Positions 1 to 64,000 of a stretch of DNA of 64,000 nt are shown here, piece after piece. Every line of letters begins with the position of its first letter. Position 1 is the stretch's first letter. The translations under genes and the position numbers were made by a program. The notes below the pieces were generated by a model, which made no database searches, was not told where the DNA came from, and was given only the letters and a program-made list of their open reading frames with translations. Origin of the DNA: a virus (Duplodnaviria; Caudoviricetes). The DNA is taken from IMG/VR virus record IMGVR_UViG_3300023119_000004. One strand, written 5' to 3'.

Positions 1-8
1 GCGCACTT

Positions 9-3000
9 TTGAGTCCTTTAGCAAGTAACTATTCAAAAGAATTTACAGCAACTAATTCTAAGTTTCCATTTACATTTGGTGATATGGCACCAACAGAAAA
101 TGCTTGGCGTAGAAGTTCAGAATATCCTTTTGCATTACTAACTGCTTGGTTAGTAACTCAACCTAGTAAGATTATGGGGTTAGGTTGGGATAGAAGTAGA
201 ATTATTCGTAACAATGCAGGATTAATTGTTTATAAAGATACTTTAAAAGCATTGCGTTTACAAGACATTGTATTTCCTAACACAGTAGAAGATACAACAC
301 GTACATATACAGCAGGATTTGTAAATTATATTGCTGATTATATGAATTCAAAAACAGTTAATGTTTATTCGCAGTATAAAGAAAACTTAACATCTATATC
401 AAATCAATTAGGATTTAAAATTGGTGGATTTACTTCAAAGAATAAATTTAGATTAGTACTTGACAGTAGAACACCTTACAACCAAGGTAACGTATTTGTT
501 CCAGAAGAAAACTATGATGTATTTTTAAATTCAAGTTCACCTGTTGAAGTTGTAAGTTACAGTGGTGTTATTATTGAGAAGAAAACAAATGGATTTGTAA
601 TTCGTGGATACGATAAAACAGCACCATACTTTAAATATTATACTCCGGTTGTACTAGCAAACGATCCTTTAATTAATGTAGGCGGTATTTCAGAATCATT
701 TGTTGAATGGACAGCAAATAAAACATACGCACAAGGTGCTATTGTTAGATTTGGATCTGAGTTTTATGCAACTAAAGAATCACATCAAAGTACAGACGGA
801 TTTGATCAAAGCAAGTTTCAAAAGTTAGTAGACCTTCCTGTTAAAGGCGGACGTTCTGCATACTTTAGACGTAACTTTAATAAAGAAATTAATAGCGAGC
901 CGTTAGAACTTGCGTATGGTACTACCTTGAGAACAGTTCAAGAGGTTGTTGATTTCTTATTAGGATACGGAAATTATTTAGAAACAGTTGGATTTGATTT
1001 TAATAATTTTAATGCAGACATTAATCTTGTTGAAAACTGGTCAACAAGTGCAAGAGAATTTATGTTCTGGACAACACAAGGTTGGAAAGAAAATAGTGTT
1101 ATTACGTTATCGCCTGGAGCAAATAGATTAGAACTAAGTTCGAAATATATTATAGCAGACAATGTGTTTGATGATTTCTATGATTATTCAATATTAAAAT
1201 CTGATGGTAAAAAACTATTACAAGAATATGTAAAAGTATTTAGAGATAGAGATAATAACTTTACAGTACAAGTTAGAAATACTGCTGATGGTATATTTGC
1301 AATTAAAATTCCTTTATTGCAAAAAGAACACGTTTGTATTATTGACAACGAAACAGTTTTCAAAGACATTGTGTATGACCAGCCAGCAGGATACAGACAA
1401 GAACGCATTAAGGTTTTAGGGTATAGAACAGATGACTGGACAGGTGGCTTAAACATTCCAGGATTTGTGTACGACGAAGCAAGAACAACACAATGGGCTT
1501 CTTGGCAAGATTATTCAATCGGCGATACTGTAAAATATAAAGAATTTTATTATGTTGCTAAAAATAAAATTCCTGGAACAAACGTTTTTAATAATGATGA
1601 CTGGCAAAAACTAGAAGAAAGACCAGAGTCTGGACTTATTGCTAACTTAGATTATAAAGCAAAACAGTTTGGCGATTTTTACGATCTAGATACAGACAAC
1701 TTCGACTCAGATACCCAACGGGTTGCACAACACTTAATTGGTTATCAAAAACGACAGTATCTAGAAAACATCATTCAAGATGATGTATCTCAGTATAAGT
1801 TTTATCAAGGATTTATTCAAGATAAAGGAACACAAAATAGTTTAACAAAATTATTTGATGCATTATCAAATACAAACGAAGATAGTTTAGAGTTTTTTGA
1901 AGAATGGGCAATTCGTTTAGGACAATACGGCTCAAGTGATTCATTTGAAGAAGTTGAATTTACTTTAGACGAATCTAAGTTTAGATTAAGTCCACAGCCT
2001 GTTGAACTTGTTGATACTATTGATGGAACAGAAACAGACCTAATTTATAGACAAAGACCGTTTGAAGTTTACTTAAAACCAAATGATTATAATCATAAAC
2101 CGTTTCCAACAAATACTAATGTAAAATATGTTTATGATACAGCAGGATACGTTAATGCTGATGATGTTAAAATTAGTTTAGCAAATTATGATGATATTTT
2201 AACACAGTCGGTTAACGATTATAATGTTGACGATTATTTATGGATTGGTAAAAAAGGTTTAAGTTGGACAGTTTTAAAATACGTTAGAACAGACGACAGG
2301 GTTGAAAGTGTTACCAAAGATGGTGACTTAGTACGTATTAAACTAGAAGGCCAAGCACGTTATGAAGATAATGAAATTATCGGATTGCTTAATGTTGAAG
2401 GCGCAGAAAAATTCTTCAAAGTTAAAACAGTAGAGTTACAAGACATTATTTGTTACGATAATGGCGAAACATCTGATGTTGAAGAAACTAGTGGATTTGT
2501 AACTAGATTTAATACTGCAAGAACAGCCAACTTTGATAGTGCTAATCTTTTACTATCAAATCAAAATTTAAAAGTAGGTGAAACACTTTGGATTGATGAA
2601 GATAGCAAAGGAGATTGGACAGTATTAAAGAATACTCCAACCTTTGAACAACAACAAATTCTAAGTAATGTTAGATCGTCAGATCAATCAGTTGAGTTTG
2701 GTAAAGTTATCAGTGTTGACGAACGTAATAATACACTTGTAATTTCATCACCTGAAAACGAAAGTGTACATATCTTTAAACGTTTTACAGATACAGTTGA
2801 GTATAATCATATACAAACTATTAGTCCACCAGTTGGGTTATATTCAGGTAATGGTAAATTTGGTAAGAGCGTTACAATTAGTTCGGATTCAGAATTTATT
2901 GTAGTTGGTGCTCCTGAAGCCTCTAATGTTAAAACAAAATTTGTTGAACCATATTCACAAGGATCGGTTTACGAACCTAAAGATATAGTTTCTTATCAAG

Positions 3001-6000
3001 AGCAACTATGGCAAGCAAACTACAGAGTTGAAGCCGCACTAGGAACTTATCAATTTGGTGGATTCTATACAACACATGATATTGAAGTAGCATCATTTGA
3101 TGCTGATACAAATAGTTATCCTGAAACAATTTATGCTATCAGAGGTAATTATAAATTTGATGGCGCAACTGATCATATGTTAATTAGAGCACCGGTTGCT
3201 CAGTACATTGGTTCGGCAGTCGGTGACACAATTAATTTACAATGGAATCAATACTCTCAAAATTATCCAAACGGCATTTTACCATTTGGACCAACTGGAC
3301 CGGGCGTTGCAGAGTTCGAAGGTAATAAAGTTATCGCAGGTAAGATTGATACACTTTTATTTGTTGAAAACTTAATTAGGTTCCCACAAGTAGGTGATGT
3401 TATTTCAACAGAAACTGCTATTGGTACAGTACAAGATATTATCATTGACAATGTTAACCAAGGTTTAATTTATATCTCCGACCAGAACGGTCAGTTTGAA
3501 ACAACCGGTACACTTATCTATAACGGTCAGAGTATGGGTACATATGAAACTGTTGAGTTTGAAAATTCAAGTGATCATTTTGCAGGCTGGTGGAGAGTTA
3601 ATAATCTAACACCGTTTATTACAGCAACTAAAGAAGTTACTACTCCTAACTTTGTTATTGCAGACTATATTACAGCAAGTGAAAGTAAATCACCAGAGTT
3701 GTATGGTAATACCATGGACGATGTATATCAAGTTAATCAAGATTTACAAAATCCGACCAGAGGCGGTAAGATTGGTATTTTAAGTTACTATGATAAACAA
3801 GGATTGCCAGAAACTTCACCATATTGGTTTGTTAGAGCACCTAAAATAATTACAGATACTTTAAACACTAGTGATACGTTTACTATGAAAGTAAACAGAG
3901 TTAAAGGTGGCGATCCGTTAACAGTATTTGATCCCTCTGCGTTAGGGTTAACTTTTGATTATCTTGACCAACCTCACACAGTTTATGATCTATGGGACGG
4001 ATATATTGATGTAACGTGGACAAACTTTACACCACCTCCTATTCAAGTACCATATGTTCCGCAAGAAGGCGAAACAGTAATTGAAGAATCAACAGGCGCA
4101 ACAGCAGAAGTTGCATTTGTGCAAGAAGCATTACTTGGTGCAAGAATTTATGTTAAGAATTTATCAGGAACATTTAGTTACGGTAATAACAATAATGCTG
4201 TTGGATATCTTTCAATTGTAACAGGGCAAGGATTTAATAGATTATCTGGACGTATTGATACTACAGATTTAACTACAAATTATTTAGGAAAATATATTGT
4301 TGTAAGAAACAATGATAGTACGTTACTTCCTGTAACTACTCCAACATTTAAAAATGAAATTGAAATACAATTTTATAAGAGTAGATCAGTAACAGGCGTA
4401 CCAAGACCAGCAAACATTCCTAATCCGTTAAACAGAGATTGGACCCAAGTTAATAACTTAAAACTAGATGCTGATGGTAATGATAGTGGATACACCAAAG
4501 AAGGTGCTTACTTTGTTTATACCAAAACCGGTGGCGGCGAATACAAACTTAGATTTGGATATTCAAACCTTGGAAGACACGACAATGCATTCTTAGGAAA
4601 TCAAATATCAATTAACAAAAAAGGTGATTTGTATAGATTATTTGTTGCGGCACCAGGTGACGGAACTCCGTCAAACCCAGGTAGAATTCACTTTGTTAAA
4701 AAAGGTGTAGAAGACAATATAACTTACGACTGGGATATTGCACAAGACAGAAAATACAAAGGTGTGTTTGATAATACAGTTGCTTACTACACAGATGATA
4801 TTGTTGTGTATGATGGAAGTTTTTACAAGAGTACTACAAACCAAGTTGCAGGTAATTTCTTAATTGCTAACTGGGATCTATTAGATACACACATTGATTA
4901 TTTAGGCTATGTTCCAAACGACACAGCAACAAATGTTACAGGTGACGGGTCGTTTAACACTTTTGATAGCACAAGCACACTTATTAATTTTGCACATCCG
5001 TTTACTGTAAGTTTAGATGGAGATGTAATTGCTACGGTTGCAGACTATACAGATCAATTCCCTGCAATTGGAATTTATAGATATAATAACGGACACTATG
5101 AATACTATCAGACTATTGCAACACCTGATGCAGTTATTAGTACTTTCTTTGATAATCAAGAAACAGAATTTGATACTGGCGATACACAATTCCAAATTTC
5201 ATCACCAGATAGTAAATTTGCAAGTGCTTTAACACTAAGCGATGATGGTGAATACCTAGCAGTTGGTGCACCACTAGATGATGATAGAAGCAACGACAAT
5301 GGTAAAGTGTATGTTTACAAAAACGTTGAAAATTACTATCACTTACATCAAACAATTTATAGTCCAAACAATACTGTTGCAGAAAGATTTGGTCAAGCAA
5401 TTGACTTTACTGGAGATACTTTATTAGTATCTGCACAAGGTGGTGATTTACAAAGTACTACAACATTTGATGATATTACCACAACATTTGATAACAACCT
5501 AACACAGTTTACAAATATTAACAAAGACAGTGGACAAGTATTTGTATATCAACGTATCGATGAATTCTTATTGTATGCAGAAAAATTTGCATATCAGAAT
5601 CCAGAAGTAGAAAGATTTGGCGAGTTTATTCTTGCAAATGAAAATCATGTTTACGTTTCTATGCCAGAACTTTCAGTAACTGACGATAATCTAATTGGAA
5701 CAGTTATTGACTTTAAACGTAACCGCGACAGACTTCCTTGGACTATTGCTACACAGCCTAGTTTACAAGTTGACTTAAACAAATTTAAAGGTGTGTTCAT
5801 TTACACCAAAGACGGAAGCGGCATTTCAACCAAACTAGATTACATTGATCCTATCCAAGGAAAAATTGCTGGTCCTGCAGAAGAAGAACTAGCATTTAAA
5901 ACACCATTTGATCCGGCAACTTACACTTATGCAACTAATGGTAAAACTGTAGATACAGAAAATTACTGGGCAGAAGAAAAAGTAGGACGACTATGGTGGG

Positions 6001-9000
6001 ATATTAGCAAAGCAAAATGGATTGATCCATATCAAGGTAATATCATTTATAATTCAGCAAACTTTAATAAACTGTTTGTAGGATCAAGCATTGATGTTTA
6101 CGAATGGGTTGAAACAGATATTACACCTGAAAGATGGGACACACTTGCTGATACCGAAGTAGGCTTAGGCAGAGGCATTAGTGGTACGACAGCATACGGA
6201 ATGGAAGCGTATGTAACTAAACGCCTATATGATGATGTATCTAAATCATTCTACAACAAATATTATTACTGGGTTAAGAATAAAAAAGTTATTCCTGATT
6301 TAGAATTTAGAAAAACTAGTGCTTATGACGTTGCACAGTTAATTGAAGATCCAGCGGCGCTATCATATAAGTTTGTTGCAATTTACGGAAACAATAAATT
6401 TGGACTTTATAATTGTAAGAGTTTAGTTGAAGGTACTAATCGTGCTATTAATTTCCGTTATTGGACGATTGAAAACCAAGATATTAATTTACATAACGAA
6501 TATCAGTTAATTTCAGAAGGACTTAAAACAAGCAAACCTAATGCAGATATTGAACGCAAATGGGTTGACAGTTTAATTGGTACTGACGAAATGAACAGAC
6601 CGGTGCCTGATCCTCAATTGTCATTTAAACAAAAATACGGTGTATTAAACAGACCAAGACAGAGTATGTTTAAAAACAATAAAGAGGCTCTTAAACAAGT
6701 TATTGAAAGAATTAACAGAGTACTAGCAACACAACTTATTGTTGACGAGTTAGACTTTACACGTTTATTAGATAAAGATCAATTCCCTAGATTAGAAAGC
6801 GGTAAGTTTGACGTAGAGGTTGACACTGACAGTGAATTACAGTTTGTAGGTATTTCTAAATCTAAACCTGCTAAACTAACACCAGTATTTGAAAATGGAA
6901 AATTAGTTGATGTTATTATTAACGATCCGGGTGCTGGATATAAAACAATACCAACATATAACTTTGAACAGTTTGGAGATGGTAACGGTGCAAGAATAAC
7001 AATTGAATTAGATGCTAACGGAAGTATTTCTTCAGTAGCAGTTAGAAGTGCCGGTAAAGAATATTCTAGTTCAACTAATCTTTCAGTTAGACCATTTGCA
7101 GTTCTAGTTAAAGCGGATAGTACAGTTAATAACAAGTGGTCAATTTTTGATTATAATAATATTACCCAAGAGTGGGAAAGATCATCAACACAATCATACG
7201 ATGTATCTGAATGGTGGGATTATATTGATTGGTATGCTACTGGCTATAACCAATTTACACCTATAACATTTAATATTGACGAGTCTTATCAATTAACTAG
7301 TTTAGATACTGCTGTAGGCGATATTGTAAAAATTAATAACGTTGGTACAGGCGGTTGGTTACTGCTAGAAAAAACATCCGATACAGCAAGTGTTGATTAT
7401 ACTACAAATTATACTACAGTTGGTAGACAGGACGGAACTATTAAGTTTAGATCTTCACTTTACGATCCTGCAACAAGTAATGTTGGTTTTGACGGATTAA
7501 GTTATGACACTCAATTCTATGACAATCAACCAACACTTGAATTAAGAATTATTTTTGAAGCAGTTAAAGAAGATTTATTTGTAGGAACGATTGAAGCAGA
7601 ATATAACAAACTATTCTTAGCAAGTGTTAGATATGCATTTAGTGAGCAACTATTTGTTGACTGGGCATTTAAAACTTCGTTTATCAAAGCAAAACATAAT
7701 GCTGGCGATTTACAACAAAAAATTACATTCCAAAATGATAGTTTGCCTAGTTATGAAGACTTTGTTAAAGAAACTAAACCTTACAAAACTAAAATTAGAG
7801 AATATCTAAGTAACTACACTAAAACCGATGATTCAAACAGTACTGTTACTGATTTTGATGTACCGCCGACATATAGTGATATTACAGGACGTATTGAACC
7901 AACATCACTAAAAGTTAATAATGATCTAATTTTAGGAACAGATTTAACAACTACATATTATCCTAATAAACATTATATTGACAATGTAGGCTTTGAAGTA
8001 ACAAAAGTAAATGTTACAAATAAAGGTAAAGCATACACTGAAATTCCACAAGTAAGATTTATTGGCGGTGGCGGCACAGGTGCAACTGCTGAAGCAAAAC
8101 TAGGAACAGGCGGCGGCGTTGTAAGTATTGAAGTTACAAATCCAGGTAAAGGATATATTTCAGCACCATTGGTTGAGATCGACGGTAGTTTAAATGTTGA
8201 CTCGGGGATCCAAGCAACAGCATCTAGTGTTATTGGTAATAGTAAAATACGAAGTGTACACTTAAGAACTAAATTTGATAGAGTATCTGGAACATTCTTA
8301 GTTACTACACTAAATGAGAGTGAAACTTTTGCAGGTAACAACAGTTTAACAGATTTTGATCTTAAGTTTCCAATGAACTTATTATCAACACAATACAGTA
8401 TTACAGTTAATGGCTTAGAAGTTCTTAAGAGCGACTATAGTGTATCGAATATTGAATACAATGATAAGTCATATACTAGATACAGAGGTAGAATTTCGTT
8501 TGAAAGTCCGCCAGCAGATAATTCAGTTATTGTTGTAACATACAACAAATCAATTGATATGTTACAAGCACAAGATAGAATTAACTTATTCTATAATCCA
8601 GTAACTGGTCAAATTGGTAAAGATATTGCACAGTTAATGCCAGGTGTTGATTACGGTGGTGTCCAAGTTAAGTCGTTTAACTTCGGTACAGGTACTGGTT
8701 GGGGTAACGAGCCGTTCTACACAACATCATGGGATTCATATGATTCTACATACGAAGATGAAGTATTCCAATTAGATGGTAGCACAATATCGTTAACACT
8801 TTCACAACCATTAGAAGAAGGTGTAGAATATAATGTTTATTATAAAGATGCATTGAAAGGCGGATATGTAAGACTAGATCATCCAGACTATGACGGTAGT
8901 ACTGTTGAAGCAAATCCAAAAGCAATTATGTTACCATTAATAGGTGACGGAGTACAAACAGAATTCTTAATTGACAATGACAAGTTGGTTACAAAAGCAG

Positions 9001-11189
9001 ACGATGTAATTATTATTAGAAAGTCTACAAGCGATGGATCATTTATTCCTGATCCAGAAGCGTATGATACATTACTAACAGGTGGCGACATGGCTTACTC
9101 GTCAGCAAAAGGTATTAATGCTGAAGAGATTATAATTGACGGTGACGATTTTGTTTCCGAGCATACATCACATGGTCCAGAAGAACTTGTTCCAGGGCAG
9201 ATTTTAGATTCAGTTAACATCAAAGTATTTGACAGAATTAATGACGGTAGTGGAGTAATCGAAAACTACAACTTTAAATTTGAAGGTAGTTACACATTCC
9301 CACTTAACAGTTATCCAGCAAGCCAAAAAGACATCTTTATTAAAGCAAATGGAACAATTTTAAGTGAAGATAAATGGAGTGTAAATTATCAAGATAAGAC
9401 AATCACGCTTTCAAATGTAACTCTTAATAACAATGATCCTGTTAACATTATAACAATGTCTACTAACGGTGAAAATATTTTAGATAGTGATACATTTGAA
9501 GGTGACGGAAGTACATCAGTATTTGTTACTAGTGTTCAGTTTAAACAAGGATTAAGTTTCTATGTTACTAAGAATGGTGAAGATGTTAACGCTGACTTAG
9601 CAGAAACCGATGATACATTTGATACATCAGGTCAAGCATTGTTAAGATTAAACATTGCACCTGACGTTGGTGACATTATTCAGTATGTAATTTACGATAG
9701 TGCGGCTAAGAGTTTCTCAAGTGTTACAACAGACACATTTACAGGTGACGGAGTAACAAAAGTGTTTACACTTGGACTTGCACCGTTTAATGACACTCCT
9801 TTACAACACAACACTATTGTTAAAGTTGGTAACAGAATTTTACGTGCAGGATATAACGAACAATTTACAATTAGTTCAGTAAGAGAATATCAGTTAAGAC
9901 CATATCAGTTCTCAACTGCTTCAATTCCAGCAGAAACTATTAGAGTTTATATTAATGATGTTGAACAAGAACAAAACGTAACTTGGCGCTGGAATAGATT
10001 TAACAGTTCGGTAGAATTATTTGTTGATACAGGCGAAGATGGCGATCAACTAGATGTATTCATTATTGACGATGGCGAGTATGACTTTGGATACATTGAT
10101 CCAGTTACAGCACAGTGGACATCAACACCAACAGAACTAAGGCTAGATGTTGCACCAGCAGTAGGCGAAACAATTACAGTATATCAATTTAGCAATCATG
10201 ATGTTCTTAAAGTTGAAAGAGAGATATTACAAGTTGTTGCTAGAAATGCTGTAACCATTGGCACAGGTGATTATACAGAATACCATCAATTAGCAAATGG
10301 AATCATTAAATTGCGTAAGCCTGCTATTGATACAAATTATGTTTGGATTTCAATTAACAATGAATTATTAACACCAAGTGTTGAATATAGCGTAATGGAA
10401 GACAAGCAAACAGTTAGACTAGCAATTGACGTTGATCAGAATGATAATATTGAAGTAATACACTTTAGTAACCCTGTTATTGTTCCAAAATTTGGATATA
10501 GTCAATTTAAAGATATGCTTAATAGAACGCACTTCAAGAGATTGGGCGACGATGTACAGTATGCACTTGCTAAAGATTTAAATTACTATGATACAAGTAT
10601 TAGTGTAACAAACTATGACAGTTTACCAGAACCTAACAAAGAAAGAAGTATTCCAGGTATTGTGTTTATTAACGGTGAACGTATTGAATACTATCTAAAA
10701 GAGGGCGGCCTTTTAAGACAACTTAGAAGAGGAACACTTGGAACTGGTATTGCACAGTTACATACATCAGGCTCAGCAGTACTTGATCAAAGTAACTTCC
10801 AAACTATTCCTTATAAGGATAGAACACTATCACAAACATATATTGCAGATGGATCAACAAATACAGTAGTATTAGACTTTATTCCAAAATCTGTAAACGA
10901 GTTTGAAGTGTTTGTTGCTGGCAAACGCCTACGTAAGAACGCTATATCGGTGTTTGACCCAACAGTAGACCTTGATAGTCCAGAAGGTGATGTAATATCA
11001 CCAGCAGAATTTAGTGTAGATGGAGTAACTTCGACTTTAGTCTTAGCAGATACTCCAGCAATAAATACTAGGATTGTAGTAATTAGACGTATTGGTAAAG
11101 CCTGGACAGACCCAGGAACACCACTACATAGACAAGAAAATGACATTGCTAGGTTCTTAAGAAACAAAGAGGTGGCGTTACCTAAATAA
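9..11189 (+). CDS. Giant virion structural protein (baseplate wedge/hub-like, >=3726 aa), 5'-truncated by the window edge
   Basis: Frame is open to the window start (no upstream stop). Contains seven FG-GAP-like blades (e.g. FASALTLSDDGEYLAVGAPLDD), four short aromatic CBM5/12-like repeats (WTANKTYAQGAIVRF), NPGKGY-type repeats typical of T4-like baseplate proteins, and repeated FxGDG beta modules. Lies directly upstream of fibre genes. Confidence 0.75.
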   Translation: MSPLASNYSKEFTATNSKFPFTFGDMAPTENAWRRSSEYPFALLTAWLVTQPSKIMGLGWDRSRIIRNNAGLIVYKDTLKALRLQDIVFPNTVEDTTRTYTAGFVNYIADYMNSKTVNVYSQYKENLTSISNQLGFKIGGFTSKNKFRLVLDSRTPYNQGNVFVPEENYDVFLNSSSPVEVVSYSGVIIEKKTNGFVIRGYDKTAPYFKYYTPVVLANDPLINVGGISESFVEWTANKTYAQGAIVRFGSEFYATKESHQSTDGFDQSKFQKLVDLPVKGGRSAYFRRNFNKEINSEPLELAYGTTLRTVQEVVDFLLGYGNYLETVGFDFNNFNADINLVENWSTSAREFMFWTTQGWKENSVITLSPGANRLELSSKYIIADNVFDDFYDYSILKSDGKKLLQEYVKVFRDRDNNFTVQVRNTADGIFAIKIPLLQKEHVCIIDNETVFKDIVYDQPAGYRQERIKVLGYRTDDWTGGLNIPGFVYDEARTTQWASWQDYSIGDTVKYKEFYYVAKNKIPGTNVFNNDDWQKLEERPESGLIANLDYKAKQFGDFYDLDTDNFDSDTQRVAQHLIGYQKRQYLENIIQDDVSQYKFYQGFIQDKGTQNSLTKLFDALSNTNEDSLEFFEEWAIRLGQYGSSDSFEEVEFTLDESKFRLSPQPVELVDTIDGTETDLIYRQRPFEVYLKPNDYNHKPFPTNTNVKYVYDTAGYVNADDVKISLANYDDILTQSVNDYNVDDYLWIGKKGLSWTVLKYVRTDDRVESVTKDGDLVRIKLEGQARYEDNEIIGLLNVEGAEKFFKVKTVELQDIICYDNGETSDVEETSGFVTRFNTARTANFDSANLLLSNQNLKVGETLWIDEDSKGDWTVLKNTPTFEQQQILSNVRSSDQSVEFGKVISVDERNNTLVISSPENESVHIFKRFTDTVEYNHIQTISPPVGLYSGNGKFGKSVTISSDSEFIVVGAPEASNVKTKFVEPYSQGSVYEPKDIVSYQEQLWQANYRVEAALGTYQFGGFYTTHDIEVASFDADTNSYPETIYAIRGNYKFDGATDHMLIRAPVAQYIGSAVGDTINLQWNQYSQNYPNGILPFGPTGPGVAEFEGNKVIAGKIDTLLFVENLIRFPQVGDVISTETAIGTVQDIIIDNVNQGLIYISDQNGQFETTGTLIYNGQSMGTYETVEFENSSDHFAGWWRVNNLTPFITATKEVTTPNFVIADYITASESKSPELYGNTMDDVYQVNQDLQNPTRGGKIGILSYYDKQGLPETSPYWFVRAPKIITDTLNTSDTFTMKVNRVKGGDPLTVFDPSALGLTFDYLDQPHTVYDLWDGYIDVTWTNFTPPPIQVPYVPQEGETVIEESTGATAEVAFVQEALLGARIYVKNLSGTFSYGNNNNAVGYLSIVTGQGFNRLSGRIDTTDLTTNYLGKYIVVRNNDSTLLPVTTPTFKNEIEIQFYKSRSVTGVPRPANIPNPLNRDWTQVNNLKLDADGNDSGYTKEGAYFVYTKTGGGEYKLRFGYSNLGRHDNAFLGNQISINKKGDLYRLFVAAPGDGTPSNPGRIHFVKKGVEDNITYDWDIAQDRKYKGVFDNTVAYYTDDIVVYDGSFYKSTTNQVAGNFLIANWDLLDTHIDYLGYVPNDTATNVTGDGSFNTFDSTSTLINFAHPFTVSLDGDVIATVADYTDQFPAIGIYRYNNGHYEYYQTIATPDAVISTFFDNQETEFDTGDTQFQISSPDSKFASALTLSDDGEYLAVGAPLDDDRSNDNGKVYVYKNVENYYHLHQTIYSPNNTVAERFGQAIDFTGDTLLVSAQGGDLQSTTTFDDITTTFDNNLTQFTNINKDSGQVFVYQRIDEFLLYAEKFAYQNPEVERFGEFILANENHVYVSMPELSVTDDNLIGTVIDFKRNRDRLPWTIATQPSLQVDLNKFKGVFIYTKDGSGISTKLDYIDPIQGKIAGPAEEELAFKTPFDPATYTYATNGKTVDTENYWAEEKVGRLWWDISKAKWIDPYQGNIIYNSANFNKLFVGSSIDVYEWVETDITPERWDTLADTEVGLGRGISGTTAYGMEAYVTKRLYDDVSKSFYNKYYYWVKNKKVIPDLEFRKTSAYDVAQLIEDPAALSYKFVAIYGNNKFGLYNCKSLVEGTNRAINFRYWTIENQDINLHNEYQLISEGLKTSKPNADIERKWVDSLIGTDEMNRPVPDPQLSFKQKYGVLNRPRQSMFKNNKEALKQVIERINRVLATQLIVDELDFTRLLDKDQFPRLESGKFDVEVDTDSELQFVGISKSKPAKLTPVFENGKLVDVIINDPGAGYKTIPTYNFEQFGDGNGARITIELDANGSISSVAVRSAGKEYSSSTNLSVRPFAVLVKADSTVNNKWSIFDYNNITQEWERSSTQSYDVSEWWDYIDWYATGYNQFTPITFNIDESYQLTSLDTAVGDIVKINNVGTGGWLLLEKTSDTASVDYTTNYTTVGRQDGTIKFRSSLYDPATSNVGFDGLSYDTQFYDNQPTLELRIIFEAVKEDLFVGTIEAEYNKLFLASVRYAFSEQLFVDWAFKTSFIKAKHNAGDLQQKITFQNDSLPSYEDFVKETKPYKTKIREYLSNYTKTDDSNSTVTDFDVPPTYSDITGRIEPTSLKVNNDLILGTDLTTTYYPNKHYIDNVGFEVTKVNVTNKGKAYTEIPQVRFIGGGGTGATAEAKLGTGGGVVSIEVTNPGKGYISAPLVEIDGSLNVDSGIQATASSVIGNSKIRSVHLRTKFDRVSGTFLVTTLNESETFAGNNSLTDFDLKFPMNLLSTQYSITVNGLEVLKSDYSVSNIEYNDKSYTRYRGRISFESPPADNSVIVVTYNKSIDMLQAQDRINLFYNPVTGQIGKDIAQLMPGVDYGGVQVKSFNFGTGTGWGNEPFYTTSWDSYDSTYEDEVFQLDGSTISLTLSQPLEEGVEYNVYYKDALKGGYVRLDHPDYDGSTVEANPKAIMLPLIGDGVQTEFLIDNDKLVTKADDVIIIRKSTSDGSFIPDPEAYDTLLTGGDMAYSSAKGINAEEIIIDGDDFVSEHTSHGPEELVPGQILDSVNIKVFDRINDGSGVIENYNFKFEGSYTFPLNSYPASQKDIFIKANGTILSEDKWSVNYQDKTITLSNVTLNNNDPVNIITMSTNGENILDSDTFEGDGSTSVFVTSVQFKQGLSFYVTKNGEDVNADLAETDDTFDTSGQALLRLNIAPDVGDIIQYVIYDSAAKSFSSVTTDTFTGDGVTKVFTLGLAPFNDTPLQHNTIVKVGNRILRAGYNEQFTISSVREYQLRPYQFSTASIPAETIRVYINDVEQEQNVTWRWNRFNSSVELFVDTGEDGDQLDVFIIDDGEYDFGYIDPVTAQWTSTPTELRLDVAPAVGETITVYQFSNHDVLKVEREILQVVARNAVTIGTGDYTEYHQLANGIIKLRKPAIDTNYVWISINNELLTPSVEYSVMEDKQTVRLAIDVDQNDNIEVIHFSNPVIVPKFGYSQFKDMLNRTHFKRLGDDVQYALAKDLNYYDTSISVTNYDSLPEPNKERSIPGIVFINGERIEYYLKEGGLLRQLRRGTLGTGIAQLHTSGSAVLDQSNFQTIPYKDRTLSQTYIADGSTNTVVLDFIPKSVNEFEVFVAGKRLRKNAISVFDPTVDLDSPEGDVISPAEFSVDGVTSTLVLADTPAINTRIVVIRRIGKAWTDPGTPLHRQENDIARFLRNKEVALPK

Positions 11190-11193
11190 ATAC
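11183..11193 (+). promoter_or_regulatory. T4-like late promoter motif (TAAATAAATAC)
   Basis: Tandem TAAATA at the end of the giant gene, ~20 nt upstream of the ATG at 11210. The same motif recurs upstream of many genes here. Confidence 0.6.
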
Positions 11194-11209
11194 AATGTAG
11201 GAAACAAAA

Positions 11210-11824
11210 ATGACAGATAAATTTAACGAAAAACAAGGTATTCTTTTACAAGGATACATCAAGATTACAGACCCAAATACTGGAGAAATCCTGGTAGATA
11301 AGCGAAATGCTATCCACTATGAAAACATGAGTATTTCATTAGCGGAAAGTCTATCAAACCAAGGACAAGGCATGATTTACCAAATGGCTTTTGGTAATGG
11401 AGGTACTTCTGTTGATCCTACTGGAATTATTACATATCTGTCACCAAACTCAACAGGAACTAACGCTTCGTTATACAACCAAACTTATGCTAAAGTTATT
11501 GATAATAACAATGTTAATAACACAGATCCTACAAGAAACAAATTAGAAACACGCCACGTAAGTGGAACAAATTATACAGATATCATTGCAACTTGTTTGC
11601 TAGACTACGGTGAGCCAGAAGGCCAAGACGCACTAGACAATGCAACAGGTAATGAGAGTTTATATGTTTTTGATGAACTAGGCTTAGTAAGTTATAGTTC
11701 TTCCGGAACAGGTAGATTGCTAACACACGTAATTTTCCACCCAGTACAAAAATCATTAAACAGACTTATTCAAATTGATTATACTGTTAGAGTACAATCA
11801 CTAACAGGTTTTAACGAGGCGTAG
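11210..11824 (+). CDS. Putative baseplate/tail structural protein (204 aa)
   Basis: Intact ORF between the giant structural gene and the fibre genes, preceded by a late motif. Beta-rich composition with C-terminal IDYTVR. Confidence 0.6.
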   Translation: MTDKFNEKQGILLQGYIKITDPNTGEILVDKRNAIHYENMSISLAESLSNQGQGMIYQMAFGNGGTSVDPTGIITYLSPNSTGTNASLYNQTYAKVIDNNNVNNTDPTRNKLETRHVSGTNYTDIIATCLLDYGEPEGQDALDNATGNESLYVFDELGLVSYSSSGTGRLLTHVIFHPVQKSLNRLIQIDYTVRVQSLTGFNEA

Positions 11825-11827
11825 TAA

Positions 11828-13870
11828 ATGGCATACACAGTTAGATATACGGACTTAGCAAACAAAGGAAGCGTTGTAGTTGAAGACAACACTATCAACG
11901 AACAGACTAGTTTGCAATTACCAGGCAGAAATACAACTGCTTATGGAACTGCCATTGCTGAAAACTTTTTACATCTATTAGAAAATTTTGCTTTTAATAG
12001 TGCTCCTGATAATCCTGTTGAAGGACAATTATGGTACGATACAACACCGGGTGTTGATCAATTAAAAATTTATGACGGTACTAACTGGGTTAGTGCATCA
12101 GGTTTAAAGAAAGGCAACACACAACCAGCGGCAAACCAATCAGTTGTTGGCGACTTGTGGGTTGACACAGATAATCAACAGTTATACTTGTACACTGGTG
12201 CAGGTTGGATCTTAGTAGGACCAACTTTCTCAGATGGATTAGCAACAGGTGCTAGAGCATCTTCAATTATTGGTACAGACAATGTAACATATACAGTTAT
12301 TATTATTGAAGTAAGAGCAAAAACAGTAGCAATTATCGCAAGTAATGCCTTTACTCCAAAGACAACACTTGAAGGCTTTACATCTATTAAGCCAGGATAT
12401 AATTTAAGTAATGCTGATATTACAGGACAAGGTGTCGGTAAGTTTTACGGTACATCAGAAAAAGCAGAAGCATTAATTGTTAATGGTGAATCTGTACCGG
12501 CAAGTAACTTTGTAAGAAGCGATCAAGAAACACCGTCAACTGTTCCATTAAGAATTAAAGCCAACGGCGGCCTAACAGTTGGTGCTGATAGTGCGATGAA
12601 CATTGGTATTGAAGGCCAAGCAGGTATTATTTCGCACAGAACATCAGGATCAAACATCGACGTTCGTGTTAATAACGAAGGAGAAACAACAACAGTTATT
12701 CGTGTTGATTCAACAGCAAAAGTTGGTATTAACAATTTATCACCAGACCAAAGTTTAGACGTTGTAGGTAACATTCAAACAGATAGTAAAATACTTGTTG
12801 AAGGTGTAACAGATTCATCGTCAATTAGTACAGGATCAATTATCACTAAAGGTGGTGTTGGTATTGCTAAAAAACTTTTTGTAGGAAGCGATACAAATAT
12901 TGCAGGGTTATTAACAGCAGGTAATATTGTTCCTAACATTACTGTAACACGTAACTTGGGTACACAGAATGAACAATGGTTAAATGTTTTTGCACAAAAC
13001 TTTGTAGGTAACTTAACAGGTAACGTTACAGGTGCTGTTAGTGGTAGATCAGGATCTACAGATAAACTTGCTTCAGCAACAACATTTAGATTAGTTGGTG
13101 ACGTAAGTGCTCCAGAATTTACGTTCGACGGACAAGACGAATCCGTTAAAACTTTTGATACAACAATTAGTAACACATTCTTAGCAACAAAACCTGAGAA
13201 GGGCGAGTCACAAACAACAGACGAATTCATTTTTAATAGAACTACTCCAGACACAGAAGGCGATACTGGTGTATTTAAAATTAGCCGAACTAACCTATTT
13301 AAAGCGATCCCTACACTCCCAATTGGAATGATTACTCCATTCGGCGGATTAATTATGCCAGATGATTGGTTATTGTGCGATGGTAGAGAAATCTTAATTG
13401 CAGAATACCAGAACTTGTTTAACGTAATCAAGTATAACTTTAAAGATCAAACACTTGTTTCCGCAGGTAGATTTGCACTACCAGATCTACGTGGTAGATT
13501 TGCATTAGGACTTGACGACATGGGCGGAGAAAGTGCAAACCGTGTAACAAGTTCAGCGGCTGACACATTAGGTAACGTTGAAGGTTCAGAAAGCAAACAA
13601 ATTGCTACACAGAACTTACCAGAACACGAACACGATTTAAGAGGTCCTACAGGAGACCAATACTACACAATTAGAGATATTACAGGAACTCCAAATGACC
13701 CACAAGGTATTGTTTATGATGCTCCAACTGGTACAGGAGCAGGACAAGCATATCCATCATCAGGTGGTATATTAACTAACCAAGGATTAGGGCAGGCGTT
13801 AAATGTTATGAACCCGTATATGGCGTTGAACTATATTATATACGCAGGTGAAAATACAGGGAATCTATAA
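11828..13870 (+). CDS. Tail fibre / short-fibre protein with C-terminal phage tail-collar domain (680 aa)
   Basis: N-terminal ENFLHLLENFA..GQLWYD module shared with the next two genes. Tail-collar signature PIGMITPFGG..WLLCDG..FALPDLRGRF, C-terminal LPEHEH..NPYMALNYII. Confidence 0.8.
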   Translation: MAYTVRYTDLANKGSVVVEDNTINEQTSLQLPGRNTTAYGTAIAENFLHLLENFAFNSAPDNPVEGQLWYDTTPGVDQLKIYDGTNWVSASGLKKGNTQPAANQSVVGDLWVDTDNQQLYLYTGAGWILVGPTFSDGLATGARASSIIGTDNVTYTVIIIEVRAKTVAIIASNAFTPKTTLEGFTSIKPGYNLSNADITGQGVGKFYGTSEKAEALIVNGESVPASNFVRSDQETPSTVPLRIKANGGLTVGADSAMNIGIEGQAGIISHRTSGSNIDVRVNNEGETTTVIRVDSTAKVGINNLSPDQSLDVVGNIQTDSKILVEGVTDSSSISTGSIITKGGVGIAKKLFVGSDTNIAGLLTAGNIVPNITVTRNLGTQNEQWLNVFAQNFVGNLTGNVTGAVSGRSGSTDKLASATTFRLVGDVSAPEFTFDGQDESVKTFDTTISNTFLATKPEKGESQTTDEFIFNRTTPDTEGDTGVFKISRTNLFKAIPTLPIGMITPFGGLIMPDDWLLCDGREILIAEYQNLFNVIKYNFKDQTLVSAGRFALPDLRGRFALGLDDMGGESANRVTSSAADTLGNVEGSESKQIATQNLPEHEHDLRGPTGDQYYTIRDITGTPNDPQGIVYDAPTGTGAGQAYPSSGGILTNQGLGQALNVMNPYMALNYIIYAGENTGNL

Positions 13871-15678
13871 TGAGTTATAAATTAAATAAAACAGATGGAA
13901 GTTTGCTTGTAGATTTAGTAGATGGCGTACTAGATACAACAACTACTGACATCTCTTTAATTGGTAAAAACTACAGCGGCTTTGGTGAAGCATTTAACGA
14001 AAACTTAATTAGACTATTAGAAAATTTTGCTAGAAGTACAGCACCGACTAGGCCACTAACTGGTCAAATCTGGTATGATACATCTGAACAAAGATTAAAA
14101 GTTTATAACGGTGAAGAATTTAGAACATCAGGTGGTCCAATTGTTGCTAACAGCCAACCTTCGAATATTGTTGCAGGTGACCTTTGGATTAACAACGAAA
14201 CTAATCAATTATTTTTTAGTAAAAACGGAAGTGATTTAGAATTAGCAGGTCCAATTTGGACTGCTGGACAAGGCACTACAGGATTTAAATCTGTCACACT
14301 ACTTGATACACAAAATAACAGTAAAGTTATTTTAGAAATGTGGATGGCAGGAGTACTTGTAGGTGTATGGAGTTCAAGCGAATTTGTTCCGGCACCGGCA
14401 TACGCAATCACAGGATTAGACAGAGTACTAAAAGGATTTAATGTACTAGCAGATGAATTCCACTTTAGAGGTAGAGCAACTGCTTCAGAAACACTTATTA
14501 CACAAAATGGTATTGCAAAAGGTGCAAACGCATTCCTACCTACAGACGCCGATGGTGTTACAGTTGGTGCATTAACTGTTGCAAACTCTTCGGGTATTAC
14601 AATTGGTGTTTCACAGAATAATCAACAAAAAGTTGTTGGTACAACATTTATTTCAGAAAACCAACTTTCAAATCATGATTATAAAATTAGGGTTAGAAAG
14701 ACAACAGGATTTGTTGACGCTATTACTATTGATACTAGTGAATCAGCAATTGGTATTTTCCAATCAAATCCGCAATACACATTACACGTAGGCGGATCAA
14801 TGAAAGTTGACGGTGAACTATTATTACAATCACCGGCTGTTAACATTGAAACACAAAATTTAAGAGTTGAAGATAAAAATATTGAACTTGCAGTAACTAG
14901 TGATAGTACAGTATTAAATGATGCAAGTATCGATTCAGGTGGTATTATTCTAAAAGGTAGTGCCGGCGATAAAGAATGGATTTGGAAAAACTTTGGCAAA
15001 TGGTGGGAGTCAAGTGAAAACATCAACGTCCGTGATACTAAAGGTTATTACGCAGACGGTGTTGAAGTTCTTAACAAAACAGAAATCGGTTCAACAGTTA
15101 CAGATGCACTAGGACTAAACAGAATTGGTACACTACAATATCTAAATGTAGATGATGTTAACATTAACGGTAGTAAAATTGCAAATAGCACAGGTCCGTT
15201 ACAATTAGAAAGTAATGGTGCTATTACAATTACTAACAATCAAAAAATTACAGGACTTGCTGAACCAACAGATAATACAGATGCGGCAACCAAGTTTTAT
15301 GTTGATGACCAAATTAACATTGAACCGGTTGTAATGAGTTTAGATATTACAGGCTTAAATAACTCACAAATTGCTTCAATTATTGAGGACATTTATCCAG
15401 CAGGTAACAAGAAAGCAGGAACTTATGCTTATGTAGCAACAACAACACTAACTGGTGCTACGGTTACAGGTGTTGATGTTGACTCTGTTAAGAATATTTC
15501 AAGGATTGCAGTTGATTCAAATGGCGTACAAAACGAATCAGTTGTACAGGATATATCATTTGCGTCAGCAACTGGTGCTGTTAATGCATCCGTTTCAAGG
15601 GGATTAAAACGCTTTGTCGTATCCACAGGACAATGGCAGTTTGACACAGATCTTGGATCTAGTGGTGGATTGTGGTAA
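13870..15678 (+). CDS. Tail fibre / baseplate fibre-connector paralogue 2 (602 aa)
   Basis: Same N-terminal module (GKNYSGFGEAFNENLIRLLENFA..GQIWYD). Contains the fibre-type motif PTDNTDAATKFYVD. Start overlaps the previous stop. Confidence 0.7.
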   Translation: MSYKLNKTDGSLLVDLVDGVLDTTTTDISLIGKNYSGFGEAFNENLIRLLENFARSTAPTRPLTGQIWYDTSEQRLKVYNGEEFRTSGGPIVANSQPSNIVAGDLWINNETNQLFFSKNGSDLELAGPIWTAGQGTTGFKSVTLLDTQNNSKVILEMWMAGVLVGVWSSSEFVPAPAYAITGLDRVLKGFNVLADEFHFRGRATASETLITQNGIAKGANAFLPTDADGVTVGALTVANSSGITIGVSQNNQQKVVGTTFISENQLSNHDYKIRVRKTTGFVDAITIDTSESAIGIFQSNPQYTLHVGGSMKVDGELLLQSPAVNIETQNLRVEDKNIELAVTSDSTVLNDASIDSGGIILKGSAGDKEWIWKNFGKWWESSENINVRDTKGYYADGVEVLNKTEIGSTVTDALGLNRIGTLQYLNVDDVNINGSKIANSTGPLQLESNGAITITNNQKITGLAEPTDNTDAATKFYVDDQINIEPVVMSLDITGLNNSQIASIIEDIYPAGNKKAGTYAYVATTTLTGATVTGVDVDSVKNISRIAVDSNGVQNESVVQDISFASATGAVNASVSRGLKRFVVSTGQWQFDTDLGSSGGLW

Positions 15679-15681
15679 AAG

Positions 15682-15689
15682 ATAAATAG
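15682..15689 (+). promoter_or_regulatory. T4-like late promoter motif (ATAAATAG)
   Basis: In the 32-nt gap upstream of the ATG at 15711. Confidence 0.55.
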
Positions 15690-15710
15690 TAACATAGGGG
15701 TTAAAAAGAA

Positions 15711-17198
15711 ATGGCATATACTATTGATAGATACAACGGCACTACACTAACAGTAGTCCAAGACGGAACTGTAGACCAGACTACGGACATTAAACTTGTC
15801 GGTAAAAACTACGCTGGATACGGTGAAATTCAAAACGAGAATTTTTTACATTTATTAGAAAACTTTAGCGGAGCAAACCAACCTCCCAAAGCCATTTCAG
15901 GACAGGTTTGGTATGATTCTTCTTCAAGTAAATTAAAATTTTACGATGGTTCTAAGTTTAGAACAACAGGTGGTGCAGAAGTTAGTGCTACAGCCCCAGC
16001 AGGTTTAGCGACTGGAGACCTTTGGTGGGATTCAGCAAACGAGCAATTATATGCTTACAGCGGAACAGGTTATGTGCTAATTGGTCCACAAGGTGCAGGT
16101 ACTACAGTTACACAGATGGTATCAGCATCAGTTAGAGATACAACAAACACAAACAGAGTGATTATTAAAGCCGTTGTCAACGATGAAGTAATTTACATCA
16201 TTAGTGGAGCAACATTTACTATTGACTCAACAGATCCGCAAAACGCAATTACAGGATTTGACGTAGTTAAAAAAGGCTTAACATTAAGAAACACACAAAA
16301 CGCAACAGGCGGTGTTACAAGTACTACTGATTACTATTGGGGTACAGCAAGTAACTCATTAAAACTTGGCGGTTATACCGCATCAGACTTTGCACTAGCA
16401 GGATCAGGATCATTTACATCACTTGTTAGTTTTGCAGATGCAGGTATTTCAATTGGTGATTCAAACGATCTTAAGATTTTTATTGAAAATGACAACGAAG
16501 GTGTTATTAAAAATGACGTAGGACGTAAAATTCACGTTAGAGTTGATAATGCACAGGGTGTTGAGCAATCAGTATTTACAGTTGAAGATACAGGTGTAAT
16601 GCCAGGTGCAAATAACACATACGATTTTGGTACAAACGTTGCTAGATTTGCAACGATGTATGCAACAACATTTGACGGTGAAGCAACTTCCGCACAAACA
16701 ATGAAAGTTGGTGCTAACTATCGTTATCCAGATACTGCGTCAACATTTAATACTGTTGCTGTTAGAGATGGTGCAGGTAACTTACTTGCAAACGAATTTA
16801 CAGGTGTTGCTTCAAGTGCAAAATACGCTGACTTAGCAGAGAAATATACTACAGGAACAGATCTTCCGGTAGGTACTATTGTTGCTGTATGTGATGGAAT
16901 TGAAGATGTTGAAGGTGCTGAAGTAGAACCAGCAGAAGCAGGATCAATTCCAGTAGGAGTTGTTTCAGATGCACCAGCATACTTAATGAACAGCGAAGCA
17001 GAAGGTCAAGCAATTGGTCTTAAAGGTCGTGTTCCAGTAAGAGTAAAAGGGTTAATTAACAAAGGCGAAGCAGTTTACGTTGATATGGATGGTGTAGGTC
17101 ATTCGGTCAAAGGTGAATATATAGTGGGCGTTGCTTTAGAAACTTTCGAACCAGAAGGTGACGAAGAAGGCCTAGTAGAATGTATATTGAAGGTATAA
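15711..17198 (+). CDS. Tail fibre paralogue 3 with C-terminal Peptidase_G2-like intramolecular-chaperone domain (495 aa)
   Basis: Same N-terminal module (GKNYAGYGEIQNENFLHLLENF..GQVWYD). C-terminal AKYADLAEKY..GVVS..P..GLKGRVPV pattern. Confidence 0.7.
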   Translation: MAYTIDRYNGTTLTVVQDGTVDQTTDIKLVGKNYAGYGEIQNENFLHLLENFSGANQPPKAISGQVWYDSSSSKLKFYDGSKFRTTGGAEVSATAPAGLATGDLWWDSANEQLYAYSGTGYVLIGPQGAGTTVTQMVSASVRDTTNTNRVIIKAVVNDEVIYIISGATFTIDSTDPQNAITGFDVVKKGLTLRNTQNATGGVTSTTDYYWGTASNSLKLGGYTASDFALAGSGSFTSLVSFADAGISIGDSNDLKIFIENDNEGVIKNDVGRKIHVRVDNAQGVEQSVFTVEDTGVMPGANNTYDFGTNVARFATMYATTFDGEATSAQTMKVGANYRYPDTASTFNTVAVRDGAGNLLANEFTGVASSAKYADLAEKYTTGTDLPVGTIVAVCDGIEDVEGAEVEPAEAGSIPVGVVSDAPAYLMNSEAEGQAIGLKGRVPVRVKGLINKGEAVYVDMDGVGHSVKGEYIVGVALETFEPEGDEEGLVECILKV

Positions 17199-17204
17199 AG
17201 TAAA

Positions 17205-17597
17205 ATGGCAATCACAAGAAACATAAACCCAAATAGACCGCAAAGAGGCAAAAGGTCTGTAAAACTAACAGGAGAAGCGTCTCCGCAAGAAATACCTCTA
17301 ACTGCTGGCACGGTGACATTGATTGCCAACGGCTCAGGAACAACCTTTACACTGGCTAATGGTCAAGAAGGACAGATGATGACCTTTGTGGCAAGTTCAG
17401 ATGGTGCTGGCAACATAAACGATATTAGAGTAAACTGTAGAGCAAGATACGCATTTGACAGCGGCGGCACAAGAATCACAGGGTCAAGTAGCACAGCAGA
17501 ATGGGCACCATTCACGGCTTCACAAGAACATTCAATGGCCTGGGCAGTATTCACAGATGGCGAATGGTGTTGGAGTCAAGGTACTAACGAGGAATAA
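17205..17597 (+). CDS. Small putative virion structural protein (130 aa)
   Basis: Intact ORF in the structural operon, Gly/Thr/Ala-rich beta character (TFTLANGQEGQMMTF). Confidence 0.5.
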   Translation: MAITRNINPNRPQRGKRSVKLTGEASPQEIPLTAGTVTLIANGSGTTFTLANGQEGQMMTFVASSDGAGNINDIRVNCRARYAFDSGGTRITGSSSTAEWAPFTASQEHSMAWAVFTDGEWCWSQGTNEE

Positions 17598-17607
17598 GGA
17601 ATAGACA

Positions 17608-18498
17608 ATGGCAGTCGGTGATATTATTACAGCCGCAAGGTATAACAACTTGCAATCTCGTGTAGCAACAGTAATGGGAGTAGGCTCCGGTGATGACGGA
17701 TATGGTCAAAACCTAGCAAGTTCTCAGGTAGCAACTAACGCTATTGTGTTAGCAACAGATATGCAAACACTTTATACTGACTTAGCAAACGCCAGAATTC
17801 ACCAAACAGGTACACAGCCTACAGAAATTGCTTTTATTAATCAATCAGACATTATTCTTGATAGTGATACTATTAACAAAAAAGGTGTTGTACAGTTTGA
17901 AAACTTAACTACTTCAGCAGAAAATGACAAATTTGTTATTGCTGGTTCACAAGCAAGTGCAGAACCAGGAGTACAAGCACAGTACACACAAAACTGGAAT
18001 GGTACTTTATCTCATATTTTTGATGTAGTATTTGCAGATGCAGATCATCGTAGACAGTATTTCAATGCAGGTGGCGAAATTAGACTTGCGTCTAATATTA
18101 CATATACAGGAACTAGTGCTAAAACTATTGACTGGATGACAATGTTGGTAAACATTGGTACAGTTAAATTTAACTACACGTCAACACTTCCAACAGGAAC
18201 TGGTACTGGTAGTGCAATTGGTTTCCATGATCTTACAACAGGTCCACAACAAGTGTTTATTAAAAACGGTAGCGGAAACTATGCCGCAAACAACTATAAA
18301 ATCGAAGCACAACTAAATGGTACTACTAGTGTTAGATTTACAGTAACGTTTAACGATGATAACACAGGTAACCCAAATACAGACGAAAACGTTTTGGGTA
18401 CACTTAACAGCACAATTACTCAATTAAGAGCAACTGGTAATGCTGTTGAAGTCCAATCACCTACATATACTAACGAACCAAGTTCAAATCTAACTTAA
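17608..18498 (+). CDS. Putative virion structural protein (296 aa)
   Basis: Thr/Asn/Gly-rich, last gene of the structural run, GGA-type RBS upstream. Confidence 0.55.
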   Translation: MAVGDIITAARYNNLQSRVATVMGVGSGDDGYGQNLASSQVATNAIVLATDMQTLYTDLANARIHQTGTQPTEIAFINQSDIILDSDTINKKGVVQFENLTTSAENDKFVIAGSQASAEPGVQAQYTQNWNGTLSHIFDVVFADADHRRQYFNAGGEIRLASNITYTGTSAKTIDWMTMLVNIGTVKFNYTSTLPTGTGTGSAIGFHDLTTGPQQVFIKNGSGNYAANNYKIEAQLNGTTSVRFTVTFNDDNTGNPNTDENVLGTLNSTITQLRATGNAVEVQSPTYTNEPSSNLT

Positions 18499-18501
18499 TC
18501 C

Positions 18502-18536
18502 TTGCATTTTAGATCTAAATAGTGTATAATACACTA
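18502..18536 (+). promoter_or_regulatory. Composite promoter: sigma70-like TTGCAT-N17-TATAAT with TAAATA in the spacer and a perfect 17-bp palindrome over the -10
   Basis: TTGCAT 18502-07, TAAATA 18516-21, TATAAT 18525-30, palindrome TAGTGTAT-A-ATACACTA 18520-36, then AGGAG RBS before the ATG at 18548. Confidence 0.7.
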
Positions 18537-18547
18537 AAGGAGATCTT

Positions 18548-18898
18548 ATGGACGAACGATTAGAAAAAGCATTAGACTTTGCCAATTATATGACTACCCT
18601 AAATAACCAAAAAAGAGTAGCAAAAGAAAAGTTCTATGAAACAAACGTCTATTATTTTAATGGTGGACAATTTAGTGTAACAAAAGAACTACTAAACTTT
18701 TGTAATATGTTGGTACAGTCGGGTCAAGAAAACGTTGTGTTAATTGACGATAATGATATTCCTGTACGTATTGAAAAAATTGATGACTTTTATAGCGAAG
18801 CATTAGACATTTATTTTACAGCAACTAACGAATATCACACAGAATACGAAAAAATTAGAACTAACAGGAAAGTATCTGGACTTGTAGAGTATGAGTAA
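18548..18898 (+). CDS. Hypothetical protein (116 aa), first gene of the enzyme island
   Basis: ATG with AGGAG RBS; stop overlaps the next start. Confidence 0.6.
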   Translation: MDERLEKALDFANYMTTLNNQKRVAKEKFYETNVYYFNGGQFSVTKELLNFCNMLVQSGQENVVLIDDNDIPVRIEKIDDFYSEALDIYFTATNEYHTEYEKIRTNRKVSGLVEYE

Positions 18899-19736
18899 AG
18901 GAGCATTAATTTTTGCTAGAAACAATGCTCAAATAGATTACATCAAACAAGCACACTTTTTAGCAAAACGTATTAAAATATATTTAGGTATACCTACAAG
19001 TATTGTTACAGACAGTATTGAATACTTGCATTCGGCGTATCCTGATTACCAAGAAGTGTGGGATAAAGTAATTGAAGTGCCTTTTCAACAAGGTATTAGT
19101 AACAAAAGATATTATGACGGAAGTAATGTCTTTAAAAACTTAGAATTTAAAAACGACCTAAGAACACAAGCATACGATCTAACACCATATGACGAAACAT
19201 TAATGTTGGATAGCGATTATATTATTGCTAACGATTTATTTAAAGAGTGTTTTACATCAGACCACAATTTTCAAATATACAAAGATGCAAAAGATTTGTC
19301 AGGTTTTAGAGAAGTAGCAGAATTTAAAAATATTAGCGAAACAAGTGTTGACTTTTATTGGGCAACAGTAGTTTATTTTAAAAAGTGCAAAGAAGTAGAA
19401 ACATATTTTAACTTAACAAAGCATATTCAAGAAAATTGGCAACACTATAACAGTATATTTCAAATTAATAAAGGAACATTTCGCAACGATTGGGTGTTTA
19501 GTATTGCTATTCATATTATGAATGGTTATCAACATGGAGACTTTGCAACACCTCTGCCAGGAACAAAGTATTTTACTACTGATAGAGATATTCTATGGGA
19601 ACTTGATAAAGAAAACTTTTTGTTCTTAATCGAAAAGAAAGACCATTTAGGAGAATATACGCCTTTAAGGATTAAAGGTAGTAATGTACACGTTATGAAC
19701 AAGTTTAGTTTAACAAGGATTATTGATAATGAGTAA
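18891..19736 (+). CDS. GT-A fold (GT8-like) nucleotide-sugar transferase
   Basis: TPYDETLMLDSD (DxD) motif and WATVVYFKK. Clear paralogue of the next gene. Confidence 0.6.
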   Translation: MSKGALIFARNNAQIDYIKQAHFLAKRIKIYLGIPTSIVTDSIEYLHSAYPDYQEVWDKVIEVPFQQGISNKRYYDGSNVFKNLEFKNDLRTQAYDLTPYDETLMLDSDYIIANDLFKECFTSDHNFQIYKDAKDLSGFREVAEFKNISETSVDFYWATVVYFKKCKEVETYFNLTKHIQENWQHYNSIFQINKGTFRNDWVFSIAIHIMNGYQHGDFATPLPGTKYFTTDRDILWELDKENFLFLIEKKDHLGEYTPLRIKGSNVHVMNKFSLTRIIDNE

Positions 19737-20565
19737 AGGATTTGTATTCATTGCACAAAACAGTGAAGACGATTATGTAAAACAGGCTTGTTTGTTAGCA
19801 ATGAGTTTACACGCTACACAAAAAGATCCTAAAATTTGCCTAATTACCAATGACGAAGTTCCTGAAAAATATGTATCACTGTTTGATTGTATAAAAGAAA
19901 TCCCCTGGGAAGATAGTGCAATAGAAGCAGAGTGGAAAGTACAGAATAGATGGAAAATTTATCATGCTAGTCCGTATGATGAAACTATTGTAATGGACAC
20001 AGACATGGTTGTATTGCAAGATTTAGAAAGTTGGTGGAACTTTTTAAGTAATTATGACCTATATTTTGTAAGCAAGGTGTTTACTTATAGAGGAGATGAA
20101 GTAGTAGATAACTATTATCGTAAAACTTTTATTGCTAACGAACTGCCAAACTTATATGCAGGGTTTCATTACTTTAAAAAGAGTGATTTTGCAAAAGAAT
20201 TTTATACTTGGTTAGAACTAGTTATGAATAACTGGGAACTATTTTATGGAAAATATGCTAAAGAACTATATCAGAAATCACTATCAGTAGATTTAAGTGC
20301 GGCTATTGTTGCAAAGATACTAGACTGTGAAGAAAAAATTACTAATAAGAAAGCAACCATACCAAGTTTTACACACATGAAGCCTAGAATACAAGGTTGG
20401 TACAATCCAAGTGCTACTTGGCAAAGTAGAGTTGGTAGTTATCTAACAGATGACCTTAAATTAAAAATAGGAAATCATGCTCAAACAGGCATTTTTCATT
20501 ATACTGAAAAAACGTTTGCATCAAAAGATAAGATTTCAAAGTATGAAGGAGTGTTAAAACTATGA
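19729..20565 (+). CDS. GT-A fold (GT8-like) nucleotide-sugar transferase, paralogue
   Basis: SPYDETIVMDTD (DxD) and YAGFHYFKK. The ATG at 19729 (MSKG, as in the paralogue) is preferred over the TTG at 19723. Confidence 0.6.
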   Translation: MSKGFVFIAQNSEDDYVKQACLLAMSLHATQKDPKICLITNDEVPEKYVSLFDCIKEIPWEDSAIEAEWKVQNRWKIYHASPYDETIVMDTDMVVLQDLESWWNFLSNYDLYFVSKVFTYRGDEVVDNYYRKTFIANELPNLYAGFHYFKKSDFAKEFYTWLELVMNNWELFYGKYAKELYQKSLSVDLSAAIVAKILDCEEKITNKKATIPSFTHMKPRIQGWYNPSATWQSRVGSYLTDDLKLKIGNHAQTGIFHYTEKTFASKDKISKYEGVLKL

Positions 20566-21155
20566 TTACAATGAGACCTCCTGTTGTTATTGATAAAAGA
20601 TATGCTATCTTTAATCCTACAAATGGTGACTTGATTAGTGTTACTAATTCACAACCAAAAGAAGGAAGTTATATTCCAGTAGAAGAAAAAGAGGTATCTA
20701 GTATTGTTAATGGTACAGAACCAATGTCATATTATTATGTACATTATAACAAAACTAAAAAAGAATACCAGTTAAGAACTAGGAACAACTTTGATATTGA
20801 TAGTTACTATGTTGATGATCTTATATATGAAGTAAAAGAAGAACAAATTAAAGACGCAGATATACGTATTACTAAAAATGTAAAAGATACGTGTTGGAAA
20901 TTTAGTATTGGCGGAGATTTAAAAGCAAACATACTTGCTCAAAAAGTAAGTTTTAAACAAATTATGTTTTTTTCAATTACAAAGAAAAACGATCCAAACA
21001 TTTTGTACAAAACAATCTCTTTTAACTTTGAAGATTTAGTTGACGGTAAGTACATTGTATTGCCATTTGATAGTAAATTTGAATTTGATAACGAACCAAT
21101 TGGCATTTATACAATTAAAAGATTTGACAAGTATATGTACGAGGTAATTAAATGA
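20562..21155 (+). CDS. Hypothetical protein (197 aa)
   Basis: Coupled overlaps at both ends; no recognisable motif. Confidence 0.55.
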   Translation: MITMRPPVVIDKRYAIFNPTNGDLISVTNSQPKEGSYIPVEEKEVSSIVNGTEPMSYYYVHYNKTKKEYQLRTRNNFDIDSYYVDDLIYEVKEEQIKDADIRITKNVKDTCWKFSIGGDLKANILAQKVSFKQIMFFSITKKNDPNILYKTISFNFEDLVDGKYIVLPFDSKFEFDNEPIGIYTIKRFDKYMYEVIK

Positions 21156-22039
21156 AGATTAACATTGCAGAGCAAGATATTATATTCTTAAGTTACGATG
21201 AACCTAACTGCGAAAAGAATTATGTTGATTTATGCAAAAAAATTCCTTGGGCAAAACGTGTTCACGGAGTACACGGTTCAGATGCCGCACATAAAGCCTG
21301 TGCAGATTTGTCAGAAACAAAACACTTTGTAACAGTTGACGGAGATACTATTGTAGATCCGGAATTTTTAAATGTAGTTTTAGATTTAGACGTAATGGGC
21401 GTTGATGATGATTATCAATTTAGTTGGTGTGGACACATCGATGTTAACGGATTAAAATACGGCAACGGCAGTTTAAAAATGTGGACTAAAGAATTCGTTA
21501 AAAATATGAAAACACATGAAAACACCGACGGCAATGATGATACAAATATTGAATTTTGTTATTTTGACAACTATTACCAATTAAACGAAAACTATAGCAC
21601 TAGTATTATTAGTTCAACACCGCATCAAGCATGGAGAGCAGGATTCCGTGAAGGTGTTAAGATGAGTTTAAACAGAGGTGCAAGAGTTTCTGATCTTAGC
21701 AAAGACATTTGGTGGCAAAATTACCAAAGATTGTTAATTTGGATGAACGTTGGTGCAGATGTTACTAACGGAATTTGGTCAGTGTACGGTGCAAGGCAAG
21801 GATGTCATCTAGCATATTGTACAGATTGGGACATTTCACAAACTAGAGACTTTAAAATCTTAAATGAGATGTGGGAAAAAGAAAAAGATAAGGATGCTTG
21901 GGCATTAGATGAATCAATGGAAGAACTAGGAGCAAAATTAGGAGAAGCAGGACTGCCGATTAGTCCAAAACCTTTCGATGCTGGACAAAGTAAAATGTTT
22001 AAAGCAGTTTATGAAAACACTCCTAGAGTTATTAGATGA
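21152..22039 (+). CDS. GT-A fold (GT2-like) glycosyltransferase-like protein
   Basis: IIFLSYDEP..AKRVHGV..FVTVDGD (DxD). Paralogue of 28815..29498. Confidence 0.6.
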   Translation: MKINIAEQDIIFLSYDEPNCEKNYVDLCKKIPWAKRVHGVHGSDAAHKACADLSETKHFVTVDGDTIVDPEFLNVVLDLDVMGVDDDYQFSWCGHIDVNGLKYGNGSLKMWTKEFVKNMKTHENTDGNDDTNIEFCYFDNYYQLNENYSTSIISSTPHQAWRAGFREGVKMSLNRGARVSDLSKDIWWQNYQRLLIWMNVGADVTNGIWSVYGARQGCHLAYCTDWDISQTRDFKILNEMWEKEKDKDAWALDESMEELGAKLGEAGLPISPKPFDAGQSKMFKAVYENTPRVIR

Positions 22040-23403
22040 GCGAACTAGATAAAATTAAAGAAATAATGCCGATAGTAGAAGAGGAAACATCTCCTACTTT
22101 TTGTTTAGCAAAGTGGCATCATACTACTATCTATTTACAAACAGGTGAAACACATAGTTGTTATCATCCTGCTCCGCACCCTATACCATTAGAAGAATTA
22201 AAAGATAATCCAAGTGCATTGCATAACACTAAAGAGAAAAAAGAACAACGTAAGCAGATGTTATGTGGACAAAAGCCAGAAGGTTGTAACTATTGCTGGA
22301 AGATCGAAGCAATGGGCAAAGACTTTGTTAGTGATAGACATATCAAAACTACGAGTATCTATAGACCCGAAAGAATTACGGAAATAAAACAAAAAGGGGC
22401 GGATTTTAACATAAATCCGGAGTATATTGAGATTAACTTTAGTAATGAGTGTAATTTTAAATGCGGTTATTGCCATCCTAAGTTTAGCAGTAGATACTAT
22501 AATGAGATTAAAGAACACGGACCATATAAAATGTCAACAGCACATAGGCAAGACATTGACTGGTTTGAGTTATATGACAATGAAGAATCAAACCCCTATG
22601 TGAAAGCATGGTGGGATTGGTGGCCGGAAGTCTCCAAGACTCTTAATATTTTGAGAATTACGGGAGGTGAGCCTTTAATGCACAAGAGTACTTGGAGACT
22701 TTTCGACGAGTTGGAAGCAGATCCTAAGCCACATATTCAAATCGAAGTAAACAGCAATATGGGTGTTAAAACTAAACTAGTAGAAAAACTTGTAGAACGT
22801 ATTAACACACTAAAAGAAAAGAATTGTATTAAAAGTTTTAAACTTTATACAAGTATAGATACTTGGGGCGAACGTGCAGAATATACACGTACTGGTTTAG
22901 ATATTGAACTATGGGAAAAGAACTTAGATTACTATCTAACTAATACAAACTTTCCTGTAACATTTATGATTACATTTAATTTATTTGCTGTTACAAGTTT
23001 TAGTTTGCTATTATCAAAGATTTTAGAATGGCGTGTAAAATATAATAATGAAAATGCAACACAATGGCAACGTATTAGATTTGATACTCCACATTTAAAA
23101 GAACCTACAATCTTTGACATGAATATTTTACCTAAAGAAAAGTTTATGCCATATATGCAAGACCATTTAGATTTAATAGAGCGTTTTAAAGATGATAATG
23201 ACAACACAAAGTTTAGTAGTTTAGAATATGAAAAGTTTAGACGTGTTGTAGACTATATGGCAACTACTAATTATGAACCTGAAAAACTAGAACAAGCACG
23301 TAGAGATTTCTCACGTTGGTTTACAGAATACGATCGTAGACGCGGAACTAATCTTGTTAGTGTATTTCCAGAATTAGAGCAATTTTATAATGAGTACAAG
23401 TAA
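22036..23403 (+). CDS. Radical SAM protein with N-terminal twitch/SPASM domain
   Basis: N-terminal FCLAKW..HSCYH..GCNYC. SAM cluster motif NECNFKCGYC and ITGGEP. Confidence 0.85.
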   Translation: MSELDKIKEIMPIVEEETSPTFCLAKWHHTTIYLQTGETHSCYHPAPHPIPLEELKDNPSALHNTKEKKEQRKQMLCGQKPEGCNYCWKIEAMGKDFVSDRHIKTTSIYRPERITEIKQKGADFNINPEYIEINFSNECNFKCGYCHPKFSSRYYNEIKEHGPYKMSTAHRQDIDWFELYDNEESNPYVKAWWDWWPEVSKTLNILRITGGEPLMHKSTWRLFDELEADPKPHIQIEVNSNMGVKTKLVEKLVERINTLKEKNCIKSFKLYTSIDTWGERAEYTRTGLDIELWEKNLDYYLTNTNFPVTFMITFNLFAVTSFSLLLSKILEWRVKYNNENATQWQRIRFDTPHLKEPTIFDMNILPKEKFMPYMQDHLDLIERFKDDNDNTKFSSLEYEKFRRVVDYMATTNYEPEKLEQARRDFSRWFTEYDRRRGTNLVSVFPELEQFYNEYK

Positions 23404-24568
23404 AGATACATTTTGTATATTACCCTGGAGCCATATGTATGTCAATCCAGATGGCAATGTGTTACCTTGTTGTATTGGTAAGTGGGACAAACCTTTAGGA
23501 AATACTAAACATAATACTATTAAAGAAATTTGGAATAGCGAAGCATACAAAAAGTTACGTCTTGCATTACTAAATGGTGAACAACCAAACGAATGTTCGC
23601 AATGCTGGGCACATGAAGCAAGTGATGTTTGGAGTTTTAGAAAAGAAAATAATAAAAAGTTTTCTAAGCATTTAGGTGTGCGTGAACTAACTAATCAAGA
23701 CGGCAGTTTAGACGTAATGAAATTACTTTACTTTGATGTACGCTGGAGTAATATTTGTAATTTTAAATGTAGAACGTGTAGTGCAACATACAGTTCAAGT
23801 TGGGCAATAGAAGATAATGCGAACGGAAAGAACGTTCCTGTATATACATTTGCAGGAGGAGATTCTAATGACAGTTTGTTTGAACAGTTTAAGCCATATT
23901 TAAAAGATATTGAAGATTTTTATTTTGCAGGTGGCGAACCGTTAGTAACAGATAAGCATTACGAAATTTTAGATTATTTAATTGCTGAAAATAAAACAGA
24001 TGCAATATTACAATACAATACTAATTTAAGTAACCTAACTTATAAAGGTAAACTTGTAACAGATTACTGGAAACAATTTAAAAAAGTACAAGTAAGAGCA
24101 AGTTTAGATCATTATGGTTCTAAAGCAGAATACATTAGAGAAGGAACTGACTGGAATAAGATTATTGAGAATCTTAATTTTATTAAAAAAGAATGTCCTC
24201 ACGTAATTATGAGTTTTAATGCAGTAGTAAGTGCATTTAATATTGTTACACTTGTAGACTTTTTAGAATATATGACAGATAATGGATTTGACGTAAACAG
24301 TTGTACTTTATATAATCTTGTTGATCCTGTACATTATAGTGTTTCAGCAGTACCAACAGAAAAACTACAACACGCAAAACAACGTTTAGAAGAATATTAC
24401 AATAAAATAACTAATAGAGAACACAAAGAAACTATTAATAGTGTGTTAAAGTATATTAGCAATGTAGAATATAATCCAGACCATAATGCTATATGGGCAA
24501 ACAAAAATTCTTACTACGATCAAATACGTAAAAGAAGTTTTGCTGAAACTTTTCCTGAATTATTATAA
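23390..24568 (+). CDS. Radical SAM protein with N-terminal twitch/SPASM domain
   Basis: FCILPW..VLPCC..ECSQC. NICNFKCRTC and FAGGEP. Confidence 0.85.
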   Translation: MSTSKDTFCILPWSHMYVNPDGNVLPCCIGKWDKPLGNTKHNTIKEIWNSEAYKKLRLALLNGEQPNECSQCWAHEASDVWSFRKENNKKFSKHLGVRELTNQDGSLDVMKLLYFDVRWSNICNFKCRTCSATYSSSWAIEDNANGKNVPVYTFAGGDSNDSLFEQFKPYLKDIEDFYFAGGEPLVTDKHYEILDYLIAENKTDAILQYNTNLSNLTYKGKLVTDYWKQFKKVQVRASLDHYGSKAEYIREGTDWNKIIENLNFIKKECPHVIMSFNAVVSAFNIVTLVDFLEYMTDNGFDVNSCTLYNLVDPVHYSVSAVPTEKLQHAKQRLEEYYNKITNREHKETINSVLKYISNVEYNPDHNAIWANKNSYYDQIRKRSFAETFPELL

Positions 24569-25438
24569 ATGCAAGATTGGTTCTAATTGATCTGATTGAC
24601 GCAATCTAAGTTCATAGTTACAACTATCAACAAATCTTTGTCCTGAACTGTAAATATGAAACTTTGGAACACCTTTACTTGCACCGTTCATCATTGTAAC
24701 CCACTTTTTAAAACTTTCGGCTACTGCGGCATCGGTTTCGTCACGCCAGTTATGTTTAAAAACTGCTTTGAGATAATTGTAATATTCAACTATATGAGGA
24801 TGACCGTCTTGAAAATCTTTGTTTACAGTTTTTCTATCTTGTTTAAATTTCTTTTGAATATCGTTGTTCCAAAGAACTTCGTAAAAACTAGGCTGTATAG
24901 TTTCAAGAACTGGTCTGTAGATGTCTGCTAGTTTTTTAATTTTATCATGATGTTGTGTGCGTCTGTTTAAGTTCCATTGATCGGTGTAGTCAACAATTTT
25001 CATCATTTGCAAGAAATGAAATTGTGTTTTATGTTTTAGATGTTCGTTTGCCGCATAGATGAATGCAAAATCTCTAACGTAAGCACCATACTCACTAAAC
25101 CAAGTTTGCACCCACTTTTCGTCATACTCGCCTTGTGTGTAAATGTTACCCGGCACAAGCCAACCGTCACGTTGAGGAAGATATCTATCCTCTCTACAAA
25201 CATTAGTCCATTGTACAATAACTAGGTCTTCGTGTGTAAAATTATATACAGCATCTGCCTGCATTAGCGAATTAAAAATATAATGATTACCTGCACCCGA
25301 ACGACCAAAGTTTCTAAACTCAGCCTCAGGAAATTCTGCTCCGATAACATTTGCCCAAGTACCCCAAATATATGAAGTAAAACTACAACCAAATGTAAAG
25401 ATTCTTTTTGGTTTATTATGAATTAATTGTTTTGCCAT
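24563..25438 (-). CDS. SGNH-hydrolase-like protein
   Basis: IFTFGCSFT (block I variant), FGRSGAGN, C-terminal DGHP. Confidence 0.55.
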   Translation of the reverse strand: MAKQLIHNKPKRIFTFGCSFTSYIWGTWANVIGAEFPEAEFRNFGRSGAGNHYIFNSLMQADAVYNFTHEDLVIVQWTNVCREDRYLPQRDGWLVPGNIYTQGEYDEKWVQTWFSEYGAYVRDFAFIYAANEHLKHKTQFHFLQMMKIVDYTDQWNLNRRTQHHDKIKKLADIYRPVLETIQPSFYEVLWNNDIQKKFKQDRKTVNKDFQDGHPHIVEYYNYLKAVFKHNWRDETDAAVAESFKKWVTMMNGASKGVPKFHIYSSGQRFVDSCNYELRLRQSDQLEPILHL

Positions 25439-26684
25439 CTGCTGTATCTCTCATGTATTTACACAAATCAAAAAATTGTGCTCTTGTATGTTTACCTGCT
25501 AACATTGTTTTAAAATTATTTAACAGTTTATCACTTTCTGCATATTTCCATTTGACTTGTTCTTCCCAAGTCATATTTCTTAATTGAAGGACTACTCTTT
25601 CTAGTTCTGCATAAATCTTTTTCCAGCGTTTATAATCGTCTGGTTCGTCATCAAAACTATAATCAAAGCAGTCAAAAAGTTGATAGCCGTACTCTTGCAA
25701 CTTTTTGTTTGCACCTTGTTGCCCCCAAATAATAAATGGTTGCATATGAAACATTGATCTAAATGTTTTTTCACTCCAAAACTGACTAGTACCTTGCCAG
25801 TTTTCAGCAAACGTTTCGTTAACTATTTGAAATAACGTTTGATCGTGTAAGTGTGTATTAAGGAACATAGCATGGTTTGTAATAAAATCTTCTGTGTCTG
25901 CAACTAAAGGTAATACAGTTTTATTCCAGCGTCTTAAGTGTTTAGGTTCAATACCGTGGTCGCCTGGAATTTGACTAACATAACCATCCCAACTAAAATA
26001 TTTAGAATTAAAGTTTCCGTGACTTATAAGGCCGTCAAACAAGTAGTCACCGTGAAATATCTCCCAAGCAGACAATGTTCTATGTGGTCTATTAACTCTA
26101 CTTAAACTTAAGAATAGTTTATTCTTAAATTTTGACTTGGTTCCTTTTTTACTTGCTTTTAATCTTTTGTTTGCTTGTTCATTAATATCACCGTGTTGGT
26201 CCACAATAAGATTTGCACCTTGCACACCAAACAACATAGATTCAAAATTGTTAAAGCACATTAGTTTAATGCTTCTAGTAATTCCGTGTTCTTGATTGTA
26301 TCTTTTTAAATTATCATGATCTAGCATATTACTAGAAATATAAATTACTCTTTCGGGATCAACACCGTGTTCTTTACAATTAAAATACAGTACATCAAAA
26401 AATGGTTGATCGTAAATTGTGCTAAAGCCCTCGGTACTTGCATCAAAGATAAAAAATGTTTTCTTATCCTTTTTCAGTTGACGTAGATGAGATAAACGCA
26501 TTTGTCTAAAAATTGGTGCAGTTTTTGGCCATCTAGGATATTTAATCAATCCTTGATAAATGGTAATGTCCTTGTGTACAATACCACTTTTGTTAAATTC
26601 TTCTTTTAAAAACTCATAGGTTAGAGTGTTTTGCGGACACGATAAAAAATCGTTATGTTGAAAAAAGCCAATGATGCGATTCAT
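25416..26684 (-). CDS. Hypothetical protein, possibly GT-B-type glycosyltransferase-like
   Basis: Long ORF with C-terminal IVNETF..FWSEKTFRSMFHMQPFIIWG pattern; neighbours ugd and GTs. The ATG at 26684 is preferred over the TTG at 26699. Confidence 0.45.
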   Translation of the reverse strand: MNRIIGFFQHNDFLSCPQNTLTYEFLKEEFNKSGIVHKDITIYQGLIKYPRWPKTAPIFRQMRLSHLRQLKKDKKTFFIFDASTEGFSTIYDQPFFDVLYFNCKEHGVDPERVIYISSNMLDHDNLKRYNQEHGITRSIKLMCFNNFESMLFGVQGANLIVDQHGDINEQANKRLKASKKGTKSKFKNKLFLSLSRVNRPHRTLSAWEIFHGDYLFDGLISHGNFNSKYFSWDGYVSQIPGDHGIEPKHLRRWNKTVLPLVADTEDFITNHAMFLNTHLHDQTLFQIVNETFAENWQGTSQFWSEKTFRSMFHMQPFIIWGQQGANKKLQEYGYQLFDCFDYSFDDEPDDYKRWKKIYAELERVVLQLRNMTWEEQVKWKYAESDKLLNNFKTMLAGKHTRAQFFDLCKYMRDTADGKTINS

Positions 26685-26698
26685 GTTTCTGGGTTCCA

Positions 26699-26730
26699 AT
26701 AAATACTATGTATTTATATGCGTACTTAAT
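26699..26730. promoter_or_regulatory. Bidirectional late promoter: perfect inverted repeat ATAAATAC-TAT-GTATTTAT
   Basis: 26699-26717 gives TAAATA on both strands between divergent genes. An additional TAAGTA lies on the minus strand (GTACTTAAT 26722-30). Confidence 0.65.
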
Positions 26731-26744
26731 TAACGGAGAATAGT

Positions 26745-27917
26745 GTGAATATTGGATTTATTGGTTTGGGTAAATTAGGTTTACCTTGTGCAGAAGTTAT
26801 TGCAGAAAAAGGACACAATGTCAGCGGTTACGACATAGTTGATGTTAAGAGCGATTTAGTTTCAGTAAAAGAAACTATTAAAGAAGCAGTACATGATAGA
26901 GATATTGTTTTTATTGCAGTACCTACACCCCATCATCCAGACTATGACGGTAAGCAACCGACAGCACATTTAGAACCAAAAGATTTTTCGTATGATATTG
27001 TAATTGATGTAGTACGCGAAGCAAACAGACATATGAATAACAGTCAATTACTTGTGCTTATTAGCACAGTTCTTCCTGGTACAGTACGTAGAGAATTTGT
27101 ACAGCATATTACTAATCCAAGATTTGTTTATAATCCATACTTAATTGCAATGGGTACAGTTGCTTGGGATATGGTAAATCCTGAAATGGTTATGATTGGA
27201 ACCGAAGACGGATCTAAGACAGGCGATGCAAAAGAACTTATTGATTTTTATAAAACAATAATGGAAAACAAACCAAGATACGAAGTTGGTACTTGGGACG
27301 AATGTGAATGTATTAAAGTTTTTTACAACACATTTATTAGTACTAAAATTGGATTCGTTAATATGATTCAAGATGTTGCAGAACGTCAAGGTAATATTGA
27401 TGTTGATGTAGTTACTGAAGCATTATCAAAAAGTACACAACGTATAATGGGTCCAAAATATATGAAAGCAGGTATGGGCGATGGCGGTGCTTGTCACCCA
27501 AGAGATAACATTGCTCTACGTTTTATGGCACAACAATTAGACTTGCAATATGACCTATTTGATGCTATAATGAATGCACGTGAAGTACAAGCAAAAAATA
27601 TGGCAAAGTATTTGGTAAAACTTGCTTCTGCAAATGACTTGCCAATTTTGTTAAATGGAATTGCGTATAAGCCTGATGTTCCATACAAAGACGGAAGTTA
27701 TAGTTTGCTTGTAGGACACTACTGTAAAGAATTAGGATATCACTGTATTGAAGTCGATCCTTTAGCAAGTCCGCAAAAAGGTCCTTTTAGTGCAGTTGTT
27801 TTACTAGCACATCCTAAACTTTATTGTTTCCTCAACGACGATAGTATTGTTGTTGACCCGTGGAGAGAATTTAAGTCTGATACGCTTAAAGTGTATCATT
27901 ATGGTAATACAAGATGA
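26745..27917 (+). CDS. ugd: UDP-glucose/GDP-mannose dehydrogenase family protein
   Basis: IGFIGLGKLGLP Rossmann motif, FIAVPTP, ISTVLPG, catalytic GGACHPRD. GTG start with GGAG RBS. Confidence 0.85.
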   Translation: MNIGFIGLGKLGLPCAEVIAEKGHNVSGYDIVDVKSDLVSVKETIKEAVHDRDIVFIAVPTPHHPDYDGKQPTAHLEPKDFSYDIVIDVVREANRHMNNSQLLVLISTVLPGTVRREFVQHITNPRFVYNPYLIAMGTVAWDMVNPEMVMIGTEDGSKTGDAKELIDFYKTIMENKPRYEVGTWDECECIKVFYNTFISTKIGFVNMIQDVAERQGNIDVDVVTEALSKSTQRIMGPKYMKAGMGDGGACHPRDNIALRFMAQQLDLQYDLFDAIMNAREVQAKNMAKYLVKLASANDLPILLNGIAYKPDVPYKDGSYSLLVGHYCKELGYHCIEVDPLASPQKGPFSAVVLLAHPKLYCFLNDDSIVVDPWREFKSDTLKVYHYGNTR

Positions 27918-28822
27918 AAAAAATTTTAATAGTTGGTGATAGCAATGCACTAGGTGAGTGGGGAACAATTATTCCTGGGCCGGGGTGTGCTAACAACAAC
28001 GATCCAGAAGTGTTTCGTCCTTGGAATAAAGAAAAATATTTAAGCGGTGATTTTCCTAAACCTTTTCAAGTTGTTTGGCCAGGCTTTGGTTATCATTTAG
28101 ATCAAATGGGTCATTGTACAGTTAACTATGCTTTTGGCGGAGCAGGAAATTTCGAAAGTATTTTTAAAGTTGAAGAAGCACTAGGATTAGCACCTTGCTT
28201 TACAAGTCCTGTTTTTTATAATCCTGATTTAATTATATGGATGCTAACAGAGCCTTGTAGAGATTTAAAAAGAAGTTTATGGCCAGATGAAGCAGGCTTG
28301 TATGATTTAGAGAAGTATCATAAACAAAGTGATCCGCTAGTAGCAGAAGCAAAGTCAATTAAAGAAATAAATGACGGCCTGCTTAAAATTGCACTAGACG
28401 GCGCACAAAAAATTTATGAAGAAACTAATATTCCATGGTTAGTAATTGAAGGCTGGGGAAAATTACCAGAAGATATTTCACAATACACTTTTATTAAACA
28501 CGTTCATCGCGGATGGATGGATAGTATTATAGAACGTCCGGTTCCGTTAATTAGTTCTTGGGGTACAGCAGAAAATGTACGTAGACGTAGACCCGACCTA
28601 ACAGAAAATGCGGCAGATGCATTACGTATGTTTGCTAGACAACGACCTGAACTAAACATTCCGGATATTCCAGAAGGTATAGAAACAGAATTTAGAAGCA
28701 TTGTTGAAGATTACGAAGTTGTTATTGACCTAATGAATAAAAGTGATAAGTTTCCAGATAACTGTCATGTTGATAGACATATACAAAAACAACTAGCAGA
28801 GGATATTGCAAAATATGTATGA
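27914..28822 (+). CDS. SGNH-hydrolase-like protein
   Basis: ILIVGDSNA (GDS block I), FGGAGN, C-terminal DNCH (DxxH). Confidence 0.55.
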   Translation: MKKILIVGDSNALGEWGTIIPGPGCANNNDPEVFRPWNKEKYLSGDFPKPFQVVWPGFGYHLDQMGHCTVNYAFGGAGNFESIFKVEEALGLAPCFTSPVFYNPDLIIWMLTEPCRDLKRSLWPDEAGLYDLEKYHKQSDPLVAEAKSIKEINDGLLKIALDGAQKIYEETNIPWLVIEGWGKLPEDISQYTFIKHVHRGWMDSIIERPVPLISSWGTAENVRRRRPDLTENAADALRMFARQRPELNIPDIPEGIETEFRSIVEDYEVVIDLMNKSDKFPDNCHVDRHIQKQLAEDIAKYV

Positions 28823-29498
28823 TATAGTTTTTATAAGTTGGCAAGAACCCAATGCAGATGAAGTATATGCAAAGTTAAAAGAAAAGTTTCCTATGGCTAA
28901 ACGTGTTCATGGTGTAAAAGGAATTCATAATGCACATATTGCCGCGGCAAAAAAATGTTTTACAAAAATGTTTTGGGTGGTAGACGGTGATGCTATTATT
29001 AAAGATGACTTTGATTTTAGTTACGAAGTTGACGAGTACAATGTAGATACAGTTCACGTATGGCGTTGTGAAAATCCTGTAAATGATTTAGTTTATGGGT
29101 ATGGCGGAGTAAAGTTATTACCTCGGTCATTAACACTAAAAATGAATACTGAGACAGTTGATATGACAACAAGTATTAGTGATAACTTTAAAGCAATGGA
29201 TCAAGTTAGCAATATTACTGCTTTTAATACAGATCCTTTTAATACTTGGAAAAGTGCATTTAGAGAATGTGTAAAATTGTCTAGTAAAATCATTGATAGA
29301 GAAGAAGATGAAGAAACTTTATTTAGACTTACTGACTGGTGTCAAAAAGGCATGGACAGACCATTCGGAAACTATTGTATCGATGGTGCTCGCCGTGGTA
29401 GTGACTTTGGTCTTGCTCACCGTAATGAGCCTGAGTCTTTAAAACTTATAAACGATTGGGATTGGTTGCATGAGCAATTTTCAAAAAATTCCATTTGA
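28815..29498 (+). CDS. GT-A fold (GT2-like) glycosyltransferase-like protein, paralogue of 21152..22039
   Basis: IVFISWQEP..AKRVHGV..FWVVDGD, and TWKSAFRECVKLS versus AWRAGFREGVKMS in the paralogue. Confidence 0.6.
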   Translation: MYDIVFISWQEPNADEVYAKLKEKFPMAKRVHGVKGIHNAHIAAAKKCFTKMFWVVDGDAIIKDDFDFSYEVDEYNVDTVHVWRCENPVNDLVYGYGGVKLLPRSLTLKMNTETVDMTTSISDNFKAMDQVSNITAFNTDPFNTWKSAFRECVKLSSKIIDREEDEETLFRLTDWCQKGMDRPFGNYCIDGARRGSDFGLAHRNEPESLKLINDWDWLHEQFSKNSI

Positions 29499-30450
29499 CA
29501 AGATTACACGCTTTGGTCAAAAAACAATGCTTGACGAAGGCGTGTTTTCTGTTAGTTGGATACTAGGAAGATTTTGTAATTACAAATGTAGTTACTGCTG
29601 GCCTTATGCTAATACAGACAAACCAGATCACTTTAGTTTGCAGACATATAAACATACAATAGATGAAATTAAACGCCAAGCAAATGATAACGGATTTAGC
29701 AAATTTCATTTTAGTTTTAGTGGTGGTGAACCAACAGCATACAAACACCTACTTGAACTAATTCAATACTATGAAGATTTTAAAAGTCCATATTTAAGTA
29801 TTCACATGACAACTAATCTATCTCCTAACAAGTCATGGTGGATGCGTTGGTTAGATAAAACCTTTGTTATGGATAGAAGAAGTTTAACAGCAAGTTATCA
29901 TGCAGAGTTTGCTGACGAAAAAGAATTTGGTGATAAGTGTTTAATGCTTATGGAAAATAATACACTTGTAACAGTTAATCAAGTTATGGTTCCAGAACAC
30001 TTTAACGAATATTACGATAGATGTGCAAGATTAAATGAAAGGGGAATTCATGTCACACTCAAGCCGCAATCAGATCCTACTGCGTCATTTGTGGTCTCTG
30101 GTTATACAGATGATCAACTGGAAAAATTACAAACAGGATTCCCGCAAGAAATCGACGGAGAAGAAGTCGCACAAGTTCGCCTCGAAACAAATGATGGAAT
30201 AAAATACGAAATAGATCAAGCAGAACGGTTTAATGCTTTTGGATTTAATAAGTTTAAAGGGTGGAACTGTAATGCAGGATATCAAAGTTGTATTATACGT
30301 GGTAATGAAGTTAAGAGGGCATATAGTTGTAGTGACGAACCATTAGGTACACTTACACACGGTTTTACGCTGTTTAAGACACCATCTAAATGCGTTACTG
30401 ATACTTGTGTTAGTAGTGCAGATAACAAAATACCAAAGGTAAAACTATGA
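29470..30450 (+). CDS. Radical SAM protein with C-terminal SPASM/twitch-like Cys cluster
   Basis: RFCNYKCSYC and FSGGEP. C-terminal WNCNAG..YSC..KCVTDTC. Confidence 0.85.
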   Translation: MSNFQKIPFDKITRFGQKTMLDEGVFSVSWILGRFCNYKCSYCWPYANTDKPDHFSLQTYKHTIDEIKRQANDNGFSKFHFSFSGGEPTAYKHLLELIQYYEDFKSPYLSIHMTTNLSPNKSWWMRWLDKTFVMDRRSLTASYHAEFADEKEFGDKCLMLMENNTLVTVNQVMVPEHFNEYYDRCARLNERGIHVTLKPQSDPTASFVVSGYTDDQLEKLQTGFPQEIDGEEVAQVRLETNDGIKYEIDQAERFNAFGFNKFKGWNCNAGYQSCIIRGNEVKRAYSCSDEPLGTLTHGFTLFKTPSKCVTDTCVSSADNKIPKVKL

Positions 30451-30761
30451 AGAAGTTATGGGAACGCCTCAAGGCGCATGATAAAAAAGTAAAAGAAGCA
30501 CAAGCAAATTTTAAAGTTTCTGATATAAAGAACAAATACGTTAGAGCATTTATGTGGATATTCATGCTTAAATTTGTATGGGATATTACTACATTATTTG
30601 AAAAATATTTTCCTATGAAAAAAGTATATAAGGTATTAGGTTTAGGTTGGACAAAGTTAGGCTATTATGTGTTTTGGTTATTATGGTTTATATTTGTAGT
30701 TGTATCATTGTATTACATATTAGGCGAAGAATTATTTGATCAACTGGTAAATGAATTATGA
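30447..30761 (+). CDS. Small membrane protein (104 aa)
   Basis: Two hydrophobic/aromatic segments; ATGA coupling on both sides. Confidence 0.55.
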   Translation: MKKLWERLKAHDKKVKEAQANFKVSDIKNKYVRAFMWIFMLKFVWDITTLFEKYFPMKKVYKVLGLGWTKLGYYVFWLLWFIFVVVSLYYILGEELFDQLVNEL

Positions 30762-31360
30762 AAATTGAATTAGATGATATTATGTTTTGGATGGACGCTA
30801 TACGCAATAGCGAAGACAAGTATCGCACACTTGAAAGTTTTTGGAAAGGACAGTTGCGTAGTAAACGTTGGTTAATAGAACAACTAGAACAATCAGCATT
30901 GCCTAGCAAAAATAGAATTGTAATACACGGAGGGTGGAACGGTGTGTTAGCAAGTATGATATTCAATAGCGATATTAATGTTGAACATATTACTTCGGTA
31001 GATATAGATTCAGAGTGCGAACAAATTGCTAGTACAATGAACAAACGTCAAGAGATGGAAGGACGTTTTAAATCAGTTACAGCAGATATGTGTGATTATA
31101 AGTATGAAGCAGATATTGTCATTAATACAAGTTGCGAACATATTACACAAGAACAGTACGAGCAATGGTTAAGCAATGTTCCACAAAATGCTACTATAGT
31201 TTTACAAAGTAATGACTATGATGAGTTAGATGAGCATATTAACTGTTCAAAGGATTTAATGAACTTTTCAGATAAATCTAAAATAAAAGTTTTTACTGGT
31301 GCAACACTTAGGCTCGATAAGTATAATAGATTTATGATTATAGGTAAGAAACGTGTATAA
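30758..31360 (+). CDS. Class I SAM-dependent methyltransferase
   Basis: IVIHGGWNGVL motif I, ITSVDID motif II, VINTSCEH. Confidence 0.7.
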   Translation: MKIELDDIMFWMDAIRNSEDKYRTLESFWKGQLRSKRWLIEQLEQSALPSKNRIVIHGGWNGVLASMIFNSDINVEHITSVDIDSECEQIASTMNKRQEMEGRFKSVTADMCDYKYEADIVINTSCEHITQEQYEQWLSNVPQNATIVLQSNDYDELDEHINCSKDLMNFSDKSKIKVFTGATLRLDKYNRFMIIGKKRV

Positions 31361-32339
31361 TATAGAAGACATTAGAGCGATACATTTAGAAGTAACGTCA
31401 AAGTGCCAAGCCTCTTGTCCTATGTGTGCTAGAAATTTACAAGGCGGTCCGTTAAATCCTTTCCTTAAACTAAACGAAGTTGATCTAGGAACATTTGTAA
31501 ATTGGATTCCAAGAAACATTGTACGTCAACTAGATCGTTTGTATATGTGTGGTAATTTCGGCGATCCTATTATTGCAAATGACACACTTGAAATATTTCA
31601 ATATTTACGTGAAACAAATCCATCGATTAGTTTAAGCATGAATACAAACGGTAGTGCTAGGAATACAGAATGGTTTAAAGATCTTGCTAATTTAAATGTG
31701 CGTGTTCGTTTTGGTATTGATGGATTAGAAGATACACACAGTAAATATCGTATTGGTACAGACTGGAATAAAATTATAGAAAATGCAAAATCATTTATCA
31801 ATGCTGGCGGATATGCTATTTGGGATATGTTAATTTTTAGTCATAATGCACATCAAAAAGAAGCGTGTAAAGAATTAGCAGATACTATTGGCTTCAAAGA
31901 GTTTTACAGTAAAAACACAAGTAGATTTAGAGATGACGTATTACCTGTATTAGATAAAACAGGAAAACAAGTTGATACACTTTACCCAACAGAAAAGAGT
32001 GTAAAACATAAAGAAAAAATTAAAGAAGTAAAAGCATCAGAAGAAATTTGCACAATTAAATGTAAAGTAAAAGAAGAACGTGCAATTTACATAGGTGCCA
32101 ATGGAAACTTACTTCCTTGTTGTTGGTTAGATCATGATTACATACAACCAACATCGACAAGTAGAATTGATTTTATGAATCATTTTGGAAATTATCCTAA
32201 TTTGCATAGTAATACTATGCAAGAAATCTTTTCTTCAAACTTCTTTAATAAAATAGAACAGGGTTGGAAAACTAATCCTTTAAAAGAATGTAAAAAACAA
32301 TGTGGAACATATGACGTATTCAAAGAACAATTCAGATAA
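31353..32339 (+). CDS. Radical SAM protein with C-terminal SPASM/twitch domain
   Basis: SKCQASCPMC and CGNFGDP. C-terminal IKC..LLPCCW..ECKKQC. Confidence 0.85.
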   Translation: MYNIEDIRAIHLEVTSKCQASCPMCARNLQGGPLNPFLKLNEVDLGTFVNWIPRNIVRQLDRLYMCGNFGDPIIANDTLEIFQYLRETNPSISLSMNTNGSARNTEWFKDLANLNVRVRFGIDGLEDTHSKYRIGTDWNKIIENAKSFINAGGYAIWDMLIFSHNAHQKEACKELADTIGFKEFYSKNTSRFRDDVLPVLDKTGKQVDTLYPTEKSVKHKEKIKEVKASEEICTIKCKVKEERAIYIGANGNLLPCCWLDHDYIQPTSTSRIDFMNHFGNYPNLHSNTMQEIFSSNFFNKIEQGWKTNPLKECKKQCGTYDVFKEQFR

Positions 32340-33633
32340 GTTTTGTCCGTTACCGTGGATACATTTAGCAACTCGTCCTAACGGCGATGTGCGTGTGTGT
32401 TGTACTGCTAATGCTAGTGGTGCGGGTGAAGATGATGATAAAACAGCAGGTCTTGTAAAGAAAGATGGAATTGCTATGAATGTTCGTGATCATACTATTG
32501 AAGAAGTTTGGAATAGTGATCATATGCGTAGAACAAGACTACAGATGTTAAACAATAAAGTACCTGAAAGTTGTCGTAAGTGTTTTGAAGAAGAAGCAAA
32601 GGGTATCAAGAGTAAACGTAATTGGGAAACAGAAGTATGGAACAGACGTTTAGACATTGATAGTATTGTATCACAAACACAGTTTGATGGAAGTTTGCCT
32701 GTAAACATTCCTTATTTTGATTTACGTTTAGGTAATATGTGTAATTTAAAATGTGTAATGTGTTCACCACATGACAGTTCAAGTTGGATTAAAGATTGGA
32801 AACTACAATATCCGCAGTATAAAGATCCTTTGTTACTTAAAGATCAAGACTGGGATAGTTCATATGATTATACTTGGTATAAGAAAGGCAGTTTCCTTGA
32901 TACGATGAAAAATCAAGCACAGCATATTAAAGAATTGTATTTTGCCGGTGGCGAACCTTTAATGATTCCGGAGCATTATGCTATACTAGAGTTTATGGTT
33001 GCAGAAGGTCACGCAAAGAACTGTATTTTACGTTATAATTCAAATGGTACAGAAATAAGCGAAAAGTTAATAGCATTATGGGAACAGTTTAAAGAAGTAA
33101 AATTTAATTTTAGTTTAGATGCAATAGGCGAACAAAATGATTATATTAGATACCCTAGTAAGTTTGAAACTATAGAAAAGAATCTAAAACTGCTAGATGA
33201 AACATCAGATAATATTACAGTTAATATTGCGTGTGCAGTTCAAGCATTAAACATTTATCGTGTTACAGATCTTGCTGAATGGAAGTTAGCACAAAAATTT
33301 AAAAAAATTAACAAAGCACCATACGGTGCAGGACTTATAGGATTGCATTTGGTATACTTGCCAAGTCATCTAAATGTAAGAGTATTACCTAAAGAACTTA
33401 AAAAAGAAATAACAATCAAACTAGAAACTTTTGCTACTAGTTTTCAACGTGATATGGAATTTGCAATGAATCCATATGGTAGACAACGTTGGTTTGGTCT
33501 TGTAGATTATATGAATTCAGAGGACTGGAGTCATAAACTTCCTGCAATGAAAGAGTATTTAAAAATCAATGACAATACTAGGGAACAAAATTTAACTGAT
33601 GTGTTTCCTGAACTGGAGGCATTATGGAAGTAG
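32311..33633 (+). CDS. Radical SAM protein with N-terminal twitch/SPASM domain
   Basis: FCPLPW..VRVCC..SCRKC. NMCNLKCVMC and FAGGEP. Confidence 0.85.
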   Translation: MTYSKNNSDKFCPLPWIHLATRPNGDVRVCCTANASGAGEDDDKTAGLVKKDGIAMNVRDHTIEEVWNSDHMRRTRLQMLNNKVPESCRKCFEEEAKGIKSKRNWETEVWNRRLDIDSIVSQTQFDGSLPVNIPYFDLRLGNMCNLKCVMCSPHDSSSWIKDWKLQYPQYKDPLLLKDQDWDSSYDYTWYKKGSFLDTMKNQAQHIKELYFAGGEPLMIPEHYAILEFMVAEGHAKNCILRYNSNGTEISEKLIALWEQFKEVKFNFSLDAIGEQNDYIRYPSKFETIEKNLKLLDETSDNITVNIACAVQALNIYRVTDLAEWKLAQKFKKINKAPYGAGLIGLHLVYLPSHLNVRVLPKELKKEITIKLETFATSFQRDMEFAMNPYGRQRWFGLVDYMNSEDWSHKLPAMKEYLKINDNTREQNLTDVFPELEALWK

Positions 33634-34211
33634 GATTTAAAATTGTTTGCGATGATATTGACCCAAATGAACTACACAAACAAACTATAATTGGTACAGA
33701 CACAGAAAACGGACACTTGGTTGTACGTTCAAGTGCTAACGAACAGTTATTATATCTTGACGGTGCTACAGATGGAAAGTCGCCTATCTTTATTGGACTT
33801 TCTAAATCGCGTGGAGATCAAACTAACAAACTGCCAGTTGAAGCAGGTGATACATTGGGTGGGTTTCAAGTTTACGCAAGAACTAAACCAGGCAATAGTT
33901 TAGGTTACTGTCATAGTGAAAGTCCGTTAACAGGCGCTATCCAATTTTTTGTAGCAGACGATTATAATAAACAAGGTGCAGTTGCTACTGAAATGATTAT
34001 AGCGTTATCTGACAATGACGATATGAGTGCTAGATTAAAACTTGATAGTAAAGGAAATTTAATTACACATGGAAATATTACTAGTGGCAATTTAACTATA
34101 ACAGATAATACTATTGATTCGTGGCACATAGGTCTTGTAGAAAAGTATGTTGAAGTGGAATATGATGGCAAAAAGTTTGCAATGCCGTTATATAAAATTG
34201 AAAATGAATAA
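33624..34211 (+). CDS. Mini tail-fibre-like protein (195 aa) embedded in the enzyme island
   Basis: LSKSRGDQTNKLPVEAGDTLGG..LDSKGNL aligns by eye with FSSKHGDIQNPVRATAGDFIGA..YDSRGYL of the fibre at 50871..52238. Confidence 0.5.
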   Translation: MEVGFKIVCDDIDPNELHKQTIIGTDTENGHLVVRSSANEQLLYLDGATDGKSPIFIGLSKSRGDQTNKLPVEAGDTLGGFQVYARTKPGNSLGYCHSESPLTGAIQFFVADDYNKQGAVATEMIIALSDNDDMSARLKLDSKGNLITHGNITSGNLTITDNTIDSWHIGLVEKYVEVEYDGKKFAMPLYKIENE

Positions 34212-34887
34212 TATTACGTGGAAAGAAGTAGACTATAAAAATAATAGTCTAAACAATATAGCAAGAAATATTACTGAATTTCACACAGGAAATTGTCAGG
34301 GAGATATTTCATATTCTAAAACAGAAGGCACACCAATTGGTACAATTTTTCTTGAAGAAAAATATACAGTTAAGGATATGGCTATTTTAAATAGTTTATT
34401 AAATTATAATGTTTACTTTAGAAAAAATACAGAACAAACACTTAAAACAGATTTAAAACCAGACTGTGCTGTTGTATTAGCAAGTGGCAATACTGTAGAT
34501 CAAATTGAATCTAAGTATATGTATGTTATTGATATTAGTCCTAAGGCTTTACAAAATCATCAAAAAGCATTTAATATGACATCAACAGAATATTACGAAC
34601 TTGATGTGTTTGATTTAGAAGAAGTGCGTAAGTTTTTGCGTAAGTGCAAAGGTGAAACAGGATTATTTTGTTTAAGTAATATATTTTTATATTTGCCTAA
34701 TTGTATTATGTTTGATGCAAAAGCAAGACTAACAAGGCAAAATAAATTAATGCAAGTACTAGCAGAAGATAAAATTGAATGGTATGTTGATATGTGTACT
34801 GTTAACGGTATATATTTCCAAGCCCCTGCTAGAGAACTAGTTGATATGAAACTTGATGATAAGTTTAAGGTGTTACCATGGATCTAG
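34204..34887 (+). CDS. Hypothetical protein, possible SAM-dependent transferase fold
   Basis: AVVLASGN followed by YVIDIS (Rossmann-like motifs I/II). The ATG at 34204 is preferred over the GTG at 34147. Confidence 0.4.
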   Translation: MNNITWKEVDYKNNSLNNIARNITEFHTGNCQGDISYSKTEGTPIGTIFLEEKYTVKDMAILNSLLNYNVYFRKNTEQTLKTDLKPDCAVVLASGNTVDQIESKYMYVIDISPKALQNHQKAFNMTSTEYYELDVFDLEEVRKFLRKCKGETGLFCLSNIFLYLPNCIMFDAKARLTRQNKLMQVLAEDKIEWYVDMCTVNGIYFQAPARELVDMKLDDKFKVLPWI

Positions 34888-35519
34888 TCGAACAGTTTAA
34901 TTGGATTAGACATGAAAGCGGACTTGCTACATTACGATTAGATGTACCAAAGCCAAGCGGTGCTATGCGAGAAGAAATATTGCAAAGTTTACATCTTGCA
35001 GTACCACATAGAGAAGATTATGGTAAAGGGTGGCGTAGTTTAACACTACACGGTCATAGTTCAACAATGACCGACAGTGATCAAGCATACAAAGAAAAGG
35101 GATTTATGTTAGGAGAAAAAACTTGGACTGATGTTGCAAAGTATTTTCCTTTAACTAAAAAATGGATTACTGAGAATATACCTTTTAAAAAGTACGGTAG
35201 GGTAAGAATAATGATAGTTGACCCGGGTGGGCATATTAGTCCGCATAAAGACTATCCAAATGGACAACTGTTAGCCGGTATTAATGTTGCTATAACGCAT
35301 CCAGAAGGTACAATATTTGATATTGAAAATTATGGTAATGTAGAATGGCAAGAAGGCGAAGCAAGACTAATTGATTTAGGAAGTATGCACCAGGTTATGA
35401 ACAAAAGTAATGAACCAAGGATACATATAATTATACACAGCGAACCAATTGATGATTGGAGCGGTGTTATGCAACTAGTTTGCGACAGTTACGGAAAGGA
35501 ATATAATGGATCAAAATGA
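34878..35519 (+). CDS. Asp/Asn beta-hydroxylase-like 2OG-Fe(II) oxygenase
   Basis: RVRIM..PGGHISPHKD (HxD), distal SMHQVMN..PRIHII. Confidence 0.8.
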   Translation: MDLVEQFNWIRHESGLATLRLDVPKPSGAMREEILQSLHLAVPHREDYGKGWRSLTLHGHSSTMTDSDQAYKEKGFMLGEKTWTDVAKYFPLTKKWITENIPFKKYGRVRIMIVDPGGHISPHKDYPNGQLLAGINVAITHPEGTIFDIENYGNVEWQEGEARLIDLGSMHQVMNKSNEPRIHIIIHSEPIDDWSGVMQLVCDSYGKEYNGSK

Positions 35520-36162
35520 AATAGAAAGAGCGTTGCGTTGGCAAAGCCTAGTTAATCTAGGTAACCAAGTAAAACTCAAATGGCATATTGATCATCATGC
35601 TGTTGAACAGCAGTTAGAACAGTTTAAAAATAACTGGTGTCCTTATAATGTTAAAAAAGACAAGCATAATAATCGTTGGGGATTACCTGTAACTAGTCAT
35701 TCAGGTGATGTAATGGACAATTATCATCTTAATAGTTTTGGCCATATGCAAAAATATCACAATGTTGAAATGAAGGAAGAAAACTTTAATACACCTACAG
35801 AAGTGTATAATAAAATTCCTGAAATTGCAAAACTAGTAGATATATTTTCGCCAGACATCGGGCGTGTACATTTATTACGTATTGATCAAGGTGGATTTTT
35901 CCCACCACATAGAGATTTTCACGGAACTAGTCCAGAATACTTTAGACTATTAGTAGTATTTGGCAGATGCAGTCCTGAGAATTATGTACAGTTAGTTGAC
36001 GGTAAACCTTTATATCCAGAAGCAGGGTATGTTTACTTCACAAACTTCCAATTAGATCATAGTGTGTTTAGTTTTAGTGATAACTTGTATAGTCTTATTT
36101 TAACAGTAAAACTAAATGAGCGTACACAAAAATTAATACTAGACAACACAATGGCAGAATGA
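35506..36162 (+). CDS. Asp/Asn beta-hydroxylase-like 2OG-Fe(II) oxygenase
   Basis: RVHLL..GGFFPPHRD (HxD), distal LDHSVF. Confidence 0.7.
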   Translation: MDQNEIERALRWQSLVNLGNQVKLKWHIDHHAVEQQLEQFKNNWCPYNVKKDKHNNRWGLPVTSHSGDVMDNYHLNSFGHMQKYHNVEMKEENFNTPTEVYNKIPEIAKLVDIFSPDIGRVHLLRIDQGGFFPPHRDFHGTSPEYFRLLVVFGRCSPENYVQLVDGKPLYPEAGYVYFTNFQLDHSVFSFSDNLYSLILTVKLNERTQKLILDNTMAE

Positions 36163-37064
36163 AATTAGAGTACCAAAACAAAGCAAAAGAAGAATGGTTT
36201 CTTGTTAGTTGGACATTAAGTAACAAGTGTAACTATCGCTGTTCCTATTGTCCGGATCATTTACACAACGGAAGTACTGGACAACCCCAATGGGAAACAG
36301 TAAAACGTTTTGTTGAAAATTTTAAAGTACCAAAAGAAATCTGTTATAGAGTGAGTGGCGGCGAACCTACATACTGGAAACATTTTTTAGATCTTGCTAA
36401 ACTTGTAAAAAAACAAGGTCACACATTTAGTTTTCTAACTAACGGCAGTCAGCGTGTAAAATATTACAAAGAAATAAGCAAGTACACAGACGGTTATATT
36501 ATTTCATACCATCCAGAGTTTGCTAATCTAGAACATATTAAAGAAGTAATACAAGAAAGTTATTGTCCTGTATTTGTTAATCTAATGTTGTCGCCTGAAA
36601 ACTTTAATGAAATGTTTGACATTGCAGAAGAACTATATTCAAGCAGTGATAATGTTAGTGTATGGCCTAAAATAATTTTAGATAAGTCTAACATAGATGC
36701 AATTACAAATACACCAGCAAACTACACACAAGACCAATTAGACACAATTAAGAATTGGCCTTTCTTTACTAACCTTCCAGACGCACAGTTACACAGAGGA
36801 GAATTGCTGTTAGATGATTCACCTGTAACTGCCAATGATTTAATATCAGAAAGTAAAAATCGTTTTAGGAATTGGAAATGTTGGGCAGGCATTGATGGAA
36901 TTAATATTGATATGTGGGGAAACATATATAGAGCAGACTGTCAATATGGCGGCGCATTAGGAAATCTAGAACGTTACAAATTACCCGAAAAAGAAATTGT
37001 ATGTGGTAAAAGTGTATGTAGTTGTTTGAGCGATATATACATTAGGAAAGAGTTATGCGAATAA
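36159..37064 (+). CDS. Radical SAM protein with C-terminal SPASM/twitch-like Cys cluster
   Basis: NKCNYRCSYC and VSGGEP. C-terminal WKCWAG..ADC..VCGKSVCSC. Paralogue of 29470..30450. Confidence 0.85.
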   Translation: MKLEYQNKAKEEWFLVSWTLSNKCNYRCSYCPDHLHNGSTGQPQWETVKRFVENFKVPKEICYRVSGGEPTYWKHFLDLAKLVKKQGHTFSFLTNGSQRVKYYKEISKYTDGYIISYHPEFANLEHIKEVIQESYCPVFVNLMLSPENFNEMFDIAEELYSSSDNVSVWPKIILDKSNIDAITNTPANYTQDQLDTIKNWPFFTNLPDAQLHRGELLLDDSPVTANDLISESKNRFRNWKCWAGIDGINIDMWGNIYRADCQYGGALGNLERYKLPEKEIVCGKSVCSCLSDIYIRKELCE

Positions 37065-37603
37065 TTGTAACAGGAAACCCAAACTACGAAGGCCTTTCTA
37101 AAGGAATCTTTGAAGCATATAATCATAATAATGTTGAGTTTATAGGTAGACACAATGGTTGGGATATGACTGACTTAGATGCTATTGCTGACTATGTTAA
37201 AAATGCAGATGTGTTTGTTAATAGTTTATTAATACCAGACAGCGGACAAGAAAAACTGTTGCATAAAGTTTACAAAACGTTTAAAGGGTTACATATAATT
37301 AACATTTCTAGTACAACAAGTTACTGGCGTGACGGTTATAGTCCAGAAGGTTATCTTGAAAGTAAAACTGCGTTAGACGAAGCAAGTAAAATGTATTCAA
37401 ACTATTGTGCATTTGGGAATAGTAAAGTTCGTGTAAGCAATATTGCTTTTGGTCAACTTGATTCTAAAACAACAAACAATAAAAGTGATAGGAAAAAGAT
37501 TAGTTTGCTTGACGCAGGTAAACTTGTTAAATGGCTAATTGATAGTCCACGTAACATGAACATTCATTATCTTGCTGTTGATCCTATTCAAACAGACTAC
37601 TAA
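37055..37603 (+). CDS. Short, divergent SDR-family (NAD(P)-dependent) oxidoreductase
   Basis: IIVTG start, DVFVN, IINISS and YLESK (YxxxK). Only 182 aa. Confidence 0.6.
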   Translation: MRIIVTGNPNYEGLSKGIFEAYNHNNVEFIGRHNGWDMTDLDAIADYVKNADVFVNSLLIPDSGQEKLLHKVYKTFKGLHIINISSTTSYWRDGYSPEGYLESKTALDEASKMYSNYCAFGNSKVRVSNIAFGQLDSKTTNNKSDRKKISLLDAGKLVKWLIDSPRNMNIHYLAVDPIQTDY

Positions 37604-38702
37604 GTTCAGGACAATGATCAAGTACGTTTGTATTGCGTAACTTATCGAGATCTTTTGTATACTGTACAAAAGTTTCAGTTAAATTTGTATCATTATTTGT
37701 ATAATTTACAAAATCAAATTTGTGTTCAATGTTTTCTAAAATGCTGTTAGGTAAAACTCTTGGATTTAGATATGGCGGTTGTACAACTACATTATTAAAG
37801 TAGATTGACCAATTATCTTTTTTAACACTATCGTACCATTCTTGAATTTTATGTAAGTGTGCAATATTATACGCCATAACAGTAACAGCAATAATAACTC
37901 TATCAAAATTGTAGTGTTTTAGATTTTCGTTTAATTGCTCAAACGTAAAATTATTTCCACCTCTAATATATTCGTATAGTTTACCAGTTCCTTCAACACT
38001 TACGGTCCATTTTGTATGGCCAAACTGTTTTGCAAGTTCGTGTACTTCATCGTCAACAATGGTTCCATTAGTAGTCCAATCAAGTGTAATGTTTTTAGCA
38101 ATACCTAAGTCAATAAACTTTTTAAGAATAGTTTTGTTTGAAGGTTCCATATACGGTTCCCCGCCTTTGATGCTTAGGTAACGCAAGTTCATAAATGGTG
38201 TAGGATCTTCAAATAGTTTTGCAATAATTTGATCGCTTTTATTTGTATAACCAAACTCTGGATGATCTACTGGCCTATTATAATCTTTGTTTAGTTCAGC
38301 CAATTTCAATTCTTCTTTGACCCAAGCACTTGAACTAATACCATTGCACATACGACATTTCAAATTACAGATATTGCTCATATTGAATTCCAAAAAGTAT
38401 ATGTCATGGAAGTTTTTGGTGTAATCGTAATTGGTATTTTCCAACATTGGATTTAGTATATCACGGAAGAATAAACGCCTGCTATGACCTACTGTAGCCT
38501 CTTTTAAGCGGCATTTATCGCACTCGGGTGGTAACTGACCCTTACGTATAGAATCCTTTGTGTATGACGCTGTAATGCTGTTTAAGACGGTGTTTAAAGA
38601 CGATTCTAGCACGTTACCGTAGCGATTTGCATACACTCCGTCGGGTACAATATCACCATTAAAACGTACCAAAATACTATGCCAAGGTGCGTAACACTTC
38701 AT
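37584..38702 (-). CDS. Radical SAM protein with N-terminal twitch/SPASM domain
   Basis: KCYAPW..ECDKC. NICNLKCRMC and IKGGEP. The second twitch Cys pair is replaced by PDG. Confidence 0.85.
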   Translation of the reverse strand: MKCYAPWHSILVRFNGDIVPDGVYANRYGNVLESSLNTVLNSITASYTKDSIRKGQLPPECDKCRLKEATVGHSRRLFFRDILNPMLENTNYDYTKNFHDIYFLEFNMSNICNLKCRMCNGISSSAWVKEELKLAELNKDYNRPVDHPEFGYTNKSDQIIAKLFEDPTPFMNLRYLSIKGGEPYMEPSNKTILKKFIDLGIAKNITLDWTTNGTIVDDEVHELAKQFGHTKWTVSVEGTGKLYEYIRGGNNFTFEQLNENLKHYNFDRVIIAVTVMAYNIAHLHKIQEWYDSVKKDNWSIYFNNVVVQPPYLNPRVLPNSILENIEHKFDFVNYTNNDTNLTETFVQYTKDLDKLRNTNVLDHCPELSSLFE

Positions 38703-39835
38703 AGTATAGACACCGTTTCTATGTCTAAACAGTCATTTAATTTTACTAAATTGGAACTGTTATCGTGCGTGTTATATACAATAGTATGTATTTCATCGTT
38801 GTAAATTACAGGTCTTCCAAACATTAAATTATCTGGATATGTTTTTGATATCCAAATACCGTTTGTGTCAATTTTATAAAGGGCACACCCTGGGGTTCCT
38901 GCTGGTAAAAAGTATGCAGACCCTTTATAAGCAATACCACTACGATATCTAAATTTACCACCATAAGATTCTTTTATACTAAATTGAAAACTTTCTTTTG
39001 TAATAGTATCAAAGATTATACCTTTATCGCTATCATTACTATCTTCATCACCGTACGGTAATCCAATAATAACATCATCAACTAATACTTGTGTGTTATA
39101 TTTTTTAGCAAAGTCGTCTACGTTTAATTTCCATAATCTGTATTCTTTTGTTTTTGTATCAAACTCAATTACTTCATTTAATCCTGCTGTTTCGCCAAAT
39201 GGTAAACTAAAAAGTTTGTTACCTACAACAACAGCATCAGTATATTTGCGTGATACTTTAGGTAAATTCAATTTGTGTTTGATTACCTTCTTACCGTCAA
39301 ACTCTAGTATGTTTGAATAATGAACACTTTCACCTCTTGGCATACTGTAATAACTTCCGTTACAATAAACAGTACCCATGTGTGCTTTCTTTTCATTTGT
39401 GTCAACGTCGATAGTTTTAACTTTATTATTGTTAATGTAAATCAAGAATTGCGTATCTTCATAACCTAATGGAAAACTACAAGCGGTATTGCCGTGACTA
39501 GCAACACTATAAAATTGTCCTTTGCCTTTTTTATCTAGTTTATGATAGATAGGCGTTTTATCTTTTATTTGTACTACAACATTTAAGTCATCATAAATGC
39601 CATAAGGTATAAGCCATATGCTATCGTCAGTAACACCGACTGCATTAAATTTGCTAGTTGCATTTGGAACATCAAGTGATACAAGTGTGGTGTGATCTTT
39701 ATAGAATGCACACATATCGTATGACGGATTGTTTTGAGTACCAAATGGAGGACTAACTAATTCGTCCTTGTTTACTTCTAGTACAAGATGTCTAATACGT
39801 GCTTCTTTATAAAAATCTTCAAATGCTTTATACAT
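38699..39835 (-). CDS. Beta-propeller-like repeat protein (PYG repeats)
   Basis: Repeats IPYG, FPLG, MPRG, LPFG, LPYG, LPAG spaced roughly 45-50 aa apart. Confidence 0.55.
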   Translation of the reverse strand: MYKAFEDFYKEARIRHLVLEVNKDELVSPPFGTQNNPSYDMCAFYKDHTTLVSLDVPNATSKFNAVGVTDDSIWLIPYGIYDDLNVVVQIKDKTPIYHKLDKKGKGQFYSVASHGNTACSFPLGYEDTQFLIYINNNKVKTIDVDTNEKKAHMGTVYCNGSYYSMPRGESVHYSNILEFDGKKVIKHKLNLPKVSRKYTDAVVVGNKLFSLPFGETAGLNEVIEFDTKTKEYRLWKLNVDDFAKKYNTQVLVDDVIIGLPYGDEDSNDSDKGIIFDTITKESFQFSIKESYGGKFRYRSGIAYKGSAYFLPAGTPGCALYKIDTNGIWISKTYPDNLMFGRPVIYNDEIHTIVYNTHDNSSNLVKLNDCLDIETVSIL

Positions 39836-41066
39836 TGTTTAAGTCTATTGTTTTGATAACTTTTTCTTTAATAGTGTCAAACACTAATATAGTTTGGAAA
39901 CTGTCGCTTTCTCCGTATGGAAAAGCATATATAATATCGTTAATTATAACACATTTATTATATTTTTCAATAGTAGTATTGTCTTTAAAGTATTCACCAA
40001 CATCGACTGTATAGTGTTCTTCTGTATTTGTATCTACTACTAATACTTCTGCTAGGTCGCCTTGACTTTTCCAAGTATCCTCAGGCTCACATACACAGCC
40101 ACCTCTTGGAATAAAATACAATTTACCTTGACTGTTTTCTACCCCAGCAAAATATTTTTTACTTTCTTTGCCTATGCCTAAATCTTTAATGTGCCACTTG
40201 TCTGTGTTACTATCAATAATTAACATTTCACTCCAGTCTTCGTCGTGTCCTGCCGGTGGAAAGAATATTTTGCCATTACTAGCAACAACGTGTGTAAAGT
40301 ACTTTCTGCTAGTAGACGTAATACCAGTTTTTGTAAAAGACCAAGATTCGCTAGTAGCAAAAGATCTAGTTTTATAAGTTGCTAAAATATCAAACCCAGG
40401 ATATTCGCTATACGGCGGAGCGTATAATTTTTTGTTTGCTTTTGCCACAGTAGTAAATTTTTTGTTGCAGTATTTTTCTTTATCGTAGTCTGCCCATTTA
40501 TCAACTAAATTTGTTAGTTCATAAGAATTATCAAAGCAGTCATATACAATGCCGTGATTAAAATGTGTTTCTAAATCTTCTCCACGCGGCAAACCAATTA
40601 TGTATCCGTCTAGCATTTGTGTAGTGTGCCAGCGTTTAGTATCGTCATCTACTTCTAAATAATTTAACTTAACTTCATTAGTATCCATATTGAAATCTAA
40701 TGCCCAGTTATATGACTCGTGTTCGCCGTACGGCAATGCAATTATACGATTATCAAAAATATGTCCTTGGATATATTTTCCTCTTCCTACAACATTTAAT
40801 TCAATATATTCTACACTATCGTCATCTGTGTTTAACACTAATATTTTACTTTCATTATAGGGTAGAAAATAAATTAAGTTACGGTAAACAATACCATTCT
40901 GCCATTTTTCTGTAGAGTTATTAACTTCTAAAGGAATCCGAGTTACTTGATACGTGTTAGGATCAAACTTTATCATGTAATTAATTACATCGTTTAATCC
41001 GTAAGGCGCACAATAGATAAATCCATTGTTTGCAACAGTAGGGTAACTAAAGGCTTGCGGGGTCAA
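39828..41066 (-). CDS. Beta-propeller-like repeat protein (PYG repeats), paralogue
   Basis: APYG, LPYN, LPYG, LPRG, PPYS, PPAG, IPRG, FPYG repeats. The TTG at 41066 with GGAGATAAAT upstream is preferred; the ORF track starts at 41084. Confidence 0.55.
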   Translation of the reverse strand: MTPQAFSYPTVANNGFIYCAPYGLNDVINYMIKFDPNTYQVTRIPLEVNNSTEKWQNGIVYRNLIYFLPYNESKILVLNTDDDSVEYIELNVVGRGKYIQGHIFDNRIIALPYGEHESYNWALDFNMDTNEVKLNYLEVDDDTKRWHTTQMLDGYIIGLPRGEDLETHFNHGIVYDCFDNSYELTNLVDKWADYDKEKYCNKKFTTVAKANKKLYAPPYSEYPGFDILATYKTRSFATSESWSFTKTGITSTSRKYFTHVVASNGKIFFPPAGHDEDWSEMLIIDSNTDKWHIKDLGIGKESKKYFAGVENSQGKLYFIPRGGCVCEPEDTWKSQGDLAEVLVVDTNTEEHYTVDVGEYFKDNTTIEKYNKCVIINDIIYAFPYGESDSFQTILVFDTIKEKVIKTIDLNNV

Positions 41067-41502
41067 ATTTATCTCCAAAGGCACTTTTTAAATCGTCTTG
41101 CATTTTTTCTAATACCATGTGAGGTGGATATAAGTTTACATTATCCCAATCAACAAGTGTCATTTTGTCACCGTTAATAATAATATTACTTAGTACCCAG
41201 TCACCGTGTGCGTATGGTGATGTTTCGTTAATGTTGTCAATACAGAAGTGATAAATCTTTTTCATAAACTCAGGAGTATGTTGAAATTGACTAGCAGGAG
41301 TACCTTCAATTGGTAGCATATCAATATACATTTCATTGTCGTCACAATGTTGTCCTATAATATATCCTGGATTTACTTCTTCAACTAGATCAACGTGTTC
41401 TTCTAACCAATGTGGATCACTAAAGTGCCAGACCTTTCTATAACGGTCTTCAAGTTTATATACGCTTCTTTTCTTTTGTTTATTTTCTTTAATCAAGTCC
41501 AT
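41047..41502 (-). CDS. Small APH/choline-kinase-like phosphotransferase
   Basis: YAHGDWVLSNII (HGDxxxxN catalytic loop) and LVDWD metal-binding motif. Confidence 0.7.
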   Translation of the reverse strand: MDLIKENKQKKRSVYKLEDRYRKVWHFSDPHWLEEHVDLVEEVNPGYIIGQHCDDNEMYIDMLPIEGTPASQFQHTPEFMKKIYHFCIDNINETSPYAHGDWVLSNIIINGDKMTLVDWDNVNLYPPHMVLEKMQDDLKSAFGDKFDPASL

Positions 41503-42523
41503 ATGCTTTTGCCACCGGTAGTAGATAATCTTTAATATGCATATTTCTAAAGTTATCTAATCTTGTTATACATCTTTTAAAGTGTTCAATAATTTCAGGA
41601 TCAGCAGGATCATTAGACCATTTGTCAACTCCTTGGAATTGCTTTTTAAGTTCGTCAGGAGCATTTTTAATATGTAACCAATCAGGTAACATTAATAAGT
41701 TTTCAAAAACTTTCCAACCTTGTTTGTCTGCATACTCTTTAATATCATCATAGAACCATGCGTTTAAAATACTAATTGTTGGACTAATATCAACTTTACA
41801 AAAGTCTGCCCAACGTAGTGCGTTACGTTCTACTTCTTCCCATTTAGAGCCATGACGAATATAATCAATACGTCTATCAGTTGCATCTAAAGAAAAACTC
41901 ATAATAACCATTTTAAATTCTCTTAAAAGTTTTTCAAGTTTAGGATTCCAAATAGTGCAGTTAGTGTTAAATCTAATTGTTACAGATCTATCAAGTTTTT
42001 CTAAAAAAGTAGGCAAGTGTTTTACCATCATAGGTTCGCCACCTGTCATATACACTTCTTGTAAAGGCAAATCTAATAATTTATCAAATGCTTCTTCAGT
42101 ACCCCAGTTAAAATTAGGAACTTCAAGAATACCATGTAATGGTTCAATGCCTGCTTTTTTCATAGCAATGGCTTCTTCAGCAATACTGCTACTGCTCATA
42201 TGCCAACAACTAATACATTTTAAATTACAACTATTACCTACACGAATATCTAAATGACTAAGACCAGGGCCATACCTGCGTGTTTTTTGACGCTGACTTC
42301 CTAGTCCTCGTTCTTCCATATGTTGACAACGTTTACAAGCATCTGGCCATTCATCTCTTTCCATTTGCTCTCTAACGCCTCTATGGAATTCACTGTCGTG
42401 CCATTCTTGTGGAGTATGTGTACGGATGTTATACTTGTTAGGTGGTTCTAAACTCATACAACAAAGACGATACTGACCGTCAGTTCCAACATTAATTTGG
42501 TTATCTAAATATTTGCATCTCAT
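41489..42523 (-). CDS. Radical SAM protein with N-terminal twitch/SPASM domain
   Basis: MRCKY..RLCC..ACKRC. NSCNLKCISC and MTGGEP. Confidence 0.85.
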   Translation of the reverse strand: MRCKYLDNQINVGTDGQYRLCCMSLEPPNKYNIRTHTPQEWHDSEFHRGVREQMERDEWPDACKRCQHMEERGLGSQRQKTRRYGPGLSHLDIRVGNSCNLKCISCWHMSSSSIAEEAIAMKKAGIEPLHGILEVPNFNWGTEEAFDKLLDLPLQEVYMTGGEPMMVKHLPTFLEKLDRSVTIRFNTNCTIWNPKLEKLLREFKMVIMSFSLDATDRRIDYIRHGSKWEEVERNALRWADFCKVDISPTISILNAWFYDDIKEYADKQGWKVFENLLMLPDWLHIKNAPDELKKQFQGVDKWSNDPADPEIIEHFKRCITRLDNFRNMHIKDYLLPVAKAYGLD

Positions 42524-42542
42524 ATTGTTTTGACAGACCCTT

Positions 42543-42567
42543 CTGTTCTGATAAGTATATTTAACAG
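42543..42567. promoter_or_regulatory. Putative bidirectional late promoter between divergent blocks
   Basis: ATAAGTA (+, 42551-57) abuts TATTTA (minus-strand TAAATA, 42558-63), flanked by CTGTT/AACAG. Confidence 0.5.
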
Positions 42568-42591
42568 ATACTTTAATTCAAATGAGGAAAC

Positions 42592-43290
42592 ATGACTGAA
42601 CTTCAAACACTTTTTGAACAACATAAAGACCCAATTAGTGTACAATACCCTGAACAATTTGATCCTAAATGGGTAATAATGGAAAGTGGTTGGCCTTGCT
42701 TTAGGCTAAGTGCGTTAGATAACCAGCCATGGAAAGAAATGCATAAAGAAGCAGAAGCACTTACAGATAAGTTTTTTTCGCATAGAGAAGATACATATGG
42801 TAAAGGTTGGAAAAGTTTAACAATACACGGACTTAATGATGATACACAAAGTCTTGACACTTACGGTGAGCGTAGTGAAATTATTAAAGAACTAAATTGG
42901 ACATACGTAGCAGATAAGTGTCCTGTAACTAAAAAGTTTTTAACAGATGTTTGGCCTGCAGAATACTTAAACCGTGTACGTTTTATGTTGCTCGAACCCG
43001 GCGGATATATTTTACCACATCAAGATAGGCCAGATACAGAAAAACGTTTAAGTGTTTGTAATATTAGTTTGAATAATCCAGAAGGTTGTAAGTTTATTTT
43101 TAAAGACAAAGGCATTGTACCGTTTGAAGATAATGGTAGTGCATTTTTAATGGATATTTCAAATGTTCATAGTGTTTGGAACAATAGTGATAAGCCTCGC
43201 ATTCATATGATTATACATTATGAGTTGGGTAGACGTATTAGAGATTTTTTCTACGTGCTAAGACAAAGTTACTATACTAATAGAGGGTAA
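42592..43290 (+). CDS. Asp/Asn beta-hydroxylase-like 2OG-Fe(II) oxygenase
   Basis: RVRFM..PGGYILPHQD, distal NVHSVWN..PRIHMI. Close paralogue of 34878..35519 (GKGWKSLTIHG versus GKGWRSLTLHG). Confidence 0.8.
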   Translation: MTELQTLFEQHKDPISVQYPEQFDPKWVIMESGWPCFRLSALDNQPWKEMHKEAEALTDKFFSHREDTYGKGWKSLTIHGLNDDTQSLDTYGERSEIIKELNWTYVADKCPVTKKFLTDVWPAEYLNRVRFMLLEPGGYILPHQDRPDTEKRLSVCNISLNNPEGCKFIFKDKGIVPFEDNGSAFLMDISNVHSVWNNSDKPRIHMIIHYELGRRIRDFFYVLRQSYYTNRG

Positions 43291-43291
43291 C

Positions 43292-44761
43292 ATGAAAGAC
43301 TGGAATAGCATTACAGTAGACAGATACTACGAGAATCTAAACATTGATAACAAAGTTGCAATTGGTATTTTAGATATTTCAAGAGATATACCTAATAAAT
43401 TTTTACAAAAACGTACATTTGACATGACATACTTTTATATTAATCGTATGTTAAAGATGGGTATCTGTAATTATGTAGGATTCCATAATAAAGTAGAAAC
43501 AATACTTGAAGAAGCATTAGCAAAAGGAAAAGATTATGCTATGATTGCTTGTCAAGGGTTACTTTTATATCGAGGTCCAAGTTTAGTGCAGAAAAGTGTA
43601 GAATATGCTGAAAAGAATCCGCAGTTTTTTGTAATAGGGCATATTATGGATAAGAAAAAGCAACACTATCTTACAACAGGTGCTTATCCAGGACTACATA
43701 GACAGTATTTGTTTGTTAACATTGCTAAGTGGGTTGAACTAGGCAAACCAGCATTTGATGAAATAGGTGTATACTGGGATCGTAAGCCAACATTACAAAA
43801 TTATGAACTAAGTGAAGAAACAATTCATAGCAATTACACGCCAGCCTGGATTAAAACAGGTAACGGAGAGTCAAAATATGCTACAACAGCAGACGGAAGT
43901 AACTGGATTGATCTAGCATTACGCAATAACATTACCATAGACAACTTAGATAATGATATGCGTGACTGTAAAGTATTTTTATATCCATACATAGAGTCGG
44001 ATAAACTTGCAGAAGCGTGGGTAGATAAAACTAAAGACGAAGGACTTAATCAAAGTCAAGCCGCTTGGATAAGAAAACTAGCATATCAAGAAGATATTGA
44101 AAAAGATAGGGTATATGCTTTTAACACAGAAACACTTTCAGGTGAAGGTGTGCGTACAAACGGAAAGTATATTGATCATTTCTTTACTGCGGCCGCAGGC
44201 TTTAAGCCTCTTGCTATATTAAATGCCAACGGATTCCATAGGGGCACTACTGTACATTACTTTGATTGGTGTGAAGCAAGTTTAAACTATAAAAAGCACT
44301 TACTTGAAACGTGGGATGGCTATGATTTAGATAAATGGTTATTAGAACACGACTTAGAATATAACTTTAGTTCAACATATAGAGGAAACTACAAGCAATT
44401 CTGGGAACAAGAAATGAAAGAACACGGTGGCAGTTTAGCATTCCAGCGTTTATGGTCACGTTATAAAGAACTAAAACACGAGTTCCATCTTGTTGATATT
44501 GTTAACGAGCCAAACCTATTATTTGACCAAATAAATAATGTACATGGTACAAAAGTATTGTGGACTACAAATATATGGTCCAGCGAAATGTTACATTGGA
44601 ACGTTGAACCAGAGCAATTAGAAGAAAAGTGGAAAGTATTTAGACAACTCATACCTGATGACCTAGTGTTATACGGTCATGATTACATTGGAGTTGATCT
44701 ATATGAAAGTGTAAGAAATGGAAACGCAACAACACACCCAAGATTTCAAACGATATATTGA
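43292..44761 (+). CDS. Hypothetical two-domain protein (489 aa), C-terminal half possibly a SAM-binding fold
   Basis: Long intact ORF with FFTAAAGF..VHYFDW pattern; no secure family assignment. Confidence 0.45.
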   Translation: MKDWNSITVDRYYENLNIDNKVAIGILDISRDIPNKFLQKRTFDMTYFYINRMLKMGICNYVGFHNKVETILEEALAKGKDYAMIACQGLLLYRGPSLVQKSVEYAEKNPQFFVIGHIMDKKKQHYLTTGAYPGLHRQYLFVNIAKWVELGKPAFDEIGVYWDRKPTLQNYELSEETIHSNYTPAWIKTGNGESKYATTADGSNWIDLALRNNITIDNLDNDMRDCKVFLYPYIESDKLAEAWVDKTKDEGLNQSQAAWIRKLAYQEDIEKDRVYAFNTETLSGEGVRTNGKYIDHFFTAAAGFKPLAILNANGFHRGTTVHYFDWCEASLNYKKHLLETWDGYDLDKWLLEHDLEYNFSSTYRGNYKQFWEQEMKEHGGSLAFQRLWSRYKELKHEFHLVDIVNEPNLLFDQINNVHGTKVLWTTNIWSSEMLHWNVEPEQLEEKWKVFRQLIPDDLVLYGHDYIGVDLYESVRNGNATTHPRFQTIY

Positions 44762-45386
44762 AACTTGTGAACCTTTAGACTTAGGATTCAAAGTTAAAAA
44801 ATTGTTTGAAGTAGATGTAGAAAAAATACAAGAGTGGTATAAAACTCTTGAAGAAAATTATTCTGATTGGAAGTTTGTTATTGGTGAAAATCATCACGTA
44901 TGGAAGTTTCCTATTGTAGATCCTGAAGCAAAGACAGGACATTACTTGCCAGATGATGCGGCATACTATACACTTTGTTGGAACAGTGATGAACCTGGAC
45001 CTAAACCATTTGAACAAGGATGTGCTAAAGAGGAATATCGTGACAACGATAATGATGAATTAAATCCTCGTAAATGTTTTACAGGATACGGATTAGAACT
45101 TGTAAAGCAATTACCTTTTAAAAGTAAAAAGTGGTTGGTAACAATACATACCCCAGGAACAAAATTAATTACACATCAAGATCAACCTGACAAATTGCGT
45201 GTACATATTCCAATTCATACTAATGAAGATAGTAATTGGATTATTGGAGGCGAAGAATTTCATATGGAACCGGGTTGGGCATATCTTGTCAACACAACTA
45301 TTCCGCATAGTGTAGAAAACAAAGGTAGTACAAACAGAATACACTTGTACGGAAAGGTATGGACTGAAGATGTTAGTAGAATATAG
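44718..45386 (+). CDS. Asp/Asn beta-hydroxylase-like 2OG-Fe(II) oxygenase
   Basis: PGTKLITHQD..RVHIPI, distal IPHSVEN..RIHL. Confidence 0.8.
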   Translation: METQQHTQDFKRYIETCEPLDLGFKVKKLFEVDVEKIQEWYKTLEENYSDWKFVIGENHHVWKFPIVDPEAKTGHYLPDDAAYYTLCWNSDEPGPKPFEQGCAKEEYRDNDNDELNPRKCFTGYGLELVKQLPFKSKKWLVTIHTPGTKLITHQDQPDKLRVHIPIHTNEDSNWIIGGEEFHMEPGWAYLVNTTIPHSVENKGSTNRIHLYGKVWTEDVSRI

Positions 45387-45837
45387 ATCAAAAGAAAGTT
45401 TTATTACCTATGCAAAGTTTAATGACATAGACGACACAACTGTTGATAATAAAAAAGATTTCTTTATTTGTATTGAGCCGTCAGGCGGCCCACATTGTGA
45501 TCCGTATTTTAAAAGACAACATTCAAACGTTATAACATTAAAGTTTGACGATGTTCCCGAGGACACTCGAAAGTGGGGCGGCGACTTTGATATGTGGTTT
45601 GAAGCAAAAGCAATGCGTGGATACCAGGCAGACGAATTAGTAAAATTTATAAAAACTATTCCTGAAGATGCTAATGTTCATGTTTATTGTATAAAAGGAC
45701 AAGTAAGAAGTAAAGCAGTTGCAGACTTTATAAAAGAAACTTTGTTAAATACTGATGAACAAAAGCCTACACCAGGCGCAGTTAATTCTTATTACTATGT
45801 AAAAGAAATGCTAAGGACAACATGGACAGATACATAA
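45370..45837 (+). CDS. PTP/DSP-like cysteine phosphatase
   Basis: VHVYCIKGQVRSKAVA is a CX5R(S) P-loop; upstream FDD acid loop. Confidence 0.6.
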   Translation: MLVEYRSKESFITYAKFNDIDDTTVDNKKDFFICIEPSGGPHCDPYFKRQHSNVITLKFDDVPEDTRKWGGDFDMWFEAKAMRGYQADELVKFIKTIPEDANVHVYCIKGQVRSKAVADFIKETLLNTDEQKPTPGAVNSYYYVKEMLRTTWTDT

Positions 45838-46562
45838 CAGATTACAACCCAGAAGATTTTACACCAGAATTTCTTAATAGTTATGACTGGGATATTATTG
45901 AGTTTAAAGCAACTATTGATATTTCGTTGCTTGAAGATTATTATGATGTACTAAAAACTGATCTAGCACATTTAGAATTTCACTTTGGATTAAAAGAATA
46001 CATTAAAAAAGAAATTTTTGAAATGTGGACTGAAACAAATAGGGTAGGAAACTACGAAGGCAACGTTAGCGGTTGGGGAATATCTTGGCCTGCCGAACGT
46101 AACATTCCTTGTGCAGGAAAACGTCATGTTAATCCTATACATTATCCTGAATTAGAAAAATACGATTTAGATGCCGACGGTGATGGGTTTTATGCTGATT
46201 CTAAAATTATGAGTGTATATAAATTTGGTATAGTAAACAAGATGATTAAAGAGTGGGGCGAACCAGCACTAAGACAGTTACTAGCAATTAAGCATCCACC
46301 AGGCACCCGTGTGCATAATCATCATGATGGATCATATAAGAAGTTGCATATTCCAATGCACTCAAATGATCAAGCACTATTCTGTTTTGGTGAAAACGAC
46401 GAGCGTAAGTATGTAATGAAGCCAGGCAAAATATATATGATTAATCCTATAGTAAATCATAGCACAATTAACAACGGAACCACCGAACGAGTGCATTTTT
46501 TAACTAGAATCGACCCAGAATATGTTACCACCTTCGCTGGGATTACCACGCATATTAAATAA
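45822..46562 (+). CDS. Asp/Asn beta-hydroxylase-like 2OG-Fe(II) oxygenase
   Basis: PPGTRVHNHHD..KLHIPM, distal VNHSTIN..RVHF. Confidence 0.75.
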   Translation: MDRYITDYNPEDFTPEFLNSYDWDIIEFKATIDISLLEDYYDVLKTDLAHLEFHFGLKEYIKKEIFEMWTETNRVGNYEGNVSGWGISWPAERNIPCAGKRHVNPIHYPELEKYDLDADGDGFYADSKIMSVYKFGIVNKMIKEWGEPALRQLLAIKHPPGTRVHNHHDGSYKKLHIPMHSNDQALFCFGENDERKYVMKPGKIYMINPIVNHSTINNGTTERVHFLTRIDPEYVTTFAGITTHIK

Positions 46563-46565
46563 ATA
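46556..46565 (+). promoter_or_regulatory. T4-like late promoter motif (TAAATAAATA)
   Basis: Tandem TAAATA at the stop of the preceding gene, upstream of the GGAG RBS and the ATG at 46589. Confidence 0.55.
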
Positions 46566-46588
46566 TAGTATAGAGTATGGAGAAAAAT

Positions 46589-47830
46589 ATGTCAAATGTT
46601 TATTATACAAACGTGCTTGACGACCCTTATTACATTGGAAATGGCACATTTTTGTCAGTAGTTACTAACGGTAAGGTCAGAGTTGAGGGCGAAACCGATA
46701 GAGATTACAACAAAGATGCAGGTGCTAAAGCCGGTCTTTTAAAGATTAACACTGATAACGAAACTGTAAAGTTTATTGATTTTAGTGAGCAAAGTGAAGA
46801 CGGTGACAGATATCGTGCTGTTGCTGTAGTAGGCAAGTATGCTTATGTAATGCGTACACAAAAGAAACACGTAGATAGTATTGTGCGTATGGCTAAAGTT
46901 GACCTTGATACTGACACAGTTGAAATGATTCAAGATAAAGCAATTACTATTCATGGTGTTGAAACACCTAAAACATTCTGCGGTCACTTTAACTTTGGTA
47001 GACCTGTAGTTGTTGGTAAAAAAATTATTTACCCACCATTAAACAGTGGTGTTGTAATCATTTATGATACAGAATCAGAAAAAATGATTGCACGTGATGT
47101 TGCTGACGAAACAGCATCTGTACATTGTACATATATTGAAAAGACTAACGAAGTAGCATTTTTCCCATACGGTAATCCAACAGACCAATTGTTAGTTCTT
47201 TCATTAGACGATTACTCTACTAAATTAGTTACTGCTCCAGTTAAAGGTGCATTCTACGGTGCTATTAGTCGCAACGATAAAATTGTAGGCTTACCATTAG
47301 TAATGGGCGAAACTAAAGAATTACATTTTTGGATTTATGATGGCAATGAAATTACTTCAGTACCTTACGTACTTGAAGATTCAGAAAGTGAAGTTGGACA
47401 ACTTGGTTTCAAGAATGGGGTTATTGTTGACAACAGATTAATTGCACATAGTTCTTGGGAAAAGTGTCAAGAACTAATTGATCTAAATTTAGATACACTA
47501 GAAATTAAAAGAACTAGAACAGATAGATCATTAGGGTCTATGCCTGTTGTAGGTGATAGCATTATGTTAATGCCTTCAGTACAGCATCCATCAATGTCTA
47601 ACATTGCACCAGGTGCAGTATTTGATGTTAACGATTCTGGTGTTACAGAAAGTTTCAATCTAAAAACTAATAACATTTATGTAGGTGTTGCTTCTAAAGA
47701 AACAAATAAAGCAGTAACAGTTCCATTTAGATTTGATTTAGTTGACAATGTTCTTAAGTCAGAGATGTTATTTGTTGATCTGAAAAACAAGGAATCTAAG
47801 CAGATTGCATTTGAGTTAGAAATGGAATAA
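46589..47830 (+). CDS. Beta-propeller-like repeat protein, third distant member
   Basis: YPPL, FPYG and LPLV repeats, FGRPVVVG (compare FGRPVIY in 38699..39835). ATG 46589 has a GGAG RBS; the ORF track starts at 46577. Confidence 0.5.
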   Translation: MSNVYYTNVLDDPYYIGNGTFLSVVTNGKVRVEGETDRDYNKDAGAKAGLLKINTDNETVKFIDFSEQSEDGDRYRAVAVVGKYAYVMRTQKKHVDSIVRMAKVDLDTDTVEMIQDKAITIHGVETPKTFCGHFNFGRPVVVGKKIIYPPLNSGVVIIYDTESEKMIARDVADETASVHCTYIEKTNEVAFFPYGNPTDQLLVLSLDDYSTKLVTAPVKGAFYGAISRNDKIVGLPLVMGETKELHFWIYDGNEITSVPYVLEDSESEVGQLGFKNGVIVDNRLIAHSSWEKCQELIDLNLDTLEIKRTRTDRSLGSMPVVGDSIMLMPSVQHPSMSNIAPGAVFDVNDSGVTESFNLKTNNIYVGVASKETNKAVTVPFRFDLVDNVLKSEMLFVDLKNKESKQIAFELEME

Positions 47831-48423
47831 TGCCTGAGAACTTTGAAGTCATTGAATTAGATAACTTCAAGTTTTCGTTGGAAGAATTAGAACATTACTA
47901 TCATACAGTTCAATCAAATTTCAGTTACTTGAAGTGGGCGCCTGACGCTGATACAGACACTAAAGATCATAATGTTAGTGAAGTGTACGGTTGGGCAATC
48001 CAAAGTAATTTAAAAGATCCAAAGAAACCCTGTTCCCCATACGATATTTCTAAAGGTGATGATGTTGTAGGAACGTTTGATGTTCCAACAGAATTAATAT
48101 TTGGATTTGCAGAAAAGTTTTTAAAGGCATTGCCTTTTGTAAGACAAACCGTTATTACTGCTCACCCGCCTGAAACTAAGATAAATTTACATAGTGACAA
48201 TGAAGAATTTTACAAGATTCATATGCCAATAACAGCAAACAATGAATCTATGTTTAATTTTGAAGGTAAAGAATATAATTTGCAACCAGGTAAAGCATAC
48301 TTGATTAATACAGAAAAATTACACGGTACATTTAATAAAGGTGAAACAACTCGTGTACATTTCATTACAAAGTTACGTATTGAAGATATGAATAAAGTGG
48401 TTAACAATGAGTACACAATATAA
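47830..48423 (+). CDS. Asp/Asn beta-hydroxylase-like 2OG-Fe(II) oxygenase
   Basis: PPETKINLHSD..KIHMPI, distal KLHGTFN..RVHF. Confidence 0.8.
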   Translation: MPENFEVIELDNFKFSLEELEHYYHTVQSNFSYLKWAPDADTDTKDHNVSEVYGWAIQSNLKDPKKPCSPYDISKGDDVVGTFDVPTELIFGFAEKFLKALPFVRQTVITAHPPETKINLHSDNEEFYKIHMPITANNESMFNFEGKEYNLQPGKAYLINTEKLHGTFNKGETTRVHFITKLRIEDMNKVVNNEYTI

Positions 48424-49633
48424 AAAAATATGTATCATAGGAGGCGGAACAACTGGTTGGTGGACCGCAGGATACTTAGAAAATAAATTTCCAGACATTG
48501 AAATTACACTAATCGAAAGCAGTGATATTCCTATCATTGGAGTAGGTGAAAGTACATTGCCTATGATAAAATCATTCTTTGAAAGTTTCGGAATGGATGA
48601 AAAAGAATGGATGCCTAAGTGTGATGCTGTACATAAGTTTGGTAATATAAAACAAGGTTGGGATAAACCAGACGGTGAAGAATTTGCATTTACATTTTGG
48701 TACAACGATAATGATGCATTTAATACTTGGTACAAAGAGTTTGAACAAGGTAAAGTAGATAAGCATAGTATTAATGATCTATATGATCGCGATGCTTGGA
48801 GAGCAGTAGCATATCATTTACACGCAGAAGAAGCCGGGCGTATTGTTAAAGATAATTGTAAACGTGTAAAGCACGAAATTGCAACACTAGATACATTACC
48901 AGAAGGTTATGACTTGTATATTGATTGTACAGGACTTCGTAGACAATTTGTTAAAGACAAAACACTTGCAGATTTATCTGAGCATCATCTAGTTAATAGT
49001 GCTTGGGTTTGTCCGTTTGAACTTGACGAAATGGTTCCGTATACTAGAACAATCGCTAGAGATTACGGATGGCAATTTAAAATTGGACTAACAAGTAGAA
49101 CAGGTACAGGATACTGTTTTGCAGATCAATATGTTGACGATGATACAGCATTAGAACAATTTAAAGAATATACTAAAGAACTAACACCCTGGCAAGACAA
49201 AGAGCCGAGACTAATTAAATGGCAACCTGGGTGGTTAGAAAATGCTTGGCAAGACAACGTAGTTGCTATAGGCATGAGTCAAGGATTTATTGATCCGTTA
49301 GAATCAAATGCATTGTTTATGATACAGCATGGTATTACTACTCTTGCTAATTGCATTGAAAGAGGTTACGGTGCTAGAGCATATAACAAAATGGTTAAAC
49401 GTACCTGGAAAGAAAACAGTGATTATATTCTTCATCATTACGGTTTAAGTTCACGTAACGATACAGAGTTTTGGAAGCATTATTCTAAACTAGACTTTTC
49501 TAAAACTTTATGGGAACACTATGCTAAGACTGGAAACAAATACACTAATTTGTATCCTGATGCTATCTGGGCAACACTTGGCTTATACTACGAAAACTTT
49601 ACTTACTATCAAAATAAGCAGAACGCTGTTTAA
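48407..49633 (+). CDS. Flavin-dependent (tryptophan-halogenase family) enzyme, shortened variant
   Basis: IIGGGTTGW FAD motif, IGVGESTLP, WMPKCDAVHK (catalytic Lys position), IDCTG, FIDPLES. The WxWxIP motif appears as WQFKIG. Confidence 0.8.
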   Translation: MSTQYKKICIIGGGTTGWWTAGYLENKFPDIEITLIESSDIPIIGVGESTLPMIKSFFESFGMDEKEWMPKCDAVHKFGNIKQGWDKPDGEEFAFTFWYNDNDAFNTWYKEFEQGKVDKHSINDLYDRDAWRAVAYHLHAEEAGRIVKDNCKRVKHEIATLDTLPEGYDLYIDCTGLRRQFVKDKTLADLSEHHLVNSAWVCPFELDEMVPYTRTIARDYGWQFKIGLTSRTGTGYCFADQYVDDDTALEQFKEYTKELTPWQDKEPRLIKWQPGWLENAWQDNVVAIGMSQGFIDPLESNALFMIQHGITTLANCIERGYGARAYNKMVKRTWKENSDYILHHYGLSSRNDTEFWKHYSKLDFSKTLWEHYAKTGNKYTNLYPDAIWATLGLYYENFTYYQNKQNAV

Positions 49634-50186
49634 AATATTCTTCAACATTTACCCTATACAAGTTTTGTTTTGTAAAGTATAGGTCTATATTTTCATATTC
49701 TAAACTTAATAATTTACGTTTGATTAATAACGGAGTCATCATACTAGTAAGTTTATGACTGCTAGGTGCATCGTTATTTTTATCTATGTTTGTGCTTATG
49801 TAAAGTTTTGCTTGTGGGTCTTGTTTTAATATATCGTTAATTTGTGCTTCTAATAAGTAAGTCCAGTGAACAACACTAGCATATACATCTTTACTAAAAG
49901 TATTAGGATTGTATCCTGGGAGTTGAGCACCGCGGAATAACACACGATACGAGTGTTCGTCTATGTTTAATTTATGATATCCTGCAATAGAATAAATTTT
50001 ACTTTCGTCTAATGCCGCAAACCAAGTAGCAGTATCCCACTTCATTCTTTCTAAAGACTTATTATTTTGTAATCCTAATTTGTTACATTCTTCACAAAAA
50101 TCTTTTACAGAAAAGACATCTACTTCAGAAAGTTTTACTATTCTTCTAGTATCGTTATTAAAAATTGTTCTTCCAAGTTCTTCCAT
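49599..50186 (-). CDS. Hypothetical protein, possible GNAT-like acyltransferase
   Basis: Size and beta pattern (IYSIAGYH..YRVLFRG) only loosely resemble GNAT; adjacent to the adenylating enzyme. Confidence 0.35.
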   Translation of the reverse strand: MEELGRTIFNNDTRRIVKLSEVDVFSVKDFCEECNKLGLQNNKSLERMKWDTATWFAALDESKIYSIAGYHKLNIDEHSYRVLFRGAQLPGYNPNTFSKDVYASVVHWTYLLEAQINDILKQDPQAKLYISTNIDKNNDAPSSHKLTSMMTPLLIKRKLLSLEYENIDLYFTKQNLYRVNVEEYFKQRSAYFDSK

Positions 50187-50826
50187 TAGGCTCTTCTATG
50201 CGTGAGTGAAATTCCATTGTTTCAATATTAAATACATCTCCTGTTGCTCTACCGTTAATATGGCATTGACATAATTTGCCATCAGGAGTTACAGGCATAA
50301 ACATTACATGATCGTCTTTTATTGTGTTTAGATCAAATGATGTACTATTATACCCAATCATTACAGGTGGCGGAAATTCTGTCATACCATACCAATTTGC
50401 TACAGTTTGGACACCACGTTCTTTAAATGCATCTATAAAACTTTGTTCTATTTTGGAACTACCAGTAACCATATAACGGACACAACTCATATCCAACTCT
50501 TTAAAGCCTTTGGTCTTTTGTAACAGTTCTAAATGGCGTGGTATTAAACTAATATACGTCGGTTTAACGCGGTTAAACAGTTCAGGGTAGGTATAGGCAT
50601 TAAAGTTACTAGAAACGTGCTGTGCGCCGCTTAAAAACGCAGGAACGGCGGTGATTGTGTAGTGGGCAATAGTGTTTGCTGGAAACACATCTAATACTCT
50701 ATCGTGTTTGGTTAAACCAATTTCTTTTATACTTTTGGTTGCACATTCTTTTATGTATTCCCAAGAATGGACAACTTCTTTTGGTTGCTCTGTAGAGCCT
50801 GATGTATAGAGTGTAAGTGTGCTCAT
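50158..50826 (-). CDS. Minimal ANL-superfamily (AMP-binding) adenylating enzyme core (222 aa)
   Basis: LYTSGSTEQPK (A3), NWYGMTE (A5) and ATGDV (A7). Both termini are truncated relative to typical ~500-aa members. Confidence 0.75.
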   Translation of the reverse strand: MSTLTLYTSGSTEQPKEVVHSWEYIKECATKSIKEIGLTKHDRVLDVFPANTIAHYTITAVPAFLSGAQHVSSNFNAYTYPELFNRVKPTYISLIPRHLELLQKTKGFKELDMSCVRYMVTGSSKIEQSFIDAFKERGVQTVANWYGMTEFPPPVMIGYNSTSFDLNTIKDDHVMFMPVTPDGKLCQCHINGRATGDVFNIETMEFHSRIEEPNGRTWKNNF

Positions 50827-50831
50827 ACTCT

Positions 50832-50852
50832 TACTTAGTTGAAATTTACTTA
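50832..50852 (-). promoter_or_regulatory. Two TAAGTA late-promoter-like motifs
   Basis: TACTTA at 50832-37 and 50847-52 in the gap upstream of the adenylating gene. Confidence 0.4.
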
Positions 50853-50870
50853 GGAGTTATTAATGCTGAA

Positions 50871-52238
50871 TTAATAGAAAGCGTTCCAAGCATTACCATC
50901 GTAGTACACTGGATAACTTACTGCACCTGCTTTTGATGCAGGATCCCAACTAGTACCGTCTGCGATTGCAATAATACCTTCACTTGCTGTTGGCTCTGCT
51001 GTTTGTGGAGTTAGTTTAGCAAAACCGTTAACATCTAATGTAGCACTTGCAACATAACCAACTGTTCTGTTAACTGCTAGATAGCCACGTGAGTCATATG
51101 ACATAACATTAAGTGACGGAGCAGAACCTGAACCTGCGTTGTTAATGAATAAGATTTTACCATTAGCAATATCTTGTGCTGGAGTTGTATTTTCGTCAAC
51201 GGTCCAACCAATAATACTTGATGGAACATAGTCACCTACATCTGGATCCCATGCTCGTGAACTTAATGCACCAATGAAGTCACCTGCTGTTGCTCTAACA
51301 GGGTTTTGAATATCACCGTGCTTACTTGAAAAGTTTACTTTAGAAATATTACCAATGTTAGTACCTGCAAGTGTAACTAAGTCTAACGGTGGTGAAGCGT
51401 CAACGTTTGTAATTCTAAATGTAGGTCCAGCAACGTCTGTTTCTTTACCAAGTGCCATATAGTCAACACCGCTAAGTTCAATTTGATTACCATCAAATCT
51501 AACAACACCGTTGTTTAAGGTTACTGTATTTCTTACAGCATCTACTAGTGCAGTAGAGTCATCACCGAAAATAGAACCGTTAACATCACCTGTTAAAGAA
51601 CCTGTAAAACTTGGAGCACTAACAGCACCTGTAAATACACCTGCGCCTGCTGTTACTGCTTTTGATGTAGCATTAAAGAACAATGAATTATCTGTTGCAA
51701 GAACATCACCAGTTAGTTGTCCTGTTGCTGTAATAGCACCTGTTGCTACGTTAACAATTACTGTACTGTCATTGCCAACAACATTGGCATTAATATAACC
51801 TGCTTCAATGCTGTCTGTAACACTAATAAAGTTAGAATAAACACTACCAAATCTGTTAGTTGTAGAACCAACATTTCTTGCACCATCAACATCTGGAATT
51901 AGGCTTGATTCGATTTTAGCCGCAAAGTTAACTGTATCTGTATTTGAATCACCAACTGTGATGTTACCGCCAAGAGTGAAGTTACCGTCAACAGTCATAT
52001 TTCCTGTTGCAGTAATATTACCGTCGATATTGATGTTACCTTGTCCGTCAATATCGTAACCTGATAAGTCTAAGTTTGAGCCTAAAAACTGTCCTGCTGT
52101 ATCTACAGCAATACCACCAGCAGTTGTACCATCACCGATATATAGTCGTTTGGTATCTGTAGTGTATATCAGTTCACCTTCTAAAGGTGTTATTAACTGA
52201 CGTTGTTGATCAGTTCCTCTGCGTAATCTTAAAGCCAT
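50871..52238 (-). CDS. Tail-fibre/virion protein with Mtd_N/hyaluronidase-like N-terminal module (455 aa)
   Basis: MALRLRRGT..EGELIYTTDTKRLYIGDGTTAGG, Gly/Thr/Asp-rich fibre repeats, GGAG RBS and a late motif upstream. Confidence 0.7.
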   Translation of the reverse strand: MALRLRRGTDQQRQLITPLEGELIYTTDTKRLYIGDGTTAGGIAVDTAGQFLGSNLDLSGYDIDGQGNINIDGNITATGNMTVDGNFTLGGNITVGDSNTDTVNFAAKIESSLIPDVDGARNVGSTTNRFGSVYSNFISVTDSIEAGYINANVVGNDSTVIVNVATGAITATGQLTGDVLATDNSLFFNATSKAVTAGAGVFTGAVSAPSFTGSLTGDVNGSIFGDDSTALVDAVRNTVTLNNGVVRFDGNQIELSGVDYMALGKETDVAGPTFRITNVDASPPLDLVTLAGTNIGNISKVNFSSKHGDIQNPVRATAGDFIGALSSRAWDPDVGDYVPSSIIGWTVDENTTPAQDIANGKILFINNAGSGSAPSLNVMSYDSRGYLAVNRTVGYVASATLDVNGFAKLTPQTAEPTASEGIIAIADGTSWDPASKAGAVSYPVYYDGNAWNAFY

Positions 52239-52270
52239 CTAAAGCACTCCTAGTGTTCTTCTATTATATA

Positions 52271-52278
52271 GTATTTAT
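52271..52278 (-). promoter_or_regulatory. T4-like late promoter motif (ATAAATAC)
   Basis: GTATTTAT on the + strand in the gap upstream of the fibre gene. Confidence 0.6.
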
Positions 52279-52292
52279 GCCAAATAGAAAAA

Positions 52293-52610
52293 TTACTTCT
52301 TCTTCTTTAAAAACTGTTTTGTGCGTTTTTGAACGTCCTCTTTAACTCTATCTGTGTCTACTTTGAAATCAACGTTTTTAATGCTAGAATCATAGGTTTT
52401 AAACATATCATTTAGCGATTTTTCTACGTCTTTGTTAAGCATAGTGTTAGAAGCGTTGCGATTTATAGTGATTTCCCATACTTTGCCATTGTTAAACGTA
52501 ACTTGTACACTTTCCAAGTATTCAAGGGGGATTGCTTTAACCTCCACATCCTTGAATACTTCGGGCCATTTATCTATAACGTCCTGAGAAAGTCCTTTAC
52601 GCTTTGGCAT
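52293..52610 (-). CDS. Hypothetical protein (105 aa)
   Basis: Intact ORF overlapping the upstream gene; no motif recognised. Confidence 0.55.
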   Translation of the reverse strand: MPKRKGLSQDVIDKWPEVFKDVEVKAIPLEYLESVQVTFNNGKVWEITINRNASNTMLNKDVEKSLNDMFKTYDSSIKNVDFKVDTDRVKEDVQKRTKQFLKKKK

Positions 52611-53205
52611 TGGAAGAAGCCTTTTTCTTAGACGGACTTAATTCTTCAGCCTCTTTTCTAAGACGCTCTGCTTCCTTAAACATTCTATCAGCATCTGCTC
52701 TCATATTTTTAGCAAGATCTTCATCTGATAAAGGTTGTTCTTCTACCTGTGCTGTTTGCGCCTGTGCTTCTACAGTACTAGCAGGCATTTCATTTGCTGT
52801 ACCTACTTCTTGTACTGATGAACCGTTTACTGCTAGATCGTTAATACTCACGCCTTTTTGTTCAGCAATGATTGAGTTTAGTTCGGCAAGATTAATAACA
52901 GTCTGCGTATCTGGTGTCATCTCAATATCTTTAGTTGCAACCTTAGTTAGTTTACCATTAGTATGGAAATTTGCTAACATAATACTACCGTCTTGTAACG
53001 GTGTACGTTGCATAGCATCTGCTAATTCTTCAGATACTTGACCAGTGTTAGATTCAACTAATCTCATTAGAGTGTCGTGTTCGTTATCACCTAAGTTCTC
53101 AGTTTGAACTACAAGTGCGTGTTCTGGATCGTTAGGTAGTGTACGAAATACTACTACGCATTTACGACCATTTGATTTAAATCTACCTACGTGCTTAATA
53201 GCCAT
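52597..53205 (-). CDS. Hypothetical protein (202 aa) with acidic/coiled C-terminus
   Basis: Strong coding pattern; start overlaps the upstream stop. Confidence 0.6.
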   Translation of the reverse strand: MAIKHVGRFKSNGRKCVVVFRTLPNDPEHALVVQTENLGDNEHDTLMRLVESNTGQVSEELADAMQRTPLQDGSIMLANFHTNGKLTKVATKDIEMTPDTQTVINLAELNSIIAEQKGVSINDLAVNGSSVQEVGTANEMPASTVEAQAQTAQVEEQPLSDEDLAKNMRADADRMFKEAERLRKEAEELSPSKKKASSNAKA

Positions 53206-53522
53206 TATGATGCTCCTAGTGCCGCCGCCGCGTCTTCTGATGATACTGGAGTATCTTTTACTTCAGTCTTTGGAGCCGCCGCTGGCGTTGCTGGTGCTTT
53301 TGCTTGTTCACCAACTTGTTGGTTTGATACAGTAGTTAAAAATGTTTCTAACTTGTTGAAAGTTTTGCCTACTGCTTCTAGTTCGTTTGCTTTAAAAGCA
53401 CCACGAGATTGTGCAACCTCAATGATAGTTTTTAAAACACTCAAGTCTTGTACAGTTAGTTCTGCACTAACTTGACCTTGTGGCGGAGTTGCCGCTTGTG
53501 GTGTTTTGTTTTCTTCTGACAT
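53205..53522 (-). CDS. Hypothetical protein (105 aa), low-complexity Ala/Pro termini
   Basis: AGGAG RBS, with TAAATA upstream (53575-80). Confidence 0.6.
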   Translation of the reverse strand: MSEENKTPQAATPPQGQVSAELTVQDLSVLKTIIEVAQSRGAFKANELEAVGKTFNKLETFLTTVSNQQVGEQAKAPATPAAAPKTEVKDTPVSSEDAAAALGAS

Positions 53523-53591
53523 TAATGTCTCCTTTTAAATGATATCATTTGTACTAATTAACATAGCACTTAATTATTTACTGCTATGTAC

Positions 53592-53867
53592 TTATGCATA
53601 CTTCAAATGTGGACAAGCCAACATGAAATAAGATAGTTCTTTGTGGCTTTCAAAACCAATTTTGAGTATTGGATTAAAGTCGTCATTCAACGATCTGCCA
53701 ATATAAAAACGACCTTTAAGATTATGCTTTATCCATTTTCTTATAGAGTCTTCAAGGTTATAACGCATTTCAACTGTAACAAAGTCAAAATGTTTTGGAA
53801 AAGTTCTTAACTCTCTAATGCCAAAGAAGTCTAAGGCATTCGGTTGTCCGTTTTTCAAAACTGTCAT
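53592..53867 (-). CDS. Hypothetical protein (91 aa)
   Basis: ATGA coupling to the VWA gene. Confidence 0.55.
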   Translation of the reverse strand: MTVLKNGQPNALDFFGIRELRTFPKHFDFVTVEMRYNLEDSIRKWIKHNLKGRFYIGRSLNDDFNPILKIGFESHKELSYFMLACPHLKYA

Positions 53868-55141
53868 GCCGCCTTTTCATAGTGAGCAGTTAACCCGAAT
53901 GGTGCCTGCAAGTTTTTGTCATGATGTGAATGAATAACAAATACTGTATCACAGTAATCTTCATCACCCCATGAATCCCATGGATAACCATCTGTAAACA
54001 TAATGAAACGCTTCGGTTGAATATCGTGTTCTTTCATGTATTTCCAGTTAGCCATAAAGTCTGTACCGCCACCGCCAACAACTTGGTAGTCGTCTAAACT
54101 TTCACCACTGTCAGCACGGAAGTCTTGTTCGTTATATACATCAGTATCAAAACACCATACTTTAATATTGTAGTCTTGATACTCTGCCATAATACCTTGT
54201 ATTTCACTTAGGAAATCTTTTGCCTGATCATTACCAATTGACCCTGACATATCTACTGCAACACAAATATCAATTGTTTCGTCGAAGTTCATACCTGGTA
54301 AAATTGCATTAGTGTGCCAGGCCTTACGTGAAGGACGTTGGAATGTAAAATCATTTTTAATAGTAGATTGAATTTGCTGACGTAACAATTCACGCCAGTT
54401 CATTTTAGGTTCTGTAAGTTCTTTAATAATACGTTCTACTTCTTTAGGAATATTACCAGCACCAGCCGCCTGTGCCGCACTAATCATATTCTCTTTAATT
54501 TCGTCACGGATTTTACGTAATTCTTCTTTACTGTAAGACGGCGCCTTGCCTTTACCGTCTTTGCCATCTTTACTTTTAGATTGACCACTACCTTGATTAT
54601 CTTTATCCCAATCAACGTGTTCGTCAAGAAGTTTACCTAGTTGCTCAAGTTGTTCTTGATCATACTTTTCAAAGATATCATCATATACTGCTTCTGAAGT
54701 CCAACCTTCATATTTAAAGTCTTGGAAAATTGGAATGTCTTTAGGCTTTTCGCCAATACGATCTCTAACAAGAGTATTGTTTACAATATAGTCTGCGGCA
54801 ATGTTATGTATTTGCGGATCACGGTCTTCTCTACGTGTCATATGGTCAAATACACAATGCAAAATTTCGTGTGCAATAACGAATTCAATTTCTTTATTTG
54901 ACATTTGAGAAAAGAACGCAACATTATAATATAAGTTACGACCGTCTGTTGCGGCAGTTGGACACCATTCATTTGCTTCTTGTAATACAAGACGTGTAGC
55001 CATATTACCAAAAAACGGATGGCGAAGTAGCAAACCTACTCTTGCTACAATAATTCTGTCTTGAACTTCTGCACGAAGTTCGTCAGTAATTTCAATTTCT
55101 GGTGTTTCTACAGTTTCTGTTGTTGCTACACTCATTGCCAT
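53864..55141 (-). CDS. VWA-domain protein with N-terminal HEXXH metallopeptidase-like domain (DUF2201-like)
   Basis: TAATDG..IAHEILH, and MIDAS elements VDMSGS, GGGTDF, FTDG. Confidence 0.85.
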   Translation of the reverse strand: MAMSVATTETVETPEIEITDELRAEVQDRIIVARVGLLLRHPFFGNMATRLVLQEANEWCPTAATDGRNLYYNVAFFSQMSNKEIEFVIAHEILHCVFDHMTRREDRDPQIHNIAADYIVNNTLVRDRIGEKPKDIPIFQDFKYEGWTSEAVYDDIFEKYDQEQLEQLGKLLDEHVDWDKDNQGSGQSKSKDGKDGKGKAPSYSKEELRKIRDEIKENMISAAQAAGAGNIPKEVERIIKELTEPKMNWRELLRQQIQSTIKNDFTFQRPSRKAWHTNAILPGMNFDETIDICVAVDMSGSIGNDQAKDFLSEIQGIMAEYQDYNIKVWCFDTDVYNEQDFRADSGESLDDYQVVGGGGTDFMANWKYMKEHDIQPKRFIMFTDGYPWDSWGDEDYCDTVFVIHSHHDKNLQAPFGLTAHYEKAA

Positions 55142-55172
55142 GTTCTCCTTGTGCCTTATTATTTTACTATCA

Positions 55173-55220
55173 AATTACTATTATAGTAATTATTATAGTA
55201 TATTTAACGGTAAATGTCAA
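55173..55220 (-). promoter_or_regulatory. Composite promoter: TTGACA-N17-TATAAT with TAAATA in the spacer and a perfect 19-bp palindrome at the start site
   Basis: Minus strand: TTGACA 55220-15, TAAATA 55206-01, TATAAT 55197-92. Palindrome AATTACTAT-T-ATAGTAATT 55173-91. Confidence 0.75.
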
Positions 55221-55223
55221 CCA

Positions 55224-55260
55224 AAGAATTGGGGGAGAATCCAAAAACTCTCCCCCAAAT
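55224..55260 (-). terminator. Rho-independent terminator after the AAA ATPase gene
   Basis: 10-bp stem TTGGGGGAGA/TCTCCCCCAA (55229-38/55249-58), followed on the minus strand by TTCTTT. Confidence 0.7.
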
Positions 55261-55267
55261 GCTCCAA

Positions 55268-56356
55268 TTATGAAGCCTGTGCGGCCTTAATATACTTGCC
55301 AAACTTGTCATGAAACTCGTCAAAGCATTCAACTTCGTCTGGATCGATTGGCAATTGGTATTGAGTGAGGGCAAGTTTAATACCCATTACAACCAATTCA
55401 GTATCGAAGTTATCCATTGCAAAACGTAAGAAGTTATTTACTTTATCGTCAAACTTCTTATCGCCTTTGTCAGACGCTTCTTTAAGTTCATAACACAAAG
55501 ATACTGTTAAGGAATACATGGCACTGATTTCTTTAGTATCAAGTGTTTTAGCCTTACCAGCAAGTACATCAGTTGGGTTAGGCAAGTTTGCGGCAACCTT
55601 ACGGTGTGCCATAAACTTAACAGCCAAACCTTCGCCGACTGCACCACTAACCAAATCGGTAGTGGTATTCTCGTCATCATCATCCTCAAGTAATTCGGAT
55701 ACAAATGACCAAGAACGCGGTGTAGCAAAAGAACGTGACGGAGATTTAGGATCAAAGTCATACAAGTCCTTTTTACTAAAAGTTAAGAAACCAACAACAT
55801 CGTTGTGGATCTTGTTATCAACTGCCCAAGCAAACCAATCATCAAAGTCCACTTTCATTTCCAAGTGTACAAAACGGTTAGCCAATGGAGCCGGCATACG
55901 GTAAGTGACACCTTTGTCTGCTTCACGGTTACCAGCGGCGACAATAAGAACATTGTCTGGCAGTTTGTAAGTACCAACCCTACGGTTAAGTACCAATTGA
56001 TATGCCGCGGCCTGTACTGCCGGCGCGGCTGAATTCATTTCGTCCATAAACAAAACGATGGTCTTATATTTCTTAGCCATCTTTTCGTCTGGAAGTTCTA
56101 CAGGCGGTGCCCATTTCATAGTGTTATCATTTGCCGAATAATATGGCATACCTTTAATATCTGTAGGTTCCCATAATGACAAACGAATATCAATTAGCAG
56201 AGAGTTTTCAAAACTGTCTGTAATTTGTTCAACGATATCGGATTTACCAATACCTGGTGCACCCCAAATAAATATGGGACGCTTTTTACTCATTGCCCTA
56301 ACGATTGCTTTCTTAGCCGCATTAGGACCAACTTGACGGATTGCAATGTTTTCCAT
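55268..56356 (-). CDS. MoxR-like AAA+ ATPase
   Basis: Walker A WGAPGIGKS, Walker B LFMDE, AAGNR and LANRF. ATG 56356 has a GAGGAG RBS; the ORF track starts at 56389. Confidence 0.85.
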   Translation of the reverse strand: MENIAIRQVGPNAAKKAIVRAMSKKRPIFIWGAPGIGKSDIVEQITDSFENSLLIDIRLSLWEPTDIKGMPYYSANDNTMKWAPPVELPDEKMAKKYKTIVLFMDEMNSAAPAVQAAAYQLVLNRRVGTYKLPDNVLIVAAGNREADKGVTYRMPAPLANRFVHLEMKVDFDDWFAWAVDNKIHNDVVGFLTFSKKDLYDFDPKSPSRSFATPRSWSFVSELLEDDDDENTTTDLVSGAVGEGLAVKFMAHRKVAANLPNPTDVLAGKAKTLDTKEISAMYSLTVSLCYELKEASDKGDKKFDDKVNNFLRFAMDNFDTELVVMGIKLALTQYQLPIDPDEVECFDEFHDKFGKYIKAAQAS

Positions 56357-56386
56357 TTTGTACTCCTCGTATCTTTGTTTCAGTGC

Positions 56387-56440
56387 CATAGTTAATTTCT
56401 AACTATGTATATAGTATAGCATCACTAGGATAAAAGTCAA
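56387..56440 (-). promoter_or_regulatory. Sigma70-like early promoter TTGACT-N16-TATACT with an inverted repeat at the start site
   Basis: Minus strand: TTGACT 56440-35, TATACT 56418-13. Inverted repeat CATAGTTA-ATTTC-TAACTATG 56387-407. Confidence 0.6.
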
Positions 56441-56479
56441 GTCTTTTTTTAATTATTTTGGAAATATTTTTGGTTTTTA

Positions 56480-56875
56480 TTAAGAATCTTCGTGTTCTTC
56501 TGTTCTTTTGAGTGCTTTTGCCAATCCGTACTTGCGTACATCTCCGCTAAAAAGGTGCAATTCCATGCTCTTTTTTTCACTTGTAACTGTAATACTTTTG
56601 TTTGTAATATAGTAAGGACAGTCAATAAATTTATCTAAGAATATTACAACTTGGGTAGTCATTCTAAAATCGGGCGGAAATGGAATTTCGTATGTTGCTA
56701 GTTCTAATGTTTCCATCAAAAACATCATACCTTCGTCTGTAAGACGTAATCCACCCGAAGTCTTTTCTCTAGTATTTTGCCACCAAAGCGGCATATACTC
56801 TTTCATAGTACTTTCGTTAATACTAATACCGGCTTGTTTTAAGAATACCTTTGTATAGGTTTCTTTCCAGTTCAT
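56480..56875 (-). CDS. Hypothetical protein (131 aa)
   Basis: Intact ORF in a tightly packed operon. Confidence 0.6.
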   Translation of the reverse strand: MNWKETYTKVFLKQAGISINESTMKEYMPLWWQNTREKTSGGLRLTDEGMMFLMETLELATYEIPFPPDFRMTTQVVIFLDKFIDCPYYITNKSITVTSEKKSMELHLFSGDVRKYGLAKALKRTEEHEDS

Positions 56876-56876
56876 T

Positions 56877-57167
56877 TTAATCTTCTTTTACTATTTCGCC
56901 TTGGGTGAGTTTGACTACATCAAAATCACTGCAATTAAACATATCGTTTAATTTCTTTGCTAGGTTGTGTGCGTGTCCTGGATTCGAAAAAGACACTTTC
57001 TTATATTTTGGTCCGGGATAGTTAGTTAGCATATTTGCTGACTTTAAATTGAATGGTTTGTTCTGATAAAACACAGCCCAAATGGCTTCAGCCTGAAGCA
57101 CTTGCTCAGTCCTGTATGTTTTTTTATTAACGTGTTCTAAAAGAACTGTTGGTTTTGGTCTACTCAT
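56877..57167 (-). CDS. Hypothetical protein (MSRPKPTVLLE..., 96 aa)
   Basis: The ATG at 57167 is preferred, because ATAAATAC lies upstream at 57186-93. The ORF track starts at 57197. Confidence 0.6.
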   Translation of the reverse strand: MSRPKPTVLLEHVNKKTYRTEQVLQAEAIWAVFYQNKPFNLKSANMLTNYPGPKYKKVSFSNPGHAHNLAKKLNDMFNCSDFDVVKLTQGEIVKED

Positions 57168-57185
57168 ATCTTTTCTCTCACTAAT

Positions 57186-57193
57186 GTATTTAT
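57186..57193 (-). promoter_or_regulatory. T4-like late promoter motif (ATAAATAC)
   Basis: GTATTTAT on the + strand in the intergenic gap. Confidence 0.55.
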
Positions 57194-57219
57194 CCAAAAG
57201 AGAGAGTAATATGCGTAGT

Positions 57220-57465
57220 TTATTTCCAGTCTGTGCTACCGCCGTCGACGGTAACGTTAATGACTTCTTCTGTATTGTTCTTTTCGTAGACTAGTTTCTC
57301 TAGATCACCATGTAATCTAGACATTATAGATCCTAGTGTCAAAGCCAATGCTTTAGCATCTGCTATAGGCAATTTAACTTCAGGTGCTTTACTTGTATCA
57401 GCACCCTTAACACGATCTATAAACTGTTGTAAAGGTATAGTGTTTAATGGTTTAACGGTTGACAC
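57220..57465 (-). CDS. Hypothetical protein (81 aa)
   Basis: Overlap-coupled ORF. Confidence 0.55.
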   Translation of the reverse strand: MSTVKPLNTIPLQQFIDRVKGADTSKAPEVKLPIADAKALALTLGSIMSRLHGDLEKLVYEKNNTEEVINVTVDGGSTDWK

Positions 57466-57928
57466 GACTTAACTCCGAACGCATTTCCATTTCTGTTTTA
57501 AATGGACCGCTATATTCATATTTTTCAAGTGTTACTAATTTAGGACAAAAACTCTTAACCCAACCCTTTTCAAAATGAATACAAAAATAACCTGCACAAT
57601 ATAAACTTTTAGACTTTTTACTTTTTGTAAATAGTCCAAACTTACGTTTTACATCATACATTTCGTTATATGGTACTGTACTAGTTGGCAATCCATAGAT
57701 TTCTTTTGATGCAGGGTTACTGTCACTAATTGTAGTTTTATTCCAAACAATACCGCCTAGTTTCTTTTCAACTTGTGTTTTATTATCGTACAGATAACTT
57801 CCTGTATCGCAACTGTACATGAATCTATTGTCTGCATCTTTAGACAATGTACCTAATTTATTATCGTTATTATCTTCAATAATCCAAAACTTGTTTTTTA
57901 AAATTTCGTTTGCTTTTAAAGATGTCAT
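57452..57928 (-). CDS. Hypothetical protein (158 aa)
   Basis: ATGA coupling with the RNase H gene. Confidence 0.6.
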   Translation of the reverse strand: MTSLKANEILKNKFWIIEDNNDNKLGTLSKDADNRFMYSCDTGSYLYDNKTQVEKKLGGIVWNKTTISDSNPASKEIYGLPTSTVPYNEMYDVKRKFGLFTKSKKSKSLYCAGYFCIHFEKGWVKSFCPKLVTLEKYEYSGPFKTEMEMRSELSRVNR

Positions 57929-58911
57929 ACTGGATACCTCGCTTGTAATGGTTCAGCATATTGTTGTGCATTATCTGAAATTCTTTGCATATCGTAAATA
58001 GCACAGAACTTCATTAATCTAAGTCCAACCTGCTGAATAGTTTTTGGTTGTGCGTTTTCTTGTATAGTGTTCTTAATCTTTTCTTTAATGTTCTCAGGTT
58101 GTGCCCTAAGATCACAAAGTAATACGTTACGATTATAATCATCAAGAACTCTATGTTCAACGCCTTCATGATCAACCCAACGTTGTAACATTAGGTTGTT
58201 CCAATTGTATCCTTTTGTACTCTTATCTGCAAATGCTTCAAGCATACCTACTTTGTTCTTAGTACCTTTTTTACGTACACCTGGATAAGCACTAAACACG
58301 TTATCGCTTGTATCACCACGCATACATTTTTCAAATAATAGCCATTCAGGATTAGGTGCTTCTTTAGGTTCACCTGTCTTTTTATCAACAATAGGCTCTC
58401 GCTTCTTGTCGTCAAAATAACCTTCGTGTGTAATAATTGTATTACTTACACCGTTGTATTGTGTAACTTTGGGACTAATAAGTTGTGCAAAGTCACCATC
58501 AGTAGAAATAATTACGTGTTCGTCATCAGGATGATAATCAATCCAACCAGCAATTAAATCATCTGCTTCTAGTTCAGGGTGTTGTAATACTGTACAGTTT
58601 GTTTTTGTAGTTACAAAGTCTTTAAACTCGTCAAAGGTTTCCCAAAAGACTTTTTCTTCTTCTTGTTGTGATTCTGTAAGTGCATCACGAGATTCTTGTC
58701 TATTACGTTTATAAGGCTCGTAAAAATCTTTACGCCAACTACGACCTTCTAGACAAAATACAATATGATCAGCATCAAAGTCATTCCATGCCTTTTTAAT
58801 GCTGTTTAATGTAATATGAAAAGCCATACCTACTTTAGTATCAAGATCGCCTCTAATGACGTGTCTTGCACGAAAGAAAGTGTTTGCTGTGTCTACTAGT
58901 ACATACTTCAT
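57925..58911 (-). CDS. rnh: T4-type RNase H / 5'-3' exonuclease (FEN-like)
   Basis: YVLVDTAN, LEADDLIA, ISTDGDF and GDTSDNV..PGV acidic motifs. Confidence 0.85.
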   Translation of the reverse strand: MKYVLVDTANTFFRARHVIRGDLDTKVGMAFHITLNSIKKAWNDFDADHIVFCLEGRSWRKDFYEPYKRNRQESRDALTESQQEEEKVFWETFDEFKDFVTTKTNCTVLQHPELEADDLIAGWIDYHPDDEHVIISTDGDFAQLISPKVTQYNGVSNTIITHEGYFDDKKREPIVDKKTGEPKEAPNPEWLLFEKCMRGDTSDNVFSAYPGVRKKGTKNKVGMLEAFADKSTKGYNWNNLMLQRWVDHEGVEHRVLDDYNRNVLLCDLRAQPENIKEKIKNTIQENAQPKTIQQVGLRLMKFCAIYDMQRISDNAQQYAEPLQARYPV

Positions 58912-58912
58912 T

Positions 58913-59863
58913 TTAAACCCATGTGCTGTTAAATATTAAATGACTTGCCCAAAGCATATGATAACTTTCTTTAGGATGAAATCCGTTAATGCTACTTCTA
59001 TTAAGTAGATCTGTTGATTCATTTAGTTTATCTAGATCCTTCGTCATGATTTCTGTATTGTATTCAAAGTTACCAAATCTCTTATAGTGTTGGGTCCACC
59101 AACCTGCTTCGTTACACCAGGGTAATTCAATTTGTTTACCATGCATCATAGCACAATGTCTTACCCATGGACATTTTACTATTATAAACGAATCGCTAGA
59201 AAAGTCAACCAGAAATTCGTTAAAGTTTTTCCAAATTAACCCATCTACATTTACGTATGATTTTAAAATTCGATCGAATTCTTCCAGCATCATTTGGTCA
59301 TAAAGTTCAAACCATTCCTTTGTTGATGCTTTTGGATCTACTTGAATTTTACTTGTAAATAAAAAATCATATCCTTTAAGGTTTGAGTACCAATCGTAAG
59401 TTTCAGAACTATCTCTTCCTGGACTAGTTAATTGAAATATAACACGTATTGTTTCATATTTGGTATTATATTCTTCTAATAACCTATCAAGGTCGTGCAT
59501 CATATTTTGATTACAGTTGCCCGGAACTGCCGACAGCAAAAGATCAGCATCGAGCATCTTTGCACAATAGCCTGCGAAACAATTATTAAGTCTATAAAAA
59601 GGATCATCTATGCCTTGCCCACTTTGTACGTGTGGAGCAAAGTTATCTCCATAAGTCCAACTTTCGCCAATACAGATTAGTAAAGTAGATTTTCTTCTTT
59701 TAACAAATAATTCTGTATTTTTTGCAGATATCCAATTTGGCTTGGTAGGACATTCTCTAGCATAAATTTTAGCACCATCTGTTACATTGGTGCTTTGATG
59801 TTTATGTCCTATACCGTTTCTTGAACCTGTATCGCTTATAATTTTAAAACTAGGATGCTTCAC
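58913..59863 (-). CDS. SGNH-hydrolase-like protein
   Basis: LICIGESWTYG, AVPGNCN, C-terminal NGFHP. The GTG at 59863 is preferred because it minimises overlap; the ORF track starts at 59950. Confidence 0.5.
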   Translation of the reverse strand: MKHPSFKIISDTGSRNGIGHKHQSTNVTDGAKIYARECPTKPNWISAKNTELFVKRRKSTLLICIGESWTYGDNFAPHVQSGQGIDDPFYRLNNCFAGYCAKMLDADLLLSAVPGNCNQNMMHDLDRLLEEYNTKYETIRVIFQLTSPGRDSSETYDWYSNLKGYDFLFTSKIQVDPKASTKEWFELYDQMMLEEFDRILKSYVNVDGLIWKNFNEFLVDFSSDSFIIVKCPWVRHCAMMHGKQIELPWCNEAGWWTQHYKRFGNFEYNTEIMTKDLDKLNESTDLLNRSSINGFHPKESYHMLWASHLIFNSTWV

Positions 59864-60215
59864 TTTTACCGTCTTCTCTTGAAACAATTTTAATGTGTCC
59901 TGCACCTCTGTTAGGATCATATCCTCCTTCTTGAAGTACATTTCTAGCAACGTCTTTAAACCAACCGTCTACAATTTCTTCTTGCGATTCGCCTTTATAT
60001 CCTGCATCAATAAGTTGCTCAATAAATTCATTATTCCAATCAAGTTCGAAGAAGCCGTTCTTGATATCATTGTTATTAACTTGTGTATCAATTACACCAA
60101 CCCAAGGTTTTTTTGCCTTAGTTGCTGATTTCTTTTCTTCTTCTAATGCTTCACGGTGTGTAAGTTTTTTATCTTTTGTTTTGCCTTTAAAAAGGTTTTT
60201 TAGTTTTTCCATCAT
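59850..60215 (-). CDS. Hypothetical protein (121 aa)
   Basis: AGGA RBS; FFELDWNNEFIEQL core. Confidence 0.6.
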   Translation of the reverse strand: MMEKLKNLFKGKTKDKKLTHREALEEEKKSATKAKKPWVGVIDTQVNNNDIKNGFFELDWNNEFIEQLIDAGYKGESQEEIVDGWFKDVARNVLQEGGYDPNRGAGHIKIVSREDGKSEAS

Positions 60216-60254
60216 AGTCCTGCCTTTCTTGCTTTTTCGTCTAGTGTTTCTGGC

Positions 60255-61148
60255 TTATGTTCCCCAGGCGTTTCCGAAGATGTCGACGTGTAGTCTGGGT
60301 GTATAGCGCCAGCCTCGCTCCATTGCCAGTGTTGCGACTCCTCTTGTGTTGAGGCTGTATTCTTCTGACCTACCCCCAAGCGGCATAACATAGACCGGAA
60401 CATCGATTCCTTCTGCTCTGTATTGTTCAACTGCTTTTGTAACTTCATCCACATCTTCTTCGGTAGCCACAACAAACTTGAAATACATACTACTATTAGG
60501 TACATCGTAGTACTGCCTAGCAATGTCAGGCTTGATAGCAGTATCCCAAGGCTCTCCGCTAACGGAAAGTTTCGGACTGCACGACCAAGTGATATGAAAT
60601 GATCTTTCGTTGTTGAGATACTCTCGGAAATCATCTCTGAGAGACTGTGTTGTATTTGTTTCAAACGTAACATTTTTCAAATCCTCCATACGAGGGTGTT
60701 TAAATAGGTCCATATATAACCTCTGCCACCCTAGCAAAGGTTCACCGCCTGTTAGTATAAAATGAACATCCTGTCCATTATCCATCGTCCACTTACCTTG
60801 TGGAGTAAGACTTAGCACATAGTCAACTACTTCGTCAACTGTGTGGTCTTTCATATACTTCTTAAATTCTGGATAGATACTTGCATAGGTATCGCAACCT
60901 GTATGCACAATAGGTAAATCTTCAAACTTATTTACCTTGTCTAAAATACCATCATCAAGTAATTGTTTTACTTCTGGATTATACTTAATACCTTGTTCTA
61001 GTTTTTCTGCTCTATTAGGGTGCTTGTCTAGACCAAAGTTCATACAACGAAAGTTACAACCAAATGTACGCAAGAAAACAGAAGGTACGCCAACAAAACG
61101 TCCTTCGCCTTGTACACTATAAAATGCTTCACTATATCGTAACTTCAT
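60255..61148 (-). CDS. queE: 7-carboxy-7-deazaguanine synthase (QueE, radical SAM)
   Basis: EAFYSVQGEG..PSVFLRTFGCNFRC, GCDT, LTGGEP, FETN, SPK and RLH. Adjacent to folE. Confidence 0.9.
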   Translation of the reverse strand: MKLRYSEAFYSVQGEGRFVGVPSVFLRTFGCNFRCMNFGLDKHPNRAEKLEQGIKYNPEVKQLLDDGILDKVNKFEDLPIVHTGCDTYASIYPEFKKYMKDHTVDEVVDYVLSLTPQGKWTMDNGQDVHFILTGGEPLLGWQRLYMDLFKHPRMEDLKNVTFETNTTQSLRDDFREYLNNERSFHITWSCSPKLSVSGEPWDTAIKPDIARQYYDVPNSSMYFKFVVATEEDVDEVTKAVEQYRAEGIDVPVYVMPLGGRSEEYSLNTRGVATLAMERGWRYTPRLHVDIFGNAWGT

Positions 61149-61339
61149 TAAACAATCTCCTCTGCAATACCAAGGAACTCAGCAACAGCAAAAAATAATG
61201 CTAGTGCTACCACTGATCCTGTGTAAGCGGCTACTAAGCAACCTGCTAAACGTAATCCGCTTTTAATTAAACTTACATAAAAATGTCCTTTGCCTGGATC
61301 TTTAGGTGCCGGAACAAATACTTTTTCTGGAATAGGCAT
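61148..61339 (-). CDS. Small membrane protein (63 aa)
   Basis: Two short hydrophobic helices; TAATG coupling on both sides. Confidence 0.6.
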   Translation of the reverse strand: MPIPEKVFVPAPKDPGKGHFYVSLIKSGLRLAGCLVAAYTGSVVALALFFAVAEFLGIAEEIV

Positions 61340-62022
61340 TAGCAGGCAAACTCCTGTTGTAATTTGATATTGTCCATAAATTCTTTCTTAGTACCTGCAT
61401 CGTCTTTAAAAGCACCTTTTAGTACTGTAGTTTGTGTTAAACTACTAGTTGCCATAATACCACGATTCTCACAACAACCATGTGTTGCTTGAATATACAC
61501 ACCTAAGTGTTCGGCATCAGTTGCTTTCTGTATTTCACGAGCAATATCATTTGCAAGTTCTTCTTGCAGAGTACCACGTCTAGCACACCATTGTGCAATA
61601 CGTGTATACTTAGATAGTCCAATAAGTTTATTAGCGGCAATAATACCAATGTATGCTACACCAGTTACTGGTTGATGATGATGTGAACATACACTCTTAA
61701 GTTCGCTACGAACTACAAGCATACCTTCATATCTATCTTCGCTATCATTAGGAAATGCAGTTGCTGGTGGAATTGGATCATAACGTCCTTGCATTAATTC
61801 GTTAAAGTACATCTTTGCAAGACGTCTTGCGGTACCTTTTGAATTAGGATCATTATGACGATCAATTACCAATGTATCAAGAACATTTTCAAATGCTAGT
61901 GTAGCCTCTTCAATTAGTTCTTCTTTATCGCCTTTTTGTAAGACTTCGGAGATGTTGTCACCTGCCCAATAGCGGATGCCAGCATCTTCTAATTTTTGTT
62001 TTACTTGTTTACTTTTGCTCAA
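61339..62022 (-). CDS. folE: GTP cyclohydrolase I
   Basis: SVCSHHHQP, IGLSKYTRI, LQEEL and HGCCENRG. TTG start with GGAGAG RBS. Confidence 0.92.
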   Translation of the reverse strand: MSKSKQVKQKLEDAGIRYWAGDNISEVLQKGDKEELIEEATLAFENVLDTLVIDRHNDPNSKGTARRLAKMYFNELMQGRYDPIPPATAFPNDSEDRYEGMLVVRSELKSVCSHHHQPVTGVAYIGIIAANKLIGLSKYTRIAQWCARRGTLQEELANDIAREIQKATDAEHLGVYIQATHGCCENRGIMATSSLTQTTVLKGAFKDDAGTKKEFMDNIKLQQEFAC

Positions 62023-62066
62023 TTTATCTCTCCGAGTTATAGACGTGGATGTCTAATATAGTTTAC

Positions 62067-62095
62067 ATTATATACTTTATTTAGGTTTTTGTCAA
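62067..62095 (-). promoter_or_regulatory. Composite promoter: TTGACA-N17-TATAAT with TAAATA in the spacer, upstream of folE
   Basis: Minus strand: TTGACA 62095-90, TAAATA 62083-78, TATAAT 62072-67. Confidence 0.75.
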
Positions 62096-62113
62096 GTATA
62101 TTATACACGAATA

Positions 62114-62323
62114 TTAAAAATATTTGTTCAATACTTCTAACTGATCATGATATTCTGCAATAACTTTCAGTTCTTTTTCAATGGCTTCCAAAACGTCCGG
62201 ATGCTCACCTACGCCTGCTGAATTTTTCAAATACACTTCTACATTCATTGCGTGTTTGGCAATGTGTCCTTTTGCGTGTTCTTTGATTGCTTCAATCATG
62301 TTTTCTCTGTTATATTCTGGCAT
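62114..62323 (-). CDS. Hypothetical protein (69 aa)
   Basis: AGGAA RBS; helical, with the GVGEHPD motif. Confidence 0.6.
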   Translation of the reverse strand: MPEYNRENMIEAIKEHAKGHIAKHAMNVEVYLKNSAGVGEHPDVLEAIEKELKVIAEYHDQLEVLNKYF

Positions 62324-62335
62324 TGTTTTTCCTTT

Positions 62336-63187
62336 CTACTTAAATTGGTCTTTCATATAGTCTGTGCCAATAATTTGATGAATATCAACATCATAATGTT
62401 CATCATCAATTGTTTTGGTTCCTACATTAATATCTTTGTGTTGTAGAAACCAATCTTCTACGTTATCTTTTGCAACTTCAACCAAATCAAAATTAAAATA
62501 ATCATTTAAGTTGTCTGGAATCCAAGTCCATTTGTTTAACGCAAAAATTTTCAGTTTCGCATTGTTATTGCGACAAAGTTCTTGTAAGATATATAGTTCT
62601 TTTAAAAACTCACGTTGTGCTTTTAGGTTCATTAACTCCATCCAAGTCTTTACAGTCATGTATGGTTGTGTTCTTAGATCGGGATCGCCCATCATAAACC
62701 TTGGATGAAATTTAACTGTAAATTGACAATTTTTTTGGAAGTCTTGAGCATAACTTTGCATAGGTATATCAAATACATCTTGTGCTTCGTTGTGTATTCG
62801 TTTAATCCAGCAATCAATATTTCCTTTTGTAGTTTCTAATTCATATAGTTCATCTAAAGGAATCATCTTTTCGTAGTGTTGTGGGTACTGCATACATAGT
62901 CTAAAACGATTCCAATATGTTTGTTGTACAACTACTTCTTCAATATCGTCATACGTTTTAAAAAGATGTGAAAGCCATTCGCTATATTCCCACCAGCCGT
63001 TTGATGGATTTGCAAAGATGGCACCATCTTTACCTTTGCTGTTAATATAAAACTCTGCCCAGTTGTTGTCGTTCCATTTACCAGAAAACTTCCAGTTTTC
63101 TAAATTCCAGTCTTGTTCATTAGGAGGCAAGTCGCCAATATGGTAACCTGATGTATGACTACACCCTAGTGCAACAATTCTACTCAT
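62336..63187 (-). CDS. SGNH-hydrolase-like protein
   Basis: IVALGCSHT, C-terminal DDEH (DxxH). ATG 63187 is TAATG-coupled to the HIT gene. Confidence 0.5.
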   Translation of the reverse strand: MSRIVALGCSHTSGYHIGDLPPNEQDWNLENWKFSGKWNDNNWAEFYINSKGKDGAIFANPSNGWWEYSEWLSHLFKTYDDIEEVVVQQTYWNRFRLCMQYPQHYEKMIPLDELYELETTKGNIDCWIKRIHNEAQDVFDIPMQSYAQDFQKNCQFTVKFHPRFMMGDPDLRTQPYMTVKTWMELMNLKAQREFLKELYILQELCRNNNAKLKIFALNKWTWIPDNLNDYFNFDLVEVAKDNVEDWFLQHKDINVGTKTIDDEHYDVDIHQIIGTDYMKDQFK

Positions 63188-63606
63188 TAAACACAATCTC
63201 CCATATCTTGAAATAAACTTGGTTGTTTAGGATCTCTTGTTTGGTATTTTTGTTTTGTGGGAAGAACGCCTCGAACACCACCTTTAGGATCGTCCATATC
63301 ACCGTCACGTCTAAAAATTAAATGAACGTGTGGATACATACAAGTTTGGCCTGCACTAGCACCAATGTTAATACCAATGTTATATCCTGTGATGTCGTTG
63401 TCTGCTTCTACATTTTGTTTACCCATTGCTAGTGCAAATTTAAAACAACGTAGTATTTCTTCGTCTAAGTTTTCCTTAGGTACAACTAAAGTGTGTCCTG
63501 GTGTTACAGGAAATTTGTCGTTATATACTACAAAATCTCTTGTATCATAAACAACATCTGACCACGGTGCTCTACCGTCTGCTTGTGCTTTTTCTAAAGT
63601 ATCCAT
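63187..63606 (-). CDS. HIT family nucleotide hydrolase
   Basis: DKFPVTPGHTLVVP, GQTCMYPHVHLI (HxHxx triad). Confidence 0.85.
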   Translation of the reverse strand: MDTLEKAQADGRAPWSDVVYDTRDFVVYNDKFPVTPGHTLVVPKENLDEEILRCFKFALAMGKQNVEADNDITGYNIGINIGASAGQTCMYPHVHLIFRRDGDMDDPKGGVRGVLPTKQKYQTRDPKQPSLFQDMGDCV

Positions 63607-63607
63607 A

Positions 63608-64000
63608 TTATTTCACCACCTTAATTAATCGTTTTGGTCTAAGTTTAAGTGCTCGACGCATTAAGTTTATTATACCACCTTTTTTAAACTGTGTCAAGTA
63701 GTCTTTTCGTTCAAGTTCTTTTATAACTTCTGGGGTAAGTTCACACTCAACCAATTTAATATTTTCAGTTAATTTTGGTGTAGTAAACTTAACATAACAT
63801 AGTGGGTCTCCTCTTTTTATTTCTAAAGTTTCACCAACTTTATTAAAAACATATCCCCAACTAATACTTCTAATCCAACTATGTATATTGTAACTACCGC
63901 CTACAACACCATCTTTATAATCATTTCGATGTAAGAAAGGCGGAGTAATTTCCATCAAGCAAGGTTCGTCTGCAATAAACAAGTATCTTAAATTAAATTG
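63608..64000 (-). CDS. Hypothetical protein, 5' end beyond the window
   Basis: Minus-strand frame is open from 64000 (QFNLRYLFIADEP...) to the stop at 63608. Confidence 0.55.
   Translation of the reverse strand, partial: QFNLRYLFIADEPCLMEITPPFLHRNDYKDGVVGGSYNIHSWIRSISWGYVFNKVGETLEIKRGDPLCYVKFTTPKLTENIKLVECELTPEVIKELERKDYLTQFKKGGIINLMRRALKLRPKRLIKVVK

Follow-up and report, generated by a model that had tools for sequence, protein, structure and literature searches.

Radical SAM, oxygenase and glycosyltransferase genes in a 32-kb island beside the tail-fibre genes of a marine jumbo phage probably build an unusual glycan

The closest described counterparts of the locus analysed here are the 'host recognition clusters' of pelagimyophages and cyanomyophages, hypervariable fibre-adjacent islands that carry glycosyltransferases, Ugd, radical SAM cassettes and AspH (Zaragoza-Solas et al. 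2020, PMC7029224). The GT8, Ugd and other 'LPS-related' genes of the pelagimyophage clusters have been read as a means of remodelling the host envelope (PMC7029224). PMC12619734 cites precedents for a different use, virus-encoded glycosylation of virions. The mycobacteriophages Che8, Corndog and Myrna and the A064R protein of chlorovirus PBCV-1 resemble the present island in placing soluble viral glycosyltransferases beside structural genes, but they have few such enzymes and no expansion of radical SAM proteins or 2OG oxygenases. Virion glycosylation by Che8, Corndog and Myrna was reportedly described by Freeman and colleagues in 2023.

The window, a 64,000-nucleotide stretch of a 97.9-kb record (IMGVR_UViG_3300023119_000004), comes from an uncultured marine relative of the Rak2/Atu_ph07/PA5oct jumbo phages. 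Positions 18548-50826 hold 38 tightly packed ORFs, nearly all overlapping or abutting, with largest gaps of 45 and 68 nt; the initial annotation had counted about 37 consecutive genes, mostly for tailoring enzymes, and family models back the main enzyme classes. In a whole-record profile search, all eight radical SAM and all five PF05118 matches fall inside this interval, so their clustering is non-random. Like a host recognition cluster, the island is large and non-syntenic, and its neighbours within the structural module are tail fibres and a giant baseplate/virion protein; both kinds of island carry GT8, UDP-glucose 6-dehydrogenase, AspH-like/2OG oxygenases and radical SAM cassettes. The phages bearing those clusters are T4-like, however, and this phage is not, so the island is an analogue and not a member of the same lineage. 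It also differs in its conserved core of expanded NF033640 paralogues, of which a genome may carry 10 or more, and in a cassette shared with Bdellovibrionota. Because analogous clusters are known (PMC7029224) and NF033640 is already an NCBIfam model, the island is not wholly undescribed, although it had first been put forward as a candidate undescribed system. Its features and flanks are as follows.

11210..18498, plus strand: left flank, with baseplate/structural gene 11210-11824, three fibre-like proteins (11828-17198) and small Ser/Thr/Asn-rich proteins (17205-18498)
18548..22039, plus strand: conserved left block, with small protein 18548, GT8/glycogenin-like GT-A paralogues 18891 and 19723, 20562, and GT-A DxD protein 21152
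22036..24568, plus strand: tandem pair of N-terminal-twitch radical SAM proteins (NF033640)
24563..26699, minus strand: SGNH-like protein (motif level, GCS...DGHPH) and conserved 427-aa protein
26745..28822, plus strand: Ugd-family dehydrogenase 26745 (PF03721/PF00984) and SGNH-like 27914 (GDSN...DNCH)
28806..33633, plus strand: core cassette, with GT-A 28806, radical SAM 29470, methyltransferase 30758 (weak match), radical SAM-SPASM 31353 and N_Twi radical SAM 32302, and additionally small TM protein 30447, poorly conserved
33624..34887, plus strand: two ORFs without family match
34878..37603, plus strand: AspH-like 34878, proline-hydroxylase-like 2OG oxygenase 35506, radical SAM 36159, SDR-like 37055
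37584..42523, minus strand: operon of N_Twi radical SAM 37584, propeller-like 38699 and 39828, APH-type kinase-like 41047, N_Twi radical SAM 41489
42592..44761, plus strand: AspH-like 42592 and conserved 489-aa two-domain protein 43292
44718..50826, mixed strands: variable right end, with AspH-like 44718, 45822 and 47830, CX5R protein 45370, 46577, flavin halogenase 48407, 49599(-) and AMP-binding fragment 50158(-)
50871..52238, minus strand: right flank, Mtd_N-domain Ser/Thr/Asn/Gly-rich protein (PF18454)

The left flank matches phrog_11259 and tail-fibre PHROGs, and the 11210 product matches baseplate/structural proteins of Rak2-like, CBB, Atu_ph07 and Phosso jumbo phages at 44-54% identity. 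On the right, a conserved minus-strand block opens with 50871..52238(-), which encodes a putative receptor-binding or fibre protein. The position of the island is shared by relatives: the fibre/GT8 block lies on one side and an Mtd_N-like gene on the other. Sizes are 32, 37.5 and 56 kb, and contents differ outside a conserved core. Three genomes with identical flanks differ in island content, a pattern that resembles glycan loci. The left-flank gene order is kept in the relatives G007 and G009, and the right boundary is shared with both as well as with L034 and L037. The left block directly follows the fibre genes in G007 and G009. It does so too in 41-49 of the 80 relatives anchored on the baseplate gene, where the 10-kb flank limits the count. 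Within the island, about 15 core genes stand in one order in about 60 contigs; the core cassette is syntenic in about 60 IMG/VR relatives, the minus-strand operon is conserved in 23-31, and 24563..26699(-) has homologues in 8. The right end has few or no homologues in the relatives anchored on the radical SAM gene, and the two ORFs of 33624..34887 have none among the fetched relatives. Each of the five long baseplate-anchored relatives has N_Twi radical SAM genes at the island site, from 1 to 10 or more. Marine metagenomes contain hundreds of contigs from this jumbo-phage family, and metagenomic homologues of the radical SAM protein number in the thousands.

These comparisons bear out the expectation of a unit whose genes occur together, at a constant place linked to the fibre genes. 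They do not favour the accompanying idea of one pathway, since a conserved core is surrounded by swappable cassettes, content differs greatly among relatives, and HemC (porphobilinogen deaminase) and aminotransferase in relatives' islands, like the halogenase/adenylation genes here, look unrelated to the rest. One locus probably does not mean one pathway.

The radical SAM proteins (PF04055) start at 22036, 23390, 29470, 31353, 32302, 36159, 37584(-) and 41489(-), eight in number as first annotated under the heading SPASM/twitch. All eight pass the PF04055 gathering score in the genome search, 22036 only with neighbouring in-frame stretches counted (31.2 bits). Five of them (22036, 23390, 32302, 37584(-) and 41489(-)) score 218-423 bits on NF033640 (N_Twi_rSAM, 'twitch domain-containing radical SAM protein'), for which the membership cut-off is 170 bits; the tandem pair 22036 and 23390 reaches 322 and 371 bits. 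In the N_Twi alignment CxxxCxxC is invariant and is preceded by a conserved N-terminal Cys cluster, and a Pfam SPASM domain lies at residues 3-94, ahead of the radical SAM core. NF033640 is a computationally defined family without an assigned substrate, and the other three island proteins (29470, 31353 and 36159) stand outside it, below every NCBIfam radical SAM family cut-off. In the radical SAM proteins that have no N-terminal twitch domain, the core begins at residues 13-31. The sugar-acting BtrN and BlsE and the peptide-acting SkfB and anSME likewise join a radical SAM core to an auxiliary Fe-S cluster domain, but theirs is C-terminal and that of the island proteins N-terminal, and the resemblance does not extend beyond the core. 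Among solved structures the peptide-modifying SkfB comes closest (E 1e-6, core only), and no characterised close relative was found for any island radical SAM enzyme. Weak NCBIfam matches are largely to RiPP maturases and also to BlsE and viperin, the BlsE match of 37584(-) being below the membership cut-off.

Four clear GT-A glycosyltransferases (18891, 19723, 21152 and 28806) and one weak candidate (43292) agree with the four to five initially proposed. The 19723 product matches glycogenin/GT8 (E 8e-6), and 18891 is its paralogue (hhalign probability 99.7%). A GT-A fold and an invariant DxD (D60, D62) mark the paralogues 28806 and 21152; the predicted model of 28806 has a pLDDT of 88.5, with Foldseek GT-A matches at probability 1.0 and TM about 0.4. 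The fold matches of 43292 are weak, to GT-A/nucleotidyltransferase and methyltransferase-like proteins, the GT domain of PBCV-1 A064R among them. PF03721 and PF00984 confirm 26745 as the predicted member of the UDP-glucose/GDP-mannose dehydrogenase (Ugd) family, and relatives' islands add Ugd paralogues, NAD epimerase/dehydratase, NTP_transf_3, HAD, Aminotran_3 and SDR proteins.

Neither an NRPS/PKS scaffold nor a precursor peptide was found in the island, in line with the initial annotation; intergenic gaps do not exceed 68 nt. No PqqD/RRE recognition domain appeared in any Pfam scan of the island, and a RiPP biosynthetic cluster was rejected for want of both precursor gene and such a domain. 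A search for a Cys-rich repeat substrate or leader peptide found neither, and the fibre proteins have 0-2 Cys residues. An O-antigen/capsule assembly locus was also rejected: a hydropathy scan showed no polytopic initiating transferase, flippase, polymerase or exporter. The scan found one small TM-like protein in the island interval and, across the pan-island set, 6 of 1010 ORFs with at least two TM-like segments, all of at most 265 aa, with no large polytopic protein. In about 70 phage islands it revealed no initiating phosphoglycosyltransferase, flippase, polymerase or ligase.

Six 2OG-Fe(II) oxygenases are present as claimed, five of them AspH-like members of PF05118 (34878, 42592, 44718, 45822 and 47830; 31-55 bits, cut-off 22.6); the sixth, 35506, is proline-hydroxylase-like instead. 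All five AspH-like proteins have an intact HxD...H...RxH, with H143, D145, H193 and R203 invariant. The predicted halogenase, 48407, matches the Trp-halogenase family of flavin halogenases (E 1e-73) and has relatives in other contigs and in cyano- and pelagimyophages; the adenylating enzyme annotated with it is represented only by the 222-aa AMP-binding fragment 50158(-). The methyltransferase, SDR, kinase, CX5R phosphatase and two SGNH proteins of the initial annotation are candidates at the level of weak matches or motifs: 30758 (methyltransferase, E 0.003), 37055 (YxxxK), 41047(-) (APH motif HGDxxxxN...DWD), 45370 (CIKGQVRS), and SGNH-like 24563(-) and 27914, the motif of 27914 being invariant. 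A PDB search with 27914 gave no match, and the proteins of 24563..26699(-) matched nothing in Pfam or the PDB. Two of three supposed propeller proteins were recovered, 38699(-) and 39828(-), conserved mutual paralogues with propeller-like features and no enzymatic signature inside a radical SAM operon; the third was not confirmed.

Ten gene starts, most of them operon heads and the structural genes 11210, 15711 and 52238(-) included, are preceded by TAAATA at a distance of 17-58 nt; by our own estimate, chance would place it so at about 1.5 genes. TATAAATA is depleted (1 found, 11 expected). The motif, annotated as late-type, is common to island and structural operon heads, and its placement suggests that it may be a late promoter and that the island would be transcribed late. 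Contigs from RNA libraries cover the island, a coverage that carries no timing information.

A cassette of the same gene families (GT-A DxD protein, three radical SAM types, methyltransferase) also occurs on Bdellovibrionota chromosomes, at 33-50% identity, and these 4-5 genes travel together there. Among the 63 genome loci that span 12 kb or more, 36 hold at least three of four partner genes. In bacteria the cassette is short and stands alone, at times within a GT2-rich locus, whereas the phage copy lies inside an island of 32-56 kb that also carries oxygenases, propellers and GT8 genes. By BLAST, GT2-like genes occur at 27 of 77 cassette loci, with six in Bdellovibrio L170, where the cassette adjoins a DUF2142 membrane protein. 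A fibre gene adjoins the bacterial cassette at only 2 of 77 loci, and in one Bdellovibrio lineage the neighbour of the cassette is a phage-like fibre gene. Predatory Bdellovibrionota, like phages, must attach to the cells that they exploit.

The island probably builds an unusual glycan. Glycan chemistry is the best-supported theme given the GT-A/GT8 enzymes, Ugd, the nucleotide-sugar enzymes in relatives and the GT2 neighbours in bacteria. Our best reading, with a probability of about 0.5, is of a hypervariable, soluble glycan-building and tailoring island in the tail-fibre module, whose likeliest acceptors would be the neighbouring fibre or baseplate proteins. Activated sugars would be made by Ugd and the APH-type kinase, with nucleotidyltransferase, epimerase/dehydratase, aminotransferase and HAD phosphatase added in relatives. 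We infer that these sugars are the substrates of the radical SAM enzymes; they would be tailored by radical chemistry, hydroxylation, methylation and acyl/ester changes through the eight radical SAM proteins (five with an N-terminal twitch cluster), the six oxygenases, the methyltransferase and the SGNH-like proteins. The GT8-like and GT-A enzymes would then transfer them onto a cytoplasmic acceptor, presumably fibre or baseplate proteins glycosylated ahead of assembly. This reading is weakened by HemC, the halogenase and the adenylation fragment, which do not fit one glycan pathway, by the many ORFs that have no assignment, by the weak fold matches of 43292, by the lack of a characterised close relative for any of the radical SAM enzymes and by the rarity of fibre genes next to the bacterial cassette. 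More tentatively, the island may be an O-antigen-like locus of the virus particle, in which a fast-diversifying pathway driven by radical SAM enzymes would decorate tail-fibre or baseplate proteins with chemically unusual glycans.

The LPS core is a common substrate of bacterial GT8 enzymes, and LpxO, a PF05118 member, hydroxylates lipid A. The island could accordingly feed nucleotide sugars or glycans into the host LPS/capsule pathway and so bring about superinfection exclusion or keep progeny from re-adsorbing to the infected cell, which is how the pelagimyophage clusters have been interpreted (PMC7029224) and which suits the DUF2142 neighbour of the L170 cassette. We consider this unlikely, given that a hydropathy scan of about 70 phage islands showed none of the membrane assembly enzymes and that the locus is tied to fibre genes and not to early or host-takeover genes. 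Somewhat less likely still is direct tailoring of fibre or propeller proteins by cross-linking, epimerisation or hydroxylation, with glycosylation secondary or absent. Peptides or proteins are the classical substrates of SPASM/twitch enzymes and AspH/P4H-type oxygenases, which counts against the glycan reading, and the RiPP-maturase matches, the SkfB structure, the six protein-hydroxylase-like oxygenases with intact triads and the two propeller proteins within the radical SAM operon point the same way. No recognition domain, leader or Cys-rich substrate was found with them, however, and in phages as in bacteria they are consistently accompanied by glycosyltransferases and enzymes of nucleotide-sugar metabolism, which speaks against direct tailoring.

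To about the same low degree we credit a hyperplastic region that gathers unrelated auxiliary genes with no common target, its adjacency to fibre genes marking a permissive insertion site. Such regions are known in T4-like marine phages, and the strong differences in content between relatives and the unrelated cassettes (porphobilinogen deaminase, aminotransferase, halogenase with adenylation fragment) would follow from it; the ordered core of about 15 genes, the joint movement of the bacterial cassette and the confinement of the record's radical SAM and AspH genes to this locus would not. The substrates of BtrN, BlsE and viperin-type enzymes are small sugars or nucleotides, and the weak BlsE and viperin matches, halogenase, adenylating fragment, kinase and phosphatase could serve a modified nucleoside, an aminoglycoside-like glycoside or a halogenated metabolite. 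Such a diffusible product or cofactor is improbable for a locus that is linked to the structural module, has four to five glycosyltransferases and shows no exporter or self-resistance gene in the island. Phage glycosyltransferases, kinases, radical SAM enzymes and dioxygenases also take part in known DNA (thymidine) hypermodification. That the island glycosylates or otherwise decorates phage DNA bases is the least credible proposal, as Pfam scans of the island found no hydroxymethylase, TET/JBP or DNA methyltransferase signature and the same cassette sits on Bdellovibrionota chromosomes.

An abundant marine jumbo-phage family devotes 32-56 kb to this locus. Its product, once known, would explain the 2OG-oxygenase, radical SAM and glycosyltransferase genes long noted in the structural modules of marine phages, and would show whether phages vary the glycans on their own surface in the way that bacteria vary O-antigens. 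A cultured Bdellovibrio carrying the cassette offers a tractable system in which the function could be tested. Should the O-antigen-like reading prove true, it would provide the first function for NF033640 and a new class of virion modification.

The tailoring-enzyme island proposed in the initial annotation is real. Thirty-eight ORFs, overlapping or abutting, fill positions 18548-50826, the widest gaps being 45 and 68 nt, and family models support the enzyme content. Every radical SAM and PF05118 match of the full 97.9-kb record containing the window lies inside this interval. Genes are named below by their start coordinate in the window.

Features of the island and its flanks
3-11189: giant ORF upstream of the island, open at the window start and continuing upstream in the full record, where it encodes 4928 aa
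11210: baseplate/structural protein behind the giant ORF, 44-54% identical to Phosso, Atu_ph07, CBB and Rak2-like jumbo phage proteins
behind 11210, left of the island: three fibre-like proteins
18891: GT8-like protein, paralogue of 19723
19723: GT8, glycogenin match
21152: GT-A, paralogue of 28806
28806: GT-A, confident fold model with invariant DxD
35506: sixth 2OG oxygenase, proline-hydroxylase-like
within 49599-50826, minus strand: AMP-binding fragment, 222 aa, covering profile positions 168-330 of 384
50871-52238, minus strand: protein with an Mtd_N domain (major tropism determinant), at the island's right border
all inside the island: eight radical SAM proteins (family models)
in the island: five AspH-like oxygenases (PF05118) with an intact HxD...H...R pattern
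in the island: Ugd-family dehydrogenase (family model)
in the island: flavin halogenase (family model)

As first listed, the eight radical SAM proteins, six 2OG oxygenases, Ugd-family dehydrogenase and halogenase hold up, whereas the methyltransferase, kinase, SDR, CX5R and SGNH calls stay at the level of weak matches or motifs, and two propeller-like paralogues are supported instead of three propeller proteins. The glycosyltransferase assignments of 19723, 18891, 28806 and 21152 are well supported. In four of the eight radical SAM proteins, Pfam detects a SPASM domain ahead of the core, an arrangement explained by membership in NCBIfam NF033640, 'twitch domain-containing radical SAM protein' (here N_Twi), which has five full-length members in the island with scores of 218-423 bits (cut-off 170 bits). 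Alignment of the N_Twi proteins shows both Cys clusters to be conserved. The AMP-binding protein and ORF 49599 have homologues, in reversed gene order, in two distant contigs (L066 and L076), and the former may represent an adenylating enzyme that has been split or rearranged.

Look-ups in the Protein Atlas yielded nothing beyond unnamed viral clusters or generic propeller families, and profile searches against PDB sequences had no match for 28806, 43292, 38699, 18891, 27914 or 25416; the structure model of 43292 is poor (pLDDT 69), with weak fold matches. A tblastn search with an N_Twi enzyme recovered only seven phage records, all distant and uninformatively annotated, and one with the AspH-like 42592 recovered none. 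Nothing relevant was found in the literature on 'N-terminal twitch', or on SPASM combined with polysaccharide.

On sequence similarity, namely that of baseplate 11210, a giant-ORF domain and an ATPase, the phage is placed as an uncultured marine relative of the Rak2/Atu_ph07/PA5oct jumbo myoviruses. A domain of ~340 aa in the C-terminal third of the giant ORF recurs in virion structural proteins from PA5oct-like and Rak2-like jumbo phages. To the right of the island, minus-strand genes encode the Mtd_N protein and then replication or ATPase functions, the downstream ATPase being 50% identical to its PA5oct counterpart. By CheckV's estimate the record represents 27% of the genome, whose length would then be roughly 350 kb; contigs as long as 312 kb also encode an island radical SAM protein. 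The GC content of the phage is ~33%, and megablast of the island and flank against cultured phages gave no matches. The window differs from the full record at nine single bases (3614, 3767, 5243, 20548, 20828, 23014, 23028, 54056 and 56388). A diversity-generating retroelement, considered because of the Mtd_N gene, is not evident in the 97.9-kb record, a genome fragment only, which encodes no reverse transcriptase (PF00078). Collagen-like GXY repeats, a possible reason for a P4H-like enzyme, are absent from the fibre proteins.

Across relatives, the island genes are not independently scattered; the locus is conserved, as is a core, and both are tied to fibre genes, the linkage that the initial annotation had proposed to check. 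The baseplate protein is encoded on more than 590 IMG/VR stretches (75-94% identity) and enzyme 32302 on about 70 contigs (44-81%). Around 32302, most contigs of sufficient length keep the order 28806, 29470, 31353/30758, 32302, 35506, 36159, continuing sometimes with 37055 and 37584 and then with 38699, 39828, 41047, 41489, 42592 and 43292; the presence of non-core cassettes varies. All five long contigs chosen by the baseplate gene, and not via island enzymes, carry N_Twi genes just downstream of it, in one to at least ten copies. The two relatives examined in full, G007 and G009, both retain the left flank (giant protein, baseplate, three fibres, two copies of 17608, 18548, two GT8 genes and a GT-A, with a 20562 homologue in addition in G009) and the right flank (the Mtd_N gene with the block that follows). 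Between these flanks the island takes up 37.5 kb (G007) or 56 kb (G009), with content that is largely different. Families added by relatives' islands include two more Ugd-family proteins, a NAD epimerase/dehydratase, a MobA-like nucleotidyltransferase, a HAD phosphatase, a class-III aminotransferase and an SDR.

Porphobilinogen deaminase (HemC) lies inside the island of 15 relatives (L059:3198-4034, L043:3091-4212 and related loci), and the class-III aminotransferase, possibly HemL-like, inside that of eight; these are tetrapyrrole-type auxiliary genes amid radical SAM genes. Long runs of the radical SAM paralogues also occur on Tara-type MAG contigs (L212-L217; GC 27-36%) labelled Gammaproteobacteria, Rickettsiales, Acidimicrobiaceae, Chloroflexota and Verrucomicrobiales; these contigs appear to be phage sequence wrongly binned into MAGs.

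Among cellular sequences, 32302 has its closest homologues (~50% identity) on Mb-sized Bdellovibrionota chromosomes. The genome scan was run with a closer alignment, one of nine paralogues having proved too diverse. Beside the bacterial homologue occur a 28806-like GT-A, 29470-like and 31353-like radical SAM proteins and a 30758-like methyltransferase, with at least three of these four partners in 36 of the 63 loci of at least 12 kb. BLAST finds GT2-like genes at 27 of 77 bacterial loci. In Bdellovibrio sp. HCB2-146 the cassette sits amid six GT2 genes, a methyltransferase and a DUF2142 membrane protein. This GT2/radical SAM locus adjoins a gene (L170:17239-21306, minus strand) for a phage-tail-fibre-like protein of 1355 aa with a C-terminal Peptidase_S74 intramolecular-chaperone domain, and a fibre-like S74 gene is similarly placed in L194. 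A general association of the bacterial cassette with S74-type fibre genes was discarded, as such a neighbour occurs in only 2 of 77 loci.

TAAATA motifs lie 17-58 nt upstream of operon heads in the island and structural genes alike. The T4 late-promoter consensus, TATAAATA, has a single copy in 64 kb where 11.2 are expected; it lies in the divergent intergenic region 26700-26744, 12 nt upstream of the minus-strand gene ending at 26699. Assembled contigs identical in sequence (100%) to the island come from four salt-marsh metatranscriptome runs; being contigs only, they carry no timing, strand or reliable levels. Their summed depth varies ~100-fold over 20 kb, a spread more consistent with RNA than with contaminating DNA, and contigs in three runs start at 46582, directly behind the TAAATA motif of 46556-46565. 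In the same four runs, summed depths are 150-600 at 54800-56400, over a MoxR/CobS-like ATPase gene (55268-56389) and the last part of its neighbour, compared with 1-20 in the island and 13-58 in the Mtd_N operon; part of this may come from related phages.

Islands of comparable kind have been described. The 'host recognition cluster' of pelagimyophages and cyanomyophages is a large non-syntenic island, lying between the giant VrlC baseplate gene and gp14, that contains fibres, GT8 and other glycosyltransferases, UDP-glucose 6-dehydrogenase and radical SAM cassettes, and AspH is a core gene of pelagimyophages (Zaragoza-Solas et al., PMC7029224). HTVC008M carries four 2OG oxygenases behind its fibre genes, and a 2OG oxygenase with a Trp halogenase between its terminase subunits; the island halogenase is 28-32% identical to this type. 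The jumbo-phage island is analogous to this cluster.

We put the probability that the island core performs sugar or glycan tailoring at roughly one half. This reading rests on the four to five glycosyltransferases with Ugd, the accessory sugar families in relatives, the Bdellovibrionota cassette with its GT2 context, and the failure to find an RRE/PqqD domain or precursor peptide gene in the island, in agreement with the lack of room for a precursor noted at the outset. One small TM-like protein is encoded in the window, and 6 of 1010 pan-island ORFs have at least two TM-like segments, none of them large; since the phage islands are without membrane machinery, the acceptor should be cytoplasmic. 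Virion proteins would be the favoured acceptor, given the fixed position in the fibre module and the TAAATA motif common to island and structural genes. Glycan tailoring directed at virion proteins is nevertheless a tentative proposal, its acceptor step being one that we infer.

Remodelling of the host envelope, in line with the LPS-related function guessed for the host recognition cluster (PMC7029224), seems unlikely beside this scarcity of membrane proteins. Somewhat less credence still is given to direct protein tailoring, for which radical SAM enzymes and oxygenases are at hand and a precursor peptide is not, and, to the same degree, to a gathering of unrelated auxiliary genes, a reading favoured by the variable cassettes and opposed by the order-conserved core. 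Synthesis of a small molecule by these enzymes is improbable, and modification of DNA slightly more so.

Glycan tailoring remains the preferred reading of a coherent core at one locus. The interpretation in the initial annotation is borne out in part: its claim of a single pathway probably does not hold, and the island is not wholly undescribed, since it is analogous to a described class. What is new is the jumbo-phage lineage as a carrier of such an island, the conserved core with its NF033640 expansion, and a cassette common to the phage island and Bdellovibrionota.

Follow-up and report, generated by a model that had tools for sequence, protein, structure and literature searches.

Eight radical SAM genes beside the tail-fibre genes of a T4-like marine jumbo phage: candidate enzymes for the tailoring of a glycan

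Introduction

The founding twitch enzyme of the radical SAM superfamily is BtrN, the butirosin 2-deoxy-scyllo-inosamine dehydrogenase, whose substrate is a sugar-like cyclitol. A family with an N-terminal twitch is already catalogued as NF033640 (N_Twi_rSAM). In viruses, glycosylation of the virion is established for chlorovirus PBCV-1, in which A64R is a virus-encoded GT-A enzyme for structural-protein glycans; to our knowledge no radical SAM enzymes are involved there.

'Radical SAM cassettes' have already been noted in the hypervariable tail-fibre region of pelagimyophages, where a giant structural gene is followed by fibre, GT8 and UDP-glucose dehydrogenase genes as well as by these cassettes, which differ between close relatives (Zaragoza-Solas et al. 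2020, PMC7029224). That study is a genome description, in which the radical SAM genes were left unclassified and modification of the host O-chain was proposed without a test.

Here we analysed a window of 64,000 nucleotides from an uncultured tailed phage (Duplodnaviria; Caudoviricetes; IMG/VR record IMGVR_UViG_3300023119_000004) in which a preliminary description had reported eight radical SAM genes in two layouts.

Results

Both the two layouts and the reported integrity of the CX3CX2C motif were borne out. A motif scan found CX3CX2C in 8/8 ORFs at the starts given earlier, and Pfam and NCBIfam profiles confirmed all eight genes, which lie within 20.5 kb (22036-42523), a density beyond chance (Table 1). 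Pfam Radical_SAM (PF04055; gathering score 29.5) matched seven ORFs at 32-47 bits, at or above that score. ORF 22036 scored slightly under it (28.0 bits), and its assignment is carried by NF033640. ORF 32302 has a GTG start; the previously given 32311 is an ATG three codons further in.

Clustering with characterised families was checked using NCBIfam HMMs, and none of the eight proteins fell into any of them. The best scores against the equivalogs for MoaA, glycyl-radical activases, viperin and QueE were 16-43 bits (cut-offs 131-325), those against RiPP maturases of the AlbA, PqqE and CteB families were 15-40 bits (cut-offs 265-850), and the anSME model scored far under its cut-off for all eight.

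Five proteins match NF033640 from end to end, all above its curated full-length cut-off of 170 bits. The remaining three fall under the cut-off and are not filed there (31353, 62 bits; 29470, 36 bits; 36159, 20 bits). The claim that five members carry their auxiliary Cys N-terminal to the SAM domain therefore holds, with three ligands in the case of 37584. The pattern of the five is C-x17-19-C(C)-x40-55-CxxC, N-terminal to the CX3CX2C core. It is complete in 22036 (Cys 23, 42, 84 and 87, with CX3CX2C at residue 139), 23390, 32302 and 41489 (Cys 3, 21/22, 63 and 66), while 37584 is one twitch Cys short: the CC position is deleted in the alignment (A1), leaving 3/4 ligands without the middle Cys. 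The first Cys and the CxxC are invariant among the five paralogues and invariant or near-invariant in 109 aligned family members. The five phage proteins share with NF033640 this N-terminal twitch, CNxKCxxC, the GGE SAM-binding motif (GGEP, invariant in all five) and later conserved motifs. Pfam SPASM (cut-off 21.5) recognised the N-terminus of four of them: 23390 (62.5 bits, residues 9-73), 32302 and 37584 scored above the cut-off, and 41489 below it (16.7 bits). The AF2 model of 23390 has a pLDDT of 95.5. The N-terminal twitch had been called atypical and functionally uncharacterised. The second point stands, as we found no characterised NF033640 member and none with a known substrate, but the layout itself was already catalogued.

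The other three proteins had been described as C-terminal SPASM/twitch enzymes, which proved correct for 31353. Its C-terminal region aligned with the N_Twi N-terminus (hhalign probability 95.1%, E 3.4e-8) and its core with the N_Twi core (99.4%, E 1.8e-21), whereas the crossed controls gave 7.5% and 0.1%. The C-terminal Cys of 31353 are kept across its own family. These profile comparisons indicate that 31353 is genuinely related to the N-twitch family, with the order of its domains swapped. In contrast, neither 29470 nor 36159 matched a SPASM/twitch profile in Pfam or hhalign (probability 5.4% for 29470 against the twitch profile), although both have three or four C-terminal Cys that are 80-100% conserved across 46 homologues: C267, C308 and C313 of 29470 in 96-98%, and C241, C282 and C287 of 36159 in 98-100%, with C261 and C289 in 80%.

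Phylogenetically, the five N-twitch paralogues resolve into five well-supported orthogroups, each shared with other phages and Bdellovibrio-like bacteria; that of 37584 includes one Pseudobdellovibrionaceae gene. A syntenic Tara contig has orthologues of 60-77% identity. For 32302, more than 4,700 homologues were found at E<=1e-10, with orthologues of 66-82% identity in marine contigs. As judged from these sequence comparisons, the paralogues are ancient and separately conserved, which fits distinct, non-redundant steps, and we infer that the eight enzymes may act in sequential radical steps. A profile of the five retrieved 6,834 clusters (50% identity) from phages and bacteria at E<=1e-30. 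Multi-enzyme arrays are common in the N_Twi family, so eight copies in one phage are unexceptional.

Two pairs of glycosyltransferase-like genes and one dehydrogenase gene accompany the radical SAM genes. The profile of the GT8-like pair (A5, 37 phage homologues) matched ~110 residues of glycogenin-1/2, the DxD among them, at E 2e-5 to 1e-4, and glycogenin was its only PDB match. Since 18891 and 19723 as single sequences had no Pfam match, this GT8 assignment is a distant, profile-level one. The second pair, 21152 and 28806, shares an invariant DxD (D60-x-D62). In VIA, nearly all of the top 50 chains matching residues 1-141 of the 28806 model were of GT-A or nucleotidyltransferase fold, at Z 5.5-8.1 (borderline for this tool), and Foldseek gave mostly the same folds at weak E-values (E >= 0.07). 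This medium-confidence model and its borderline Z-scores suggest a GT-A fold for both proteins, which may be sugar transferases or nucleotidyltransferases. ORF 26745 scored 168 bits for TIGR03026, under the cut-off of 189.8; of its Pfam domains, the N-terminal and central ones scored above cut-off and the C-terminal one below. It contains GxGxxG and GGAC250HPRD motifs, the Cys of which we take to be at the position of the catalytic Cys of UDP-glucose dehydrogenase. In the window we identified neither a nucleotidyltransferase nor a 4,6-dehydratase or sugar aminotransferase, which counts against a glycan substrate, as does the fact that about a dozen island proteins have no family assignment.

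With 31-55 bits, each of the five AspH-family proteins exceeded the PF05118 cut-off of 22.6. ORFs 24563-25438 and 25416-26699 had no PDB or Pfam match; the former shows an SGNH-like motif pattern when read by eye, and the family of the latter reaches 4-5 copies in related phages. The island operons are packed with overlapping genes, leaving no intergenic room for a small precursor ORF. All island enzymes are predicted to be soluble, with no membrane segment, and Pfam scans of the island proteins revealed no peptide-recognition (RRE/PqqD-like) domain. ATAAATA, the T4-type late-promoter motif, is depleted overall and occurs 12-40 nt upstream of fibre genes and island operons, the distance being 18 nt for 11210 and 23 nt for 15711; TATAAATA lies 12 nt upstream of 26699.

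Table 1. Genes of the island and its flanks, with positions in the window
Feature	Position	Strand	Evidence or remark
Giant structural ORF, 3,728 aa	3-11189		Ahead of tail-fibre-like genes
Three paralogous tail-fibre-like genes	11828..17198	+	Directly upstream of island; PHROG tail fibre / virion structural matches; paralogy
Two conserved cassette genes before GT8 pair	17608-18498, 18548-18898 (17608..18898)	+	Also in RsoM2USA
Two paralogous GT8-like glycosyltransferases	18891-19736, 19723-20565 (18891..20565)	+	Profile match to glycogenin
Predicted GT-A-fold (nucleotide-diphospho-sugar transferase-like) protein	21152..22039	+	Paralogue of 28806 (E 1e-26)
N-terminal-twitch radical SAM enzyme, NF033640 member, 455 aa	22036..23403	+	322 bits, positions 1-398
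N-terminal-twitch radical SAM enzyme, NF033640 member, 392 aa	23390..24568	+	371 bits
Two conserved genes	24563-25438, 25416-26699 (24563..26699)	-	Alignments A6, A7; behind late-promoter motif
Nucleotide-sugar 6-dehydrogenase family protein	26745..27917	+	Pfam UDPG_MGDP_dh_N 69.6 bits, central domain 68.9 bits
Predicted GT-A-fold protein, paralogue of 21152	28806..29498	+	AF2 model, pLDDT 71.6
Radical SAM enzyme, conserved C-terminal Cys triad	29470..30450	+	Pfam Radical_SAM 47 bits
Methyltransferase-like protein	30758..31360	+	Pfam Methyltransf_25 E 0.003, below cut-off
Radical SAM enzyme with C-terminal twitch	31353..32339	+	Pfam SPASM (PF13186) 25.4 bits, residues 237-317
N-terminal-twitch radical SAM enzyme, NF033640 member, 443 aa (ATG 32311)	32302..33633	+	423 bits
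AspH-family 2-oxoglutarate oxygenase-like cupin	34878..35519	+	PF05118
Radical SAM enzyme, paralogue of 29470, conserved C-terminal Cys	36159..37064	+	27% identity, E 9e-17
N-terminal-twitch radical SAM enzyme, NF033640 member, three auxiliary Cys only	37584..38702	-	228 bits
N-terminal-twitch radical SAM enzyme, NF033640 member, 344 aa	41489..42523	-	218 bits
Further AspH-family genes	42592-43290, 44718-45386, 45822-46562, 47830-48423		PF05118 match
Flavin-dependent halogenase family protein, right island edge	48407..49633	+	Pfam Trp_halogenase 249 bits; phrog_2928

The same type of island recurs in many marine phage contigs and, as a genome feature, is not unique. Across 80 viral loci from IMG/VR, each with an N_Twi gene at its centre, the most frequent neighbours were the GT-A-like family (64/80), the GT8-like family (53-55/80) and the 29470-type radical SAM family (38/80). 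The nucleotide-sugar dehydrogenase (28/80) was also found, as were the two cassette genes that precede the GT8 pair (28 and 24 loci). The latter are collinear in the cultured, fully sequenced Ralstonia phage RsoM2USA (L169), which has a minimal collinear cassette of eight genes, including the series GT8, GT8, x, GT-A, N_Twi, GT-A, methyltransferase-like. Its single N_Twi gene is the orthologue of 22036, and the homologue of 30758 is also kept (L169:15186-15731). Among cultured Vibrio phages, K566 and KVP40-like phages have multi-copy versions; the genome of KVP40 contains a related radical SAM gene positioned two genes downstream of a gene whose record cites PF00534, a glycosyltransferase family. 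Syntenic relatives of the island carry an inserted SAM decarboxylase and class-III aminotransferase. The family occurs in bacterial isolates as orphan genes without conserved sugar neighbours, and the phage GT8-like and GT-A-like families are absent within 10 kb of bacterial arrays, both of which count against a glycan substrate, whereas one bacterial array (L014) adjoins a DegT/DnrJ/EryC1 sugar aminotransferase (263 bits), which counts for it.

A fold search with the N-twitch model ranked BlsE (Z 12.9), anSME (12.8), CteB (12.0) and SkfB (12.0) highest. BlsE, a sugar-nucleoside enzyme, ties with peptide enzymes as the nearest solved structure, which counts against a glycan substrate.

Discussion

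We favour, at about even chances, the explanation that a late-expressed island among the fibre genes of this T4-like marine jumbo phage builds a glycan and tailors it by radical chemistry, with the virion as its probable site. The kind of substrate, the individual reactions and the nature of the acceptor are parts of this explanation that we infer only. The GT8-like and GT-A-like transferases would build a sugar decoration in the cytoplasm, partly fed by the nucleotide-sugar dehydrogenase. Each radical SAM paralogue would then use its SAM-binding [4Fe-4S] cluster to generate a 5'-deoxyadenosyl radical that abstracts H at a particular sugar position, with the twitch cluster serving as electron conduit or substrate anchor. 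The resulting oxygen-independent edits could be oxidation, epimerisation, deoxygenation, decarboxylation or C-C/C-methyl formation, and the AspH-like oxygenases, the halogenase-family enzyme and the methyltransferase-like protein may add further edits. The likeliest acceptor would be a virion protein (a fibre or the giant structural protein), the main alternative being a host envelope glycan.

NDP-sugars and fibre peptides had both been suggested as substrates, and the gene context favours the former because of the GT8-like and GT-A-like pairs, the nucleotide-sugar dehydrogenase, the lack of a peptide-recognition domain, the late-promoter motifs common to island and fibre genes, and the lack of membrane enzymes. 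Protein or peptide side chains are the best-known targets of AspH-family oxygenases and of Trp-halogenase-family enzymes, which counts against sugars. With five of the former and one gene of the latter in an island co-oriented with fibre genes and sharing their late-promoter motif, and with a fold search headed by solved SPASM/twitch enzymes, most of which are peptide maturases, the enzymes might instead modify side chains of the fibres or giant protein, or a ribosomal peptide, as a RiPP-like or protein-hardening system. Possible reactions would be cross-links, epimerisation, methylation, hydroxylation and halogenation. We consider this unlikely, as the end-to-end overlapping genes include no PqqD-like domain and no precursor-like small ORF, the RiPP-maturase models score 10-fold or more under their cut-offs, and N_Twi genes co-travel with glycosyltransferase-like genes and with no peptide gene.

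The same chemistry could also have its product on the host envelope, with the LPS core or O-chain remodelled against superinfection or against progeny sticking to debris. LPS core transferases belong to GT8 and the lipid A hydroxylase LpxO to the AspH family, and in Vibrio phage K566 a PagP-annotated gene lies ~3 kb from the radical SAM cluster. Such a role has been argued for the pelagimyophage GT8 and UDP-glucose dehydrogenase genes of the same region type (PMC7029224). However, the island has no flippase, polymerase, ligase, initiating transferase or polytopic membrane protein, its enzymes are predicted to be soluble, its promoter motifs are of the late class common to structural genes, and glycogenin, to which the PDB matches of the GT8-like profile are limited, is a protein-glycosylating GT8. 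An envelope product is therefore rather improbable. A sugar-bearing hypermodified base (7-deazaguanine genes lie at 60-64 kb) or a nucleoside- or aminoglycoside-like metabolite is very improbable: the nominal top rank of BlsE, a nucleoside-antibiotic enzyme, and the SAM decarboxylase and class-III aminotransferase of syntenic relatives speak for it, but the BlsE score is tied with unrelated enzymes, the deazaguanine genes are ~18 kb away on the opposite strand from an island that sits in the fibre module, Pfam scans found no DNA-binding or base-flipping domain in the island, and the window has no export or resistance gene.

More tentatively, N_Twi could be a large unrecognised class of oxygen-independent sugar editors, of which phages and Bdellovibrio-like predators use sets of five to nineteen for a heavily rearranged attachment-fibre glycan, with the N- and C-terminal twitch forms as circular-permutation variants for different positions of the same glycan; we regard this as possible, though doubtful. 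If glycan tailoring is correct, it would be the first functional assignment for a family of thousands that is mostly viral among the members seen, and the glycans of virions or of host cells would be products of a radical chemistry that is not known from any virus. This would bear on host recognition, on how well fibres withstand degradation and on the search for enzymes that edit sugars without O2. The question is now testable because the minimal cassette is present in cultured RsoM2USA and multi-copy versions in cultured Vibrio phages.

Compared with known systems, the N-twitch model shares with anSME, CteB, SkfB and BlsE a partial TIM-barrel core that superposes at Z 12-12.9 over ~210-220 residues. 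Only this core aligns (model residues ~110-364, 14-18% identity); the auxiliary domains lie at the opposite chain end, and the substrates of those enzymes are peptides or a nucleoside. With BtrN, the N-twitch proteins have in common one auxiliary cluster in a hairpin-plus-helix domain (Cys-hairpin-Cys-helix-CxxC), and their N-terminal profile aligns weakly with BtrN residues 187-257 (E 2e-3, marginal). However, the twitch of BtrN is C-terminal and BtrN is absent from the top fold matches. A64R of PBCV-1 is a fold neighbour of 28806 (Z 6.6); virion glycosylation is established in that virus and is proposed for this phage. There is also a likeness to the pelagimyophages: with its giant gene, fibres, GT8, dehydrogenase and radical SAM genes, the island described here represents the same type of region.

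Layout of the phage and of the radical SAM island

The window comes from an IMG/VR virus contig of 97.9 kb with a CheckV completeness of ~27%, which implies a jumbo phage. It opens within a giant structural ORF (Table), which probably corresponds to the giant VrlC-like structural protein noted in pelagimyophages and is one candidate for the glycan acceptor. This ORF is almost free of Cys (0.1%), is abundant in Thr, Asp and Asn, and precedes the fibre genes. After it come three tail-fibre-like genes, assigned by PHROG tail and virion matches and paralogous to one another. The genes are then densely packed and for the most part overlapping from ~17.2 kb to ~49.6 kb, and this run of radical SAM and glycosyltransferase-like genes is referred to here as the island. 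A near-identity DNA search of 50,697 phage records gave no match to the island.

Table. Features of the window and occurrence of island families in 80 IMG/VR loci, each centred on a homologue of the radical SAM gene 23390 (±10 kb). Genes with a single number are named by the lower coordinate of the ORF.
Feature	Position	Strand	Detail	Loci (of 80)
Giant structural ORF	3-11189	+	3,728 aa, open-ended	
ATAAATA	11186	+	precedes 11210	
ATAAATA	15682	+	precedes fibre gene 15711	
ATAAATA	26699	+	precedes 26745 operon, divergent gap at 26.7 kb	
ATAAATA	26711	-	precedes 25416 operon, same gap	
ATAAATA	46559	+	precedes 46577	
ATAAATA	52272	-	precedes 50871	
GT-A-like	21152/28806		paralogous pair	64
GT8-like	18891/19723		paralogous pair	53-55
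29470-type radical SAM	29470			38
24563 family	24563-25438	-		34
Dehydrogenase	26745			28
17608 family	17608			28
18548 family	18548			24
25416 family	25416-26699	-		23
Fibre-like protein	15711			16
N-twitch radical SAM	37584-38702	-	middle twitch Cys deleted	

Five radical SAM enzymes carry an N-terminal twitch domain

The preliminary description listed eight ORFs with an intact CX3CX2C motif, five of them with an auxiliary Cys cluster ahead of the radical SAM core. The motif was found in all eight ORFs, and seven reached the Pfam Radical_SAM threshold (22036 scored 28.0 against 29.5). The five N-terminal clusters were likewise borne out: 22036, 23390, 32302, 37584 and 41489 matched NCBIfam NF033640 (N_Twi_rSAM, 'twitch domain-containing radical SAM protein'; N_Twi below) end to end at 218-423 bits (cut-off 170 bits), and a scan of the contig reproduced all five matches. 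The Pfam SPASM model fitted the N-terminus of four of these proteins, three above the cut-off and 41489 below it. Their auxiliary motif is C-x17-19-C(C)-x40-55-CxxC, in which the first Cys and the CxxC are invariant in the five paralogues and invariant or nearly so among 109 diverse family members. In 37584, loss of the middle Cys leaves three Cys ligands at the auxiliary site; the substrate-binding cluster of MoaA likewise has three Cys ligands. In an AlphaFold2 model of 23390 (pLDDT 95.5, pTM 0.92), the four Cys of the motif surround a β-hairpin and the helices that follow it, as in the BtrN twitch. Twitch residues 187-257 of BtrN were weakly aligned by the N_Twi family profile (E 2e-3).

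The N-terminal twitch architecture is not new, NF033640 being an already curated family. When the five paralogues were used as a profile, 33,074 representative proteins among 1.84 billion had E<=1e-3, and for 6,834 of them E was <=1e-30. The ESM Atlas clusters nearest to the family were 93-100% viral. Many family members (proteins P0121-P0147) are 800-1,400 aa long and join two or three entire N_Twi modules in one chain, and such fusions suggest that the paralogues may work side by side. No functional study turned up in literature searches on N-terminal twitch or SPASM domains or on the NCBIfam product name. The preliminary description would have been refuted by clustering with a characterised family such as MoaA or the activases; their models, like those of viperin, QueE and all RiPP maturases, scored far below cut-off, and none of the characterised families came near. 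The solved structures closest to the N_Twi model in a fold search were BlsE (Z 12.9), anSME (12.8), CteB (12.0), SkfB (12.0), MoaA (11.7) and viperin (11.6). These matches are effectively tied and confined to the core, with Foldseek in agreement. Since the fold searches recover only the common core, they do not discriminate between substrates.

One C-terminal enzyme is related to the N-twitch family by a swap in domain order

The remaining three enzymes had been described as a mirror image of the first five. This is literally correct for 31353, where Pfam SPASM matches residues 237-317 and the Cys in that region are conserved within the family. In profile-profile comparisons, the first 100 residues of N_Twi matched the last 104 of the 31353 family with 95.1% probability (E 3.4e-8) and the two cores matched each other with 99.4% (E 1.8e-21), while the crossed controls gave 7.5% and 0.1%. 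Judged by these profiles, 31353 and the N-twitch family are relatives with swapped domain order. In 29470 and 36159, the twitch profile reached a probability of only 5.4% in the C-terminal region and Pfam SPASM gave no match. These two are mutually paralogous, and three or four of their C-terminal Cys are retained in 80-100% of 46 homologues. A putative auxiliary cluster in this region is plausible.

The paralogues are old and typically occur in arrays

A maximum-likelihood tree built from 73 members of the family split the proteins of the window into five separate, well-supported orthogroups, demanding five independent placements. Every orthogroup is common to other phages, and two contain Pseudobdellovibrionaceae genes, one of these being the orthogroup of 37584. 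The five paralogues share 22-29% identity with each other vs 60-77% with their orthologues on a Tara Oceans contig. On this sequence evidence the N_Twi paralogues of the window are old, and the pattern fits five different, individually conserved jobs. The preliminary description had read the eight copies as sequential, substrate-specific radical steps. The orthogroups and identities support the spirit of substrate-specific steps and give no support to an order among them. Overall, the original observation is confirmed and its interpretation partly supported.

The family typically occurs in multi-copy arrays. On a Tara Oceans contig whose orthologues are 68% identical, the island recurs with its gene order kept, and the 21-kb locus there has eleven Pfam-annotated radical SAM genes together with an inserted SAM decarboxylase and a class-III aminotransferase. 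In the Tara loci L001-L004, at ~9.6-12.4 kb of each locus, the decarboxylase is of the pyruvoyl type (PF02675) and lies with the aminotransferase beside the 32302 orthologue; these close relatives have three extra radical SAM genes. Cassettes are gained and lost in the island between near relatives. In Vibrio phage K566, two members exceed the NF033640 cut-off and three fall just short of it. A K566 gene annotated as PagP (lipid A acyltransferase; 15742-16191 of the locus) lies ~3 kb from its radical SAM cluster, with NadV just beyond. KVP40 has three full-length relatives, all below the cut-off, one of which is the second gene downstream of an ORF with the glycosyltransferase family PF00534 cited in its record.

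A scan of bacterial genomes with a single protein found nothing. A profile scan found the family in Bdellovibrionota, Elusimicrobiota, Saprospiraceae, Cytophagales, Flavobacteriales, Hyphomicrobiales, Polyangiaceae and Paenibacillus. The richest synteny among these 'bacterial' loci was in L022 and L025, from a Haliscomenobacter MAG, and L081, from the 'Gammaproteobacteria' MAG MED685, all of which contain the island. They were dropped as evidence of bacterial origin, being T4-like phage contigs, with the gp23 capsid gene on the same contigs, that had been binned into bacterial genomes; the MED685 bin (1.2 Mb) has gp23 on three contigs. Genuine arrays were found in Bdellovibrionota MAGs (L066, L014, L053), which are genomes of predatory bacteria, with 9-19 N_Twi matches per genome and without gp23. 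The neighbours there were efflux and transport genes (AcrB, a Na+/H+ antiporter), a B12-radical SAM gene and an amidohydrolase, joined in one case by a DegT-family sugar aminotransferase. L066 also has a fusion of an AspH domain with a 43292 homologue. In cultured isolates (e.g. Hoeflea, Agaribacillus) there was a single orphan gene, and no conserved neighbours were found. The bacterial context was uninformative on function, the best recurrent neighbour family being present in only 11 of 80 loci.

The conserved neighbours resemble glycosyltransferases

Transferase-like families were the most frequent neighbours of 23390 homologues (Table). A profile built from 37 phage homologues of 18891/19723 matched glycogenin-1 and -2 (GT8) at E 2e-5 to 1e-4; the match spans the N-terminal 110 residues and aligns the DxD motif. 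DxD is also invariant in 21152 and 28806. In a model of 28806 (pLDDT 71.6), residues 1-141 appear to adopt a GT-A/nucleotidyltransferase fold, and nearly all of its top 50 matches in a VIA search have this fold (Z 5.5-8.1), among them the chlorovirus capsid glycosyltransferase A64R. Foldseek agreed weakly, and a PDB profile search with the 21152/28806 family returned only spurious designed-protein matches. The nucleotide-sugar 6-dehydrogenase-family protein 26745 has two Pfam domains above cut-off, scored 168 with TIGR03026 (cut-off 189.8), and contains GxGxxG and GGAC250HPRD; UDP-glucose dehydrogenases have their catalytic Cys in a motif like the latter.

The most telling case of co-occurrence is the cultured Ralstonia jumbo phage RsoM2USA, which has a collinear minimal cassette made up wholly of genes annotated as hypothetical. 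It runs 17608-like, 18548-like, two GT8-like genes, one unmatched gene, GT-A-like, N_Twi, GT-A-like and 30758-like. Its radical SAM gene is a 22036-type N_Twi enzyme (316 bits), flanked by the two GT-A-like genes. In the numbering of this phage, the GT8-like genes are RsoM2USA_353 and _352, the GT-A-like genes _350 and _348, and the N_Twi gene _349.

Other recognisable island genes are five AspH-family cupins, one gene of the Trp-halogenase family and a methyltransferase candidate with a weak match; for about a dozen island proteins, the searches gave no family assignment. Families without assignment include 24563, 25416, 27914, 37055, 43292, 17608 and 18548. The 24563 and 25416 families had no match in PDB profile searches, and Pfam returned nothing above noise for 34 members of the latter. 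The invariant blocks of the 24563 family (G-C-S, G-x-G-N, D-x-H), read by eye and without profile confirmation, are in the order expected of an SGNH esterase/acyltransferase. The 25416 protein has a conserved C-terminal block, SEKTFK...GYKTF...DESYD, and by eye its motifs are reminiscent of GT10-type transferases; we claim neither this resemblance nor that of 24563 to SGNH enzymes. It is single-copy in the window vs four or five copies per island in L022 and L025, where they are interleaved with radical SAM genes. For 27914, an Atlas feature search gave only weak DUF6071 and GDSL-lipase leads.

Probable late expression and possible function of the island

TATAAATA occurs once in the 64 kb vs 11.2 expected. 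The shorter ATAAATA is strongly depleted, with 11 copies; six of them sit in the few intergenic gaps, correctly oriented and 12-40 nt ahead of a start codon (Table). The set looks like T4-type late promoters and could serve to map late operons along the contig. On the left side of the island (17.2-24.6 kb) there is no separate ATAAATA motif, and this part follows the fibre gene 15711. In a hydropathy scan all island enzymes were free of membrane segments; only ORF 30447, which is small and variable, had one. Two high-scoring stretches, in 22036 and 23390, fall within the radical SAM core (strand 273-280 of the 23390 model).

The best explanation of the island is a late-expressed, cytoplasmic system for building and editing glycans, in which each radical SAM paralogue would carry out one distinct radical step on a sugar; we hold this reading with middling confidence. 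A virion protein is favoured as the putative glycan acceptor, based on the late promoters, the fibre-module position and the lack of membrane machinery. The enzymes might instead modify side chains of the fibre proteins or of a peptide, as SPASM/twitch enzymes, AspH-like oxygenases and halogenases often do, but a recognition domain and a precursor gene are both absent and the conserved partners are transferases, which makes this unlikely. Slightly less probable again is the main alternative, remodelling of the host envelope. It has been proposed for the GT8 genes of pelagimyophages (PMC7029224). The reading with the least support, and an improbable one, ties the island to DNA or small-molecule chemistry.

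Comparison with pelagimyophages

The feature is common and already catalogued, and its function is now testable. Zaragoza-Solas et al. (PMC7029224) described a hypervariable tail-fibre region of pelagimyophages which, as here, contains GT8 genes, a UDP-glucose dehydrogenase and variable 'radical SAM cassettes'; the cassettes were neither classified nor tested in that work. New in our analysis are the profile-level evidence for a domain-order swap, the orthogroup tree, the arguments from the promoter motif and from solubility, and the collinear cassette in a cultured phage.
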